Assembly: GCA_963804085.1 (NCBI GenBank)
Contig: CAWDOQ010000002.1
Span: 32,001 to 96,000 of the forward strand
Reading direction: 5' to 3'
Origin: Chlamydiia bacterium
Lineage (GTDB): Bacteria; Chlamydiota; Chlamydiia; Chlamydiales; Rhabdochlamydiaceae
DNA length: 64,000 nucleotides
Shown: piece after piece, positions 1 through 64,000 of the stretch
Layout of the letters: every line of letters starts with the position of its first letter
How positions within the stretch are numbered: the first letter of the stretch is position 1
Notes under the pieces: generated by a model
What the model was told of the DNA's origin: nothing
What the model saw: the letters and a program-made list of their open reading frames with translations, nothing else
Database searches by the model: none
Position numbers and translations under genes: made by a program

Positions 1-2
1 TG

Positions 3-626
3 ATTCTGACAGGCCCCAACATGGCAGGCAAGTCCACCTACTTGCGCCAAGTCGCGCTCATTGTAATCCTTGCGCAGATCGGCTCGTTTGTCCCCGCAAA
101 AAGCGCGCATATCGGCATCATCGACAAGGTCTTTAGCCGCATCGGCGCAAGCGATGATTTAGCCCGCGGACAATCCACCTTCATGGTCGAGATGACCGAG
201 ACTGCAAATATTTTGCACAATGCGACCAACCGCTCGCTCGTCATCTTAGATGAGATCGGACGCGGCACAAGCACATACGATGGAATCTCTATTGCGTGGG
301 CAGTTGCAGAATCGCTTTTGACAAGACAGGGAAAATCCCCAAAAACTCTTTTTGCCACACACTACTGGGAGCTGACCGGCCTTGAGCGCGAGATCCCGGG
401 AGCAGTTAACTACCATGTCGCGGTTGAAGAGGGCAAAGAGAGAATCACCTTCTTGCGCAAGATCGTCAAGGGGAGCACCGATAAAAGTTATGGAATCCAT
501 GTCGCACGCCTGGCAGGCATCCCTCCCTATGTGATCAGGCGTGCAGAAGAGATCCTCGTAAAACTGGAGAAGAGCCCCTCTCGCAAGCAGTTAAAGCTTG
601 ATGAGCAGCTCCCCCTATTCCAATGA
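3..626 (+). CDS. mutS: DNA mismatch repair protein MutS, C-terminal part (5' truncated by window edge)
   Basis: [16 protein letters not shown]alker A, STFMVEM, DEIGRGT, FATHY and SYGIHVA motifs. Confidence 0.97.
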
Positions 627-2446
627 GATTTGATCCTAAAAAGCTAGAGCAATTTCCACTTGAGCCCGGTGTCTATCTCATGAAAAATGAGGAGGGCGAG
701 GTGCTTTATGTCGGAAAAGCTAAAGAGCTCAAGAAACGTTTGAAGAGCTATTTTGCTCCCGGGCGCGATGAGAGGCCGATGGTCCCTCACCTAGTCGCAC
801 AGGTCGCCCTCATCGACACGATCCTCGTCTCCACAGAAAAAGAGGCGCTTCTTTTAGAGAACACCCTGATTAAAAAGCATCAGCCCAAGTTCAACGCTGT
901 TTTAAAAGATGACAAGACATTCATCAGTCTGATGATCAACCACAAACACAAGTGGCCGAGGCTGTCGCTCGTGCGCAACAAAGGAAAACCCAAAGAGGAG
1001 GGGCTCTACTTTGGCCCCTACACGAGCGCGCTTGCAGCAAGAGAGACTTATGAGATGCTCACCCGCCTCTTCCCTATGCGTCAATGCTCCGATGAGGAGC
1101 TTAAAAGACGCAAGCGCCCCTGCTTGCTCTATGGGATCAAGCGTTGCATCGCACCTTGCGTCGGCCTATGCACCAAAGAGGAGTATGACCATTTTGTTCA
1201 AGGAGCCATACACTTTTTGAAGGGCGAAAATAAAACTGTCCTGAAAGAGCTTCACAAAGAGATGGAAAAAGCGTCGGAGGCTCAAGAATTTGAAAAGGCA
1301 GCCGCCTTTTTGCAGACGATCCGGCAAATCGAACATGTGCTTGAAAAGGGACAGATCGTAGCCAAAAATTACGGAAAAGATTGCGATGTGCTCGCGCTCT
1401 ACCGTCACGGAGAGGAGGTGATCTTGATGCAACTTCTCTGTCGCGAAGGCAAACTGGTCGGCTCCGAGCACTACACCTTCTACGATGTCGTTCAAGAGGA
1501 TGAGGCGCTCTTCTCCTCTTTTCTTTTGCAGCACTACAAAGAGCACTCCCATCCCCCTTCCGAGATCCTCCTCCCCCTGGCTCTTCCCCAGCAAAAAGAG
1601 ATCGAAGAGATCCTCTTTGAGGCGCAAAAAAAGAAGATCCACCTTCTCGTACCGCAGAAAGGAGAGAAAGAGAAGCTGGTCTCTCTTGCTGAAAAAAATG
1701 CAAAAGCCACCTTCCAGCAAGAGAAAAACGCGCAAGAGTTACGCGAGAAGATGCTTCTTGATTTAGCGGAGACATGCAAGCTCAACCGCTATCCCAAACG
1801 GATCGAATGTTTTGACACCTCTAACATAGCGGGCAGCGACCAGGTCGCTTGCCTAGTCGCCTTTACCGATGGACAAAAAGACTCTGCGCGAACCCGCCTC
1901 TTCCGCATCCGCGATATCAAAAAGGGGGATGACTACGGCGCCTTGCACCAGGTTCTTTCGCGCAGACTCATACGCGCAAAAGAGGAAGATGACCTTCCCG
2001 ATCTAATCATTGTTGACGGTGGGAAAGGCCAGTTGCACGTTGCGCAAGATGTCTTCAAAGAACTGGATATCGCAAATGTCGATCTGATCGCGATCGCAAA
2101 AGAAGCAGGGCGTCATGACAAAGGGATGACGCAAGAAAGACTCTTTCTTCCCGAAAGAAAAGAGCCGCTTATCTTGAGCATCAGGTCTCCTCTGCTATTT
2201 CTTCTTCAGATGATCCGCGATGAGGCGCACAGAAAAGCAATCGGCTTTCATAAGACGCGCAGAACCAAGCGCTACCTCACCTCCGCACTCGACGAGATCC
2301 CCGGCATCGGCAAGACAAAAAAGATGCGCCTCCTAAAGCATTTTGGCAGCCTTGAGCGCATCAAGCAAGCGACCCCCGCCGACCTCGCTAAAGTTTCTGG
2401 TCTGACAAAAAAAGACATTGCTGCTTTGGAGAAATTCTTCAAGTGA
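623..2446 (+). CDS. uvrC: Excinuclease ABC subunit C
   Basis: GIY-YIG N-terminus (PGVYLM..YVGKA), [16 protein letters not shown]-terminal HhH (IPGIG); ATGA overlap with mutS. Confidence 0.97.
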
Positions 2447-2580
2447 GGAGCACCGAGACTAGTCTCGGTGGAGAAAAGCGGCGACGAGTCGCCGCACTCC
2501 AAACAAGAAGGATAAGCGCTCTTAATGTGGAGTGCGCTGACTTGTCAGCGCTTTCATAGACAGCGACTTGTCGCTGCTCT
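2447..2580. repeat. REP/REPIN-like cluster of four hairpins arranged as an inverted doublet
   Basis: GGAG+CACCGAGACTAGTCTCGGTG (2451-2470), GCGGCGAC-GA-GTCGCCGC+ACTCCA, TGGAGT+GCGCTGAC-TT-GTCAGCGC, CAGCGAC-TT-GTCGCTG. Confidence 0.8.
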
Positions 2581-2585
2581 TCTGA

Positions 2586-3518
2586 TTATGCGGGGAATGT
2601 GTTGGCGACGCCAAAAGAGGGATGTGTTTTATCATAGGAGTCAAGAACGTAGAAAGACGCACGGTTAGAGCTTCCACACACCACTTGCCAAGCCCCATAC
2701 TTCTCATGGTATCCACAATCAGATGTACGTGTATAAGTGGGCTCACGCAAAAGAAGAGTTTTAAAACGCACATAGTGGGCAATAGCGCTCACAGTGATCC
2801 AGAGCGCCTTTCCTAGCTTGTACCTCTGTCCTGCTTCGGCTTGTGTTGCACCTTTACTTCCTGGCTCTACATCTTTTTGCATCCATACCCAGAGCGATTT
2901 TTTCTGCGCCTCTTGTCCATATTTTTTTAAAACTGGATCGGTAACATAAGGATGCGTGCCTCCCTTGTCTACAAGAGGAAGAAAGCTGTTAAAACAAAGC
3001 GGCTGGCCGTCTACGGTAGCAGGAATCAGCGTGAGAGTGTAGGTCTCTTTAAGCTCGGCAATAGTGCGATGGATGCTGGCAGGTAGTCGTGGCGCTACTC
3101 CTGGATCTACTTTAAAATACTCCTTCCACTCTTTGACTCCGAATGCAAAAGGAGGCTGAGGATTGGAAAAAGCTTCTTTGTTTCTGTATACTTCAAGAGG
3201 ATCTACCTTCTCTTGCTGACACTGCACTTTCCAGACCTTGTTGGGAATCTTCCACGCTTTACAGACGGTTTCACATCTACCGAGATCTTCAGGCAACAGA
3301 TATTTCATGCAATTGTAGAAGGCGTCGGGACAGCGCTGCGAAATATCATCTTGATTTTGTAAAGGTAGACTTTGCTTCCAACCAAAAAGCTCGCTGATCC
3401 AAGCGCAAACCACTTTCCAGATAGCGGCAACGCGCTCCAGAAGTTCTGCATAGCAGGGCTTGTCTTCAGGCATTGCTACAGCGGCTTTTGTAGAATGTAT
3501 GCCGATTGCTTGTGTCAT
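2586..3518 (-). CDS. F-box-like putative effector, paralog A
   Basis: F-box-like CPDAFYNCMKYLLPEDLGRCETVCKAWK; shares AFG..EW, TLTLIP.TV.G, LGKA.WITVS and TRT..GVA with three other ORFs in the window. Confidence 0.75.
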   Translation of the reverse strand: MTQAIGIHSTKAAVAMPEDKPCYAELLERVAAIWKVVCAWISELFGWKQSLPLQNQDDISQRCPDAFYNCMKYLLPEDLGRCETVCKAWKIPNKVWKVQCQQEKVDPLEVYRNKEAFSNPQPPFAFGVKEWKEYFKVDPGVAPRLPASIHRTIAELKETYTLTLIPATVDGQPLCFNSFLPLVDKGGTHPYVTDPVLKKYGQEAQKKSLWVWMQKDVEPGSKGATQAEAGQRYKLGKALWITVSAIAHYVRFKTLLLREPTYTRTSDCGYHEKYGAWQVVCGSSNRASFYVLDSYDKTHPSFGVANTFPA

Positions 3519-4492
3519 AGAGCCTCCACTTCTGCAGGAAATGTGTTTGCCACGCCGGTAGAATCTTGATCATATTCGCTAGAGGAGGCTATGACACCAA
3601 AGCTATCTGAAAACCGACCGCCAACACTCGCAGACCAAACAAAAGATGGATCGTCCCCACTAGCTGGATCTTCCCCACTGTCACGTGTTCGTGTGTAGTC
3701 ACTGCCGGTTCGAAAGAGAGTGATCTTATAGCGAGCATAGTGAGCTGCTACGCTGACAGTGATCCAGAGCGCTTTCCCAAGCTTTTTTGGGTATGCTCGC
3801 TCTACTTGAGCTTGCGTCATGCTGCGACTTTCCGGTTCTATCTCCTTTTGCATCCAGACCCATAAGGACTTACCTACAACCTCGTTTCCATATTTTCCTT
3901 CAACATCTGGCCACATGCTAACAGTTTGACCGATCTTCTTGGCAAGCGGTGCAAAGGTGTTAAAGCAAAGCGGCTGGCCGTCTACGGTAGCAGGAATCAG
4001 AGTGAGAGTGTAGGTCTCTTTTAATTGGGCAATAGTGCGATGGATGCTGGCAGGTAGTCGTGGCGCTGCTCCTGGATCTACTTTAAAATACTCCTTCCAC
4101 TCTTGGACTCCGAATGCAAAAGGAGGAGCAGGATTGGCAAAAGCCTTTTTGTGGCTACCATCTTCGAGCGGATAATCTACCTGTTCTTGTTCGCATTGCA
4201 CTTTCCAGACCTTGTCGGGAATCTTCCACGCTTTACAGACGGTTTCGCATCTACCCACCTCTGTAGCTGACAGATATTTCATGCAATTGTAGAAGGCGTC
4301 GGGACAGCGCTGCGAAATATCATCTTGATTTTGTAAAGGTAGACTTTGTTGCCATCCAAAAAGCTCGCTGATCCAGGCGCAAACCACTTTCCAGATAGCA
4401 GCAATGCGCTCCGCAAGCTCTGCGTAACAGGGCTTTTCCTCAACTATTGTTGAGACGGCTTTTGTAGGATTTATACTTATTTCTTGTGACAT
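3515..4492 (-). CDS. F-box-like putative effector, paralog B (tandem duplicate of A)
   Basis: Near-identical N-terminal half to paralog A; start at MSQEI chosen by alignment; stop overlaps the start of A (ATGA). Confidence 0.75.
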   Translation of the reverse strand: MSQEISINPTKAVSTIVEEKPCYAELAERIAAIWKVVCAWISELFGWQQSLPLQNQDDISQRCPDAFYNCMKYLSATEVGRCETVCKAWKIPDKVWKVQCEQEQVDYPLEDGSHKKAFANPAPPFAFGVQEWKEYFKVDPGAAPRLPASIHRTIAQLKETYTLTLIPATVDGQPLCFNTFAPLAKKIGQTVSMWPDVEGKYGNEVVGKSLWVWMQKEIEPESRSMTQAQVERAYPKKLGKALWITVSVAAHYARYKITLFRTGSDYTRTRDSGEDPASGDDPSFVWSASVGGRFSDSFGVIASSSEYDQDSTGVANTFPAEVEAL

Positions 4493-4557
4493 ATGCGAAG
4501 ATAATATCACATAAATGAGAAAAACGAAACTGCAATACTATAATACTAAATAATTTA

Positions 4558-5070
4558 TTAGCAATCTTTCGTGATGGTGAGAAGGAAGGAGTGACGGTAG
4601 CCGAGCTTATGGGAGAGAAAGGCGCCGAGTTCTTTTTCTATGCGCGTGAGCGTCTGCTTCTGCTCAGAGACTGAGAGCTCTGGCAGCTTTGCTACGATTT
4701 CGATCTTCTGGTTGCCGTAGACGATCACCTCTTTTACTTCGCTTTCGGGCGAAAAGAAGCTCTCTTTCCAGAACTTTTCGATGTAGGTATGTAAAAGGGC
4801 AAGATCCATCTGCGCATCCCCTCCTTTCATGCGCACCTGGTAGTATCTACCTCGGTGCATCACAAAAAAACCGACGAAAAGCAGTAGCCCTAAAAAGATC
4901 AGCCCGTAGCCCGCAAGCGAAAAAAAGGCGGAGGATTTGGATAAAACGCTCATGAGAAGAAGCGGGAAGTGGGGCACATGGACAATACCGAGAAAAAAGA
5001 GTCCGGCGCTTACAATCGCAGCTACCACGAAAAGTTGAACAGCTGAAAAGAGTAGATTGCCTGAGCGCAT
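4558..5070 (-). CDS. Membrane protein, probable AmaP-like anchor partner of Asp23
   Basis: Two N-terminal hydrophobic helices; directly downstream of the Asp23-family gene. Confidence 0.6.
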   Translation of the reverse strand: MRSGNLLFSAVQLFVVAAIVSAGLFFLGIVHVPHFPLLLMSVLSKSSAFFSLAGYGLIFLGLLLFVGFFVMHRGRYYQVRMKGGDAQMDLALLHTYIEKFWKESFFSPESEVKEVIVYGNQKIEIVAKLPELSVSEQKQTLTRIEKELGAFLSHKLGYRHSFLLTITKDC

Positions 5071-5079
5071 TTGCGGTCT

Positions 5080-5529
5080 CTAAAAGTCTGCGTTATATTT
5101 AGGGGCGGAGGTGCTGTTTTTATCTTGAGGAGTACTTTTGTGCGTTTCCATCGAGATCAGATTCTTGAAAATTACATGGACGCAGCCCACATGTAAGGCT
5201 GTCAGCTTGCTGATATCCTGCGCAATTTTGGTCTGGACCTCCTCTGCTTTTTCGGGAAGGGAGACGCCATAAGCGACATTGATCTCTACCTTGATATTCA
5301 CCGAGTGGCTCTTCTGATCCTGTTCGACATTGATGCCGGAAAGCCTATTTTCCACATCTCTACCGAGCAAGTTATCGAACAGATTGCCCTCTATGAGTGC
5401 CACACCCTGAATCCGCGAAAGGCACTGCAAAACGATCGATTGAAAAACACGGCTTTCAATGTCGCGAATAAAAACGGTCTCCGGCAGCTCCAGCTCTTTC
5501 GTATCGATCTGTTTAAGTTTGTTGTGCAT
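5080..5529 (-). CDS. Asp23/Gls24 family envelope stress protein
   Basis: GINVE..VNIKVEINVAYGVSLPEKAEEVQ..I..LT.L.V..V.V pattern; SD GAGGT upstream. Confidence 0.85.
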   Translation of the reverse strand: MHNKLKQIDTKELELPETVFIRDIESRVFQSIVLQCLSRIQGVALIEGNLFDNLLGRDVENRLSGINVEQDQKSHSVNIKVEINVAYGVSLPEKAEEVQTKIAQDISKLTALHVGCVHVIFKNLISMETHKSTPQDKNSTSAPKYNADF

Positions 5530-5586
5530 AAGACACCTCTACTTTATGCCGATATTAATCAATGCCGGCTTTTTCCAACACTCTTT

Positions 5587-5705
5587 ACGTGCCCGTGTGC
5601 GTGCCCGTGCCCGTGCCCGATCTTTCTTTTCTCTTCAATAATCCGGATCAGGCACGGGCACGGGCACGGGCACGGGCACGGGCACAGGCAGAGGCACAGG
5701 CAGGT
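5587..5705. repeat. Hexamer-period inverted repeat element (GTGCCC)n..ATCCGGAT..(GGGCAC)n
   Basis: Tandem GTGCCC arm, pyrimidine-rich spacer with ATCCGGAT, tandem GGGCAC arm. Confidence 0.9.
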
Positions 5706-5748
5706 TAAAGACTTATGCAACAATTTCGTTTTACGCTACAATCAGCCC

Positions 5749-6141
5749 ATGCAAGTATTCATCACCCTAATCTTCTGGGTCCTGCTCGGAAGCATCACAG
5801 CTTATTATGCCAAAGAGCGTGGCCGTCACCAGTGGGGCTGGTTTTGCATCGGTCTTTTTCTTGGTATCTTTGGCATTATCTTGCTCTTTGTCCTGCCAAG
5901 AAAAAAACTACAGACGCCGCCGGTATATCCGGAAATGGAGGAGATCCCCGCGCCCCCACCTAAAGTGCTGGGTTCTACAAAATTCTGGTACTATTTGGAT
6001 GGAGAAAACAAGCAGCTGGGCCCGATGAGCTACAACGCGCTTGTATCCGCTTCACAAGAAGGCAAAGTCACGCCGACTACCTACGTCTGGAATGAAGATC
6101 TAGAAAATTGGAAACGCTTTGGAGAACTGGTTACCAGCTAG
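5749..6141 (+). CDS. Membrane protein with C-terminal GYF_2 (DUF4339) domain
   Basis: Two TM segments, then WYYLD..QLGP....L....G.VT..TYVW..DL.NW; the longer ORF call reads through the repeat. Confidence 0.85.
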
Positions 6142-6436
6142 CCTTGACGATTCCGGGAATGAGGCCGGCATTGGCCATCTCGCGGAAGCAGAGACGCGAA
6201 AGTTTGAACTTTCTTAAGTATCCTCTTGCTCGTCCTGTGAGTTGGCAACGGTTGCGCAGGCGTACAGGCGAAGAGTTTTTCGGCATCTTGTTAAGCGCGA
6301 TCTGCGCTTCTAGACGCTCTTCTTCACTCTTGTTTTGATCGAGAATGACCTTTTTGAGTTGTTGACGCTTGTCCCACTTAAGACGGACAAGACGTTCACG
6401 ACGCTTCTGCTTTGCAATAGAGGATTTTGTTGCCAT
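6131..6436 (-). CDS. rpsN: 30S ribosomal protein S14
   Basis: 101-aa type with [36 protein letters not shown]. Confidence 0.98.
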
Positions 6437-6444
6437 AGTGTTCT

Positions 6445-6582
6445 TTATTTTTTACGTGCAGGACCCTTCTGCCTTTGCTTACGGTTCGGGTCTGTCTTGT
6501 TGATAACGTAGATACGTCCACGTCTGCGGACGATCTTGTCGCCTTTTGAAGGATCTGCTTTGATGGATGCTCGTACTTTCAT
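6445..6582 (-). CDS. rpmJ: 50S ribosomal protein L36 (zinc-free chlamydial type)
   Basis: Hand translation [45 protein letters not shown]; below the ORF-track length cutoff. Confidence 0.96.
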
Positions 6583-6639
6583 AATGAAGACATTTATAAC
6601 TTTTTTGCTGATTTCTTGCAAAGCCCTAAAATTTTCGCC

Positions 6640-8238
6640 CTAAAATTTTTGATAGAGCCAGCTAAACAAATTGCAGAGGCTCTCCCAGAAAAAGCAGCAC
6701 CAGCCAGATACCCGTTCCCAAAAGGTGCGAGTTACCACGATGTCGGGCCGGTTGTGGGCCCGAGCCAGATTTAAAAAGCGCTCAGGCACCTCTTGTACTT
6801 GGGTCCCGTTTACATCCAAATCGGTCAAACGGGTTAAATTATTTATTTCATCGGGCAGGTAGCTGATCTTGGTAAAAGCGACATCCAGACGCTCCAATGC
6901 GGCAAGAGGCCCGATCACCTCTCCAGGAAGATAAGCTACAGGATTGCTGCGGCAGCTAAAGAGCTTCAGTGCAGTGAGCTGTCCTATCTCTAGAGGAAGC
7001 TCTGTAAGACGGTTAGAGTCCAGGTTCAAGGAGGTGAGCATTTTTAGGTTGCCCACGCTGGAAGGAAGGACTTCTAAACCGCCATAGGTCATACGGAAAT
7101 CAGTCAATTGCGTCCAATTTCCTATCCAGGAGGGCATCTGCTTAATGTGACAGCTTAACGTCCGTAAAGCGCTCACTTGTTTCCAATCGCTGAGTGTCTC
7201 CGGCAAGGTTTGTACGTTGGTATTGTAGAGGGATAGGCTGGATAACTTTAAACGGCCAAAGCTTGGTGGCAGCGCTCTTAAAGGATTCGCAGAAAAGGAA
7301 AAATCAGTGAGCCTGGTCAAATTGCCGATATCGAGGGGAAGCTCCGTGAGCAGGTTTTCATAAAGATGCAAATTGTGGAGGTTTTGAAGTTGGCAGATCT
7401 CATCCGGAATCTTTTTGAGCCGATTCTTGCCTAGATTAAGCTGGCGGAGCTCCTTGAGTTTGCCGATTTCGGGGGTGAGATGCTCCAGCTCGCTATCCTC
7501 CAAATTTAACTGCTCTAAATTTATTAGATATCCAATAGTAGAAGGGAGAACCTTTATAGAGGCATGTGCGAAATGCAAATTTTGCACTCCTTTAAAATGC
7601 TGGATCTCCAGAGGCAGAAAATTGAATTCTGCTGAACCGAAGCAGGACGTAATACAAGTAACCGCATTAAAAATAGGCAGATTGACATCATCGCCGAGAA
7701 GCTTGCGCACATGCCCGGCTCGGTTGATCATTTCCAGCCGCTCTTGCTCATTTTTAGGGGCATTATCTAACGGATGAAAAAAATCTTTGCGAAGGGGGAT
7801 GCGCGGAGGTCCCCATCCGTCTATCTCCTCTGCATGGCAACGCGTCTCTTTAAAAAACTTGAGCAGAGTTCTTGCTTCTACCCACTGGGCCTGCTCGACC
7901 AGAGTCTTTGGTTCGAGTGTGCCCCTGACGAGAAGCGGGTCTTTCACTCTCCGATATTCGCGCATCTCCATAATGCGATCTTTGCCATGCAGGTGCTCTC
8001 TAAAGCTCTTATAAATAGAGCGGACTCGCTGCGCTTCTTGATCCTTTTCCGGAAAGTCTAAAACCGCCTTCTCGACATAGGGCGCTAAAACCGGGAATCC
8101 CCTGTAGGTCTCAAAAAGCATTTTAAAGGATGCCTTTGCAGCATCCGCCCACAACCTAGTCACGCAAGCCAGCCGCGGCGCAGCTGTGGAGTAGCTCCCC
8201 ATAATCTTTAAAACATTGCTGTTTAACTCAACACTCAT
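6640..8238 (-). CDS. Leucine-rich repeat protein with degenerate N-terminal F-box-like motif, putative effector
   Basis: About 12 LRRs of 23 aa (LP.EIG.L..L..L.L..N.L..); N-terminal LNSNVLKIMGSY...LACVTRLW. Confidence 0.85.
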   Translation of the reverse strand: MSVELNSNVLKIMGSYSTAAPRLACVTRLWADAAKASFKMLFETYRGFPVLAPYVEKAVLDFPEKDQEAQRVRSIYKSFREHLHGKDRIMEMREYRRVKDPLLVRGTLEPKTLVEQAQWVEARTLLKFFKETRCHAEEIDGWGPPRIPLRKDFFHPLDNAPKNEQERLEMINRAGHVRKLLGDDVNLPIFNAVTCITSCFGSAEFNFLPLEIQHFKGVQNLHFAHASIKVLPSTIGYLINLEQLNLEDSELEHLTPEIGKLKELRQLNLGKNRLKKIPDEICQLQNLHNLHLYENLLTELPLDIGNLTRLTDFSFSANPLRALPPSFGRLKLSSLSLYNTNVQTLPETLSDWKQVSALRTLSCHIKQMPSWIGNWTQLTDFRMTYGGLEVLPSSVGNLKMLTSLNLDSNRLTELPLEIGQLTALKLFSCRSNPVAYLPGEVIGPLAALERLDVAFTKISYLPDEINNLTRLTDLDVNGTQVQEVPERFLNLARAHNRPDIVVTRTFWERVSGWCCFFWESLCNLFSWLYQKF

Positions 8239-8338
8239 CTCAAGTTCTCAATGGCTAAATTAAAAAAGTGTCAGTATTTTACTAAATTCATAGATACAAC
8301 TCAAACAATTGATTGTTTTACGCTCTTCTGCAATGCGG

Positions 8339-8563
8339 CTCCGTACTGGACAAAAAATTAATACAGAAGAATTTCTAAACGATGACAGAATGGTAAGCGG
8401 CAGGATAACAGAATAAGAAAGAAAAAGAGTTTCAACAGGATGGGCAGGATAGACAGGATAAAAGAGAGCATAATTTAAATTAAAACAGGATTTTTTCTTC
8501 ATCCTGCTTATCCTGCCCATCCTGTTGTAACTCTTTGTCTTCCAACTTTTGTCCAGTACAGAG
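8339..8563. mobile_element. 225-bp MITE with 17-bp terminal inverted repeats and 9-bp target-site duplication
   Basis: TIR CTCCGTACTGGACAAAA (8339-8355) / TTTTGTCCAGTACAGAG (8547-8563), one mismatch; GCAATGCGG directly repeated at 8330-8338 and 8564-8572. Confidence 0.88.
8424..8536. repeat. Nonamer-period hairpin (CAGGATnnn)3..(ATCCTGnnn)3 inside the MITE
   Basis: AAAGAGTTTCAACAGGATGGGCAGGATAGACAGGAT pairs with ATCCTGCTTATCCTGCCCATCCTGTTGTAACTCTTT. Confidence 0.88.
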
Positions 8564-8720
8564 GCAATGCGGTGCAAAATGAAGAAATTATTTTACCACC
8601 CGCTTCGCAAGCTCGCTAGAGAGCACAGAGAAGAGAATGCTTTAATTCTCCTTGCGGGTTTAAGGACGTTTGGGATACTCTCGCTGTTACTTAAATTATT
8701 CTTTTTTAGGACGAGTGATC

Positions 8721-8855
8721 ATGAAAAGAACCTACCAACCAAGCAAAATAAAGCGCCAGAAGACATGGGGATTTCGCAAAAGAATGAAGACCTCTCACGG
8801 ACGCAAGATCGTAAACCGCAGACGCAGACAAGGCCGCAAACGCCTCTCAGTCTAG
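8721..8855 (+). CDS. rpmH: 50S ribosomal protein L34
   Basis: [10 protein letters not shown]....GFR.RM.T..GR.I..RRR..GRK.L; SD AGGA upstream. Confidence 0.98.
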
Positions 8856-9205
8856 TCCGTCTAACATTTCCGAAAGCTGCGCGCATCCGCACAAAGCGCC
8901 ACTATTCCGGCGTAATTAGAGCTGGAAAGCGGCTTGCAGGCGGATCGATCCTGATCGATTACCGTTTAGGCCATGCCACGCGTCCCAAGCTCGGCATCAC
9001 AGTGTCTCGCAAATATGGAAAAGCTCACGAAAGAAACCGCTTTAAGCGTCTGGTCCGCGAAGCCTTTCGCACCTATGCGCTAAAACTACCGCGCGATCTT
9101 GAGATCAATGTTCTACCGCGCACCTCTTACGCTATCTCTAAAATCAGCAAAAATGGGGTCCTAGAGGATCTCACTCTTCTAGCTAATAAGTGTGGCAAAC
9201 AATAA
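8765..9205 (+). CDS. rnpA: Ribonuclease P protein component (start uncertain)
   Basis: [38 protein letters not shown]; nearest in-frame ATG is 8765 inside rpmH, conserved part begins at about 8855. Confidence 0.9.
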
Positions 9206-11204
9206 AGACTTCTCTCAACTAAATCCCGAGCAAAGACGCGCTGTCACCACGACAGATGGACGGGTTCTTATTCTCGCGGGAGCCGGCAGCGGTAAAACAA
9301 GCGTGCTGGCCTACAGGATCGCCTACCTGATCGGCGAGTTGAGAGTCTCGCCTAAAGCGATCTTGGGGCTCACCTTCACAAATAAAGCTGCAAAAGAGAT
9401 GCGCGAGCGGGTTGCCAGCTTGGTGGGAGCATCCGTCGCTAAAGAAACAACTCTCTCTACTTTTCATAGCTTTGGGTGCCAGGTGCTGCGCAAGGAGATC
9501 CATCATCTGGGTTACACCTCTCACTTCACGCTTTACGACGAACAAGATGTTAAGCGCCTCCTCAAGCAGCTGGCACGTCATCTTCTCGAGCAAGAGGGTG
9601 AGATTCCTTCGATCGAAGGGATCTACGCAAAGTTTTCGAAAGCCAAAGGACGCAGCACCAATCTTGAAGAAATTAGCGAAGAGGATGAGACGTGGAAGGA
9701 GCCGTTTATCCGCGATCTTTTCACCCGTTTTCAAACGTGCATGCGCGCCTACAATGCGGTCGATTTCGACAGCCTGCTCTCCTTAACGGTCGAACTCTTT
9801 GAAAAGTTTCCGGCCGTCCTTCAAAAGTACCAAGAACGCTATCGCTACATCATGATCGACGAGTATCAGGACACCAACCCGATGCAATATCGCTTGGCCA
9901 AACTGCTCGCCTCCTCCCACCAAAATCTCTGTGTGGTAGGCGACGATGACCAGTCGATCTACGGATGGCGCGGCGCTGAGATTAAGAATATCTTACAGTT
10001 TGAGTCCCAGACGATCATTAAACTGGAGCAGAACTACCGCTCGACTCCGACGATTTTAAAGGCGGCTCACGCCGTCATCACACGCAATAAGGAGCGCCAC
10101 TCAAAAGAGCTCTGGAGTTCGCACGAGACAGGTGATCCTATCTCTCTCTTCCATGCGCCAAGCGAGATGGAGGAGGCGCAAGCGGTTATCGATCGGATCG
10201 TCTCGTTGCATAAAAACAAAAAGATTCCGTGGAAGGAGATGGCAATTCTCTACCGCTCTAACCTTCTTTCGCGTCCCTTTGAGCTGGCTCTCATGCAGAC
10301 TGTGTACGAAAAAGAGGGCAAGTGGATACGCGGCATCCCCTACCAGATCTTTGGCGGTACCGAGTTTTACGAAAGAAGCGAGATTAAAGATCTTCTGGCG
10401 TACATGAAGGTGATCGCCAATCCCTTGGATCAGGAGTCGCTTCTACGCATCGTAAATGTCCCAAGACGCGGGATCTCAGATCTTGCTCTCGATAAGATCA
10501 CACAGAAAAACCGGCAGGAGAATCTGCCCCTATTGCAGCTTATGGCAAATCTTTCTCCTGAGCTTTGCGACGAGCTCTCCTCAAAAGCAACTAACGGCAT
10601 TGCCTCATTTGTCAAATTACATCAAGAGGCAAGAGCAAAATTCCAAACAGGCTCTTTAGCATCCGCTCTCGAATGGCTGATTGCCGAGATAGACTACAAA
10701 AAAGCAATCTCGGAAGATGTGCAGAGCGACAAGATGCGCGACTTTAAGTGGGAGAACGTCCTGCATTGCGTAGATGTTCTTAAACGTTACGAAGAGGAGA
10801 TGGAAAAAGAGGGAAGAAAAGAGGAGATCTCGCTCTCTCACTTCGTCACAAACACCCTTTTGGACAAAGAAAAGGTGATCCAGCGAGATGAGGCTGCATC
10901 GCGCGAAGACAAGGTGAATCTGATGACCTTTCATAGCGCAAAAGGGCTAGAGTTTACCGCCTGTTTCCTCGTGGGCTTGGAGGACCATCTTCTGCCCCAC
11001 GAAAAGAGTTTGGGAGAGCGCGGCGTAGAGGAGGAGAGACGCCTCTTTTATGTCGCACTCACTCGTGCAAAAAAACAGCTGCTACTCAGCATGGCGCGCT
11101 CGCGCAAAAAAATGGGTAAAGAGATTAAGACGAACCCCTCGCGTTTTCTCTTTGAGATCCCGCAAGAGCTCATCAAAATTGTCTCTTGGAAAGAAAAGAT
11201 ATGA
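9192..11204 (+). CDS. UvrD/Rep/PcrA-family ATP-dependent DNA helicase
   Basis: AGAGSGKT, TFTNKAA, DEYQD, VGDDDQSIY, LEQNYRS, MTFHSAKGLEF, EERRLFYVALTRA. Confidence 0.96.
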   Translation: MANNKDFSQLNPEQRRAVTTTDGRVLILAGAGSGKTSVLAYRIAYLIGELRVSPKAILGLTFTNKAAKEMRERVASLVGASVAKETTLSTFHSFGCQVLRKEIHHLGYTSHFTLYDEQDVKRLLKQLARHLLEQEGEIPSIEGIYAKFSKAKGRSTNLEEISEEDETWKEPFIRDLFTRFQTCMRAYNAVDFDSLLSLTVELFEKFPAVLQKYQERYRYIMIDEYQDTNPMQYRLAKLLASSHQNLCVVGDDDQSIYGWRGAEIKNILQFESQTIIKLEQNYRSTPTILKAAHAVITRNKERHSKELWSSHETGDPISLFHAPSEMEEAQAVIDRIVSLHKNKKIPWKEMAILYRSNLLSRPFELALMQTVYEKEGKWIRGIPYQIFGGTEFYERSEIKDLLAYMKVIANPLDQESLLRIVNVPRRGISDLALDKITQKNRQENLPLLQLMANLSPELCDELSSKATNGIASFVKLHQEARAKFQTGSLASALEWLIAEIDYKKAISEDVQSDKMRDFKWENVLHCVDVLKRYEEEMEKEGRKEEISLSHFVTNTLLDKEKVIQRDEAASREDKVNLMTFHSAKGLEFTACFLVGLEDHLLPHEKSLGERGVEEERRLFYVALTRAKKQLLLSMARSRKKMGKEIKTNPSRFLFEIPQELIKIVSWKEKI

Positions 11205-11916
11205 GCCCTCCCTCCTTACGAATGAAGGCTTTTCCCAAACTTCCCAGCCAATGGACGATGCGCACATCAAGCAAAATCCCTTCTATCATGTGCCAGTTGT
11301 AAATCGAAGAGAGTTCTTTTATGCGAAAACCATGCTCCACGATGAGACGAGACAAAAGTTCTTGATCCCCTCTGAATTGAGAAGTAGCGCTCTTTGCCTG
11401 CTCTGCCCATAAAGTGATGAGTGCAGAAGGGCTTTCATAAAGAATAACTCCTGAATTATAAAGCACCTCATTAGGCAAAAGAGGGGGCGATTTCTGGTGC
11501 CTTTCGGCTTCTGGAACAAGCGCAATAGCAGATCCTTCCAAGTCAGTATCAAAAAGAGGCTCTAAAGGAGAGAGCACTTCGCAGTCTAAATCAAGCCATA
11601 GCGTTCGCGTATAGGGGGTGTTTTGCATCGCCTCCGGTTTTTTAAACCATCCGGGACGCGAGGTCAAATGAGCTTTATCGCGCCATTTGAGCGACTCCTT
11701 AAAAAGCTTAGGACATAATGGGTCTACGCTTGATGCGCTATTCAAAGAGAGGAGCTCTCCCCTCTCTTTACACCAGGCGCACGCCTGGTCTGTCATACCG
11801 AAGTCTGCAAAAGTGATAGAATAATTTCCCACTCGCATGATGTTATTCCACCACCAGGAGAGTAGCCACTCCTGATTCTGGTCGCACCCGACGAGTATAC
11901 CTCTTTTATCTGGCAT
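11173..11916 (-). CDS. GT-A fold (GT8-like) glycosyltransferase
   Basis: LWLDLD DxD motif, YNSGV, GDQ, YNW, IVHW. Confidence 0.75.
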   Translation of the reverse strand: MPDKRGILVGCDQNQEWLLSWWWNNIMRVGNYSITFADFGMTDQACAWCKERGELLSLNSASSVDPLCPKLFKESLKWRDKAHLTSRPGWFKKPEAMQNTPYTRTLWLDLDCEVLSPLEPLFDTDLEGSAIALVPEAERHQKSPPLLPNEVLYNSGVILYESPSALITLWAEQAKSATSQFRGDQELLSRLIVEHGFRIKELSSIYNWHMIEGILLDVRIVHWLGSLGKAFIRKEGGLISFLSKRQF

Positions 11917-12988
11917 GAGACTTTAGAAAGTCGATCGACTGCGCAATCTCGCCTTTGACATTGTCAGGAGCGGAGATGTAGGAGGCCTTGGCGTGTTCCA
12001 GCGCCTCTTTGGCTCTATTCTTTGTGAAGAGGAATTGGGCCATCATCATCTCTGCCTTCCAGCCATTTTCCTTGTCCTTCGAGCCAAACTGCTGCACGAA
12101 TTCTAGAAGCGGGCGGATGGCAGATTGCGGATTGGCCTTTTTCTTTAGCCGTTTTGCTCTTGTTTCAAAATCTAAAACGGCGAGTTGAAAAAGAGAGCCG
12201 TTTAAATTTTTAGGATCGCGTTCGATTATCTTTTCGCGAAAATCGAGCGCTTGTGCATCCTTCTTTTTTCCCTCCTTTAAAAATTGAGCATAGTTCTGGA
12301 GTAGGAAAAAGGTGCCTTTGTCGACTTGCAGCCCTGCTTGGAGGATCTTGTCTCGGTAGGTTGCACTATTGATGATCTCCACCTTCTTATATAAATCCTG
12401 GAGCTCATCTGAAGTAAGTGTGCATAGATCTCTTTTTTGCATCACCTCGCGCACTTCTTGATCGTTTTGCAAAATCTGTTTGAGATGACGGGCGAACTCC
12501 TGTGCAGAAAGAGGCAGGTAGCCAACTTTTGAAATCGCTTCTAGCGATGGGTTCAAAAGAATGAGGGAGGGAAACTCTTCGATCTTAAACTTCTCTTTGA
12601 GAGCAGCTACCTCTGCATTGATTGAAGCCCCTTGTAAATTTTCTGGAAAGTCGAGCCAGACGAGATGGAACTTCTCTTTTATCTCTTTTAAAAAGTCAGC
12701 TTGTGTCAGCACATCCTCTTCGAGCTTCTGCGACCAGGGACACCAGTCTGACCCCATGAAAGCGATGAGAAGAGGTTTTTCTGAAACAGCTGCTTTTTGC
12801 GCCTCTTCTTGGAAGCTCGAGCTCCAATGAGGCAATCTCTTCATCTGCGCAAGACAGCGCTCTCTATCCTCTTTAGGTGTAGCGGGAAGAAGAACGGTCT
12901 TACCCTCTGTAGACCCACCGGAAGCAAAAGCGCCACCTGCCGCGCTTATGCAAAGAGAAAAAATCACGATAGAGAGATTTTTGGACAT
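11906..12988 (-). CDS. Exported thioredoxin-fold protein (CxxS), disulfide isomerase-like
   Basis: Signal peptide; KPLLIAF.GSDWCPWS; FPS cis-Pro loop; helical C-terminus. Confidence 0.8.
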   Translation of the reverse strand: MSKNLSIVIFSLCISAAGGAFASGGSTEGKTVLLPATPKEDRERCLAQMKRLPHWSSSFQEEAQKAAVSEKPLLIAFMGSDWCPWSQKLEEDVLTQADFLKEIKEKFHLVWLDFPENLQGASINAEVAALKEKFKIEEFPSLILLNPSLEAISKVGYLPLSAQEFARHLKQILQNDQEVREVMQKRDLCTLTSDELQDLYKKVEIINSATYRDKILQAGLQVDKGTFFLLQNYAQFLKEGKKKDAQALDFREKIIERDPKNLNGSLFQLAVLDFETRAKRLKKKANPQSAIRPLLEFVQQFGSKDKENGWKAEMMMAQFLFTKNRAKEALEHAKASYISAPDNVKGEIAQSIDFLKSHAR

Positions 12989-13024
12989 GTATTATACTCC
13001 ACCAACTAACTGTAGCTATAAGAA

Positions 13025-13486
13025 ATGCTTACATTTCCTCCAACACTTATTTTGAGACACAAAAGAGAGAATTTAAAAAAGTGCAGCCTGCGCGGTCTAG
13101 AAACACGTCCCGACTTTCGCTTTTTTACCTATCCGCCAGTAGCATTGCCCGATCTGTCCGGATATTTTCTGCTCTCTTTGGATGGACCGCCCCTAAGCAT
13201 AAAAGACAAGGAGCTAGGGATTTTTTTGATCGACGCTACTTGGCGCCACGCAGAAACGATCTTCCGACAACTGCCTAAGCCGCACACTTTTGTGGAGCGC
13301 TCGATCCCTTCACACTTTCAGACAGCCTATCCAAGAAGACAGGAGGATTGCCCAGATCAGGCGCGCGGCCTCGCTTCGATCGAAGCGCTCTTCATCGCTC
13401 ACACAATTTTAGAAAGAGATACGAACGGCCTACTGGACGGGTACCACTGGAAAGAGGAGTTCCTCAAGTTGAACTTTACTGCGTGA
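13025..13486 (+). CDS. DTW/Tsr3-like putative RNA aminocarboxypropyltransferase
   Basis: ENLKKCSL, IDATW and LASIEAL motifs. Confidence 0.7.
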   Translation: MLTFPPTLILRHKRENLKKCSLRGLETRPDFRFFTYPPVALPDLSGYFLLSLDGPPLSIKDKELGIFLIDATWRHAETIFRQLPKPHTFVERSIPSHFQTAYPRRQEDCPDQARGLASIEALFIAHTILERDTNGLLDGYHWKEEFLKLNFTA

Positions 13487-14397
13487 GGGCCACGCCAACA
13501 TCTTCGCTGGGATTGCCGCGATGACCTGCGATTGTAAGAGAGCCATTACATAAATTTCCGACAATAACATACCAGTTACCATACTCATCCCTGCCTCTAT
13601 CAGATGTGCGTGTATTTTGGTGTGGAAAGAGGGCGATCTTATAGCGCGCATAATGAGCCACAATGCTCACAGTGATCCAGAGCGCTTTTCCCAATTTTCT
13701 TCCGTAAGTCTTTTCTGCCCCTTCTTGCGTTACACCTCGGCTTTCCCATTCTGGACCCTTTTGCAGCCAAAGCCAGATCGACTTGCCTTGAGCCTCATCG
13801 CCATATTTTTCGGAAACCTCTTCTTTAATAGACAAACGCACGCCGCACTTTTTTGCAAGAGGTGCAAATGTCTTAAAAGTCAGGGGCTGCTCATTGACGG
13901 TTTTAGGGATGAGCGTCAAAGTATGCGTCTCTCCAAGTTCTGCAATTTGACTTTTGATATTAACAGGAAGGGGCGGCGTAGGGCTTATCTTGCCAAAATG
14001 CTTTCTCCACTCTTTTGGGCCAAATGCCATTTCAGGAACGATGAACAGGTCTTTAAATCGCCCCCCTTCCGGTGACACCGATTATGCCATAATTGGCGCA
14101 CTGGGCTTGCCAGATCCTCTCGATTTTCCAAGATTTAGCTACTCTTTCGCATCTTGCTAGGTCTTCCGGTTCCAGGTAGCGCACCATGTGACAGAAGCAG
14201 TTTTGACTTTTGAGAGCAAGATTCTGAGTGGCACCTTTGTTTTCCCAAGAAAAAAGCTGGCTTGCTAAAGCAGAGATCCACGCACACACGCTGTTCCAGA
14301 TCCCAGCAATACGCTCGAAAAGCTCTTCATAGCAGGGCTTTTCTTGTACAAGTGCGGGAGTGCTGATTGTAGAATTTAATGTTATTGCTTGTGCCAT
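13476..14397 (-). pseudogene. F-box-like effector paralog C, split by a frameshift at a G6 run (14061-14066); may be an assembly error
   Basis: ORFs 14053-14397 and 13476-14078 together align end to end with paralogs A, B and D; removing one G joins them. Confidence 0.7.
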
Positions 14398-14511
14398 AGG
14401 GCAGAAATTGTAGCATTAATGTGAGAAAATGGGAATGGCACATTTGTTACAATAAAAAATTTATACATCTCCGCGTCTTTGCGTTTTTTCTTGAAGATTA
14501 ACTCCCTGTGG

Positions 14512-14703
14512 ACGGGCGCAAAAGACCCTCAGTGGACGATGTGGACTGGCGCAGATTTGTGGACTAAAGTGGACGAGGTGGACTTTAGTGGACTTGGTGG
14601 ACAGCGCCAAGAAGAAGAGCCGGAAGAGATCCCTGTCCACATCGTCCACTAAAGTCCACCACTCTTCAGTCCACTTCGTCCACTGAGGGTCTTTTGCGCC
14701 CGT
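14512..14703. repeat. GTGGAC/GTCCAC 9-10-nt-period hairpin element, copy 1
   Basis: 37-bp outer inverted repeat with one mismatch (14512-14548 / 14667-14703) plus inner GTGGAC and GTCCAC arrays. Confidence 0.9.
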
Positions 14704-14731
14704 AAGTTATTTGCATGGACGATCTTCGAGA

Positions 14732-14760
14732 TTGACTTTTTCAGTTTTTTTGTTTAGATT
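14732..14760 (+). promoter_or_regulatory. Putative sigma66 promoter of pcnB-lpxB
   Basis: TTGACT-17 nt-TAGATT. Confidence 0.55.
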
Positions 14761-14803
14761 CTGTGGATCGAAAATATTTTTCAAATAGTCTAAAAAGCAT
14801 CTA

Positions 14804-16072
14804 GTGGAACAAAAAATTTACCCTGTTGAAGAGCACCGCCTTCCTCTCGATCTGGTGGACACGCACGCCGTCTATGTGGTGGAAAAGCTGCGCCAAGCCG
14901 GCTTCATCGCCTACCTTGTCGGCGGGAGCGTCCGCGATCTTTTGTTGAACAAGAAGCCTAAGGATTATGACATCTCCACCTCTGCTAAGCCTGAAGAGAT
15001 CAAACAGCTCTTTAGAAATAGCATCTTGATCGGTAGGCGCTTTCGTCTTGCCCACATCCGTTTTGGCCGCAAAATTCTAGAGGTCTCGACCTTTCGTTCG
15101 GGCGACATCGAGAGCGCCGATCTTGTCGTGCGCGACAACCAGTGGGGCTCGGAAGAAGAGGATGTTTTAAGACGCGACTTTACAATTAACGGCCTCTTTT
15201 ACGATCCCTCTACGCAGACGATCATCGACTATGTAGGAGGCTATCCCGATATCCAACGCAAATACCTGCGCACGATCGGACAGCCCTTTTTGCGATTTAA
15301 GCAAGATCCTGTGCGTATGCTCCGCCTTTTAAAGTTTCAGGCGCGCTTTGGCTTTGAGATCGACAATGAGGCGCGCATCGCTCTTTTAGAGTGCCGCCAC
15401 GAGATTTTAAAAAGCTCTCCTACGCGCATCTTAGAAGAGCTGCTCCGAATGCTCGAATCGGGTGCCGCCTTTCCCTTTATCAAACTGATGGCCGAAAATG
15501 GGTTCTTACAGCTCATGCTCCCCGCGCTTGCTGAATTTTTAGAGAAGGATAAAGATGAAGAGGTCTACTCCTACCTCGAAGAGGTGGACATCACTTTTCA
15601 TGAACCTCCAAGGCCTCTTCTTGAAAGACCGATTCTCGTCAGCTGCCTCCTTTGGCCCATCTTGCAACGCCGTGTGCTTACCCGCTACGAAGAGCGAGGC
15701 CACCACGCGCATTTGGGCGAGATCCAGCAAGAGACGCACGCGCTCGTAGATGAGATCTTCCTACCCTTTTTCCATATTCCGCGCAGGCTGCGTATGAGCA
15801 TCGTCTCGATCCTCACCTCGCAGTACCGCCTCACTCCTTTAGAAAAGAGACGCTTGCGCCATCTGCGCGTCCCTCACGATCCCGATTTTCCTCTAGCACT
15901 CACCTTCTTAGAAGTGCGCTGCTCTCAAGAGCCCGCCTTGCAAACCGTCTGGGAGGAGTGGCAAGCCGCCATCACCTCTCCCGCATCTTCTGCACCGGCT
16001 CCTGCTGATAGGCGCAAAAGACGCAGACGCCGCAAAAAGGGTGGCTCCTCGCCCTCCCCCACCCAAGAGTAG
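14804..16072 (+). CDS. pcnB: Poly(A) polymerase I
   Basis: VGGSVRDLLL..KPKDYD, PAP signature LIGRRFRLAHI, RRDFTIN, DPVRMLR, Arg-rich tail. Confidence 0.93.
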   Translation: MEQKIYPVEEHRLPLDLVDTHAVYVVEKLRQAGFIAYLVGGSVRDLLLNKKPKDYDISTSAKPEEIKQLFRNSILIGRRFRLAHIRFGRKILEVSTFRSGDIESADLVVRDNQWGSEEEDVLRRDFTINGLFYDPSTQTIIDYVGGYPDIQRKYLRTIGQPFLRFKQDPVRMLRLLKFQARFGFEIDNEARIALLECRHEILKSSPTRILEELLRMLESGAAFPFIKLMAENGFLQLMLPALAEFLEKDKDEEVYSYLEEVDITFHEPPRPLLERPILVSCLLWPILQRRVLTRYEERGHHAHLGEIQQETHALVDEIFLPFFHIPRRLRMSIVSILTSQYRLTPLEKRRLRHLRVPHDPDFPLALTFLEVRCSQEPALQTVWEEWQAAITSPASSAPAPADRRKRRRRRKKGGSSPSPTQE

Positions 16073-16078
16073 CTTGTC

Positions 16079-17211
16079 ATGCGTGCGATCTCTTTATCTT
16101 TGCCGGCGAAGCGAGCGGCGACCTCCATGGAGACAAACTTCTAGAAGCTCTTTTAAAAAAGAAACCCGATCTTTCCATCGCAGCTGTTGCCGGCCCCAAA
16201 ATGCGCCAGCATAAGATCGACTGTGTGATGCGCACAGAAGAGTTTCTCGTTATGGGATTTATCGATGTCTTTTTAGCCCTACCCAAACTCATACGCCAGT
16301 TTTATGCCGTACGGCGCGCCATTTTAAAACTGAATCCTAAAGTGGTTCTCTTTATCGACTACCCGGGCTTTAACTTGCGGATGGCAAAAAGCCTCAAGAA
16401 AAAGGGGTTCTCAGGAAAACTCTGCCACTACATCTGCCCATCTGTGTGGGCTTGGGGAAAAAAACGCATCCCACTCATGGGCCAGACTCTTGATCTTCTT
16501 ATGACGATCCTCCCATTTGAGGCGCGCTACTTTGAAAAAACGCCTCTTAAAGTGGCCTACGTTGGACATCCTCTAGTAAAACGCATCCATGAACATGCGT
16601 ATCAACCTCTCTCTCTTCCCAAGGGGAAGCGGATCATCAGCATCTTTCCCGGCAGCCGTAAAAAGGAGATCCTGCGCAACTTCGGGCTCCAATTAAAAGT
16701 GGCAAAACGTCTTCTGGCTCTTCATCCCGATCTCTTTTTTGGCATCTCCTCGTTTCACCCTCCCTTCGCCCCTCTTTTGCAAAAGATGATCGACGAGGAG
16801 GGACTAAAAGAGTGCGTGCTTGTCCCGGGAGAAATGAGCTACGAACTGATGCGCGCCTCGCATAGTGCGATTGCTAAGTCCGGAACTGTGACGCTCGAGC
16901 TTGCCCTACACAAAGTTCCGACGGTAGTGACCTATGCGATCACCTCTTTAGACCTCTTCATCGCGCAAAAGCTGCTAGGCATCAACCTCGCCCACTACTG
17001 CATCGTCAATATCATTGCAGAGGGAGAGCTCTTCCGAGAGCTCTTCGGCCCTAATTTCACTGAAGAAAATCTTTTCAATGCCCTACAAGACCTGCTCACC
17101 TCCCCTACCCTCTTTGCTACCTCTCAAAAGAGATGCGAGGAGCTCTCTCTTCTTCTCCATAAAGGGGATGCCAGCCAAACCGCCGCCCAATCTTTAGAAG
17201 AGTTTTTTTAA
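16079..17211 (+). CDS. lpxB: Lipid-A-disaccharide synthase (start codon out of frame by one base, probable indel error)
   Basis: IFAGEASGDLHG from 16096, IDYPGFN, PSVWAW, VGHP, PGSR, SGTVTLE. Confidence 0.93.
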
Positions 17212-17273
17212 AAAGAACACTTTAAATAAATGAAAACCCCACGTAAAATGCAGGGCTAATTAAGGAGACAGTT

Positions 17274-17456
17274 ATGGCAGTACCTCGTAATCGCACCTCA
17301 AACGCCCGTAAAAATTCTAGACGTTCGCACCACGCGAAGAAACCGGCAAATCTTTCTGCATGTTCCAACTGCGGAAGTAAGACCCTTTCTCACAGAATGT
17401 GTGTCCACTGTGGTTTCTACTCTGGGCGAGCTGTAATAAATGAGAAAAAAGAGTAA
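17274..17456 (+). CDS. rpmF: 50S ribosomal protein L32
   Basis: MAVP..RTS..R...RR.H, CxxC..CxxCG.Y; SD AGGAG. Confidence 0.97.
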   Translation: MAVPRNRTSNARKNSRRSHHAKKPANLSACSNCGSKTLSHRMCVHCGFYSGRAVINEKKE

Positions 17457-18405
17457 ACAGACTCTTCAAATTGGCATCGATCTAATGGGAAGCGATACCG
17501 ATCCGGCGCTTCTTCTGGATGCCGTCTGCACTCTTTTTTCTACTCTTAAAAACGAAGCTTCCTTCACTCTTTTTGCAACGGAAGAGACCCTCTCCACACT
17601 CTCTTATCCTCCTGCGTTTCACACCTGTTTTGCAGATGAGGTTGTGACAATGGACGAGGATCCTCTGCTTGCCCTGCGCCGCAAAAAAAACTCGACGATC
17701 GCACTTGGCATGATGGCCCTGAAAAACAAGGAGATCGACGCCTTTATCTCGGCTGGCAATACCGGAGCGCTCTTTGCTACAGCGCACATGCTGCTTCCGC
17801 TTCTTCCTTCTATCGACCGCCCAGCACTGCTCACCTTGCTGCCCACCAAGAAAAAAGAGATGGCCGTTCTCGATGTGGGAGCCAACGTCTCTTGCAAAGC
17901 AGACCACCTTGTCCAATTTGCTCTTATGGGGATCGCCTACCAGAAGTGCCGCGGGTATGAGCACCCCAAAGTAGGGCTGCTCAACATTGGCACTGAGGCA
18001 CAAAAAGGAACACCCGAGCTGCGAGAAGCCTACCAAAAGCTGCAAAGCCTAAATACCCACCACAAAGTTTTTTTAGGAAACGTAGAAGCCAGGGACGTAT
18101 TTAACGGCGAGATCGATGTCCTCGTAACAGATGGTTTCACCGGAAATATTTTTTTAAAGACAACCGAAGGGATCGGCGCCTTTCTCCTAGATCTTTTAAA
18201 AGAGAAAAAAGAGCTACTCGCGAATCTTCGCTATCCTCTGGACTATGCCGAATACCCAGGGGCCCTCCTCTGCGGCGTAGATGGCATTGTGATCAAATGC
18301 CATGGCAGCGCCAGCCCCCAATCCCTCACCAGCAGCATCAAAGCTGCCCTCCCCCTCCTCCAGCACCATTTCCTCGACAAACTGAAAAAAGAACTCAACA
18401 CTTGA
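17440..18405 (+). CDS. plsX: Phosphate acyltransferase PlsX
   Basis: IDLMGSD, SAGNTGA, LDVGAN, LLNIG.E, DGFTGN, IKCHG; follows rpmF. Confidence 0.95.
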   Translation: MRKKSKQTLQIGIDLMGSDTDPALLLDAVCTLFSTLKNEASFTLFATEETLSTLSYPPAFHTCFADEVVTMDEDPLLALRRKKNSTIALGMMALKNKEIDAFISAGNTGALFATAHMLLPLLPSIDRPALLTLLPTKKKEMAVLDVGANVSCKADHLVQFALMGIAYQKCRGYEHPKVGLLNIGTEAQKGTPELREAYQKLQSLNTHHKVFLGNVEARDVFNGEIDVLVTDGFTGNIFLKTTEGIGAFLLDLLKEKKELLANLRYPLDYAEYPGALLCGVDGIVIKCHGSASPQSLTSSIKAALPLLQHHFLDKLKKELNT

Positions 18406-18458
18406 TTAAACAGCTTCTATCGCTTACTATCATTTATTAATAACTTTACGTGGGCTAA

Positions 18459-19994
18459 ATGGAAGAAATTCTTTTAAACGTGGAGTCCAAAGAGAGGCGC
18501 TATGCGCATCTTAGAAATGGGCTTTTATACGACCTGATCATCGAGCGCAAAAAGAGCCGCCAACTCGCGGGAAATATCTATCGCGGTCGCGTCACCAATA
18601 TTCTGCACAACATCCAGTCGGCTTTTATCGATATCGATGAGGGAGAAAACGGGTTTATACATATCGATGATATCATCGAAAACACCCAAAAATTCCAAGA
18701 GATGTTCGAGATGGATTTCGATTGGGATATGGCGCAAGAGAAAAAGGCGCAAAAAGAGAATGACATCTCTAAACTGCTCAAAAACGATCAGCCGGTCCTC
18801 GTTCAAGTGGTGAAAGAACCGATCGGTTCTAAAGGCGCACGCCTCACCTCTAACATCTCTATCCCCGGCCGCTACCTGGTTCTGCTTCCCAACACGGCCC
18901 ACCGCGGTGTTTCGCGCAAGATCGAAGATAGCGCAGCAAGAGAAAGATTAAAGAAGCTAATTCAGGCGTTTGAGATGCCTAAAGACATGGGTCTGATCTG
19001 CCGTACTGCAAGCGTGAATGCCACAACTGAGATGCTCGTCGAAGAGGCGACCGATCTTCTGAAAACTTGGCAGATGATAGTAGATGGCTTTGACAAGGCG
19101 ACAAGACCGACCTGTCTTTACGAAGAGTCGGACCTGATTAAACGCGCGGTGATGACTGCAGTGGACAAGAAGTTTGACCGGCTTATGACGGATGACTACT
19201 CCACCTTTCAAGCTTGCAAACGGATCTACGAAAAATATAGCGCAGAGCATCCTCTTAAGATCGAGCTTTATCGCGACAAAGCTCCCATGTTCGAGCGCTT
19301 TAATGTCGAACGAGAAATCGATAAAGCACTGAAAAGAAAAATCTGGCTCGGCTCGGGCGGCTATCTCTACTTCGATCGCACTGAGGCGATGTTCACTATC
19401 GACGTCAACTCGGGTAGAAGCACCTCTCAGAGCGTTAAAAGCGATGTGGAAGAGGCTCTTGCGCGCATCAATATGGAAGCAGCAGAAGAGATCGCACGTC
19501 AGCTGAGACTGCGCAATATCGGTGGTCTGATCATCTGCGACTTTATCGACATGCGTTCGCGCAAAAACCAGAAACGCGTCCTTGACCGTCTCAAAGACGC
19601 GATGAAGGATGATCCGGCCAAGTGCACCATTTTAGGGATGAGCGAATTCGGCTTAGTGGAGATGACAAGACAAAGAAGCCGCGAGTCGCTGACGCAAACT
19701 GTCTTCACTAACTGTCCCTACTGTTCAGGAAGCGGTCAGATCAAATCCTATGAGACCTGTTCGATCGAAATCGAGCGCTCTCTCAAAAAATTGATCTGCC
19801 AACAAGAGCAATATGGCCTTGAACTCATCTCCCATCCCGATCTCGATCGCTATTTAAGCCATTCGGACAAAGAGTACTTCCGTGAGCTAGCAGAAAAATG
19901 GAACGCACAGCTAAAATTTGGTAAAAACGACTCTCTGCATCTCAATGACTTTCAATTCTTTTCAACAATCAATGGCAAGCAACTCGAAGTCTAG
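18459..19994 (+). CDS. rng: Ribonuclease G/E family
   Basis: S1 domain, KEPIGSKGARLT, IDVNSG, GGLIICDFIDM, CPYC.G.G. Confidence 0.93.
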   Translation: MEEILLNVESKERRYAHLRNGLLYDLIIERKKSRQLAGNIYRGRVTNILHNIQSAFIDIDEGENGFIHIDDIIENTQKFQEMFEMDFDWDMAQEKKAQKENDISKLLKNDQPVLVQVVKEPIGSKGARLTSNISIPGRYLVLLPNTAHRGVSRKIEDSAARERLKKLIQAFEMPKDMGLICRTASVNATTEMLVEEATDLLKTWQMIVDGFDKATRPTCLYEESDLIKRAVMTAVDKKFDRLMTDDYSTFQACKRIYEKYSAEHPLKIELYRDKAPMFERFNVEREIDKALKRKIWLGSGGYLYFDRTEAMFTIDVNSGRSTSQSVKSDVEEALARINMEAAEEIARQLRLRNIGGLIICDFIDMRSRKNQKRVLDRLKDAMKDDPAKCTILGMSEFGLVEMTRQRSRESLTQTVFTNCPYCSGSGQIKSYETCSIEIERSLKKLICQQEQYGLELISHPDLDRYLSHSDKEYFRELAEKWNAQLKFGKNDSLHLNDFQFFSTINGKQLEV

Positions 19995-20982
19995 TTCTTC
20001 TTTCCTTTCTAAGCTTAATCTGTATGCCGAAGAGGGAAAAATACCGCCCAAATTTAAAGGGTATCTAGAAGAGTTCTATTTGAGTTTCAAGGCAGCCGTC
20101 GGCAAAGATTTCTCCTCCGAAGAGGTCTTTCTGACTGTTCTCGATCAGGTGCAACAACAGATAGAGCACCCCTTTATCTTCCAGCCCTACCATGAAAAGA
20201 TCCGAGAGCCTTTCGATTATTACAAACTGGGTCTCGACTTCTTGAGGCCGCTTGTCGATATGAAGCATTCGACTTTCAAAGGCAGGTCTCATGCGGATGA
20301 GATCTGCATGCACCTTAAGAACAAGCACAATGTGATCCTGCTTGCCAACCATCAGACCGAAGCAGACCCGCAGGCGATGAGCATCCTCTTAGAAAAGAGC
20401 CACCCTATTTTAGCGACCGATATAATCTTTGTGGCAGGTGAAAGGGTTGTAACGGATCCTCTTGCCATCCCTTTTAGCATGGGAAGAAATCTTTTGTGCA
20501 TCTACTCCAAAAGATATATCGACCATCCTCCCGAAGAAAAACTCAAAAAACAGCTGCACAATAAGCGCACTATGGAGCTGATGAGCACTCTTCTAAGTGA
20601 AGGCGGAAAGTGCATCTATGTCGCACCCAGTGGTGGACGCGACCGCCCCAATAGCGCCGGCGTAGTCGAGGTGGCGCCATTTGATCCGCAAAGCGTCGAG
20701 ATGCTCTATCTCATGGCAAAAAAAGCGAAACGTCCCACCTTCTTCTATCCGCTTGCTTTGAACACATACGCTCTTCTTCCTCCTCCGCAAGAGATAAGAA
20801 GAGAACTGGGCGAGGCGCGCTCGACACAAAAGGGGGCGATCCATATAGCTTTTGGCCGCGAGGTCGATATGGAGCATTTTCCCGGAAATGAAGATAAGGA
20901 CAAACATGTGCGCAGAAAAGCGCGCGCAAATTATATCTGGAACCTGGTAAAAGAGGATTATGCGTCTATCTCTGCTCTGTAA
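19972..20982 (+). CDS. plsB: Glycerol-3-phosphate acyltransferase, plastid/chlamydial type
   Basis: NHQTEADP, VAGERV, PFSMGRNLLCIYSK, APSGGRDR. Confidence 0.9.
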   Translation: MASNSKSSSSFLSKLNLYAEEGKIPPKFKGYLEEFYLSFKAAVGKDFSSEEVFLTVLDQVQQQIEHPFIFQPYHEKIREPFDYYKLGLDFLRPLVDMKHSTFKGRSHADEICMHLKNKHNVILLANHQTEADPQAMSILLEKSHPILATDIIFVAGERVVTDPLAIPFSMGRNLLCIYSKRYIDHPPEEKLKKQLHNKRTMELMSTLLSEGGKCIYVAPSGGRDRPNSAGVVEVAPFDPQSVEMLYLMAKKAKRPTFFYPLALNTYALLPPPQEIRRELGEARSTQKGAIHIAFGREVDMEHFPGNEDKDKHVRRKARANYIWNLVKEDYASISAL

Positions 20983-23857
20983 AGCCCTATTCTGCTCGCT
21001 TACTCTCACTGCTTTTGCAGAGGGGCCGGGCTATAAACAAATTGCCGATAAGGCCACGCTTCCACTTTTAAATCCCTCTCTTGCGGAACGAAAAACCGCG
21101 AAGATCATTCTTGATAACGGCCTTGAAGCCTATCTGATCTCAGATCCAGAGGTAGACCAGTCGGCAGCAGGACTCTCTGTAGAAGCAGGCTCTTGGCAAG
21201 ATCCAAAAGAGTACCCCGGCATGGCCCACTTTCTCGAGCATATGCTCTTTATGGGAAATAAGGCCTTTCCGGAAGAGTCGGAGTACATGCAGTATATCCA
21301 TGACCATGGCGGGAATGTAAACGCGTCCACATGGCCCGATCGCACTCTCTACATGTTCTCGATCAACAATGAAGCTTTTACCGGAGCACTTGATCGCTTC
21401 TCCCATTTTTTTATCGATCCCCTCTTTAAAACCTCTTGCATCAATAGAGAGCTGCATGCAGTCGATCAAGAGCACGCCAAAAACATCGAAAATGATGGCT
21501 GGCGCCAGTATATGGTATTCAAAGAGACGGGAAACCAGCGCCACCCGTTTGCAGGGTTCTCTACCGGCAACGCCAAAACACTCTCAGGAATCCCTCAAGA
21601 AGCTCTTAAGAAATGGTATAAGGAGCACTACAGTGCAAACCAGATGCATCTGGTCGTTCTCTCTCCCTTGCCGATAGAGGAGCTGATCTCTCTTACAGTC
21701 TGCCACTTCTCTTCTGTCCCCTCTCATGAGGTTACAGAAAATGCACTGCCCACATACATCTCTTCGCCCAAGCAGTGGGGCCATATCATCTACTTAAAGC
21801 CGATCAAAGATCTAAGAACACTCTCGATCACTTGGGAGGTGCCTCCCCTATTCTCGCAAGACGATGAAAAAAAGGTTGTCGATCTTATCGCCTATGTGCT
21901 CAGTAAAGAGAGTGCAACTAGCCTCTCTCAACTCCTAAAAAAAGAAAAACTGGCCGAAGGGATCAAGGTTACCTCCGATCATTTTTCTAAAAACAAGCTC
22001 CTTTTTTCCATAGATGTCGACCTCACCCCTTTTGGTCTGACTCAGGTCGACACAGTTATCTCACGCTGCTTCCAAGCCCTCTCTCTTCTCAAAGAAAAGG
22101 GAGTTCCATCCTACCTCTTTTCAGAGATGAAAAAGATGGCGATGATCAACTACCAGTACCAGTCGCGCGAAGAGGCTTTCGGTTTCATCTCCCGTCATGC
22201 GCACGACATGATCGACGAAAAACTGGAGACCTATCCGGAAAAGAGCGCTATCCCCACAAGTTTTGACCCTGAATTTACGACTGCTTTTCTTGAGACTCTT
22301 ACCCCTGAAAATTGCGTCTATTTCTTAATCGCCGATCCGGAAAAGTCCAATGTTCAACCTGACAAAAAAGAGCGCTGGATGGCTGCTGAGTATGCGATGA
22401 AAGAGATCTCAGAAGAAAAGCTCGCAGCTTGGGAAAAACATGCCCTGCACCCCCAGCTCGAACTTCCTCCTGCCAACCCCTTTATCCCCGAATCTTTGGC
22501 TCTCGTCTCTATGGACACGGAAGCAAAAGATGCCCCGCTCGCCCCCTGTTTGCTCGCAAGCGACCCCTCTTCCAAGGTCTACTTTGCACAAGACAAGCGC
22601 TATCAGGTGCCGGAAGTCACCGCACTCTTTGGCCTGCGCACACCTCTGATCGATGGTTCATCTAAAAGCTTAGTCCTTTCTGATCTCTACATTAAAGCGC
22701 TTTACGAGAAGCTACTACCTACATTGGGCTACGCAAAAGATGCGGGCCTCTCCTCCTCATTTGGTTTGCAAAATTTAAGCATGACCATCCGGGTGTCCGG
22801 CTATAATTCCAAAGCCCCTCTTCTTATAGAGACGATCTTCGCCTCTTTAAAGAGTGTCGCGCCGACAAAAGAGCAGTTTGAGATCTATAAGGCCTCGCTT
22901 ATTTCCGACTATGAGAATGGCTCAAAAGAGCTCCCTGTAAGGCAAGCAAATGAGCTTTTAGGCAGCATCCTCTATAACGACGCTCCCCAATCGCAAGAAA
23001 AAGCAAAAACAATAAAGAGCATCTCTTACGAAGATTTCATCATCTTTTCTAAGAATCTGCTCAAACGCTCCTTTGTGGAGAGCGTGCTCTACGGCAACAT
23101 CTCTCAAACGGAAGCTCAAGCCCTCTGGTCGACATTAAAAGCCTCTCTTGCTTCTTCTCCCTATCCCGCTCAAGAGCAGCTCCATCGCCGCATCTTGCTT
23201 CTTCCACAGAAGAAGGGACCGCATCTCATCCAACAGACTACCGAAAGACAAGGAAACGGTGTGGTTCTCGTTCTGCAAGAGGGCCCCTTTAGCTTTGAAA
23301 GACGCTCCGCCCAGCAGATCCTCTCTAAAGCGCTACAAGAGGCGTTCTTTGAAACGCTTCGCACCAAACAGCAGACCGGCTATATGGCTAAAGCTTGGGA
23401 TGCAGAAGTGGAGAGACAGCTTCTGCAGTTTTTTGCTGTCCAATCGATCTCCCACCACCCCACCGATCTGATCGCACGCTTCGAGCTCTTCTTGGAAGAC
23501 TTCTTGAAATACATGCCCGAATCCTTCTCCAAAGAGCGGTTTGAAAATATACGCCAGATGCTGATCGTCACATTAAAAATGCCGCCTGAGAATTTGGAAG
23601 CAATGGCACTACGTCTCAATACCCTTGCCTTCAACTATGACGGCGATTTTGGCTGGTTTGACAAACGGATCGAGGCTGTAAAAGCCATTAGCTACGAAAA
23701 GCTTATCGAGCTTGCACACGAGTTCTTGTCGCGCGCAAACGTACGCAGGTTAGCCGTGCTGATGGAAGGGATTCTCCCAATAGAGAATGATTTCCACTAC
23801 GAAGAGATCTCCAAAGAGGAGATCGCAGATCTCGGAGCCTTCGTCTCCGCCAAATAG
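20960..23857 (+). CDS. ptr: Insulinase-family (M16A) metalloprotease, pitrilysin-like
   Basis: Signal peptide, GMAHFLEHMLFMG (HxxEH), FETLRTKQQTGY. Confidence 0.92.
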   Translation: MRLSLLCKALFCSLTLTAFAEGPGYKQIADKATLPLLNPSLAERKTAKIILDNGLEAYLISDPEVDQSAAGLSVEAGSWQDPKEYPGMAHFLEHMLFMGNKAFPEESEYMQYIHDHGGNVNASTWPDRTLYMFSINNEAFTGALDRFSHFFIDPLFKTSCINRELHAVDQEHAKNIENDGWRQYMVFKETGNQRHPFAGFSTGNAKTLSGIPQEALKKWYKEHYSANQMHLVVLSPLPIEELISLTVCHFSSVPSHEVTENALPTYISSPKQWGHIIYLKPIKDLRTLSITWEVPPLFSQDDEKKVVDLIAYVLSKESATSLSQLLKKEKLAEGIKVTSDHFSKNKLLFSIDVDLTPFGLTQVDTVISRCFQALSLLKEKGVPSYLFSEMKKMAMINYQYQSREEAFGFISRHAHDMIDEKLETYPEKSAIPTSFDPEFTTAFLETLTPENCVYFLIADPEKSNVQPDKKERWMAAEYAMKEISEEKLAAWEKHALHPQLELPPANPFIPESLALVSMDTEAKDAPLAPCLLASDPSSKVYFAQDKRYQVPEVTALFGLRTPLIDGSSKSLVLSDLYIKALYEKLLPTLGYAKDAGLSSSFGLQNLSMTIRVSGYNSKAPLLIETIFASLKSVAPTKEQFEIYKASLISDYENGSKELPVRQANELLGSILYNDAPQSQEKAKTIKSISYEDFIIFSKNLLKRSFVESVLYGNISQTEAQALWSTLKASLASSPYPAQEQLHRRILLLPQKKGPHLIQQTTERQGNGVVLVLQEGPFSFERRSAQQILSKALQEAFFETLRTKQQTGYMAKAWDAEVERQLLQFFAVQSISHHPTDLIARFELFLEDFLKYMPESFSKERFENIRQMLIVTLKMPPENLEAMALRLNTLAFNYDGDFGWFDKRIEAVKAISYEKLIELAHEFLSRANVRRLAVLMEGILPIENDFHYEEISKEEIADLGAFVSAK

Positions 23858-25095
23858 CCATTGATCATATTGTGTGCTAAACTTGCGATATTCTCTTGAA
23901 AGTTAGGCACACGGAATGAGCCCGTTGCAGTGGGATGGGGTGCGTCACTATCCAAAAGAGTAGTCACTTTGCTTCCCAGCTCTTTAAAATCAAAGAGCGC
24001 ATCTCCGAGATTATGCTTTTTAACAAAAGCGACATTGAACCTCTCCCACCAGATGTGTCTAGCAGAGGAGTACTTGGTATTATCGAGAAGCAGCTTTCTG
24101 CCTAAGTAGATCACCTCATTTACCGAGCAAGAGCCGGTCTTTGTAATAACCAGATCGGACGCAGCCATGATCTCTGTGACCTCTTTTGTGTAAGAGCGGA
24201 TGTGCAGAAGCACGCCTTTAGCGGTAAGAAGGCTCTGGCACCCCTCGCTCTCCCTTACGATCTCGCTGTTTTGCGAGAGAAGGAGCTTTAAGATTTTCTT
24301 GCCGATCCTCTTATTCCTGCCAATACAAACGTTGATTTGAACAGGAAACGGAAGTGTGATCTTGGTGAACTCTTTGACATAGCGAAAAAGAACATCGCCA
24401 CCTACTGCGCCCATCATCAACGTGATCGTTTTTCGGACCGCATCCATCCCATGCTTCTCTTTAAGAGAGCGCACCTCTTCGGGTGAATACTTCTTCTGGC
24501 AAGCGGGTCTTATTGGGAAGCCGGTAACGGAAAAGTGTTTAGATTTGAGATTACTCTCTAAGACAATCTTCAAATACAGGTCGGGATCGTCATAGGGAAT
24601 CGCCAATTTGAACTTCTCATCCTCTTTAAAATCGATCTCATTCATTCCCACCAAAAAGGTATCAGTATCGAGATCTGTCGGAATAAGTAGAAAAGGAAGA
24701 TCGCATTTAGAAGTCGCCGAGCAAAGAATGGCGTTAAATTTTGGCACCGTAGAAATGACGAGAGCGAGAGTCTCATTTCCTTTCTGGTTAAATCTCTTTA
24801 TAAACTCGCGTTCGAGCACTTTGCGAAAAAAATGGATGTAGCGAATGCCAGCCCGCGTGAGCAGCGCAACGGTTCGATGCAGCCCTTTTCTCAAGAAGAG
24901 GTTATAGACCTCCTCTCCCGTAAAAAGGCCGAATGTGAAGCGTGGGAAGTCAACTATCGAGAAGATCTCTGTGAGGACATTCACCGCTTCCACTTCATAG
25001 TGGGGTCCTAAGATCTCTTGTAAAGAATCGGCGGCGGTCTTATGCCCCCCTCCACCTTCGCACATGAACACAAGAACCTTACGCCGTGTTTTCAC
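23797..25095 (-). CDS. GT28 family glycosyltransferase (MGDG synthase/UgtP-like)
   Basis: GGGHKTAAD, PTD, TGFPIRP, MAASDLVITKTG.SV.E. Confidence 0.8.
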   Translation of the reverse strand: MKTRRKVLVFMCEGGGGHKTAADSLQEILGPHYEVEAVNVLTEIFSIVDFPRFTFGLFTGEEVYNLFLRKGLHRTVALLTRAGIRYIHFFRKVLEREFIKRFNQKGNETLALVISTVPKFNAILCSATSKCDLPFLLIPTDLDTDTFLVGMNEIDFKEDEKFKLAIPYDDPDLYLKIVLESNLKSKHFSVTGFPIRPACQKKYSPEEVRSLKEKHGMDAVRKTITLMMGAVGGDVLFRYVKEFTKITLPFPVQINVCIGRNKRIGKKILKLLLSQNSEIVRESEGCQSLLTAKGVLLHIRSYTKEVTEIMAASDLVITKTGSCSVNEVIYLGRKLLLDNTKYSSARHIWWERFNVAFVKKHNLGDALFDFKELGSKVTTLLDSDAPHPTATGSFRVPNFQENIASLAHNMINGYLAETKAPRSAISSLEISS

Positions 25096-25109
25096 AAATC
25101 ACTTTCCTT

Positions 25110-27740
25110 TTATTTTTGATGCTCGCTCATCTGCTGAATGAGTTTGGCTATAAGCCCTGTCCACCCTGTTTGGTGCCAAGCTCCCAATCCTGCTCCGGTG
25201 TCTCCATTAAAATACTCCGGAAAAATGAGATTCTCTTTCCAAAATGGATCATTTTGCATGGTGGAGTTATTACCATAAATGGGTCTTTTGCCTGCCGTGT
25301 CTTTTTCAAACATCCGAATCAGTCTGTTAGAAATCTCACTTGCCACTTCCCACAAGGTGAGCATTTTTCCCGAACGAGCCGGACACTCCACCTTATACTC
25401 ATCTCCAAAATAATAGTGAAACTTTTGCAGAGATTCAATGATTAACATATTAAGCGGAAACCAGATAGGACCGCGCCAGTTGGAGTTGCCTCCAAAGAGT
25501 TTGATAGTAGACTCCGCCGCCTCATAGTCCACCGTGTACTCCTGACCATCTAAGCCAAGTGTAAAAGGGTGTTTTTCATGGTACTTCGAAAGCGAACGAA
25601 TCCCATACGGGCTTAAAAACTCCTCTTCGTCGAGCATCTTGGCAAGCACACGCTTCAGCCTTTCACCGGTTAGAATTGATAAAAGCCTTCTCCCCTCTCT
25701 ACCGGGCTTGCGCATCGAGGCCACCCTTTCGCATAGATCGCCTCGGTAGTTTAAAAACCATTCCAGCCGCTTATTAAAGCCCGGAAATTTTTGTAAGTGT
25801 GTGGCGGAGAGCGTTGTGACAGCAAATAAGGGAATGATTCCTACCATCGAACGCACCTTAAGCGGATAGTGTGCGCCTTCGGGCAACATCAAAAGATCGT
25901 AGTAAAAACCGTCCTCTTCATGCCAGAGAGGCAACCGCTTCTCGCTCTGATAATTGATCGCTTCAGAAATATAGAGAAAATGTTCGAAGAACTTACTCGC
26001 CATATCCTCATAGCTCTTATTGACCTCTGCGAGCTCAAGCGCCATCGTGAGCATGTTCAAGCAGTACATCCCCATCCAGCTCGTCGCGTCGGATTGGAAT
26101 AAAGTACCCCCTTTGGGAATCAGCTCGCTTCGATTGAAGACACTGATGTTATCCATCCCCAAAAAGCCGCCTTTGAAGATGTTCTTTCCATCTGCATCCT
26201 TACGGTTGACCCACCAGGTAAAGTTGAGCAATAGCTTTTGAAATATCCTCTCCAAAAAGACAAGATCTTTCTTTTGGTGCATCTTCTGTTCGATCTTGTA
26301 GACCCGCCAGGCAGCCCATGCTTGCACGGGAGGACTCACGTCATCAAACGACCATTCGCCTGCAGGCAGCTGCCCATTAGGATGCATGTACCATTCGCGC
26401 GTGAGCAGCGTTAGCTGCTTTTTCGCATATTCAGGGTCGATCATAGCAAGCGGCAGCGTATGAAAAGCGCTATCCCAGGAGAAGTAGCAAGGGTACTCCC
26501 ACTTGTCGGGAACAGAGAGAATATCCTCGTTGTAGAGGTGGACCCATTCTGCGTTTCGGACAACATCTCTTCGCGGCTGCCTTGCATGCTGCAGCGGATC
26601 TTTTTTCATCCACTCTTCAACGACATAGTTGTAGTACTGCTTATTCCAGAGCATACCTGCAAACGCTTGTCTTTGAATTTGAGCAAGCTCATCCGATAAA
26701 TTCTCAGGCATAAGAGCTTTGTAAAAAGCATCCGCCTCCTCCTTGCGCACTTTCAACGTCTCAAGAAAACCCTGAAAAGGAGAGGCGAGATCCGCCTGAT
26801 CAGAGAGACGCAGCTTCCAGGTGTAGGAAGAATTGGGAGCGATCTCTACTTTGTAGTGGAGTGCCGATTTTGTCCCCTGCAGCGCAGGATTTACCGCTTC
26901 TTTTGTCCCCTTAATCACGTAATTATGAAAGGCATCTTTTACGTAGGGTGAGCTATTCTCTTTTCCCCATAGTCGCTTGGTATTGGTCTCATTTTCTGTA
27001 AACAAAAGCTCGGGCGCGCCTTCGAAATAGAGATAGCGCTTGCCAAACTCGAAATGCTCTGCACCAAGAGTTCTGTCGCTCTTTTTGTAAATATTGGGCT
27101 TAGCCTTCTTCTCCCAGTGCCACGTATTACGAAACCAGAGCGTGGGAAGAAAATGGAGGAGCCTCTTTTCTTTTCCGCGATTAACTGCTGTGATAGAGAT
27201 GCAAATATCATCGGGAGAGCTCTTGGCATATTCGATAAAGATGTCGAAGTAGCGATTCTCTGCAAAAATGCCCGTATCCAAAAGCTCATACTCGGGATCA
27301 CGCACAGAGCGCGCGGCATTCTCTTTTACTAGCTTATCATAAGGGAAGGCGTTCTGCGGATACTTGTACAGATAACGCATGTAGCTATGCGTTGGCGTGT
27401 TGTCCAAGTAAAAGTAGTACTCTTTGACATCCTCGCCATGGTTGCCCTCTGTGCCAGTGAGCCCAAAAAGACGCTCTTTTAAAATGGGATCCTCTCCATT
27501 CCAAAAAGCAAAAGCTAAATTGAGGCGTCCATGGTTGTCTGAGATCCCGCCAATCCCATCTTCACCCCAGCGATAGGCACGCGAGCGTGCCATATCATGC
27601 GTGAAGTAGTTCCACACATCCCCATTTTCGCTGTAATCCTCACGGACCGTCGCCCACTCGCGCTCACTCAAATAGGGGCCCCAGCGCTTCCAATGGCGCT
27701 TCTTCTCTCTATCCTCCTCAAGTCGCTCCTTCTCACTCAT
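25110..27740 (-). CDS. GH63/MGH1-like glycoside hydrolase (glucosidase)
   Basis: WGPYLSEREW, AYRWGEDG, PDKWEYP, GNSNWRGPIW, EYF.GD.G.GLGA.HQTGWT. Confidence 0.9.
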   Translation of the reverse strand: MSEKERLEEDREKKRHWKRWGPYLSEREWATVREDYSENGDVWNYFTHDMARSRAYRWGEDGIGGISDNHGRLNLAFAFWNGEDPILKERLFGLTGTEGNHGEDVKEYYFYLDNTPTHSYMRYLYKYPQNAFPYDKLVKENAARSVRDPEYELLDTGIFAENRYFDIFIEYAKSSPDDICISITAVNRGKEKRLLHFLPTLWFRNTWHWEKKAKPNIYKKSDRTLGAEHFEFGKRYLYFEGAPELLFTENETNTKRLWGKENSSPYVKDAFHNYVIKGTKEAVNPALQGTKSALHYKVEIAPNSSYTWKLRLSDQADLASPFQGFLETLKVRKEEADAFYKALMPENLSDELAQIQRQAFAGMLWNKQYYNYVVEEWMKKDPLQHARQPRRDVVRNAEWVHLYNEDILSVPDKWEYPCYFSWDSAFHTLPLAMIDPEYAKKQLTLLTREWYMHPNGQLPAGEWSFDDVSPPVQAWAAWRVYKIEQKMHQKKDLVFLERIFQKLLLNFTWWVNRKDADGKNIFKGGFLGMDNISVFNRSELIPKGGTLFQSDATSWMGMYCLNMLTMALELAEVNKSYEDMASKFFEHFLYISEAINYQSEKRLPLWHEEDGFYYDLLMLPEGAHYPLKVRSMVGIIPLFAVTTLSATHLQKFPGFNKRLEWFLNYRGDLCERVASMRKPGREGRRLLSILTGERLKRVLAKMLDEEEFLSPYGIRSLSKYHEKHPFTLGLDGQEYTVDYEAAESTIKLFGGNSNWRGPIWFPLNMLIIESLQKFHYYFGDEYKVECPARSGKMLTLWEVASEISNRLIRMFEKDTAGKRPIYGNNSTMQNDPFWKENLIFPEYFNGDTGAGLGAWHQTGWTGLIAKLIQQMSEHQK

Positions 27741-27743
27741 GAT

Positions 27744-28601
27744 TTAAGCCGCTTTTGCACGCATAGCGGAGCGGCGAATGAAAGCCAAAAGCTCCTCATT
27801 GATCTCTTCTTTGTGTGTCGAGCACATACCATGCGGGGCGCCCTTAAATACTTTGAGCTCTGCATTTTTGATCAGCTTTTGCATGCGATAAGAAGAGTCT
27901 TTAATCGGGACGATCTGATCCTGATCTCCATGCAAAATCAAGGTGGGCACATCGATTTTCTTAAGGTCCGAGGTAAAATCGGTCTCAGAAAAGGCTTCGA
28001 TACAATCGTAGATTCCTTTAAATCCTCCCAGCATCGCTTGCAGCCAAAAGGAGTCTCTTAGGCCTTGCGACACTCTTTTCGGATCGCGGTTAGCTCCATA
28101 AAAAGGTGTAGTGAGCTCTTTAAAATATTGGGACCTGTCTTGTAAGACACCCGCACGAATTTGATCAAATGTCTCCATCGGAAGCCCGTCCGGATTAGAT
28201 TTGCTCTTCAGCATCACAGGAGGCACGGCTGAGATAAGCACCAGTTTTGCCACACGCTTTGTCCCATGCCGGCCGACGTAGCGCACCACTTCGCCCCCTC
28301 CGGTGGAGTGGCCGATATGGATCGCCTCTTTCAAGTCGAGTGCAGTTACAAGCTTGGCAAGATCATCTGCATAGGTGTTCATCTCATTGCCTTCCCATGT
28401 CTGACTCGAGCGACCATGGCCACGGCGATCATGAGCAATACAGCGATATCCTTTGGATGCCAAATAGAACATCTGGTCTTCCCATGCATCTGCAGTGAGC
28501 GGCCAGCCATGACTAAACACAATCGGTTGCCCGGTCCCCCAATCTTTGTAATAGATCTGAATCTCTTGCTTCTTCTCCTTACCCACAGTGATATAACTCA
28601 T
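27744..28601 (-). CDS. cpo: Non-heme chloroperoxidase-type alpha/beta hydrolase
   Basis: [46 protein letters not shown]. Confidence 0.9.
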
Positions 28602-28661
28602 ACTAGAATATTCCTTCCTTACTTCTTATTAAAGGAAGAGAAAACGCAAAGTCACGAAGAA

Positions 28662-28713
28662 CCGTGTGCGATCCGGATAATTGGCACAGGCAGAGGCACG
28701 GGCACAGGCACGT
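28662..28713. repeat. Hexamer-period element, mostly right arm only
   Basis: ATCCGGAT followed by GGCACAGGCAGAGGCACGGGCACAGGCACGT. Confidence 0.8.
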
Positions 28714-28730
28714 ATAAAGAAGAACGAACA

Positions 28731-30788
28731 TTAAACTTTGCAGGGGTATTTGATGCGGAGGTGGCGGGCAAGCGAGAGGGTGTGGATGAAGGATTTTTTC
28801 ACGGCTTCGAGCTCTGAGAAAGTGAGGGTGCACTCTTGCAGCTGTCCTTCTGCGATCTTTTCATGGATTAGCTTTTCGACCATTTCGCTAATGCACTCTT
28901 CAGTTGCTTCATCAAGCGAGCGGGAGGCGGCTTCAAGGGTATCTGCCATCATGATGATTGCAGACTCTTTTGTGCGTGGTTTTGGTCCCATGTAGGAGAA
29001 CTTTTTCTTCTCCACCTTTTCGGCATCTCCTTGCATGAGCTCAATCTGCTTCCAGTAGAAGTAGTAGGTGAGCGTCGTGCCATGGTGCTCGCGGATGATA
29101 TCGATGAAGCTCTCGGGCAGCCTATGTTTGCGCGCGAGCGCCTCTCCTTCTCCGATGTGTGCGAGAATCACATGGGCCGACTCCGATGGAGTGAGAAGCT
29201 GGTGAATGTCCAAGCCACCCTGCTGGTTTTCGCTAAAGTAGTGAGGGTTAAAGAGCTTGCCGACATCGTGATAGAGCGTAGAGGCTCTACAAAAGAGGCC
29301 GTTGGCATGGATGGCGCGTGCGGCAGACTCGGCCAGGTGTCCGACGACAAGTGAATGCTGATAGGTACCGGGCGCTTCAACGCTAAGCCGTCTGAGAAGA
29401 GGGTGGTTGGGATCGAGATACTCCATGAGCGTCATCTCTGTCACGACGGGGAAGAGAGACTCCACAATCGTCAAAAAGGCGAGCGCAATCACCGACGAGA
29501 AGAGCATAAAGAGAGAGCTTCCAAAAAGATCATGGACAAATGTTGTACTCCAAACGGTGTGATCGAGAAGATGGAAGGCCAAAAGTAGAGGGAGAGAACT
29601 GAGCCAGATCATCCCACAAATAGTGAAGATCGTGCGCCGCTTATACAAAGAGCGTGCGCCTAAAAGAGCAACCAAGCTGCCCAAAAAGTTGAGCAGAAAA
29701 AACCGGTCGTGATCGGCAGAGGTGGTGATGCCAAGTGCGAGTGTCAAAAGAATCGACGCAAAGAGGGCGACTTCCCACCCGACTAAAATGGAAGTGAGCA
29801 GCGTTGCGAGGGGGACAAGTAGCGGGTAGCGGCTGACCTCGACAAAAAAAGTGCCAAGATGCGGAAGCGCATGCGATACCGCTTTATCCAGGGCAAAGGT
29901 CAAAAGCACAATCGCAAGAAAAAGTGAGAGCTTCTGCACAGAGCGATAAAGTGTGGGATGGTAACGAAAGAGATAAAAGGCAACTAGAAGCGTAACTATT
30001 GCTGCGATACAGATGCTGCCGAAAAGATTTGCAGGCTCCCAGCTCCACTGCTTTTTTGTCAGCGCCTGTTTCATGGCCAGGAGCATCGCGACATGGCGCG
30101 CTGTCACTCGCTCTCCCGGTTCGACAAGAGAGCTTCCCGCTGCAACGCGCGTTGTCTTTACAGGCAGCTTCTCTTGCACGGCTTCTCGTAGCGTTCTTTG
30201 CAAGGAGACGTCCTGCAGCAGCTGCCAGGTATGCTTTTCAAAAAATGGGAGGATAAAATCGACGACCCGATCGTCGTCAAATTGGGTAGCGAGATGCTCT
30301 TTTACTTTTTTCCAAAATGAGACGGGTATGCCACGGGTCTCGGTCGTGGGGATCAAGTAGGGCTGCAAAAAAGGAAGGTCTAAGCTCTGGACACGATGCA
30401 GCGTGCGGGCATCGGAGTAGCGGCTTTTGACAAGTAGCCCCTCTATCTCTTGGGCTAATTTTTCTATCTTCTCGAAGCTGACTTTCGGAAAGTTATCGCG
30501 CCAGCGCGTATCTCTTTGAAGCGCTTGAGCAAAAGCGTGATGGCGCTCTTCAATCTCATTTTTCTCAATCGCTAAAATCATCCCGACATCTTTTACTGCT
30601 TCTTGTCTGAGCAGCGCTGTCACCTCTTCGTCGGGGAATTCAAAGTCGACCTGCGCGATGATGTAACAGGGTGCGATCGTACCCACTTCTAAGATCTCTA
30701 CGCGCTCTTCTCGAAAGTGCAAAAAAAGCGAAAATGAGAAGAGAAACAGGAGAGCGAGAAGAAGTCGAGCTTTGAGAATCGTTTTCAC
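28731..30788 (-). CDS. 7TM-HD phosphohydrolase, PgpH-like
   Basis: Extracytoplasmic domain, multiple TM helices, EAPGTYQHS, YHDVGK, EHHGT, MADTLEAASRSL. Confidence 0.88.
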   Translation of the reverse strand: MKTILKARLLLALLFLFSFSLFLHFREERVEILEVGTIAPCYIIAQVDFEFPDEEVTALLRQEAVKDVGMILAIEKNEIEERHHAFAQALQRDTRWRDNFPKVSFEKIEKLAQEIEGLLVKSRYSDARTLHRVQSLDLPFLQPYLIPTTETRGIPVSFWKKVKEHLATQFDDDRVVDFILPFFEKHTWQLLQDVSLQRTLREAVQEKLPVKTTRVAAGSSLVEPGERVTARHVAMLLAMKQALTKKQWSWEPANLFGSICIAAIVTLLVAFYLFRYHPTLYRSVQKLSLFLAIVLLTFALDKAVSHALPHLGTFFVEVSRYPLLVPLATLLTSILVGWEVALFASILLTLALGITTSADHDRFFLLNFLGSLVALLGARSLYKRRTIFTICGMIWLSSLPLLLAFHLLDHTVWSTTFVHDLFGSSLFMLFSSVIALAFLTIVESLFPVVTEMTLMEYLDPNHPLLRRLSVEAPGTYQHSLVVGHLAESAARAIHANGLFCRASTLYHDVGKLFNPHYFSENQQGGLDIHQLLTPSESAHVILAHIGEGEALARKHRLPESFIDIIREHHGTTLTYYFYWKQIELMQGDAEKVEKKKFSYMGPKPRTKESAIIMMADTLEAASRSLDEATEECISEMVEKLIHEKIAEGQLQECTLTFSELEAVKKSFIHTLSLARHLRIKYPCKV

Positions 30789-30832
30789 AAATTTGGTGCG
30801 CTTTTTAGCTTTGCTATTCTATAGTCTAATTT

Positions 30833-32270
30833 ATGAACGATCAACGATTAAAAGAAAAATATCTTGTTATAGCCCGCAAGTACCGCCCGCAGACTTTTGC
30901 GAGCATGGTCGGGCAAGAAGCGATCGTCTCCACTTTAAAAAATGCTTTGCGCCATAACCGTCTTGCGCACGCCTACCTCTTTGCAGGCTCAAGAGGCACG
31001 GGAAAGACCACTCTTGCGCGCCTTTTTGCTAAAGCACTCAATTGCCGAGCGCTCACTCAAGATCAAGAGCCGTGCAATAGCTGCCCCTCTTGCCTCGAAA
31101 TCGCTCAGGGAAGATCTTTAGATGTCTTGGAGATCGACGGGGCCTCCAATCGGGGCATCGATGATATCCGCGAAATCAACGAGACTGTGGGCTACTCTGC
31201 CGCATCAGGCAAATATAAAATATATATCATCGACGAGGTGCACATGCTCACCAAGGAGGCATTCAATGCCCTCCTGAAAACTTTGGAAGAGCCGCCCGCA
31301 AATGTTAAGTTTTTCTTTGCAACAACAGAGCCGCACAAGGTGCTGCCTACTATCATCAGCCGCTGCCAGCGGTTTGACTTAAACCGCATCGCAGATGTTG
31401 CGATGCGAAAAAAGCTGGCCTATATCGCCTCCGATCTCGGTATTCAAGTAGATGAGGGAGCTCTTTTTCTGCTCACAAAAAAGGCAGAGGGGTCTTTGCG
31501 CGATGCGGAGTCTCTTCTCGATCAGATCTTCTGCTATGCGGACAAGAAGATCACATTGGAGATGGTCACCACACATCTTGGAATGCTGCCCAAAGAGGCC
31601 TTCTTCGCACTCGATAAAGCGATCCATGCGCGCGACTTGTCATTCGCTTTTTCTCTTGCAGAACAACTCTTTTCCTCCGGAAAAGATCTCACCTGCTTTC
31701 TCGACGATCTGATGGAACACTTCCGCCTGCTCATGCGTGGACATTTGGGACAGACGTTAGATGGCATTAGCCCAAAGGAAGAAGAGAGCTACCGCGCCTC
31801 TTTGAAGCTCTACACCTTAGAAGAGTGCACCTACATTTTGGATTATCTGATGGTCGAGACAAGCCACTTCACCCGCTCCAGTTTTAAACGGATCACACTA
31901 GAGATGATCCTCCTCCACCTCGTCCGCAGCCGCATGCGTGTTCCTACTGAGACCCTCGTGCAGCGCTTATTTGAGTTGGAAAAAGCGCTTGGGTCCGGGC
32001 CTGTGGCTCCTGTGGCGGCAGCGGTACCTGTGGTGCATGGCAGTCGTGGTACCTGTGGTACCGGAGGCAGCGGTAGCAGCTCTGGTACCTGAGGTTAAAC
32101 TTGAAGTTGAGGCAACAATAGCCCCCGTTGTTATCACCCCGCCCACCCCCTCGCCTCTCCTCCCCGCTTCTCCTCCTGCCGCTAAAGAGGAGGATAAGAA
32201 GAAAAAAATGCGACAAGAGACTCTTTTACGCTTTGCGGCCGTCGAGCTGGAAGGCGCTTTAAAGAAATAA
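30833..32270 (+). CDS. dnaX: DNA polymerase III gamma/tau, frameshifted near 32035
   Basis: ARKYRPQTF, GSRGTGKTT, DEVHML, SRC; C-terminal ETLLRFAAVELEG tail lies in the +1 frame. Confidence 0.95.
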
Positions 32271-32320
32271 TTTGCATTGGTAGCTTTTTTCCTGGCGATA
32301 TTGTATACTCACATCTTCAA

Positions 32321-32390
32321 ACGTGCCCGTGTGCCGTGCCCGAATCCGGATTAATTCCGGGCACGGGCACGGGCAGGGGCACGGGCACGT
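32321..32390. repeat. Hexamer-period inverted repeat element
   Basis: ACGTGCCC..GCCCGA-ATCCGGATTAAT-..CGGGCAC..GGGCACGT. Confidence 0.9.
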
Positions 32391-32416
32391 TAAAGAATAC
32401 TAGGAGTTTTATTCTT

Positions 32417-32725
32417 ATGGGCAGCGGATATTCGAAAATGAAAAAGCAAGCGCGCATGATGGAAGAGCAGTTCGGAAAGATGCGCGAAGAGATGAAAGCC
32501 AAGCAGCTTTCAGGCTCAAGCGGCAATGGCCTTGTGACAGTTATAATCAATGGAGAGAAAGAGCTGCAAGAGATCCGCATCAAGCCGGAATGTGTCGATC
32601 CTCAAGATCTCGAAGGGTTGCAAGACCTGATTAAAGCAGCCCTGCAAGACGCCTACCAAAAAGCCGGTGAAGAGTCCGACTCTCCCTTAGGTAGTGGCAT
32701 GCCCCTTCCCTTCGGCAAATTTTAA
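32417..32725 (+). CDS. ybaB: YbaB/EbfC nucleoid-associated protein
   Basis: GSSGNGLV.V.ING, DP.D.E.LQDLI.AA; follows dnaX; SD AGGAG. Confidence 0.93.
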   Translation: MGSGYSKMKKQARMMEEQFGKMREEMKAKQLSGSSGNGLVTVIINGEKELQEIRIKPECVDPQDLEGLQDLIKAALQDAYQKAGEESDSPLGSGMPLPFGKF

Positions 32726-34423
32726 AATCGTCCTACCTACATCTGCCGAGCAGTTAAGCGGAAGCACCTGCTCGGCAAGCAGAAGCGCCTCCTCAAATGA
32801 GGATTGGTGGATCGTCTTTTTTACAAAAGGAATATAGCGGGGTGCGCAAGAAAATGCCTCTATGCCTAATCCAAGTAGAAGAGGGATAAAGAGAGGATTG
32901 GAAGCAAGCTCGCCACAGATCATCAGCGGCTTTTTATGCAGCCTGGCAGCATCAGCTACTAGCTTGATCATGCGCGGAATGCTCGGATGTGTCGGAAAGC
33001 AGAAGTCATTCATGAGCGGATCTCTGCGATCGATACCCAATGTATATTGAACTAGATCGTTTGTGCCGATCGAAAGAAAGTCGCTCTCCTCTGCTAGCGC
33101 ATCGCAAATATAGACTGCGGCAGGCACCTCCACCATGCAGCCTAAAGGAACCCTACTTGCATATGGCACCTTTTCTCGTCTCAGCTCGTCTGCCACTTGA
33201 GTAAGGAGCAGCTTTGTCTCTCTGAGTTCTTGGATATCTGCGATAAGGGGCAAGAGAATCCGGACATTCTTTTGAAATGCGGCTCTTAGGATCGCTCTGA
33301 GCTGAATCTTAAAGAGAGGCTTTCTGTGTAGAAGAAACTGGATGCCTCTGCCAATTTCATGCGAAAGTAGCGCAGGGCTCTTGTCTCCCCCAATATCAAA
33401 AACGCGTATGACGACAGGCAGGTCGTTTGCCTGCTGGAGCAAGCTCTGGTAGGCTTGGTATTGGCCCTCCTCTGATTCGAGCAAGAGTGGATCTTCGAGT
33501 AGAAGATATTCGGAACGAAACAGCCCCACCCCATCACCCTTCATCTGGTGCAAGAGCTCCATCTCATCAACACTGCCGATATTGCCATGGATCTCTACCG
33601 AGTATCCCTCGACAGTCTCAGTCTTTTCCAGCACCTCTTTTTTTAAGAGTTGATAGGAGGCTTGCCAGATCTCTCTCTTCTCTTGATACTCCAGAAGCGT
33701 GCTTTCGGTCGGATTGAGAATCACCTCGCCTCGCGTACCATCGATGATCACCTGCTTGCCTTCCGCCTGCTGCATCAGATGCATGTCGATGCTTGCAACA
33801 CAGGGAATCCTCTTAGCTCTTGCGATGAGTGCGGCGTGCGAATGGCCCCCTCCAAAATGGATGACAAAACCACTGACCTGCGAAGGATGGACAGTCGCTG
33901 TATGTGAAGGAACAAGCTCGTGAGTGAAAACGATCGAGTCGGCAGGGATATTTTCGAAAAACTTTTGGGGATGATGGGCAAGATGATTTAAAATTCTCTT
34001 CGAGACATCGCGCACATCGATAAGACGCTGCTCGAAAAAGGAGTCCCTACTCTGCGTGAGCTTTTTTTCATAGTCGGTAATCACCGCACGAAACACCGAC
34101 TCTGTATTCTTCTGCCTGTTACGGATCTTATCTTCGATATTTGTCGTAATGAGGGGATCGGCGAGCATCTGGATGTGCGAGTCTATGATCGTAGCAGCAT
34201 CAAAGGAGCCCTCTTGCTTTAAATTAGATTGCAAAAGGCGCAAATCCTCTCTACTCGAAAAGAGAGCTCTTCTCCAACGCGCGATCTCTCTATCCACTTC
34301 GGAAAGGTCGATCTCAACCTCAGGCACAAGTTCAGCATCCTGCTGCTGGTGCGACAAGAAAAAGGCTGGGCCAATCGCGATCCCTTCACTTACGGGCGTT
34401 CCTTGTAATCTGTTCTCTTTCAC
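32687..34423 (-). CDS. ptsI: PTS enzyme I
   Basis: GGGHSHAALIARA phospho-His motif, GVGLFRSE, MVEVP, SIGTNDLVQY, CGE. Confidence 0.95.
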   Translation of the reverse strand: MKENRLQGTPVSEGIAIGPAFFLSHQQQDAELVPEVEIDLSEVDREIARWRRALFSSREDLRLLQSNLKQEGSFDAATIIDSHIQMLADPLITTNIEDKIRNRQKNTESVFRAVITDYEKKLTQSRDSFFEQRLIDVRDVSKRILNHLAHHPQKFFENIPADSIVFTHELVPSHTATVHPSQVSGFVIHFGGGHSHAALIARAKRIPCVASIDMHLMQQAEGKQVIIDGTRGEVILNPTESTLLEYQEKREIWQASYQLLKKEVLEKTETVEGYSVEIHGNIGSVDEMELLHQMKGDGVGLFRSEYLLLEDPLLLESEEGQYQAYQSLLQQANDLPVVIRVFDIGGDKSPALLSHEIGRGIQFLLHRKPLFKIQLRAILRAAFQKNVRILLPLIADIQELRETKLLLTQVADELRREKVPYASRVPLGCMVEVPAAVYICDALAEESDFLSIGTNDLVQYTLGIDRRDPLMNDFCFPTHPSIPRMIKLVADAARLHKKPLMICGELASNPLFIPLLLGLGIEAFSCAPRYIPFVKKTIHQSSFEEALLLAEQVLPLNCSADVGRTILKFAEGKGHATT

Positions 34424-35391
34424 ACTCGTATCCTTGCTCTTTCTCTCATCTTTTTCATACTCTGCTTTTTTGCAAGAGTCTCTAGCAGCTTTGCATTGAA
34501 CTCTTTTGCAGAATTATACCCCATCTCTTTTAAGCGATGGTTTAGGACAATTGTCTCTAAAAGAAGCACCACATCTCGACCCGGCTTCACAGGGAGCACA
34601 TGGTAGGGAACTTTCACTCCTAAGAGGTCGCAATATTTTTGATCTAATCCGACACGATCGTAAAAGCGCTTGTCATCCCACTCTTCCAGTTTGACTACGA
34701 CGTCGAGATGCTTGCTGTCGCGTACGCAGACTGCACCATAAAGATGGGCGACATTGATGATCCCAATTCCGCGGATCTCCATCATGTGGCGTGTAAGCTC
34801 GGGGCCGCTCCCTTCAAGGTAGGAGCCCTCTCTTAGACGCACCTTGACCACATCATCGGAGATAAGACGGTGGCCTCTTTCAATGAGCCCAAGTGCTGCT
34901 TCGCTTTTACCAACAGAGGAGTCGCCTTGAATCATAACGCCCACGCCAAAAGCCTCCACAAGCGTGCCGTGAGATGTCATGCTGGGAGAGAACTCTTCGC
35001 TGAGCAAAAATGTCATTTTGCTCAAGAGGTTCATCGTTGTCATGCTCGCACGAAAGAGAGGGATATCTCTCTCCTCACAAAAAGAGATGAGCTCTTCGGG
35101 AGGACGAAAACGGCCTGCGACAATGACACTGGGAGTGTCTTTAGTTAAAACACCTTTGAGCCGTTCTCTTCTCAAGTCTGGGCTACCCAGATCTTTTAAA
35201 TAGAGAATTTCGACATTTCCAAAGATTAATATTCTGTCGCGCGCATAATTTTTGAGATATCCGGAAAGACTCAAGCCGGGGCGATGCACTTCCGCAATTT
35301 TGATAGGACGTTTTATCCCCTTTTTCCCGGCGATTAACTCGAGCCCGAGCGGCCCTTTATGTTTTTCGAAAAGATCCAACACGCGATACAT
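34420..35391 (-). CDS. hprK: HPr kinase/phosphorylase
   Basis: RPGL, HG.LV..FGVGV.I.GDSSVGKSE.AL.LI.RGHRL.SDD, EIRGIGII, PGR. Confidence 0.95.
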   Translation of the reverse strand: MYRVLDLFEKHKGPLGLELIAGKKGIKRPIKIAEVHRPGLSLSGYLKNYARDRILIFGNVEILYLKDLGSPDLRRERLKGVLTKDTPSVIVAGRFRPPEELISFCEERDIPLFRASMTTMNLLSKMTFLLSEEFSPSMTSHGTLVEAFGVGVMIQGDSSVGKSEAALGLIERGHRLISDDVVKVRLREGSYLEGSGPELTRHMMEIRGIGIINVAHLYGAVCVRDSKHLDVVVKLEEWDDKRFYDRVGLDQKYCDLLGVKVPYHVLPVKPGRDVVLLLETIVLNHRLKEMGYNSAKEFNAKLLETLAKKQSMKKMRERARIRV

Positions 35392-35474
35392 GCCCCCGAT
35401 TTTAAGGAACAACTAAAGTTTTTTGAAAGTAAAAACCGTTGAAAATTATTCTCTTTTCCCTCACAAATAAATGT

Positions 35475-36740
35475 ATGACATACTCAAAAGTTGTAATTGT
35501 AGGTGGAGGATTCGGCGGCTTAAATGCAGCGCTTAATTTAAAAAAGGCAGAGGTTAATGTCTTATTAATAGATAGGACCAACCACCACCTCTTTCAACCC
35601 CTGCTCTATCAAGTAGCTACCGCTGCCCTCTCTCCGGGAGATATCGCAACTCCTATTCGCGAGATAATGCGCAAGCAGGAGAACGCCACTGTCATTATGG
35701 GCGACGTGGTAGCCGTTGACAAAGAAAAGAGGCAAATCCTGTTTGCAAACGGAGATAGAGTAGGCTACGACTACCTCGTTTTAGCAACCGGCGCGCGCCA
35801 CTCCTACTTCGGAAACGATGGGTGGGAACCGATAGCCCCGGGCCTTAAAACAATTTCCGATGCGCTAAAAATCCGCGAGCAGATCTTAATCTCTTTTGAA
35901 AAGGCTGAGCGCTTGGACAACTTAAGCGAAGCGGCTAAATTTTTAAACTTTGTCGTGATCGGCGGCGGCCCTACCGGCGTCGAGATGGCGGGTGCGATTG
36001 CAGAGATCGCGCATACCGCGCTATTTAAAAACTTCCGCAGAATCAACCCCAAAACAGCCAAGATCTACCTCATCGAAGCTCTTCCTCATATCCTGCCCAC
36101 CTACCCTCCTAAGCTCTCTTTAAGCGCAAAGGAGGATCTAGAAGATCTCGGCGTCGAAGTCTTGACAGGAAGAAAAGTGACGAATATCACGAGTGAAGGG
36201 GTCTATTTAGATGGCCTTTTTATCGAATCAGAAAACGTGATCTGGGCAGCAGGGAACCAAGCCTCCCCCCTCTTGAAAACTTTAAATGTCCCGCTTGATA
36301 GACAAGGACGCGTGCAGGTCGGCTCCGATCTCTCTATACCTGATCATCCCGAGATATTTGTGATTGGCGATGCTGCATGTGCCATCGGAAAAGATGGCAA
36401 GCCCCTTCCCGGTATCGCACCTACCGCAATTCAGCAAGGGAAATATGTCGCAAAACTCATTAAAAATGGCCTTCCCAAAGAGGCGCGCCCTCCCTTCCAA
36501 TACTTTGATAAGGGGAGCATGGCGACCATTGGCGTACTGCGTGCGATTGCGATGGTGGGAAAATTTCAGTTTACCGGATTTCTTGCTTGGATTGCTTGGT
36601 GCTTCATCCACGTCCTTTATCTCATCGACTTTAGAAACCGCTTGATCGTGATGGTCCAGTGGTTCTACCACTTCCTGTCCGGCGCAAGAGGTTCACGGCT
36701 CATCTACCGCTCTTTAGATACCGAACTTAAGAAGAAAATA
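35475..36740 (+). CDS. ndh: Type II NADH dehydrogenase (reads in frame into comEC in this assembly)
   Basis: GGGFGG, HLFQPLLYQVAT, GGGPTGVE.AG, IWAAG, KGSMATIG. Confidence 0.92.
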
Positions 36741-38204
36741 GTGAAGCAGTTTTGGGACCAACATCCCTCGCTCTTTTTCGGTCTGCATCTCCTTGTAGGT
36801 GCTGCTGCTGTTTTTTATCCTCACCCCGCATACTTGCTAGCCTTGCCCACTTTATGGCTGCCGCTTTTTGCCACCCAGAAAGGACGCATTTTTAAAGGTG
36901 CGCTTCTTTGTATTTTCTCTCTTCTGTATACCTTGTGGCTCTACCCTCCACTTCCTGCTCAAGAACAGCTCCAAGGGACCGCTCACTTTCACATCTCCAC
37001 TGTCCGCATCCTCTCCTCCCCTTTTCAGCGCTCTTTAGTCTACCAAGGAGAAGCGCGCGCTTTTAAATGTGAAGATGGACTAACACTCAAACACATTCCT
37101 TGCCAAATCTACCTTCCCCTGAGCAAAGAAAGAGCGCCGGCAAATAGAGACTATCTCATCACAGGAACCCTTATAAAAAAGGGGCTGCGCACCTATCTCT
37201 TCAAACCCCAAAAAGAGATGCCCTGGCAAGCAATAGACTCTTCACACTCATTTGCCGAATGGCGCTACATGGCAAAAGAAAAAGTGCGCCTCTTTTTAAA
37301 AGAGCATCTTGCAAATAGCTCCGCATGTGCCTTTCTCACAGCTCTTACCGTCGGCGAAGTCGATGAGAGAGTGCTAGCCCTTGAGTTTGCTAAAATTGGC
37401 CTCCAGCACATCTTGGGCATCTCCGGCTTTCACTTCGTTCTGCTCGCAGGTTTTTTGGGATTGGGCTTGCGACTCTTCTTGCCCTTCAAATGGACTGCAG
37501 CGCTGCTGCTGCTTTTGCTGACCGGCTACTTCTTCTTTGTAGGCAATGCGCCCGCCGTCATGCGCGGCTACGTCGCAATCAGCGTCTATCTAGTCGGGCG
37601 GCTCTTAGGAATGAAAACATCCGCGCTAAACGCTCTTGGTGTCGGCCTATGCGCAGAGATCCTCTTTGATCCCTTTCTCGTCACGCAGATCGGCTTCCAG
37701 CTCAGCTTCTTGTGCACTGTGGCGATCCTTCTCCTCTATCCCCCGATGAACCAGCTAATGGCCCGCCTTCTTCCCAAACGCCCTTTAAGCCAAGTCATCA
37801 CAATGAGCACTCTCGATCAGCATGGCTACCTACTCTCCGCTTTCACTCGCGAAGCGCTCGCCCTAAACCTCGCCGTCCATCTCGCTTCGACCCCACTCGT
37901 TCTCTTCCTCTTTCACAAGTTTCCTCTGATGAGCCTCCTCTACAACCTCTTCTGTCCCCTCTGGAGCAGCCTCGCCTTTATCCTCTTCCTCCTCGCCACC
38001 CTCGTCTACTTCCTACTCCCTCCGCTCGGCACCCTCCTCTTCCAGCTAACCAACTCCTTCACCGCCCTCCTCCTCCAGCTCACCTCGCATCCTCCGGCCC
38101 CCCTCGACTTCTCCCTCCACACCTCTACCTTTCCCTTCACCCTCCTCATCCTATTCCTCTGCCTGCTCTTCTACTTAAGCACGATTAAAATAAAGAGTGA
38201 ATGA
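36741..38204 (+). CDS. comEC: ComEC/Rec2 family competence membrane protein
   Basis: GLQHILGISGFH, PAVMR, GFQLSF; GTG at 36741 is a plausible start. Confidence 0.88.
   Translation: MKQFWDQHPSLFFGLHLLVGAAAVFYPHPAYLLALPTLWLPLFATQKGRIFKGALLCIFSLLYTLWLYPPLPAQEQLQGTAHFHISTVRILSSPFQRSLVYQGEARAFKCEDGLTLKHIPCQIYLPLSKERAPANRDYLITGTLIKKGLRTYLFKPQKEMPWQAIDSSHSFAEWRYMAKEKVRLFLKEHLANSSACAFLTALTVGEVDERVLALEFAKIGLQHILGISGFHFVLLAGFLGLGLRLFLPFKWTAALLLLLLTGYFFFVGNAPAVMRGYVAISVYLVGRLLGMKTSALNALGVGLCAEILFDPFLVTQIGFQLSFLCTVAILLLYPPMNQLMARLLPKRPLSQVITMSTLDQHGYLLSAFTREALALNLAVHLASTPLVLFLFHKFPLMSLLYNLFCPLWSSLAFILFLLATLVYFLLPPLGTLLFQLTNSFTALLLQLTSHPPAPLDFSLHTSTFPFTLLILFLCLLFYLSTIKIKSE
38182..38202 (+). repeat. 21-bp direct repeat, left copy (comEC 3' end)
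   Basis: CGATTAAAATAAAGAGTGAAT, identical at 39528-39548. Confidence 0.9.
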
Positions 38205-38208
38205 AGCT

Positions 38209-38283
38209 CGCGCCCGCTTCCGCGCCCGCGTGCGTACCCGAATTTCCGGATCGGGCGCGCACGCGGGCGCGGAAGCGGGCGCG
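38209..38283. repeat. Hexamer-period inverted repeat, GCGCCC/GCTTCC subfamily
   Basis: 33-bp arms with two mismatches around ATTTCCGGA. Confidence 0.92.
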
Positions 38284-38330
38284 TATAAGAAGAGGGGGAT
38301 GTAGTTTTCAGCTTTACCCTCTAAAAAGCG

Positions 38331-38357
38331 AAAAGCCCCAAGGTAGTCCTTGAGGCT
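38331..38357 (-). terminator. Putative intrinsic terminator of the vWA gene
   Basis: AGCCCCAAGG-TAGT-CCTTGAGGCT stem preceded by A-runs on the + strand. Confidence 0.55.
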
Positions 38358-38398
38358 AAGCGCCGGCCAGGTAGTCCCAACCCATTTATAACTTCACT

Positions 38399-39463
38399 CT
38401 AGCTTTTCTTTGCTAGAACAGGATAGACGGCGATATGAGTGCCTGTAGCCTGGTATTGAGCGACGACTTCTGATTCATCATGGCGCCCATCTTGGGTTTT
38501 GGGGTGAGGGGGAGCATCGCCAACGAGCAGAACCACACGTTTCGCTTTTGGATTCCAGGATAGCTTGTCTTTGGCAGCTAGAAGAGCATCAAGAACTGCT
38601 TCAGGTTCATCACCACCTCCAGAAACCGTAAGACTCTCTACGGCTTTTTTGACTTTTGTGAGGTCTTTGGTGAAGGCAGTATTCACTCTATTTAAGAAAT
38701 CGTCACCACTATCACGGTATTCCAGAATAGCAACCCGCGTATCTTTCTTTTTCTGCAACTCCTCCAAAAATTTAACCAAATTGTGTTGTACCTGTTCGAT
38801 GTAGTGGTTCATGCTTTTAGTGGTATCAAGCACAAAAGCTACATCTAGCGATTCACTTGTCCCAGAATCTTTCAGGATTTTCCCGAAAACATTCTCCATC
38901 ACAGGGGTAAGGTTCTCAGAAGAAGACCAAGGGGTAACGTCGCCCCCTGTCTCAGTGGCTATGCGTTCAAAGGCATCTTTCACAGTATCACCAGAAGAGA
39001 TCGCTTCTAAAGAACCGTTACGATTTTCTACCGACATCACAGCTCCAGGAGCAAACCTTATGCTCGATTGTTTAAGAGGAAGACCCTCGAACATAGTTTC
39101 ACAACGGGCCGTTAATTCACATTCACCTTCCAAGGGCAAATAAGTCACTTTCGGCGGATTGCATCTTGCCTTATAGGATCCTCCTGGGATTTTACACACG
39201 GGGGTTTCATCGCATGGCGTACTTGCATGCGCACCGGGTAGCGAAAAACTGGGCAATTTAGAGGAAACATAGGATGCTACGCGACCGGGCAGGCTGCTTG
39301 CAATCCAATCTTCGATCCATCCTCCCACTTGTGCGGTCGCATCATAGCACGCCGCTTCGTACTGCATCGGCTGAAAGCCACTTACTGGACCCGTGCCTTT
39401 TGTAGAAGGGAAACCTGAATTCGCGACTAAGGAAACAGAAGAATTGGGGCTTAATTGGATCAT
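38399..39463 (-). CDS. vWA-domain protein with a Cys-containing CVNH-like module
   Basis: DVAFVLDTTKSM MIDAS-like motif, YRD, GGGDEPEA, VGDAPPH; PGGSY...C...L.A.C...N.NG.L upstream. Confidence 0.8.
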   Translation of the reverse strand: MIQLSPNSSVSLVANSGFPSTKGTGPVSGFQPMQYEAACYDATAQVGGWIEDWIASSLPGRVASYVSSKLPSFSLPGAHASTPCDETPVCKIPGGSYKARCNPPKVTYLPLEGECELTARCETMFEGLPLKQSSIRFAPGAVMSVENRNGSLEAISSGDTVKDAFERIATETGGDVTPWSSSENLTPVMENVFGKILKDSGTSESLDVAFVLDTTKSMNHYIEQVQHNLVKFLEELQKKKDTRVAILEYRDSGDDFLNRVNTAFTKDLTKVKKAVESLTVSGGGDEPEAVLDALLAAKDKLSWNPKAKRVVLLVGDAPPHPKTQDGRHDESEVVAQYQATGTHIAVYPVLAKKS

Positions 39464-39527
39464 AGGGTTACTCCGATCGTGGTTGTGAATAGATCCTCCA
39501 ACAATAAATCGGACCGCGCATTACTTT

Positions 39528-39582
39528 CGATTAAAATAAAGAGTGAATATCGGGCACGCACGCGGGCGCGGAAGCGGGCACG
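39528..39582 (+). repeat. Right copy of the 21-bp direct repeat plus solo right arm of the hexamer element
   Basis: CGATTAAAATAAAGAGTGAAT then TCGGGCACGCACGCGGGCGCGGAAGCGGGCACG. Confidence 0.88.
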
Positions 39583-39652
39583 ACAAGAGAAGAGGTGGGG
39601 TATAGTTCATATTGACCAAAAGGGGGGGTGTCGAGTACAAATGATGCGTTCT

Positions 39653-39727
39653 GGCGATCGTAGCTCAGTTGGTTAGAGCGTTGGATTGTGGATCCAAATG
39701 TCGCGGGTTCGAATCCCGTCGATCGCC
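39653..39727 (+). tRNA. tRNA-His (GTG)
   Basis: G-1, acceptor GCGATCG/CGATCGC, D arm GCTC/GAGC, anticodon arm TTGGA-TTGTGGA-TCCAA, T loop TTCGAAT, discriminator C; full CCA not encoded. Confidence 0.96.
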
Positions 39728-39769
39728 CATTGTCTTGCCCAATCTCATGAGATATGTTAAGAGAAAAGT

Positions 39770-40559
39770 ATGTCTGCATTAGAGGCGCTTATCATAGGAA
39801 TCTTGCAGGGGCTGACTGAGTTTCTGCCCGTCAGCTCTTCTGCTCACCTGCAGCTGATGAAGCTCTTTCTAGGTATCCCCACGGGTGAAAATCTGGTCAT
39901 TTTCGATCTCGTTTGCCATTTAGGTACGCTGATCGCTATTCTACTCTTTTTGAGAAGAGAGATCTTGGAGATCCTGGTCGATCGAAAAAAAATAGGGCTT
40001 ATCGTGACTGCAACGCTTCCGCTCATCCCTTTCTATTTTTTCTTAAAGCCCCTGCGCGACTGGGCATCTGATACCCATCTTCTGGGTTTTTGTCTCATTC
40101 TGACTGCAGGTATTCTCTTTGCCGGATCACGCCTCCGGCTACGCGCTCATTCCAACAGAAGCACCTACTTTTAAGCAGCAGATGAAGGACGCTCTCTGGA
40201 TAGGCACGCTCCAATCGACTGCTCTCATTCCCGGCATTTCACGCAGTGCGTCGACCATCTCAGGGGCGCAAATTTTGGGCTGGGAGGCAAAAGACGCTGT
40301 CCGCTTCTCTTTTCTGCTATCGATCCCCACAGTTATCGGCGGTAATTGCATCGAGCTCTTTAAACTCCACTTAGCCAACTCTTCTCATGCTCTTGCTCTT
40401 CCCTTTTCCACCTACCTTTTCGGCTTTTTATCCTCGTGCACGGTGGGTCTTGTCGTCATCCGTTACGCGATGCGTTTTTTAGAAAAGGGCAACTTAAAAC
40501 CGTTTGCCTGGTACTGCCTGATCCTGGGCATTGCCAGCAGCATTTACCTCAACTTCTGA
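39770..40559 (+). CDS. uppP: Undecaprenyl-diphosphate phosphatase, frameshifted near 40150
   Basis: QGLTEFLPVSSSAH in the first ORF; PGISRS and RFSFLLSIP in the +1 frame. Confidence 0.92.
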
Positions 40560-40565
40560 GCAAAT

Positions 40566-42918
40566 ATGGCCGAAAAGAAAAAATCTAAAAATCATCCGGA
40601 AGTAAAGGGGCTGCTGCTCCTCTCTATCACCTTTGCGCTTTTGCTCAGCTTACTCACCTTTTCGCCGCTTGAACCCAGTAGCAACTGGCTCGGACTCATG
40701 GGCCACTGGCTCGCTTTTGTCCAGCACTACCTCCTTGGGCTGATTAGCTATCCGGCTCTAATGTTCACAGCGTGGGTTGGCTGGAAGCTCTTATGCGGAC
40801 AAAAGATCGAGGAGATCTCTTCCAAGATCTTCTACTTCTCTCTTTTTTGTGTGTCGAGCGCACTTCTCTTAAATCTCATAGCGGAGCATCTGAGCTACCT
40901 ACCCCCCTTCCTCCAATCGCAAGTCTATGTGGAGTCCTCCTTCTTTCAGCTCCCTTACCCGCATAGGCAAGTGCGTTACAACTTAGGCGGCGTGCCGCTC
41001 TACTTCCTCTACCGTGATCTTCCCACCTTTAACTTGCAGCGCTTGCTTAGCGATGTCGGCATCGGCCTGACCTTCTCTATCACCGCCTTCGTCTCTTTTT
41101 TACTTGTTAACAGGAGTGGAGCTTCTCACCGTTTGGCAAAAGAGCCAAGCTCTCGTGGTAAAACTGGTAGAGCTTATAAAGCAGCGCATGCAAGCAAAAG
41201 ATGAGGAGATAGCGCTGCCGCCTGTCAAAAAGATATCTCTTGCAGCTCAAGAGCCAAACGCCTTCCCTAAACCTATCTACTCTTCTTCGGATGAGGAGGG
41301 GCCGCGCATCCACACGCATGCTGCAAACGATCTTCCTAAGCCCAAGACAGCAAGCGCCCCCACACCTACCAAGCGTGAAAAGGCTTTGCAAGCACAAGCA
41401 GTCCACAATGGCGACTTTACCGGCTACAAGCTCCCTCCCCTTTCTCTGCTGTCCAACCCAAAAAAAACAGACCAGCCCACTCTAAAAAAAGATCTCCGGA
41501 GGCAAGCAGAGATCTTAGAAGAGACTCTCCTGAGTTTTGGGATCGAAGCTAAGGTAGGCGATATCCATTCAGGACCCACTATCACCTCGTTTGAAGTGCA
41601 TCCAGCTATTGGCGTCAAGGTGCAGAAGATCACGGCGTTAGAAAATGATATCGCACTCAACTTGCAGGCCAAATCGATTCGCATCATCGCACCCATCCCG
41701 GGAAAAGCTGCCGTCGGCGTCGAGATCCCCTCCCTCTATCCGCAAGAGGTGAGCTTTAAAGAGGTCTTGATGAGCTACCACGAAAATCCGCGCAAATTCC
41801 TGATCCCCGTTCTCCTCGGAAAAACTGTCAGCGGTGACAATGTGATGAGCGACCTTGCCAAAATGCCCCACTGCATCATAGCAGGCGCAACCGGCTCGGG
41901 AAAATCGGTCTGCATCAACACGCTAATCCTCTCTATTTTGATGAACGCACGTCCCGATGAGATCAAACTCCTCTTAGTCGATCCGAAAAAAGTGGAGCTT
42001 GCCCCTTACTCAGACCTGCCTCATCTCATTGCACCCGTCATCACCGAACCGCATGGCGCCTATGCAGCGCTCAACTGGCTAGTCAAAGAGATGCAGACTC
42101 GTTACGACATCTTGAAGCAGCTGGGCATGCGCAACGTCAGCGGTTTTAACGTACGCAAAATCGACAAAGAGTTCGAAGCCTCGCTCAGCATCCCCGTTCC
42201 CGACAAGATGCCGGCAATCGTCGCTATCATAGACGAGTTTGCCGACCTGATGATGGCCTCTAGCTCTGATCTTGAGACACCAATTGCGCGGATTGCACAG
42301 ATGGCACGCGCAGTCGGCATCCACCTTGTGCTCGCAACCCAGCGTCCCTCTCGCGAAGTGATCACGGGACTCATCAAGGCCAACTTCCCCACACGTATCG
42401 CTTTTAAAGTGGCCAGCCGCATCAACTCCCAGATCATTTTGGACGATACGGGCGCAGAAGCCCTTTTAGGAAATGGAGATATGCTCTTCCTCCCTCCCGG
42501 GAGCTCGCTGCTCATCCGCGCACAAGGCGCTTACGTGAGCGACGATGAGATCGGCCGCATCCTCTCCTTCATCAAAGAGCAGGCACCCCCGAACTATCTG
42601 ATCGCCTCTTTTGACAATATGGCCCGCGACAACCTCTTCGGAACAGAAAAAGGTGAAGAGGGTTCTTCGCGCGATACTCTCTATGACCAAGCCCTCCAAA
42701 TCGTCCTAGACACCCAGACCGCTTCCACAACTTTTTTGCAAAGAAAACTCAAAATCGGTTATGCAAGGGCTGCATCCTTAATGGATGAGCTAGAGGTCAA
42801 AGGGGTGATCGGGCCGCAAGAAGGAAGCAGGCCGCGCCGAGTTTTGACAAAGAGCTCCTCTGTATCTGAAAAACAGGATAGCATAGAGGAAGATGAACAA
42901 GACCTTTTCGAACCTTGA
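40566..42918 (+). CDS. ftsK: DNA translocase FtsK, frameshifted at the T-run near 41100
   Basis: N-terminal TM domain, then GATGSGKS, DEFAD, ATQRPS, LLGNGDML and gamma domain (LQRKLKIGYARAA). Confidence 0.95.
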
Positions 42919-43255
42919 GCTGGACAAAAAACTCATTCCACGCCTCCGTTTTATCGGATTTTCTCTGTTATTTTTTGCTGTTTGTTCCCTCTCCTACTCC
43001 CTGATCTCTACCCCCTATCTCAGCACCACCGTGATAGAAGATGATCCTCTTGTCAAGGAGGGCGAGGAGCAGGCGGCAGGCTTTCCCGAACTTACAGACT
43101 CTCCACCCTTTATGGTGACAGAGAAAGACAAACTCAACCTCCATCTCGTGACAGCTGTCTTCTGCATCGTGGGAATCAGCTGTCTTTATCTCGCAGCCAA
43201 AAAGAAAAAAATCCTCGACATTCAACTCAAAACGCCTCCGGAAGAGGGCGCATGA
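42893..43255 (+). CDS. Hypothetical two-TM membrane protein
   Basis: Overlaps both neighbours; two hydrophobic segments. Confidence 0.6.
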   Translation: MNKTFSNLELDKKLIPRLRFIGFSLLFFAVCSLSYSLISTPYLSTTVIEDDPLVKEGEEQAAGFPELTDSPPFMVTEKDKLNLHLVTAVFCIVGISCLYLAAKKKKILDIQLKTPPEEGA

Positions 43256-44589
43256 AAAAACCTGAGAAAAAACGGATCTTGATCGCCGACTCTTCCAAAG
43301 AGAGCCTACGCGAGCTCTTGCATGCGCGTGAAAGCAATCTTTATCAGATTGAAACCGTCCAAAGCGGCAACGCATGCCTTAAAAAGTTAAAAGAGGGCTC
43401 TTTCGATCTTCTTCTAGTCGACCTTTTCTTGTCTGAGATCCACGGCATAGAAATCTTAAGAAGAGTAAAAACCAATCCCAAAATGCAAAAGATGGGCGTA
43501 GTGCTGACCTGTGCACAGACGATGATCCAAAACTACCATTCTGCCCTACAGATAGGTGCTGACTACTTTCTCGAAAAGCCCTATGACCCCTCCTTCTTCT
43601 ATGAGATTGTGAAGCGCTTCTTTTTAGGTAAACTCTCCCCTCCTCCTTTTGGCGGTAAAGAGTCGAGCTCGCACATTGCTACCGAATGCTACATCCCCAA
43701 ACTCCACTCCCATCATACCTATGTCAAATTTTGGGGCACACGCGGCTCCAATCCCGTCTCTGGGCGAGACTATATGCGCTATGGGGGCAACACCTCATGC
43801 CTCGAGGTGCGCCACGGAAATGATCTGCTCATCTTAGATGGTGGCACGGGCATACGCTCGCTTGGCAGCACCCCTTTTGTTGCAAAACAAAAAACGATCC
43901 ACCTTGTCATCGGCCATACACATTGGGACCACGTGATCGGCTTTCCCTTCTTTGCACCGATCTATAATCCCGACTGCCAGCTCCACATCTACGCTCCCAT
44001 TGGCTACGGAAAAACCATCAAGGAGCTCTTCACCGAAATGTTTGCCTATTCCTATTTTCCAGTGCGCCTAGATGATATCCGCGCCAAACTGGTCTTCAAA
44101 GAGATAGAAGAGGGAGTCCCCTTTAACGTCGGCGATATAGAAGTCAACTCACACTACGCCTTTCATCCCGGCCCCACCCTCTGCTTTAAGATCCGCGCAG
44201 GGAAAAAAACTTTCGGCTACGCTACCGATAACGAGATGCTGATGGGCTATCACGGCAGCCCGAGCGAAATAGGCAAAAACAATCCGCTACTCGCACCGCA
44301 ACTTAGCCTCGTCCAATTCTTTAAAGATTGCGACTTTCTGATCCACGAAGCTCAATACTTTCCCTTGGAGTACCAAGAAAAAGTAGGTTGGGGCCACTCC
44401 TCGATCTCCAATGCCTCCGTGCTAATCAAACACGCAGGTGTAAAGGAGTGGATCGTCACCCACCATGATCCCGAACACACCGATGATGATTTGCACCGCA
44501 AGATGCAGTGGCACCATGACATCATGGATGACAACAAGATCCCCTGCAGAGTCCGCTTCGCCTTCGACGGCTTAACACTGCCTCTTTAA
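43252..44589 (+). CDS. Receiver domain fused to MBL-fold metallo-hydrolase
   Basis: ILIAD..LLLVD..KP receiver; FWGTRGS, YGGNTSC, HTHWDH, WGHS. Confidence 0.88.
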   Translation: MKKPEKKRILIADSSKESLRELLHARESNLYQIETVQSGNACLKKLKEGSFDLLLVDLFLSEIHGIEILRRVKTNPKMQKMGVVLTCAQTMIQNYHSALQIGADYFLEKPYDPSFFYEIVKRFFLGKLSPPPFGGKESSSHIATECYIPKLHSHHTYVKFWGTRGSNPVSGRDYMRYGGNTSCLEVRHGNDLLILDGGTGIRSLGSTPFVAKQKTIHLVIGHTHWDHVIGFPFFAPIYNPDCQLHIYAPIGYGKTIKELFTEMFAYSYFPVRLDDIRAKLVFKEIEEGVPFNVGDIEVNSHYAFHPGPTLCFKIRAGKKTFGYATDNEMLMGYHGSPSEIGKNNPLLAPQLSLVQFFKDCDFLIHEAQYFPLEYQEKVGWGHSSISNASVLIKHAGVKEWIVTHHDPEHTDDDLHRKMQWHHDIMDDNKIPCRVRFAFDGLTLPL

Positions 44590-44666
44590 CTTGCCCCTGC
44601 CCGTGCCCCTGCCCGTGCCCTTGCCCGAATTAATCCGGATCGGGCACGGGCAGAGGCACGGGCAAG
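44590..44666. repeat. Hexamer-period inverted repeat element between convergent genes
   Basis: (NTGCCC)6-GA-ATTAATCCGGA-TCGGGCAC..GGGCAAG. Confidence 0.9.
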
Positions 44667-44671
44667 GGATG

Positions 44672-45445
44672 CTAAAAATATACAGGCCTACTCACTTTGT
44701 CCTGGTGGGCGATGGAGACGGGGATCGTATGGCCGGTTGTTTGCAGCTTTTCTTGGATGATTTTTAGGGCGAGGGCGGGGTTGTTGCACTCGCTTGAAAG
44801 GTGGGCGAGGTGCACATGCTTGAGTGCGGGGTGTGCAAGATGTGCGAGGAGCTCGGCACACTCTGCGTTGGAGAGATGTCCCATGCGACTGAGGACGCGC
44901 TGCTTGTAGATGTGGGGGCGGGCGGATGCGTGGACCATTTCAGGTTGATGGTTTGCTTCGATGTAGAGATAGTCGCAAAGCTCAAGCTCCTTCATAACAA
45001 GAGTTGTGACAAAGCCGAGGTCGGTGCAGAAGCCGAGCTTTAAGTTTTCTGTGCGTAGAGTGAAGGCCACGGGATCTAGCGCATCGTGCGAGATAGAAAA
45101 GGGGCGGATCTCTATGTCGCCAAAAGAAAAGGTCTCTCCTGTCGAAAAGATCTTAAACTTAGGACACTCTTGCAATGCGCTGTAGATCCCTTTTGCAGTT
45201 TCACTGTTTGCAAATACGGGGAGACTCTCCTTACATGCTAGCTTCTGCAATCCGAGAATGTGATCGGTGTGCTCGTGCGTGACTAAAACTGCTTCGATAT
45301 CTTTAATGTCGACACCGATCTCTGCAAGACGCGCCGCAATTGTTTTTGCAGACAGTCCTGCATCGATGAGAATCTTTGTCTCTTTTGTTCCCACATAAAT
45401 GCAGTTGCCTTTGGAACCCGAGCCGAGCGGACAAAATCCTAACAT
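44672..45445 (-). CDS. YycJ/WalJ-like MBL-fold hydrolase
   Basis: LGSGSKGN, IDAG, THEHTDH, HDA, TDLG, EANH, GHLSN, HLS..N. Confidence 0.9.
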   Translation of the reverse strand: MLGFCPLGSGSKGNCIYVGTKETKILIDAGLSAKTIAARLAEIGVDIKDIEAVLVTHEHTDHILGLQKLACKESLPVFANSETAKGIYSALQECPKFKIFSTGETFSFGDIEIRPFSISHDALDPVAFTLRTENLKLGFCTDLGFVTTLVMKELELCDYLYIEANHQPEMVHASARPHIYKQRVLSRMGHLSNAECAELLAHLAHPALKHVHLAHLSSECNNPALALKIIQEKLQTTGHTIPVSIAHQDKVSRPVYF

Positions 45446-45556
45446 GTGGAATATGTATAGATTAAAAAACCATAAAGGAAAATCGAAGAATTTTAAAATT
45501 TTTATTTGACACATCGAAAATAATGCGCTAAAAACAATAAAAACCGAGGGTCCATT

Positions 45557-45925
45557 ATGTCATTAAGATCGGGAGAAGAGATTCTAGCAGACATCTCTAG
45601 CACATTAGATCAGCTGATTCAAAATGCAGAAGCGATCGATCAGATCTCTTTGCACAGTCTAAAAAGATGCGAGGTAGAGGCTCTTCAAAAGACACAAGCG
45701 AGTTTAATCGCACGCATACTGCATATGGAGAACTCTTTGGATAGCGATCAGAAGCAGGAACTGCTCCGCAAAAGACCGACTGCCACTGAAACAATCCAAA
45801 AGAAGATCGCCGAGTTCAGCAGATTAAATCAAAGACTTGCGCAAGACACTGCTCTCGGCTTCAAAAAACCGAAAGCAAAAAAGAAGCTGCGCCTGCGTAA
45901 AAGCAGACTAAAAAACCGAATTTAG
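45557..45925 (+). CDS. Hypothetical helical protein with basic tail
   Basis: 122-aa ORF, SD GAGG, TTGACA-17-TAAAAA upstream. Confidence 0.65.
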   Translation: MSLRSGEEILADISSTLDQLIQNAEAIDQISLHSLKRCEVEALQKTQASLIARILHMENSLDSDQKQELLRKRPTATETIQKKIAEFSRLNQRLAQDTALGFKKPKAKKKLRLRKSRLKNRI

Positions 45926-47964
45926 TAGTTTGCGAGAGAACGGATCGCGCGCTCAATGTCTTGTGGTTGCGGGAGCACAGCATTCTCGAGATCCTTGCAA
46001 TAGGGCACCATGCAATCTTTGCCGGTGACGCGTTTGATGGGCGCATCGAGAAGATGGAATGCGCTCTCTGCAACTTTTGCTGCGATCTCCGCTCCAAAGC
46101 CTCCATTTCCTGGCGCTTCATGTGCAATCAGTAGTTTGCCTGTTTTTTTAAGCGAGGCGAGAACACTTTCCATATCGAGTGGAACGAGCGTTCTTAGATC
46201 GATGATTTCGACAGAGATCCCCTCTTGAGCGAGTTTTTCTGCAACGTCATACGCCATCACGACCATCATCCCCCATGCGACAAGCGTAAGGTCGCTGCCC
46301 TTACGTACAATCTTAGCTTTTCCAAAGGGTAATAGCGCGTCCTCTTTAGGCTCTTTGCGTGCACAGAAGACGCGCTGGCGGTAAAGTGCTTTGTGCTCTA
46401 AAAAAATAACGGGGTTGGGATCACGAATTGCTGTTTTCATCAGCCGCTTGGCATCAGAGGCATTACTCGGAATAACCACTTTAAGCCCCGGGCAGTGTGC
46501 TAAAAAGGCTTCGATGCTCTGTGAATGGTAGGGTCCGCCTTGGATGTAGCCACCATAAGGCATGCGGATCACGACAGGACAGCTCCATTCGCTGTTAGAA
46601 CGAAAATAAAAGCTGGAAAGCTCATTGAAAAGCTGGTTGATCCCTGTCCAGAGGTAGTCGGCAAACTGGATCTCGGCAACGGGCTTGTAGGAGTCTACCA
46701 GCGACATACCGAGCGCAAGTCCGATGATCGTCGACTCGGCAAGCGGCGTGTTAAAGCACCTCTTCACTCCATACTTCTCTGTCAGTGTGCGTGTGACTCC
46801 GAAAACGCCCCCTTTTCCATGAGCGACATCCTGTCCAAAGACGATGATTTTTGGGTCGCGTTTCATCTCCTCATCGAGCGCGTGATTGAGCGCGTCGACC
46901 ATCACGACTGCATCTTGTCCGGATGAGGAGCTCTCCTCCTCTTCCTCTGCTTGTATAACAGGACTCTCCTGGAAGAGAGCATTATCGATCGAATGAGGCT
47001 CCGGGAAGGGGATCTGTTCCGCCTCGACCGCAGCCTTTTCTACCTCTTGAAAAATCTGAGCGCGTAGCTCTTCTATCTCATTTTGCGTGGCAAGAGCGTT
47101 TTCTATCAGCCAATTTTGAAAAAGCGGAAGTGGATCTCGCGACTTTTCTTCTTCTACCGTTTCGCGATCTTTGTACTTGTTAGGATCATCACTGCTGCTA
47201 TGCGGGCCAATTCTAGGAACTTTAGCAACGATAAGGCTCGGTCCTTGACCTGCACGCGCCTTTTTTACGGCAGATTCTGTCGCATGTAAGACCTCGCAAT
47301 AGTCACAGCCATCGATATCAAAAACAGAAAGGCCGCTATATCCTTTGCCGAGCTGTACAATCGAGCCTCCGGCTGTCTGCTCAATGACCGGCACAGAGAT
47401 CGCCCAACCGTTGTCTTGAATGACAAAAATAAGTCCTAACTTATGCACGCAGGCAAAATTGAGCGCTTCATGGAAATCGCCTTGCGATGTCGCACCATCT
47501 CCTGCCGAGACATAGACTACCTCGTCTTTGCCTGAGATTTGCACTCCTTTAGCCACACCTACTGCTTGTAGAAATTGGGAACCGACGCAGCTGGATTGGC
47601 AAGGGAGGCGGAGCTCTTTGTGTGAGAAGTGTTCGGGCATCATTCTACCACCTGAATGGTGGGGCACAGCACGCGCAAGGAAGGTTCCGATCAGATCTTT
47701 AGATGTGCAGCCAATGCCGACTGCAAAGGCGCGGTCGCGGTAGTAGGGAAGTCCCCAATCTTTTCCGGGCTCAAGCGCAAGAGCGCAAGCAGCACCGATC
47801 ATCTCGTGGCCAATAACAGATATGTGAAAAGTGCCGCCCTTGTTCTGACGCACCAGCTTGAACATCTTCTCGTCTAAAATCCGCGTGCGCAGCATCGCCT
47901 CGAGAAGCTTTAAACACTTCTCTTTTTTAATCTCTGTGCCGCTCTCTTCTAGTAGAGTGCCCAT
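45922..47964 (-). CDS. 2-oxoisovalerate dehydrogenase E1, fused alpha/beta
   Basis: GDGATSQG TPP motif, HSSSDD, GGVFG.T, TPLAE, EIQFADY, HSQ. Confidence 0.93.
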   Translation of the reverse strand: MGTLLEESGTEIKKEKCLKLLEAMLRTRILDEKMFKLVRQNKGGTFHISVIGHEMIGAACALALEPGKDWGLPYYRDRAFAVGIGCTSKDLIGTFLARAVPHHSGGRMMPEHFSHKELRLPCQSSCVGSQFLQAVGVAKGVQISGKDEVVYVSAGDGATSQGDFHEALNFACVHKLGLIFVIQDNGWAISVPVIEQTAGGSIVQLGKGYSGLSVFDIDGCDYCEVLHATESAVKKARAGQGPSLIVAKVPRIGPHSSSDDPNKYKDRETVEEEKSRDPLPLFQNWLIENALATQNEIEELRAQIFQEVEKAAVEAEQIPFPEPHSIDNALFQESPVIQAEEEEESSSSGQDAVVMVDALNHALDEEMKRDPKIIVFGQDVAHGKGGVFGVTRTLTEKYGVKRCFNTPLAESTIIGLALGMSLVDSYKPVAEIQFADYLWTGINQLFNELSSFYFRSNSEWSCPVVIRMPYGGYIQGGPYHSQSIEAFLAHCPGLKVVIPSNASDAKRLMKTAIRDPNPVIFLEHKALYRQRVFCARKEPKEDALLPFGKAKIVRKGSDLTLVAWGMMVVMAYDVAEKLAQEGISVEIIDLRTLVPLDMESVLASLKKTGKLLIAHEAPGNGGFGAEIAAKVAESAFHLLDAPIKRVTGKDCMVPYCKDLENAVLPQPQDIERAIRSLANY

Positions 47965-47967
47965 CGC

Positions 47968-49113
47968 CTACCTCTTCTTTCCCTTCTTCTGAATGGGCGT
48001 GACCATTTTGATCTCTTTTTTCTTAGGCGGCTGCGGTGTCTCTTCTTGGTCTTCTCCCTTTACAGGGCGCTCTTTCTTCTTTGGTAAAAAGCCTTTGACC
48101 ACATCCAAAATCTTTCTCTTCTTCTCGCCAGATTCGACTCCCTCTTCGGTAATTTCGGGAAGCTCTTCGACCTCTTTGGCGACCGCTTTGATCAGCTTCT
48201 CCTCTTTTTCGATGCCAGGGATGTCGTGGATATCCGCTAGGCGGCTTGAAAGATGGCGCAGCGACTCAAGTCTCTCGGAAAGTGCTTGCAGTTTGGCATC
48301 CACTTTGACACGCGTGCTTCCACGCAAACTTGCCAAGAGCTGCGCTTCTGTGTCGTAGCGAGCAGAGAAGGTGACTCCTGTAGCACTAGTGATATCGGGG
48401 ATAAACAGAAAGTGGCGAACGCTAGCTGGAACTGTTGTGTACATATCCATAGTGAGCTGGGGCTCGAGCTCCACTTTGACCACCTGCTTCGGAGGTCTTC
48501 CTCGTTTCGGACGCGGATTGAGCGCCTCGTTGGAGTAGTAGGTCTTAGCTTTGGCAAGGAGCACATCGCGCGCAGTTTGCACATCTTTTGATACTTTAGC
48601 ATCGAAGAGATGACGTTTGAGCTTTTCGATTGTGAGTTTTGGCAGTTCGAGATCCTCTTCAAAGACAAACTGGATCTCTTCAGATCTCAGCCACTCGATG
48701 ATGCGGATGCGCGATCTTTCGTGGTAGTACTGCTGCCACTTTTCCAGCTCGGTCAAATGGTCGTAGATGAATTCAAGAAAATTTTCCCGCGCCTCTTTGG
48801 ATTGGATGATATCGAGGAGTTTTTCCTTTGTGTCGATATCGTAGACCTTTTCGTTGATGAATCCCTCCATGAACTTCTTTGTCTCATAAAAAGTCATCTT
48901 CGGAATCAGGCAGTAGCGATCGGCGTGGAGGGTGATCTCTTTGTCTAGCTCCTCTAGCTCCGGCTCATTCTTGTCTAGATCGACATAGAAGATAAACCCT
49001 TCGACCTTATCCAGATAGAAATCGCGCTCATCGTCCGACTTGGCAAAGGCGTCCATCAACCTGTTGTAGCGGAGGATCAGAGGATTTTGGGCACGAGGAT
49101 AAGTTTTCATCAT
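47968..49113 (-). CDS. UPF0158 family chlamydial protein
   Basis: DAFAKSDDERDFYLD..EG, W..YY.ER.R.RIIEWL, RPKRGRPPK. Confidence 0.85.
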   Translation of the reverse strand: MMKTYPRAQNPLILRYNRLMDAFAKSDDERDFYLDKVEGFIFYVDLDKNEPELEELDKEITLHADRYCLIPKMTFYETKKFMEGFINEKVYDIDTKEKLLDIIQSKEARENFLEFIYDHLTELEKWQQYYHERSRIRIIEWLRSEEIQFVFEEDLELPKLTIEKLKRHLFDAKVSKDVQTARDVLLAKAKTYYSNEALNPRPKRGRPPKQVVKVELEPQLTMDMYTTVPASVRHFLFIPDITSATGVTFSARYDTEAQLLASLRGSTRVKVDAKLQALSERLESLRHLSSRLADIHDIPGIEKEEKLIKAVAKEVEELPEITEEGVESGEKKRKILDVVKGFLPKKKERPVKGEDQEETPQPPKKKEIKMVTPIQKKGKKR

Positions 49114-49210
49114 AAAAATTTCTCTATTTAAATCTTATCTTAGCGAGGTTATCAGATCACGGCCGGCAGATCAAGCGCCTTTATGTTATCAATGAGAGGA
49201 CCCAGTGAGA

Positions 49211-49369
49211 AGAGGGCCCAGTGGACGAGGTGGACAATAAGAGATGTGGACTTAAGTGGACTAAGTGGACGGCCCATTCTTAAGTTTATTCTTGGGCGCC
49301 TGTCCACCTCGTCCACTTAAGTCCGATTATTCTTATGTTCTTCTGTCCACCTCGTCCACTGGGCCCTCT
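49211..49369. repeat. GTGGAC/GTCCAC hairpin element, copy 2
   Basis: Perfect 26-bp inverted repeat 49211-49236 / 49344-49369 plus inner units. Confidence 0.9.
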
Positions 49370-49447
49370 CCGTGGTTTTCTATCTTTTTTATTTTAAAGT
49401 AATAATATAAATTTTGTTTTGCATTGAAGTGTTTACCAGAAAATCGA

Positions 49448-49476
49448 TTGTAATATTCAAGGATTTATGTTATATT
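49448..49476 (+). promoter_or_regulatory. Putative sigma66 promoter
   Basis: TTGTAA-17 nt-TATATT with extended TG. Confidence 0.5.
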
Positions 49477-49507
49477 CTACCACAAATTAAAATAAAGGAT
49501 CGAATCA

Positions 49508-50782
49508 ATGGCTTCTCGTTTGCTAGGACCGCATTCAACTCCGCTTCATGATGATGTAGCGGCTTATGCATTCTCTTATTTAGACAAAGAAGATCGCAAA
49601 AATTTGGCGTGTGTAAACAAGAGAAATCGAGAATTTATCACAACAAAATACCCAAAATATGATCGAACTGCTCCGAAGTATAAAGAGCTAACCACACTTC
49701 AAAAACTTGAATTGGAGTTTATCAAGTTTCAGGATCGGCCGGTTTGGGAGCGCGTCTGCATTGTGGCGCTTTGTGTTCTACTATCACCCGCGATTCTTGC
49801 GTATCACAGCCCTAGCTTGCTAGAAAAATTTTATATTGCAGTCATTGATCCGTGCGCTCGATCGCTTGCAAGCCATTTGGAAGCGATCGCCATTACAATT
49901 TATGACTACGCGCTTACTCCACTGGGTCACTTTACCTACGATTATGTTCTTGTTCCGTTTGCTCAAGCAGTTCGCAAAATAGCAGTTGTGACTTACGATT
50001 ATGTTCTCACTCCTCTCGGCAATGCGATTTACGAAATTGCAAAATTCATCTTTGTGACTTTTCCAACACATCTCTATGAGTCGGTTCTCCACCCTTTGGC
50101 AAGTAAAACATGGGATATTCTGATATTGGCTAATGAGCACATTTTGACGCCCCTTGCTCGAGCTGTTCAATCTCTATTTACCGGAGGACTGGTCCGTTTG
50201 CTTCACGCTCTCTATACAAACGTTCTGGAACCGACAGGTCGTGTTTTGTGGGAAGGCCTCAATTTACTATATGATCATCTGCTTGTCCCTCTAGCAAATT
50301 TTGTTTCCGTTATTGCACAAGGTGTATTCATTACATTTCCTACCAAAGCATGGAATCATGTGATTGGTCCGGCAATGGACTGGACTTTGGATTGGATAGT
50401 TGTTCCTTTAGCAACCAAGGCCTGGGAAGCGATGACTCTTTTGTTTCATCACGTAGTGGTTCCTATTGCCGAGCTTCTGGGTGTCATCTTGGAAGGCGTT
50501 TGCATCACGTTTCCCTCCAAAATCTACGTTCATATTCTGTCGCCTATAGGCGGGGCCATTGGACGTCTCCTGATTGTCACTTACGAGGTGATTTTAACGC
50601 CCCTTGGTCAAATGATTCAGAAAGTTGCTTTAGCCATTTTCAACGAGCTACTTATTCCTATGGGATACGGAATTCAATTTGGCGCCGAGATATTGTACAC
50701 GAATGTTCTTTCTCCAGTGGGAATGCTCATTATGTCACTACCTTCGCTCGTGGGATACGCCTTCTCCGGCAAGCAATCATAA
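49508..50782 (+). CDS. Putative effector: F-box-like N-terminus plus Pro-punctuated amphipathic repeats
   Basis: LHDDVAAYAFSYLDKEDRKNLACVNKR; 15 copies of a YxxVLxPLG-like motif. Confidence 0.7.
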   Translation: MASRLLGPHSTPLHDDVAAYAFSYLDKEDRKNLACVNKRNREFITTKYPKYDRTAPKYKELTTLQKLELEFIKFQDRPVWERVCIVALCVLLSPAILAYHSPSLLEKFYIAVIDPCARSLASHLEAIAITIYDYALTPLGHFTYDYVLVPFAQAVRKIAVVTYDYVLTPLGNAIYEIAKFIFVTFPTHLYESVLHPLASKTWDILILANEHILTPLARAVQSLFTGGLVRLLHALYTNVLEPTGRVLWEGLNLLYDHLLVPLANFVSVIAQGVFITFPTKAWNHVIGPAMDWTLDWIVVPLATKAWEAMTLLFHHVVVPIAELLGVILEGVCITFPSKIYVHILSPIGGAIGRLLIVTYEVILTPLGQMIQKVALAIFNELLIPMGYGIQFGAEILYTNVLSPVGMLIMSLPSLVGYAFSGKQS

Positions 50783-50791
50783 ATCTCCGAA

Positions 50792-50874
50792 TTACGAGCC
50801 CGCTTCCGCGCCCGCATGCGCGCCCGATCCGGATTAATTCGGGCGCGCATGCGGGCGCGGAAGCGGGCACGTAA
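50792..50874. repeat. Hexamer-period inverted repeat, GCGCCC/GCTTCC subfamily
   Basis: 36-bp arms with one mismatch, loop TCCGGATTAAT. Confidence 0.92.
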
Positions 50875-50945
50875 AATCACAGGGATATTTTTAACGTAAA
50901 GAATATTGGACCTTATCCAGGTTATGGTACAGGATTCTGGACGTT

Positions 50946-51021
50946 ATACCATCTATCACAAATAACATTGAGTTCAGCGGCGCTTTCACGCAGCTGAAAC
51001 TCAATGTGTGATAGATGGTAT
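50946..51021. repeat. 76-bp palindromic mini-element (MITE-like or bidirectional terminator)
   Basis: Perfect 15-bp ends ATACCATCTATCACA/TGTGATAGATGGTAT; inner CATTGAGTT-CAGC/GCTG-AACTCAATG stem. Confidence 0.75.
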
Positions 51022-52232
51022 TAAGCTCTCAAAGGACGCCAGGTCCAAAGAAAGAGCAGACAGGCCAGTCCCATGCCGATGGAGGCCACAGTGACCGGGA
51101 GGTGGGGATAAAGAGCCACAAAAGAGCCGGAAAAGAGGGGCGAGATCCCAATCGCCGCCCATTGAATCGAGTTGTTCATGCCCAGCGCCTCCCCTTGCGA
51201 CTCTTTATCAGCTAGATTTGAGACCAGCGTGGAAGCAGTGGGAAAGATCAGCGCTTCTAAAAAAGCGAGAAGGGGCAAAAAGAGGAAGAGGGCAAAAGTC
51301 GTTTGAATCAAAAGCATGAGCGGTAGTACCGCTCCTAAGCTTAAGAGAGCAAAAGCAAGCAGTCCCTGTGGAGAGAACCTTTTAAGAAAAGGACGGATAA
51401 ACAACCCTTGCGAAAGAGCAATCCAAAGCCCTACCCAAGCGTAAAAATTACCCACCTCTTGTCCGCCAAAGCCGAAGCGTCCCATTAAAAAAAGAGGGGA
51501 AAACTCCGTAAAAAAGCCCCATCCAAAACTAAAGATAAACATCACAGAAAAAATGCCCCTTAAGAGCGGCATGCGAAAGGCTCTTTTAATGTCTTCGATG
51601 CCTGCAGCGAGATTAAGCGGCCGCAGCTTAACACTGGGCAGCGTCTCCTTAAGAGCAACTAGAAGCCAGACGATATTTGCAAGGCAAAGAAGCGCGGCAA
51701 ACAAAAATGGAGTGGTCTTATTGCAAAAAGAAAAGAGGGTTGGATCGCTCAGCTTGCCGCCAAAGTAGGGACCTAAGATAAATCCCACGCCCCACGCCAT
51801 GCCGATCAAGCCAAAGTTTTTTGCCTTATCCCCTTCTGTGCTGCAATCGACTACTATCGATTGTGCAATGGAGTAGTTACCTGCAGAAATTCCGGAAAAC
51901 AGACGCGCGATAAGAAACCCGACTATAGAACTTGTCCAGATGCTGAAAATGCTGAGGAGATAAGCAAAAAAACCAATCCAAAGAGTGGCGAGTAGCACCT
52001 TTTTACGTCCTTTGCGATCGGAAAGCGCGCCCAAAATCGGACCGCCAAAAAACTGCCCGACACAAAAGCAGGAGATGAGCAGACCAAAGAGCCATCCGCG
52101 CATGCCAAGTGTTACCTCTTTTGCGAGAATCCCCTCCTCCGGATTCATGATCAAAAGAGACAAGAGAGGAAAGACAAGCCCAAACCCTACGCTGTCGATA
52201 AAAACTGTAAAAAGAAGCGGAAGAAAACGCAT
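51021..52232 (-). CDS. MFS transporter, TetA/DHA1-like
   Basis: D.VGFGLVFP, motif A GALSDRKGRK, motif C GFILGP..GG; about 12 TM. Confidence 0.9.
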   Translation of the reverse strand: MRFLPLLFTVFIDSVGFGLVFPLLSLLIMNPEEGILAKEVTLGMRGWLFGLLISCFCVGQFFGGPILGALSDRKGRKKVLLATLWIGFFAYLLSIFSIWTSSIVGFLIARLFSGISAGNYSIAQSIVVDCSTEGDKAKNFGLIGMAWGVGFILGPYFGGKLSDPTLFSFCNKTTPFLFAALLCLANIVWLLVALKETLPSVKLRPLNLAAGIEDIKRAFRMPLLRGIFSVMFIFSFGWGFFTEFSPLFLMGRFGFGGQEVGNFYAWVGLWIALSQGLFIRPFLKRFSPQGLLAFALLSLGAVLPLMLLIQTTFALFLFLPLLAFLEALIFPTASTLVSNLADKESQGEALGMNNSIQWAAIGISPLFSGSFVALYPHLPVTVASIGMGLACLLFLWTWRPLRA

Positions 52233-52293
52233 GTGGCAATCATATTGTGTGCATCGATTATTTAAAAGTGTAGACACATCCCGCACCTTCTTA

Positions 52294-52327
52294 ACGTGCC
52301 CTTGCCCTTGCCTCTGCCCATGCCCGA
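52294..52327. repeat. Solo left arm of the hexamer element
   Basis: ACGTGCCCTTGCCCTTGCCTCTGCCCATGCCCGA followed by a pyrimidine tract, as in the 5587 copy. Confidence 0.8.
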
Positions 52328-52464
52328 TCTTCTTTTCTCTCTTCTTCTCCATTTTTCTCTTCTTCAATTTTAAAGAAATCTTTAAGAATTGCCGCTAAAA
52401 AAATTTTGTGTTTAAATACACCTTCGTTTTTTCGCAATCAACCTCTTTACAAGGAGAACTGACC

Positions 52465-54339
52465 ATGACAACACTCGCAGTAAGCCCCGAAACAAAAGCA
52501 GCAGACGCCGTCGCAGCCGCAGCCGGCACGACAATCATCGATGTCCACGCAACTAAAGAAGCTACACTTCCTACAGGCGTGCCTAAAATGACACACAACT
52601 GCATGGAATGGACAGTCAAAGTCATTCGTTCTTGGACAGGGGATGAGACCAACTGCTTCTGCAGAATCATCTCATGGGCAGTCACCTTCTTCGCAGCTCT
52701 TCTTGCCACCGCAACAGTTGCCGGTATCCCCTTTGTATGGCTCGGCTTCCAAGAGCATGGCGTACAAAAAGCAGAAGCTCACTACATGAAGTACCCGGTT
52801 ATAGACGAGACTGCAGTATCAGCTGAAGACCATGATGATGTTACCAAAAAGTTAGAGGCAGCACAAAAACAACTAGCAGATGCAGAAGGCGCTCTTACTA
52901 TCCAAAAACAAGCAGTAATAGATGTGAGAGGACAACTCGATGCAGCAAAAGCATCCGCCGGGGTCCCTGCAGCAGAAGTTACCAAACTACAAGCAGATCT
53001 CGAAGAAGCACAAAAAGCGAAACACGAGCTGGATGCACGCGTTGCAACTCTTATCTCTGAAAAAGCAGGTTTGGATGGGCAAGCGAAATCTCTTCAAGCA
53101 CAACTCAATGCACATAAAGCATCAACTGCTAGCCTGCAAGAACAGCTCGGCAAAGCACAATCAGAAGTCATCGCGTTGACAGGTAGCCTTACAACTGCGC
53201 AAACAAGCCTTGATCTAGCAAAAGGAGAAGTTGCCAACTTACAAGCGATGAATAAAGGCAGCGCGGATGTTCTATCAAACGCCACCAAGCCTTTGCAAGA
53301 CCGTATCGGGTTGCTGACCAAAGATAATACAACCAAGCAAGCAGCTATTGCTAAGTTAAACGGCGAACTCACCGCTGCAAATTCTGCAGTGACAAGCTTG
53401 CAAGCTGAACTAGAGACTGCTCAAAAATTAGAAACAGCCACACAAGAACAAGTCAGCGTGTTACAAGGGCAGCTCTTTGAAGCGAACCAAGCACTCACCG
53501 CAAGCAAGCAAGAGGCAGCCCAAGTATCAAAAGATTTTGTTGCCTATAAGAATGCACAGACAAAAGAGGACGTTAAGCAGTTAGGTGCACTGGGTGCGTT
53601 AGAAGGTCGAGCAACAGAAGCAGAGACGCAATTTGCAGCTGAAAAAGCAGAACATGCGAACACAGCGGAGCAGCTCCGTCTTGTTAAGGAGCATGACGCC
53701 AAACTATCTGCAGATCTGAAGTCTCTATCTGCAAAAGTCGAAACAGCCACAAAAGTAGCTGAAGCCAATAAAGACGCTGCTACAAGAACTGCTAAACTTG
53801 CTCAAGAAAATGCACGACTTTCTCAAGAGAAAGCAGATCTCACGAAGCAACTTGAGGGCATGAAAACCCAAGCTGACCTAGATGCTGCAGTGGCTGCTGC
53901 AAAAGCTGGCATGAAAACTCAAGCTGATATCGACAGAGCCGTAAATGCCGCAAAAACAGGTCTCAAAACCCAAGCTGAGTTAGATGCTGCCGTAAAAGCT
54001 GCAACAGGCGATCTAGAAGCTCAATTGAAATCTACGCAGGCACTGCTCGCTAACGCCCAAGTCACCTTAGGCGGTAAAGCTTCAGAAGTGCACCAACAAA
54101 ACGCAACTCTGTTGAAACAAGTTCAAGATCGCGACGGAGAAGTGACCAAATTAAAAAGAGTGCTTGCGGATCAGATTGCAAAAACAGAAGCAACTGAAAA
54201 GTCTCTTGGAGCCGCACGATCAGAGCTTGCAACTAAAACGCAAACTGCAAATCTTGCAGCTGCAGCAGCACCCGCTCCTGCTAAGCCAAAGCCTGAAACA
54301 AAAGCAGCAGCAACACCTGCTTCTGACAAAAAAGCTTAA
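52465..54339 (+). CDS. Inc-like membrane-anchored long coiled-coil protein
   Basis: SD AAGGAG; hydrophobic IISWAVTFFAALLATATVAGIPFVWLGF; long Ala/Gln/Lys heptad region. Confidence 0.7.
   Translation: MTTLAVSPETKAADAVAAAAGTTIIDVHATKEATLPTGVPKMTHNCMEWTVKVIRSWTGDETNCFCRIISWAVTFFAALLATATVAGIPFVWLGFQEHGVQKAEAHYMKYPVIDETAVSAEDHDDVTKKLEAAQKQLADAEGALTIQKQAVIDVRGQLDAAKASAGVPAAEVTKLQADLEEAQKAKHELDARVATLISEKAGLDGQAKSLQAQLNAHKASTASLQEQLGKAQSEVIALTGSLTTAQTSLDLAKGEVANLQAMNKGSADVLSNATKPLQDRIGLLTKDNTTKQAAIAKLNGELTAANSAVTSLQAELETAQKLETATQEQVSVLQGQLFEANQALTASKQEAAQVSKDFVAYKNAQTKEDVKQLGALGALEGRATEAETQFAAEKAEHANTAEQLRLVKEHDAKLSADLKSLSAKVETATKVAEANKDAATRTAKLAQENARLSQEKADLTKQLEGMKTQADLDAAVAAAKAGMKTQADIDRAVNAAKTGLKTQAELDAAVKAATGDLEAQLKSTQALLANAQVTLGGKASEVHQQNATLLKQVQDRDGEVTKLKRVLADQIAKTEATEKSLGAARSELATKTQTANLAAAAAPAPAKPKPETKAAATPASDKKA
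53857..54009 (+). repeat. Intragenic 3 x 51-bp tandem repeat (G[ML]KTQA[DE][LI]D.AV.AA..)
   Basis: Units start at 53857, 53908 and 53959. Confidence 0.85.
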
Positions 54340-54368
54340 TCGTTCTAGCTTAAGCTTATAACCTAAAC

Positions 54369-54403
54369 GGGCGCCGGGGTTTTCCCCAGCGCCCTTTTCT
54401 TTT
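54369..54403 (+). terminator. Intrinsic terminator of the coiled-coil gene
   Basis: GGGCGCCGGGG-TTTT-CCCCAGCGCCC followed by TTTTCTTTT. Confidence 0.8.
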
Positions 54404-54414
54404 GAGACATCTTC

Positions 54415-54498
54415 TCGTTACCGTTACCGTTTCCCGTCACCGTTACCGATCTTTCTTCTTTTTTCGGTAACGGTGACGGGAAACGGTAACGGTAACGA
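54415..54498. repeat. Hexamer-period inverted repeat, GTTACC subfamily
   Basis: Perfect 35-bp arms 54415-54449 / 54464-54498. Confidence 0.93.
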
Positions 54499-54537
54499 AA
54501 TTAGAAGAGGTGGTCTGATATAACCGCGTACTCCAAA

Positions 54538-54566
54538 TTGACTTATCAGAGAAAACTCGGTATGCT
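54538..54566 (+). promoter_or_regulatory. Putative sigma66 promoter of the serS operon, 8 nt from the ATG
   Basis: TTGACT-17 nt-TATGCT. Confidence 0.65.
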
Positions 54567-54574
54567 CTCGGTAT

Positions 54575-55859
54575 ATGCTAGACATAAAACTTCTGCGCAA
54601 AGATAGCAGCTATTACGAGAAAAAGCTCAAGACAAAGGACCCGGAGGTCTCACTCGCGCCGGTTCTTGCCCTCGACGAGAAGATCCGCGAGATCAAGGCA
54701 AGTGTCGAGGAGATGAAGGCAAAGCGCAACCATCTCTCTCAAGAGATCGGCGAGAAGAAGCGCAAAAAAGAGGATGCCTCGACTTTAATGAAAGAGGTCT
54801 CGGGCATGGGCGAGAAGATCGCCGAGCTGGATCGCCAGCTTGCGTGTGTGGAGGCGGAGTTTACAGAACAGCTGGCCTCTCTTCCCAACCTGCCGCTTGA
54901 TGAGATCAAAGTCTCATCAGACCCCAAAGATAATGTCTGCATCAAGACACGCGGTGAAAAACCAGACTTCAGCTTCCCCTTTAAAAACCATGTGGAGCTC
55001 AATGAAAGGCTGGATATCTTCGACTTTCCCGCGCGGTGCAAAAATATCGGGAAGCGGCTGGCCTGTCTATAAAGATTTAGGCGCAAGGCTTGAGTGGGCG
55101 CTTTTAAACTACATGCTGGATATCCAGATCGAAAATGGGTTTAAGATGTGGATGGTGCCGCTGCTTGCAAAACCGGAGATCGTCTATGGCTCGGGGCAGC
55201 TGCCAAAGTTTGAGCATCAGCTTTTTAAAATCAACGACCCACACCACAACCTCTATCTTCTACCGACCTCTGAGGTCGCTCTGAATGGCCTCCACTACAA
55301 TGAGATCTTAAAAGAGGAGGAGCTCCCGCTCAAGTACACTGCATACACTCCCTGCTTTAGAAGAGAGGCGGGAGCAGCAGGTTCGCAAGAAAGGGGCTTG
55401 ATCCGCGTGCATCAATTCAATAAGGTAGAGATGTTCGCCTTCACTACACCGGAACAGAGTATGGCTATGTTTGAAGAGATGGTAGCAAGCGCAGAGAAGA
55501 TCCTCGAGGGGCTCGGCCTTCATTACCGCAACATGCTGCTTGTGACGGGCGATATGTCCTTTCAAGCGACAAAAACTGTCGACATCGAAGTCTGGCTGCC
55601 GGGACAGAACAGATACTACGAGGTCTCTTCTGTCTCCCACTGCTCAGATTTTCAGGCAAGACGTTCTCTTACCCGTTTCCGCAAGAAAGAGGAGAAGCCG
55701 GAGTTTGTCCATACGCTCAACGGCTCTGGGCTTGCCACTTCGCGCCTCATGGTAGCTCTTTTAGAAAATAATCAGAGAGAGGATGGCTCTGTCTCTCTTC
55801 CTATCGTCTTACATAAATACATGAATGGGATCAAAGAATTATGCCCAGTAAAGACCTAA
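54575..55859 (+). CDS. serS: Serine-tRNA ligase, frameshifted near 55028
   Basis: MLDIK coiled-coil arm; PTSE, FRREAG, GLIRVHQF.KVE, HTLNGSGLA; removing one base in TTTCCC restores DFPRGAKISG. Confidence 0.96.
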
Positions 55860-57127
55860 GCGACTTTAAGTCCTTTCTAGACAAGTCACCTACCTCGTGG
55901 CATGCAGCAGAAGAGCTTGCTAAACGCTTGGCCTCTAGTGGTTTTTCTCGCTTACACGAAGAGGAGAAGTGGAAGCTGCAAAAAGGCAAGAGCTACTTTG
56001 TACAGCGAGGCGGCTCACTCTGCGCCTTTTCGCTTCCTAAAAAAACAGCAAAGAGAGCAGTCATCTTGGGGTCGCACACAGATAGCCCCGCACTTAAAGT
56101 AAAACCCAAACCTGAAGTGCAAAAAGAGAATATGATCCTGTTGGGTGTCGAAGTCTATGGAAGCCCGCTTCTGACCTCCTGGCTTAACCGCGATCTCGCT
56201 CTAGCTGGAAGAGTGGCTGTCACAAACAAGAAAGGCAAAATACAAGAGAAGCTTGTCTTTTTAGACGAAGCTCCTCTTTTTATCCCACAGCTCGCACCCC
56301 ATCTAGATCGCGACGTAAACGAAAAAGGGCTTCTTCTCAACAAGCAGGAGCATCTAGTTCCCATCGCGACTTTGATAAGCTCAAAAGGCAAACAGAAGAG
56401 CTATTTAGAAACGCTCTTAAAGAGGCAGATCTCTTTTGATTCTCTTCTCTCTTTTGATCTTTTTTTGGTGCCGATAGAAAAGAGCCGCTACTTAGGGACA
56501 GAAGAGGAGATGCTCTCCTCCTATCGCCTCGACAACTTGGCAAGTGCACACTCCTGCGCCTCCGCCCTCATGGATTCAAAAGAATCGCAAGAGACACTGC
56601 AGATGGCAATTTTCTCCGATCATGAGGAGATCGGCTCGCGCTCATCGACTGGCGCCGCCTCTCCTTTTTTAGAAGATATCCTAAAGCGGATCACATACGC
56701 GCTTCAAATGGATGAAGAGGAGTTCTTCCAGATGAAGAGCCGCTCTCTATGCGTCTCGGTCGACATGGCCCATGCGCTCAATCCTAACTACGTGCAAAAG
56801 TATGATCCCAACCATCAGCCGCTGCTCGGCAAAGGGATCGTGGTGAAATACAACGCCGATCTCAAATACACCACTTCTGCGCCCACTGCCGCACAAGTGA
56901 TACGCCTTGCCGAAAAACTTAAACTCCCCTACCAATCTTTTGTATCGCGCTCGGACATTCCCGGGGGATCCACGATCGGTCCTATTCTGGCACAAAGTTT
57001 AGGTATCGCGACAGTTGACATAGGCTGCCCGCAGCTCTCGATGCACTCTGCTCGCGAGGTGATGGCCTGCCAAGATTTTCTCGACATGTCCACTCTACTC
57101 ACTCATCTCCTTGGTGAAGACTACTAA
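55841..57127 (+). CDS. M18 family (aspartyl) aminopeptidase
   Basis: HTDSP, WLNRDL, RLDNL, DHEEIGS, DMAH, GSTIGP, MHSARE. Confidence 0.93.
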   Translation: MPSKDLSDFKSFLDKSPTSWHAAEELAKRLASSGFSRLHEEEKWKLQKGKSYFVQRGGSLCAFSLPKKTAKRAVILGSHTDSPALKVKPKPEVQKENMILLGVEVYGSPLLTSWLNRDLALAGRVAVTNKKGKIQEKLVFLDEAPLFIPQLAPHLDRDVNEKGLLLNKQEHLVPIATLISSKGKQKSYLETLLKRQISFDSLLSFDLFLVPIEKSRYLGTEEEMLSSYRLDNLASAHSCASALMDSKESQETLQMAIFSDHEEIGSRSSTGAASPFLEDILKRITYALQMDEEEFFQMKSRSLCVSVDMAHALNPNYVQKYDPNHQPLLGKGIVVKYNADLKYTTSAPTAAQVIRLAEKLKLPYQSFVSRSDIPGGSTIGPILAQSLGIATVDIGCPQLSMHSAREVMACQDFLDMSTLLTHLLGEDY

Positions 57128-57128
57128 T

Positions 57129-57887
57129 ATGGTTCTTCCTCCACCTTCTGAGCATTTTCAAGGAAAGAGCGTCGTCGAGCATCTGATCGAAGCGCGCACA
57201 AAAGGGGCGTTTGCTTCAAGCGAGATCCACGGCACCGAGATGCCCGGGTATTTGGGAGCAGGATCGGATGGAGCAAATGAGACGTGCGTAGCGCTCCTCC
57301 TCATCTGGGTTGCGCTCTCCCCTTTTGCGCTAAGCTCAACGCAAATTCTTTTAGCCCTCGTTTTTTTCTCCTGCGGCTTTCTTGTCTGGAAAGTGGGTAG
57401 AAGCGCACTTTTGGGATGGGCAAGGCTAGAGCGGCTCCACCGCCTGACCGAAGAGGAGCGCTGGGAGATCGAACACCATAGAGCACAGGAAAGAGAGGAG
57501 CTAACAGAGCTCTACCGCGCCAAAGGCTTCGAAGGAAAACTTTTAGAAGAAGCAATCGATGTGCTGATGGCAGATGATAACCGTCTACTCCGTGTGATGC
57601 TCGAAGAGGAGCTCGGTCTGACACTGGAAAGCTACGAGCACCCCCTAAAGCAGAGCGTAGGCGCTTTTGTAGGCGTTCTACTTGCAGCCACTCTTTTGAT
57701 AGCTAGCTATTGGATCAGCCCCGTTTATGGCATAGCGATAAGCGCCTTTTGCTTAATCAGCATCTCCAGCATAATCAGCGCCAAAAGACAGCGCAACCAT
57801 GTGCTGCCTGCGATGATATGGCATCTTGCAGTAGCCGCTTTTGGCGGTTTTGCTGCTTATTTTTTGACAAAAGCTCTTTCTGTTTAA
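57129..57887 (+). CDS. VIT1/CCC1-like membrane protein
   Basis: EE.WEIE....EREEL..LY..KG and MLEEELG metal-binding region between TM helices. Confidence 0.8.
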   Translation: MVLPPPSEHFQGKSVVEHLIEARTKGAFASSEIHGTEMPGYLGAGSDGANETCVALLLIWVALSPFALSSTQILLALVFFSCGFLVWKVGRSALLGWARLERLHRLTEEERWEIEHHRAQEREELTELYRAKGFEGKLLEEAIDVLMADDNRLLRVMLEEELGLTLESYEHPLKQSVGAFVGVLLAATLLIASYWISPVYGIAISAFCLISISSIISAKRQRNHVLPAMIWHLAVAAFGGFAAYFLTKALSV

Positions 57888-57891
57888 AACA

Positions 57892-59856
57892 ATGCTTCGC
57901 ACTTCGCCCTACATCTTCGATGAGTTCTTCGCCTCAGGAAGGGAGGAGAGCATCAGCCCCTTTCTTAAGCCAACCTCCCGCAGGTGGGGTAAAAATCTCC
58001 CTCTAAAAAGTGCTGCTCTCTCTGCTTTTCTTTTGGCAGCCGCATTTACAACCTCCTTTTTTCATCCCGTTTTTGCTTCGATGCTCCTAGCCTCTGTCTA
58101 TTTTTTTGTGGGAACGCCCGCTCTCATCGATGCGCTGAGCGACCTAAAAAACTTAGAGATCAACATCGATGTTCTGATGACGCTTGCGGCGCTTCTGTCA
58201 ATTCTAATTGGTAGCGAAATGGAGGGGGCGCTTCTTCTGGTGCTCTTCGAACTATCGGCTGCTATCGAAAATAGCGTGACACAAAAAGCCAAGGGCACAC
58301 TCTCTTCTCTTCATCAGCTTACGCCGCGCACGGCATGGGTGGCAGATGAAAATGGCACACTCTACGAAAAGGCGGTATCCGAGATTGCTATCGGTACGCC
58401 TCTTCTCATCAAAGCAGGAGAGCTCGTCCCTCTCGATGGCGTCGTGACCTTCGGAAGCTCCGCGCTCAATCTTGTCCACCTCACAGGCGAAAGCCACCCG
58501 ATCCCAAAAGAGATAGGAGCAGAAGTGCCCGCAGGCGCGCGCAATCTAGATGGCGTGCTCACGATCCGCGTGACGCGCACAAGCCGAGACTCGACACTCT
58601 CTCGCATCATCCAGCTCATCACCCACGCCCAAGAGACCAAACCAAAACTTGCGCGCATCATCGATAGGTTTGGCAAGTGGTACGCCGCAGCGATCATCCT
58701 CCTGTTTTTTATTTTTGCCGGCACTCTGCCTTGGATCTTCTCTATCCCCTACCTTGGAACAGAAGGAGGCCTTTATCGCGCACTCACCTTCCTCATCGCC
58801 GCCTCTCCTTGCGCGCTCGTCATCGCAACACCGATCGCTTACATGAGCGCCATCTCTGCCTGTGCAAAAAAGGGAATCGTGCTCAAAGGCGGCATCGTGC
58901 TGGATGCGCTCTCTCGCTCTCACACAATCGCCTTTGATAAGACCGGAACGCTTACAACCGGCAAGCTTCAGTGCGTCTCATTCGAACCACTCTCGGAAAA
59001 GCCTAACTGCTCGCTCGAAAGAGCGCTCGCGCTCGCTTATGCGCTCGAAAGAAATGCACTCCACCCGATTGGAGAGGCGATCTCTGCCTATGCACAGAAG
59101 CAGGAGCTTGCGCCTGCACTGATCGACCGATTTAAAGCAGTTGCAGGTTCCGGCTTAGAAGCCCACACAAAAGAGTATCCTGTCTACATCGGGCGTCCCG
59201 AGTTTATCCACTCAAAACTCTCCCCTCCGTTTCGCGCTAAATGGGAAGAGATAAAACCCCGCTTCCGCAAAGAAGGACACCTTTCTACACTTCTTCTGGT
59301 TGGAGATTCTCTTTTTATTTTCTATTTCACCGATCAGGTGCGTGCACAAGCAAAAGAGATGATTCAAACGCTATCTGGCAGACACAAGATTGTCATGCTG
59401 ACGGGTGATCATAAAGACAATGCCGAGTATGTCGCAAAAAAACTGAATATCGACACGGTCTTTGCAGATCTACACCCCGAAGATAAGTTACAAAAAGTAG
59501 CAGAACTCTCCGAAAAAGGTGGGCTGATCATGGTGGGCGATGGGATTAATGATGCGCCCGCACTTGCGCGCGCAACCGTCGGCGTCTCGATGGGCAAGAT
59601 CGGCAGCGCCACAGCAGTGGATGCCTCCGACGTCGTCTTCCTTCAAGATGACCTTTCGCTCCTTCCCTGGTTAAAAGCAAAGGCGGACAAAACCCTGCGC
59701 ATTGTAAAAGAGAATCTCTTGCTTGCGCTTGCTGTGATACTCCTCGCGACAACTCCGGCCCTTCTCGGCCTCGTTCCTCTCTGGATCGCCGTCCTTCTGC
59801 ACGAAGGCGGCACGGTGCTTGTCGGCCTGAACTGCCTCCGCCTTCTCAAGAAGTAA
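57892..59856 (+). CDS. Heavy-metal P1B-type ATPase (SPC motif, P1B-4-like)
   Basis: TGES, AASPCAL, DKTGT, HP, GDGINDAPAL, HEGGT. Confidence 0.93.
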   Translation: MLRTSPYIFDEFFASGREESISPFLKPTSRRWGKNLPLKSAALSAFLLAAAFTTSFFHPVFASMLLASVYFFVGTPALIDALSDLKNLEINIDVLMTLAALLSILIGSEMEGALLLVLFELSAAIENSVTQKAKGTLSSLHQLTPRTAWVADENGTLYEKAVSEIAIGTPLLIKAGELVPLDGVVTFGSSALNLVHLTGESHPIPKEIGAEVPAGARNLDGVLTIRVTRTSRDSTLSRIIQLITHAQETKPKLARIIDRFGKWYAAAIILLFFIFAGTLPWIFSIPYLGTEGGLYRALTFLIAASPCALVIATPIAYMSAISACAKKGIVLKGGIVLDALSRSHTIAFDKTGTLTTGKLQCVSFEPLSEKPNCSLERALALAYALERNALHPIGEAISAYAQKQELAPALIDRFKAVAGSGLEAHTKEYPVYIGRPEFIHSKLSPPFRAKWEEIKPRFRKEGHLSTLLLVGDSLFIFYFTDQVRAQAKEMIQTLSGRHKIVMLTGDHKDNAEYVAKKLNIDTVFADLHPEDKLQKVAELSEKGGLIMVGDGINDAPALARATVGVSMGKIGSATAVDASDVVFLQDDLSLLPWLKAKADKTLRIVKENLLLALAVILLATTPALLGLVPLWIAVLLHEGGTVLVGLNCLRLLKK

Positions 59857-60042
59857 TGAACCTCTTGCGTAACCTCATTCGCCCGCTAAAACCGCCCTTT
59901 TGAATCCAGCTGCCTCGCAACTCCTCAACCAACTTTATTCAAGTTGGTCTCGTCGTTGCGACCAGGCCAGCTTCGCTGGCCTTGGCAGCTGGATTCAAAA
60001 ACATCGATTTTTTCGGGCAAAGCAGGTTACGCAAGAGGTTCA
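59857..60042. mobile_element. 186-bp palindromic MITE-like element resembling Rickettsia palindromic element ends
   Basis: Perfect 19-bp TIR TGAACCTCTTGCGTAACCT/AGGTTACGCAAGAGGTTCA; inner perfect 17-bp inverted repeat 59898-59914 / 59984-60000. Confidence 0.85.
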
Positions 60043-60048
60043 AGAGGT

Positions 60049-60975
60049 CTAGGAATAACAAGGAGCTACCCCAGCAGTTGAGGATCTACCATTATGGGGG
60101 ACGATAGTGACAAAGCCTTTTTGAGGACATCCAACAAAAATTTCGTTGTCCCCGGGGGCACCTAGCTCATCGCGTGTGCGCGTAAAGGTCCATGTTTTGT
60201 GATCTTTTCGCGGAAAGAGGGTAATTTGGTAGCGGGCATAATGGGCAACTACGCTCACGGTTATCCAGAAAGCTTTTCCTAGCTTTAACCCATATTGGCT
60301 TTCTGCGTCACTTTGCATGAGTCCCCTGCTTTTGGGATCTATCTCCTTTTGCATCCATAACCATATCGATTTGGCATTAGACTCATCTCCAAATTTTGTT
60401 AAAATAGCGGGTCGAATATCGAAACGCTTTCCACTCTTCTCTGCAAGGGGGGCAAAAGCGTTAAAATTAAATGGCCGGCCATCTACTGTCGCGGGAATCA
60501 AGGTGAGTGTGTGGGTCTTTTTTAGCCGTGCAGCTAGGGCGGAGATATTTGCAGGGAGCCGGGGCATTGGGCCAGGCTCTCCCCAACCCTGTTTCATGTA
60601 TTCTCGCGGACCAAAAGCCATTTTGGGAATATCAAAGACATCTTTGTAGCGCCCGCTAACAGGTGCTGAAGTCACGCCGATATTTACGCATTGAGCTTTC
60701 CAGACTTTGTCGGGTATCTTCCAGGATTTGCAGACTCTTTCGCATGTCGCTACCTCTTCGGGCAATAGGTAGTGCATGGCGATGTAAAAGGCGTCGGGAG
60801 ATTGCTGCGAGATATCACCTTTATTTTCCGGTTTAGGAGCAAACAGCTCGCATATCCATGTGCAAAAAGCATTCCAGATCGCGCAAATGCGCTCTAAAAG
60901 CTCCATATAGCAGGGCTTTTCTTCGAATATTACCGGAACTGTAATTGCAGGATCTGAGCCTATTGGTTGCGTCAT
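60049..60975 (-). CDS. F-box-like putative effector, paralog D
   Basis: SPDAFYIAMHYLLPEEVATCERVCKSWK and the same C-terminal scaffold as paralogs A-C. Confidence 0.75.
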   Translation of the reverse strand: MTQPIGSDPAITVPVIFEEKPCYMELLERICAIWNAFCTWICELFAPKPENKGDISQQSPDAFYIAMHYLLPEEVATCERVCKSWKIPDKVWKAQCVNIGVTSAPVSGRYKDVFDIPKMAFGPREYMKQGWGEPGPMPRLPANISALAARLKKTHTLTLIPATVDGRPFNFNAFAPLAEKSGKRFDIRPAILTKFGDESNAKSIWLWMQKEIDPKSRGLMQSDAESQYGLKLGKAFWITVSVVAHYARYQITLFPRKDHKTWTFTRTRDELGAPGDNEIFVGCPQKGFVTIVPHNGRSSTAGVAPCYS

Positions 60976-61085
60976 AGACAAAAATTATACCACTTAAGCT
61001 GAAATTCTCGAAAGACCAAGAATAGAGGCAATAAAAATTTAAATAGGTGCTAGCCATTTTTTGATCTAGGCGTTATGTAGAGGGT

Positions 61086-64000
61086 ATGGGGAAGAAAGAT
61101 CCAAAGGCTCTGATAAAAGAAGCCATAGAGAAGGAGGGGCAGAAGTTTGAGAGCTGCTACCTCTGGCTGACTCAGCACATGCCGCCGAGTTTTTTCGAGG
61201 AGATCGAGGAGGAGAACCTCCTCACGGTGACCCATGCTCTCATGAACCTCGATTTGCAAGACTTCTTCTCGCACATCCACTTAAAGCACGCGGCCGTCGC
61301 ATTTTGCTTAGACAGCCCCGAAGCTGATATTCGCATCTTAAAACACTATAGAAACTATGGCATTAAAAACTTTCGCACGTTTGTATCTGACGCACCTCCG
61401 CCCTTTCCCGGGATAAAAGCTCATTTACGCATCGGCACACTCCACTTCTCCGACATTTTCGAAAAGAAGCGCACGGAGGAGAAGCTCCCGGAGGAGAAAA
61501 GAGCGGAAATCCAAAAGCTTGTCAAAGAGCGCAACCCAGAAATGACCGATAGCGACTTTGCAAAGCTTCTAGAGGGTATGGACCACAGGTTTTTGCGTGC
61601 GCTTACAAAAGAACGGCTGATCCTTGCGCTCGACATGTTTTTCAGAGCCAAGACGCGCGACAACTGCCAGTATGAGGTGCGCCAGATCGAAAATTGGAAT
61701 AAGAAAAAAGAGACACCCTCATTACAGATCGTCTTTGCTTGGCGCAATGTGCCGAAACACAACTTCCTCTACCGCATGGCCAAGATGATCCACCGCCACG
61801 GACTTGCGATGAAGCGCGTGAGTGCGACCTACATCGACCCTTACGGCAAACAGAATATCCTCATCATGTCGATAGGACTACATGGCATGAAGGGAGGCGC
61901 TGCTTGGGAAGAGGCTGACATCCCGGATTTTTTAAAGGAGCTGGTCACCCTCAAATACTTTGAGGGGCTTGAGCCGATCGAAACTGTCTTTGTAGATTCA
62001 GGACTTTTGAGCGGCAACTTAGGCAACCTGATCAAAACGATGTGCTACTTCGTCCATCAGGTTCTGGTGCATCAAGACATGCACATGTACTCGCTCTCTC
62101 ACATTGAAGAGGGCTTATGCCGCCATCCGGAATTGACTGTCATACTGGCTCAGGCATTCGAGCAGAAATTCCACCCCGACAAGAATGACCTTGACCTCTA
62201 CAGAAAAACGAGAGCCGATTTTTTAAGCCGTGTTGAAAATCTCGACACGGGACAAGAGATTAACGACAAGCGGCGCAAAAACATCTTAAAACAAGCGATC
62301 CATTTTATCGACTTCATGCTCAAGACCAACTTCTATCGGAACAACAAGACCGCTTTTAGTTTCCGTCTTGATCCCGCCTATCTCGACCATGTCCCCTATA
62401 AACGCGTGGAAAAGTTCCCCGAACTTCCCTACGCGATCTTCTTCATGAAAGGGATGCACTACATCGGCTTCCACATACGCTTTAAAGATCTTTCACGCGG
62501 AGGTTTGCGTACCGTTATTCCTCAGCGGATGGAACAGATGGTCGTCGAAAGAAACAATCTTTTTAGCGAGTGCTATAACTTAGCTTACACGCAGCAGAAA
62601 AAAAACAAAGATATCCCCGAAGGGGGAGCAAAAGGTGTGATCTTTCTTGAGCCTTACGAGAGGCTCCATGCCGAAGCAGAGGTTTACAAAAGAGAGCTAG
62701 AAGAGGCCCGTCTTGCGCCGCATGAGATCGACAGCTACCTCGCCTCCTTTCATAAAGAGCAGAAGCTGGAATACCTCTACCAGACGCAGCGCTCTTACAT
62801 CGAATGCTTTGTTACGCTTGTCAATTGTGAAGCAGATGGCACGCTGCGCGCAAAGCATATCGTCGACTACTGGAAAAAACCGGAGTATATTTATCTCGGC
62901 CCAGATGAGAACATGTTCAATGAGATGATCGTCTGGATCGCAGACTATAGCAAACAGCAGGGCTACAAACCTGGCAGCTCCTTTATCACAAGCAAACCGG
63001 GAGCTGGGATCAATCACAAGGAGTATGGGGTCACCTCGCTCGGTGTTAATGTTTACATGGAAGAGGTCTTAAAATACCTCGGCATCGATCCGACAAAGGA
63101 TCGCTTTACCGTGAAGATGTCGGGCGGTCCCGATGGAGATGTCGCAGGAAATCAGATTCTGAATCTTGCGCGCTACTATCCCAAAACCGCCAAACTTCTC
63201 GCGCTTACAGACGTCTCCGGTACGATTTTCGATCCGGAAGGGCTAGATTTGAAGGTAATGGAGGAGCTCTTTGTCAAAGTAAAGCCGATCCGCTTCTACC
63301 CACCTGAAAAGCTCTCTGAGGGAGGCTTTCTGCTCGATCTCTTCACAAAAAAGGAGGAGACGACCTATGCGCAGCAGACACTCCTCGCTCGCAAAAAAAA
63401 GGGAAAGGTTGTCGAAGAGTGGCTCTCGGGCAGTGAGATGAATCAGCTGTTTCGTCACAATGTGCACCAGACTAAGGCCGATATCTTCATTCCCGGCGGC
63501 GGCCGTCCGCGCACGCTGAGTGAGAACAACTACCAGGAGTTTTTAGATGAGACAGGCAAACCCACATCGAAGGCGATCATCGAAGGAGCCAACCTCTATT
63601 TAACGCAGGCTGCAAGACGTGAATTAGAAAAGCTAGGCGTACTCATCATCAAAGATAGCTCGGCGAATAAAGGCGGGGTGATCTGCTCCTCTTTTGAGGT
63701 GCTCTGCGGTCTTTGTCTTTCTGAAGAGGAGTTTTTAAAAGAGAAGCCTGTCCTGATGAAAGAGGTCCTGCATATCATACGCGAGCGCGCTAAAGACGAG
63801 GCAAATCTACTTCTGTCCACACACAAGCAAACAGGATCTTATCTAACGGATATTTCCGAATGGGTCTCTGAGCGGATCAACAGCTACACCTACGAACTTC
63901 TCGACCATTTGCAAAAAGAGACTCTTCCTGCAGATCCAAACGATCCTCTGATCCGCGCGCTTCTCAACTACTGCCCGCCATTCTTGCGCACACGCTACCA
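61086..64000 (+). CDS. NAD-specific glutamate dehydrogenase, large type (3' truncated by window edge)
   Basis: Absent from the ORF track (no stop); hand translation gives FHIRFKDLSRGGLR, KNKDIPEGGAKG, GPDE, GINHKEYGVTS, GGPDGDVAGN, IIEGAN, DSSANKGGV. Confidence 0.92.
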   Translation, partial: MGKKDPKALIKEAIEKEGQKFESCYLWLTQHMPPSFFEEIEEENLLTVTHALMNLDLQDFFSHIHLKHAAVAFCLDSPEADIRILKHYRNYGIKNFRTFVSDAPPPFPGIKAHLRIGTLHFSDIFEKKRTEEKLPEEKRAEIQKLVKERNPEMTDSDFAKLLEGMDHRFLRALTKERLILALDMFFRAKTRDNCQYEVRQIENWNKKKETPSLQIVFAWRNVPKHNFLYRMAKMIHRHGLAMKRVSATYIDPYGKQNILIMSIGLHGMKGGAAWEEADIPDFLKELVTLKYFEGLEPIETVFVDSGLLSGNLGNLIKTMCYFVHQVLVHQDMHMYSLSHIEEGLCRHPELTVILAQAFEQKFHPDKNDLDLYRKTRADFLSRVENLDTGQEINDKRRKNILKQAIHFIDFMLKTNFYRNNKTAFSFRLDPAYLDHVPYKRVEKFPELPYAIFFMKGMHYIGFHIRFKDLSRGGLRTVIPQRMEQMVVERNNLFSECYNLAYTQQKKNKDIPEGGAKGVIFLEPYERLHAEAEVYKRELEEARLAPHEIDSYLASFHKEQKLEYLYQTQRSYIECFVTLVNCEADGTLRAKHIVDYWKKPEYIYLGPDENMFNEMIVWIADYSKQQGYKPGSSFITSKPGAGINHKEYGVTSLGVNVYMEEVLKYLGIDPTKDRFTVKMSGGPDGDVAGNQILNLARYYPKTAKLLALTDVSGTIFDPEGLDLKVMEELFVKVKPIRFYPPEKLSEGGFLLDLFTKKEETTYAQQTLLARKKKGKVVEEWLSGSEMNQLFRHNVHQTKADIFIPGGGRPRTLSENNYQEFLDETGKPTSKAIIEGANLYLTQAARRELEKLGVLIIKDSSANKGGVICSSFEVLCGLCLSEEEFLKEKPVLMKEVLHIIRERAKDEANLLLSTHKQTGSYLTDISEWVSERINSYTYELLDHLQKETLPADPNDPLIRALLNYCPPFLRTRY

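Follow-up and report, generated by a model that had tools for sequence, protein, structure and literature searches.

A chlamydial family of F-box proteins whose hypervariable C-terminal tips probably stem from a diversity-generating retroelement

Four related loci in the window (the whole stretch of 64,000 nucleotides analysed here) encode proteins with an F-box and a C-terminal domain that ends in a hypervariable tip. In the reading that we consider probable, they belong to an F-box effector family derived from a diversity-generating retroelement (DGR), and the window copies are its older, fixed products. The F-box would dock on host Skp1 and hence on the cullin-1 ubiquitin ligase, and the C-terminal domain, predicted to have a C-type-lectin (CLec)/FGE fold, would bind a ligand and recruit the substrate. 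Specificity would reside in a tip made of the last strands and loops of the domain, bounded by an invariant Gly on one side and a GVA anchor on the other. A chlamydial DGR clade targets this domain; in relatives of the source organism a reverse transcriptase (RT) with Avd would copy an AAC-rich template with errors at adenines, and the copy would overwrite the tip. The source genome holds the template and six copies written from it, with the enzymes absent from the assembly and most of the six broken, while the four window copies may be earlier products of this process or of the one ancestral to it. First diversified and then fixed, the tips of the window copies would now belong to separate genes with different specificities.

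The homology of the four paralogs named in the original prediction stands; one of them, the 13476 copy, consists of two ORFs in different frames and is not a single gene. All lie on the minus strand. Paralog 1 (2586..3518, 310 aa in the ORF listing) comprises a leader, an F-box and a CLec-like domain, and its AF2 model has a mean pLDDT of 90.7. The N-terminus is a short disordered stretch followed by a conserved Trp/Cys amphipathic helix (3369..3455, residues 22-50, modelled as helix H22-50). The F-box follows (3213..3344, residues 59-102; 18.6 bits to Pfam F-box-like, with profile and fold matches) and then the CLec/FGE-like domain (2589..3167, residues 118-310), which was assigned by fold search and has no Pfam family. 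Near its end, the segment equivalent to a DGR variable repeat (VR) (2613..2672, residues 283-302) aligns with the AAC-rich part of a template repeat on contig C14, described below, and 17 of its 20 codons have C or T in third place (NNY). Paralog 2 (3515..4510) overlaps paralog 1 by 4 nt in tandem and has 331 aa from a GTG start, although an ATG seven codons in is the likelier start and a 325-aa form is on record; its VR-equivalent segment (3557..3625) has 18 NNY codons out of 23. Paralog 3 (13476-14397) is split by a frameshift into two overlapping ORFs, a C-terminal piece with the CLec-like domain (13476..14078, 200 aa) and, in another frame, an N-terminal piece with the leader helix and F-box (14053..14397, 114 aa); the frame changes near 14060-14080, and 16 of the 20 codons in the VR-equivalent segment (13497..13556) are NNY. 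Paralog 4 (60049..60981, 310 aa) carries its segment at 60073..60129 (15/19 NNY). The other ORFs are 68%, 45%, 47% and 47% identical to paralog 1. The shared scaffold motifs were all found: AFG, TLTLIP.TV, W.W.QK, LGKA.WITVS, TRT.D, the invariant Gly and GVA.

What had been described as a four-member family is considerably larger. A search of the source genome, whose assembly is 91% complete, gave E-values of 1e-45 to 1e-134, far past chance, and returned 34 matches; ORF hits number 33. Grouping of the hits gives about 22 loci, 15 of them uninterrupted ORFs of at least 300 aa and 7 in pieces. The C-terminal domain is also widely distributed, with 1403 representative clusters, and of 200 genomes sampled from the phylum 64 contain it. 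A profile pattern scan of a genome-contig collection gave 150 pattern matches, 0 of them confirmed, and the source genome may lie outside that collection; in an ESM Atlas feature comparison the nearest clusters carried no names. The UvrC protein of the source genome is 60-67% identical to those of named Chlamydiales MAGs, which identifies the source organism, an uncultured environmental one, as a chlamydia. The family tree is star-like, with good support for only 1 of its 15 inner branches; the closest relative of the C-terminal piece of paralog 3 is the copy at C10:137600 (support 95/93). Among 13 copies, mean pairwise identity falls to 0.10 in residues 283-302, whereas helix, F-box and domain core score 0.46-0.53. 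The C-terminal tip is thus the most variable part of the proteins, as had been proposed, and not the sole one: the linker at residues 51-58 (0.16), the loop at 186-203 (0.20) and residues 259-282 (0.25) vary as well. The dN/dS check for diversification gave positive selection no support. In the closest pair the ratio stays below 1 across the unsaturated part of the genes, as under purifying selection, with a single 30-codon window reaching 1.20; the C-terminal half shows saturation of dS.

The C-terminal domain is a DGR target in seven genomes of related chlamydiae, where the 3' end of the domain is a VR paired with an AAC-rich template repeat (TR) and an RT. Mismatches between TR and VR fall on template adenines in 10/11 cases in G113 (90 nt), 11/12 in G191 (93 nt), 12/12 in G142 (91 nt) and 9/9 in G203; two pairs each are found in G045 (5/5 and 6/7), G090 (9/10 and 10/10) and G215 (7/9 and 5/6). 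VR and TR differ in length by one codon in G045 and G090. The RT genes are convergent to the 3' end of the domain gene, match RVT_1 at 78-82 bits and contain the motif LGNVTSQ, which we take to be a mark of DGR RTs. Between TR and RT, four genomes have a conserved ORF of ~118 aa, on the strand opposite to both, that is read as Avd; this candidate scores 78.8 bits against NCBIfam DivGenRetAVD over 103 of 104 positions, where the cut-off is 80, and falls below the cut-off of Pfam PF05635. An Rfam scan of five DGR loci detected no DGR RNA family at E <=0.01, and group II intron domains only. The DGR targets of these relatives carry F-box, U-box/RING, PARP or NACHT modules, that of G142 being an F-box-like protein (32.1 bits vs the cut-off of 24.3).

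The original prediction had raised a genome search for a DGR RT and for a template differing at adenines. The template exists, at C14:2552-2651, where it encodes VVGGSAPGLLNVNSNNYANDNNGVASLVPAEIL; of the RT, a 37-aa stub was found. In six family copies 65 of 115 adenine sites of the template are changed, whereas the other sites have 49 changes in 443; for the best three copies the figures are 34 of 59 and 14 of 235. Just one of the six copies that match the template is unbroken. When the assembly was scanned for other Asn-codon-rich templates, the C14 repeat alone fitted. The DGR inference therefore holds at the level of the family, through the TR/VR pairs of seven relatives and the C14 template, and not for the four window copies as targets, which match no template.

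For the window tips themselves, nucleotide local alignment to the C14 template gives scores of at most 20, and a codon alignment guided by the proteins shows differences at 51-54% of the non-adenine sites. For the three intact window genes, the tails hit themselves and gave no other match, whereas the 13476 tail matches the tails of other family copies. In the absence of a template match, a DGR origin of these tips has two things to stand on, position and codon-ending bias. As to position, the limits of the variable stretch are exactly those of the template's AAC-rich part, flanked in both cases by the Gly and GVA anchors. As to codon endings, the ten copies without a match to the TR have 165 of 215 pyrimidine-ending codons in their VR-equivalents vs 1469 of 2870 elsewhere (p 1e-13), and 84 of 108 vs 738 of 1330 when four-fold-degenerate codons are counted (p 4e-6); in the four window copies the latter figures are 36/43 (84%) vs 274/494 (55%) (p 3e-4). 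The share of K, E, Q, M and W in the ten copies is 9.3% in the VR-equivalents vs 23.5%. None of 5000 random windows reached the observed pyrimidine-ending value. In shifted windows elsewhere in the genes the pyrimidine-ending share runs from 0.26 to 0.69, and given this wide spread amino-acid composition must contribute to the bias. We infer that the window tips carry a relic signature of DGR origin.

The most serious competitor, which we nevertheless hold to be rather unlikely, is that the window tips arose by ordinary duplication and divergence and that a DGR acted only on the young sub-lineage of six copies; the tips would then vary as loops at the protein surface, where selection is relaxed or diversifying, aided by recombination between paralogs. 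It draws on the missing nucleotide match to the template, on the variability of the other loops (identity 0.16-0.25) and on the position of the template-matching copies on the shortest branches of the family tree (0.13-0.19). The tandem pair is moreover a mosaic, with dS of 0.31 in the N-terminal half vs ~2.4 in the C-terminal half, and this difference indicates gene conversion. Two observations weigh against ordinary divergence, namely the exact coincidence of the variable stretch with the AAC-rich template part and the pyrimidine excess that the window tips show at four-fold-degenerate codons; the latter is explained by adenine-only mutagenesis of AAY codons and not by amino-acid selection.

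On the host-directed side, the proteins are F-box proteins by sequence profile and predicted fold, as had been suggested. Single window proteins score 16-18.6 bits, below the Pfam cut-off of 24.3; a 76-sequence family profile matches solved F-box proteins with E-values from 9.5e-9 to 1e-3, among them FBXW8 (9.5e-9), FBXW7 (2e-7) and Legionella AnkB (2.6e-4). PF12937 is matched by 57 of the 76 short relatives (best 4.9e-18), and a few carry RING. The model of paralog 1 superimposes on Skp1-bound Fbw7 with Z 6.8 (rmsd 2.3 A, 65 residues, 25% identity), and that of the G142 relative matches Cdc4 (Z 8.5), FBXO31 (8.4) and FBXO3 (8.1), which places the three-helix F-box fold at Z 6.8-8.5.

The CLec/FGE fold proposed for the C-terminal domain was likewise borne out by structure prediction and fold search of two models. 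With VIA-align, residues 150-310 of paralog 1 match Bd2740 (Z 7.9), EgtB (7.5), Lcl (7.2) and pFGE (7.1), the DGR proteins TvpA (6.9), Mtd (6.1) and TaqVP (5.2), and many CTLDs; an independent model of the G142 relative returns the same list of folds (TvpA Z 7.2 over 143 residues, Mtd 5.1). In the searches with the two models, all non-F-box matches among the 50 listed have a C-type-lectin/FGE fold, over 90-143 residues and at Z 4.4-7.9, all below 8 and so in what the fold-search tool treats as the middling range. Foldseek against the PDB gave nothing at E <=0.001 (best 0.39). Pfam FGE-sulfatase (PF03781) and Lectin_C (PF00059) had no hit at E <=1 in the 76 members and none at E <=0.001 in 18 large relatives; judged by sequence, the ~190-aa domain is a separate family with no Pfam model. 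A catalytic, FGE-like enzyme was considered as well and rejected, because the family has no invariant Cys or His. In large relatives the domain sits C-terminal to U-box, PARP, patatin plus ankyrin, NACHT, TPR, HEAT and DUF294 plus LRR modules, and a GTPase is also among the modules that precede it; this arrangement marks it as a putative C-terminal targeting module.

The domain could instead serve localisation or bind glycans or lipids, or the proteins could act on the bacterial surface as in the DGR targets of Legionella and Treponema, the F-box being incidental. We regard this as improbable. The occurrence of the domain after patatin, NACHT, GTPase and PARP modules, none of them related to ubiquitin, speaks for such a role, as do the frequent binding of glycans by CLec folds and the fact that the cellular DGR targets known to us are surface proteins. 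Against it, F-box-like modules are found in 57 of the 76 short relatives and RING or U-box in others, and the domain lies where F-box proteins hold their substrate-binding domains, C-terminal to the F-box. Inspection of the N-termini by eye showed no signal peptide and no lipobox, and the Trp/Cys leader helix recurs in 22 further ORFs of the genome and is common to ankyrin and LRR proteins. The genome has a type-III-type export gate gene, and the family proteins are probably injected effectors.

The RT stub on C14 is 70% identical over its 37 aa to the C-terminus of an RT and is convergent to the C14 family copy. PF00078 (RVT_1) has no hit in the assembly, tblastn finds nothing beyond the stub, and no Avd was found; since the assembly is 91% complete, absence of an RT from the organism stays unproven. 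Five soil-metagenome DNA runs contained at most 0.21 of the words, with no RNA run among the matches, and the Logan contigs of four such runs were short and gave 0 cover of C14:5105-5260. That the DGR is still active and rewriting the family, with RT and Avd in the unassembled ~9% next to the contig break, is the least probable account: C14 does end 73 nt past the stub, TR/VR-type repeats often break assemblies and in the best VR just 2 of the 75 non-adenine sites depart from the template, but the frame upstream of the stub meets a stop within 27 codons and has no RT similarity, an IS element separates the template from its adjoining target, which lies in three frames, most matching copies are broken, and G045 has similar ~60-aa RT stubs beside extra target copies despite its full RT, so that a stub is the sign of a flank that was duplicated, not of the master gene.

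The family defines a widespread, unannotated domain and, if the DGR-derived reading is right, illustrates how retroelement-driven variation can end in a fixed set of paralogs. A broader proposal, which we advance tentatively and rate at a little short of even, is that environmental chlamydiae possess a dedicated DGR clade that hypermutates the tips of injected effectors (F-box and U-box/RING adaptors, PARP-type enzymes). Clonal intracellular populations would thereby gain an antibody-like repertoire of proteins that bind host proteins and couple this binding to their degradation or modification, and lineages such as that of the source genome would have fixed past output as a multigene family after loss of the enzymes. 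To our knowledge DGR targets comprise phage receptor-binding proteins, bacterial surface proteins or adhesins, and cytoplasmic signalling or defence proteins, so that targeted hypermutation would be put to a new use if a DGR rewrites the tips of E3-ligase adaptors directed at eukaryotes. Host ubiquitination could then be retargeted quickly, in a natural counterpart to engineered degraders, and this might answer how chlamydiae with small genomes and low gene exchange adapt to many protist hosts. In the literature searched, no link between DGRs and chlamydial F-box or U-box proteins was found.

Among the closest known systems are the DGR variable proteins Treponema denticola TvpA (2y3c), Bordetella phage Mtd (1yu0) and Thermus TaqVP (5vf4). 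The chlamydial domain shares with them the CLec fold class (Z 6.9/7.2, 6.1/5.1 and 5.2, respectively), a VR at the extreme C-terminus, an AAC-rich template with adenine-specific changes and, in chlamydial relatives, an RT and a candidate Avd. It differs in having no Pfam FGE-sulfatase or Lectin_C match, in its obligate intracellular-type bacterial hosts, in N-terminal partners that are eukaryote-directed (F-box, U-box/RING, PARP), in a cassette with the RT convergent to the target and the candidate Avd opposite to TR and RT, and in the lack of DGR enzymes in the source genome. Legionella pneumophila AnkB (5k35), a bacterial F-box effector, resembles the family as a bacterial protein with a eukaryotic F-box that the family profile recognises; AnkB, however, is a single gene with ankyrin repeats as its receptor, whereas here a whole family has diversified. 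The expanded families of Parachlamydiaceae, NEX1a (F-box+LRR), NEX1b (RING/U-box+LRR) and PEX1 (BTB+LRR), are read as effectors in the part of Domman et al. (2014; PMC4209131) drawn on here. They too are large lineage-specific expansions in environmental chlamydiae with an N-terminal F-box or U-box, and purifying selection is reported for them, as seen in the closest pair here; their substrate side is an LRR and not a Pfam-less CLec-like domain, and that part of the source describes them without a retroelement. A parallel in architecture comes from cyanobacterial conflict systems, which the consulted parts of Kaur et al. (2020; PMC7159879) and Vallota-Eastman et al. (2020; PMC7517822) present as an N-terminal effector or NTPase joined to a C-terminal DGR-diversified FGS domain. 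'Chlamydia', 'F-box' and 'U-box' have 0 mentions in the main text of PMC7159879. In both settings variable N-terminal modules in every case precede a C-terminal, DGR-diversified CLec/FGS domain, and NACHT fusions occur in chlamydiae too. The cyanobacterial proteins are read, in that part of PMC7159879, as intracellular bacterial defence or signalling; the chlamydial partners, E3-ligase and PARP modules, would be meaningful only inside a eukaryotic host.

The window holds four related copies of the family, three of them uninterrupted minus-strand ORFs at 2586-3518, 3515-4510 and 60049-60981 (paralogs 1, 2 and 4) and one split into two minus-strand ORFs (13476-14078 and 14053-14397), its frame shift being placed near 14060-14080. 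The copies are 45-68% identical in alignments spanning their whole length, and every motif quoted in the original prediction is found in them. That prediction's four-member family describes the window, one copy being split, but not the genome, in which about 22 loci can be grouped (15 uninterrupted ORFs of at least 300 aa and seven loci in two or more pieces); paralog 1 as a query yielded 34 matches in the assembly (2.13 Mb, 24 contigs, 47.9% G+C, rated 91% complete) and an ORF search 33. The window corresponds to C2:32001-96000 of this assembly, whose UvrC shares 60-67% identity with that of MAGs labelled Chlamydiales, Chlamydiae or Parachlamydiales. Full-length relatives beyond this genome are scarce, with 19 clusters among 5.8 billion. 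The window also contains, at 5305-6141 (+), an ORF whose translation has CP/CA and HG dipeptide runs, which point to the presence, near 5590-5700, of a short tandem repeat in the DNA, on the other strand from the gene at 5080-5529 or just past its end.

The model of paralog 1 (76 sequences; mean pLDDT 90.7) consists of a disordered start, a 29-residue helix (residues 22-50), a three-helix F-box (59-102) and an alpha/beta domain (118-310). Single window sequences score 16-18.6 bits for the F-box, short of the 24.3-bit cut-off, and PF12937 is matched by 57 of the 76 short relatives. The family profile matched 42 sequences of solved structures at E <=10, all within profile positions 13-106, headed by FBXW8 (9.5e-9), then FBXW7 and FBXL5, with Legionella AnkB among them. 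In the models the F-box of paralog 1 superposes on Fbw7 (Z 6.8, rmsd 2.3 A, 65 residues) and that of a relative from the chlamydial genome G142 on Cdc4 (Z 8.5), and the proposed F-box-like motif is thus borne out.

The Trp/Cys leader helix is encoded at 3369-3455, 4328-4435, 14233-14340 and 60811-60918 of the window; in all family copies this Trp/Cys-rich motif of about 35 aa (consensus about CC..L..RIQAIW.AFC.W...L) lies 17-40 residues from the N-terminus. When the genome was searched with a helix profile, 21 additional ORFs, on contigs C12, C15, C22, C17, C4, C10 and C2, had the motif close to the N-terminus and one had it C-terminally (C16_11640, a piece of a family copy, was excluded from the count). 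Sixteen of these 22 ORFs were scanned: nine have ankyrin matches (E <=0.01; three over the Pfam cut-off), one carries LRRs and six gave nothing. The helix looks like a lineage-specific leader of effector-type proteins, for putative secretion, chaperone binding or membrane anchoring; an FHIPEP export-gate gene was found in the same genome. An LRR protein at 6640-8238 (-) of the window (LRR_14, 109.8 bits) ends in a Trp/Cys-rich C-terminal tail similar to the leader helix, and the ORF at C19:124019-124843 likewise has the motif at its C-terminal end.

For the C-terminal domain no Pfam family was found in scans of the window copies and of 18 large and 76 short relatives, and Foldseek gave no significant match. 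For residues ~150-310 of paralog 1, a VIA-align search of 48,161 chains returned C-type-lectin/FGE-type folds only, namely the Bd2740 C-domain (Z 7.9), EgtB (7.5), Lcl (7.2), pFGE (7.1), TvpA (6.9), Mtd (6.1) and TaqVP (5.2) plus many animal CTLDs, and the independent model of the G142 relative (pLDDT 78.3) gave an identical fold list. The individual Z values are middling, but no other fold is in the lists for this domain; both models support the predicted CLec/FGE fold. The domain is widespread: among 1.84 billion representatives, 1403 proteins matched the family profile at E <=0.001, most of them over positions ~116-309 alone, often as two to six stretches. Across the phylum a domain-only profile was positive in 64 of the 200 genomes sampled and in none of the 28 of family f4. 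The partners in the 18 large relatives are U-box, PARP, patatin with ankyrin, NACHT, TPR, HEAT, GTPase and DUF294 with LRR; seven of the 18 have no partner domain.

In four of five relatives examined, RVT_1 matches adjoin the C-terminal domain. Of 201 genomes sampled, 16 have an RT at least 45% identical to the 355-aa RT of genome G045, the stub described below included; the remaining matches (24-34% identity) are longer intron-type RTs. The recurring cassette runs from the target gene through a convergent RT and a putative Avd gene on the opposite strand to the template repeat, with Avd between template and RT at 4701-5108 of locus L118, 1524-1934 of L119, 7953-8435 of L111 and 2697-3098 of L125. 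Two relatives have group II intron RNA domains (Rfam RF00029, RF01999), along with RTs of the intron type, within a few kb of their DGR loci (L111 3030-3096, L118 7361-7477). Template and variable repeats paired in seven genomes show adenine-site mismatches of 5/5 to 12/12 and 0-2 non-adenine mismatches per block. Relative to the template, the variable repeat is longer by one codon in G045 (L111, 7861-7952 and 9523-9617) and shorter by one in G090 (L112, 2389-2476 and 4051-4141), in each case inside the AAC-codon run, which could reflect slippage or a non-cognate pair. The RT-adjacent targets are F-box-like in four genomes (G133, G083, G163, G142), and elsewhere carry PARP (G045), U-box with TPR (G009), RING/U-box with TPR (G234), NACHT with MORN (G203), a weak LRR (G090) or no known domain (G113, G191, G215). 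In G142 an F-box target is accompanied by a complete RT, a putative Avd gene and a 91-nt repeat pair with adenine mismatches of 12/12. Extra target copies are adjoined by C-terminal DGR RT stubs of ~37-62 aa (G045:C1:486472-486657 and 210468-210659; also in G163, G236 and G083), which suggests that target genes were duplicated along with their 3' flank.

The genome under study retains such remains on contig C14 (5260 nt), where an ATPase gene and hemB are followed by a 100-nt AAC-rich template repeat (2552-2651), a DDE_Tnp_1 transposase gene (2902-4002) and a family copy spread over three frames, after which the opposite strand carries the final 37 codons of a DGR-type RT (5077-5187). The transposase gene thus separates the orphan template from the family copy next to it; in a related strain's contigs, from one sequencing run, position 2807 is joined to 4027, that is, without it. 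The template can be aligned to six family copies, of which only C17:36498 is an uninterrupted gene, and the changes fall mainly at adenines: 8/19 adenine against 2/75 other sites in C17:149923, 13/20 against 4/80 in the C14 copy, 13/20 against 8/80 in C16:10958, 11/20 against 10/80 in C2:331700, 8/17 against 8/58 in C17:36498 and 12/19 against 17/70 in C17:36314. The search for a DGR in the genome hence recovered a template with its adenine signature, but the RT only as a stub.

The tips of the four window copies are hypervariable as predicted, pairwise identity being lower there (0.10) than anywhere else in the protein. The simplest reading is that they are fixed descendants of DGR-written tips, which we consider fairly probable. 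In a protein-guided alignment they share the Gly and GVA anchors with the AAC-rich part of the template, and their codon bias is as expected after adenine-only mutagenesis of AAY codons: in the ten copies that do not match the template, a terminal C or T is found in 165/215 tip codons and in 1469/2870 codons elsewhere (84/108 and 738/1330 when four-fold codons are taken alone), and in the four window genes in 36/43 four-fold tip codons against 274/494. None of 5000 random windows reached the value of the tip; composition also contributes to the bias, because shifted windows span 0.26 to 0.69. The main rival is that ordinary divergence of surface loops accounts for the window tips: their tails gave no nucleotide-level alignment to the template, and in the protein-guided alignment 51-54% of non-adenine sites differ. 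Tail BLAST with the three intact window genes found self matches only, and the tail of the split copy matches those of other family copies. It is possible but less likely that the unassembled part of the genome hides a DGR that is still active. Searches of the 91% complete assembly gave no RT match beyond the stub, no Avd and no second template.

In the tandem pair (2586-4510), dS is 0.31 and dN 0.11 over the first 185 residues, and beyond residue 185 dS is saturated (about 2.4) with dN 0.53; the pair is therefore a mosaic, its 5' half having probably undergone gene conversion. Omega is below 1 wherever dS is measurable, except in one 30-codon window (1.20), and the pair gives no demonstration of positive selection. 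Domman et al. (2014, PMC4209131) report purifying selection for the F-box, U-box and BTB expansions with LRRs of Parachlamydiaceae.

Taking the F-box, the domain position, the fusions to other E3 modules and the DGR targeting together, we read the CLec domain as the substrate-binding end of a putative SCF adaptor, and the family as a repertoire of such adaptors. The layout of the chlamydial cassettes, with Avd on the opposite strand and the RT convergent with the target, differs from that of the Bordetella phage prototype. We found no literature linking DGRs with chlamydial F-box or ubiquitin-ligase proteins, although supplementary tables of DGR surveys may list such loci; in the available text of Roux et al. 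(2021, PMC8144416) and Schillinger et al. (2012, PMC3521204), Chlamydiae are named only within larger groups, and the main text of Kaur et al. (2020, PMC7159879) has no mention of Chlamydia, F-box or U-box. The cyanobacterial proteins described in that last study have N-terminal modules followed by DGR-diversified FGS domains.
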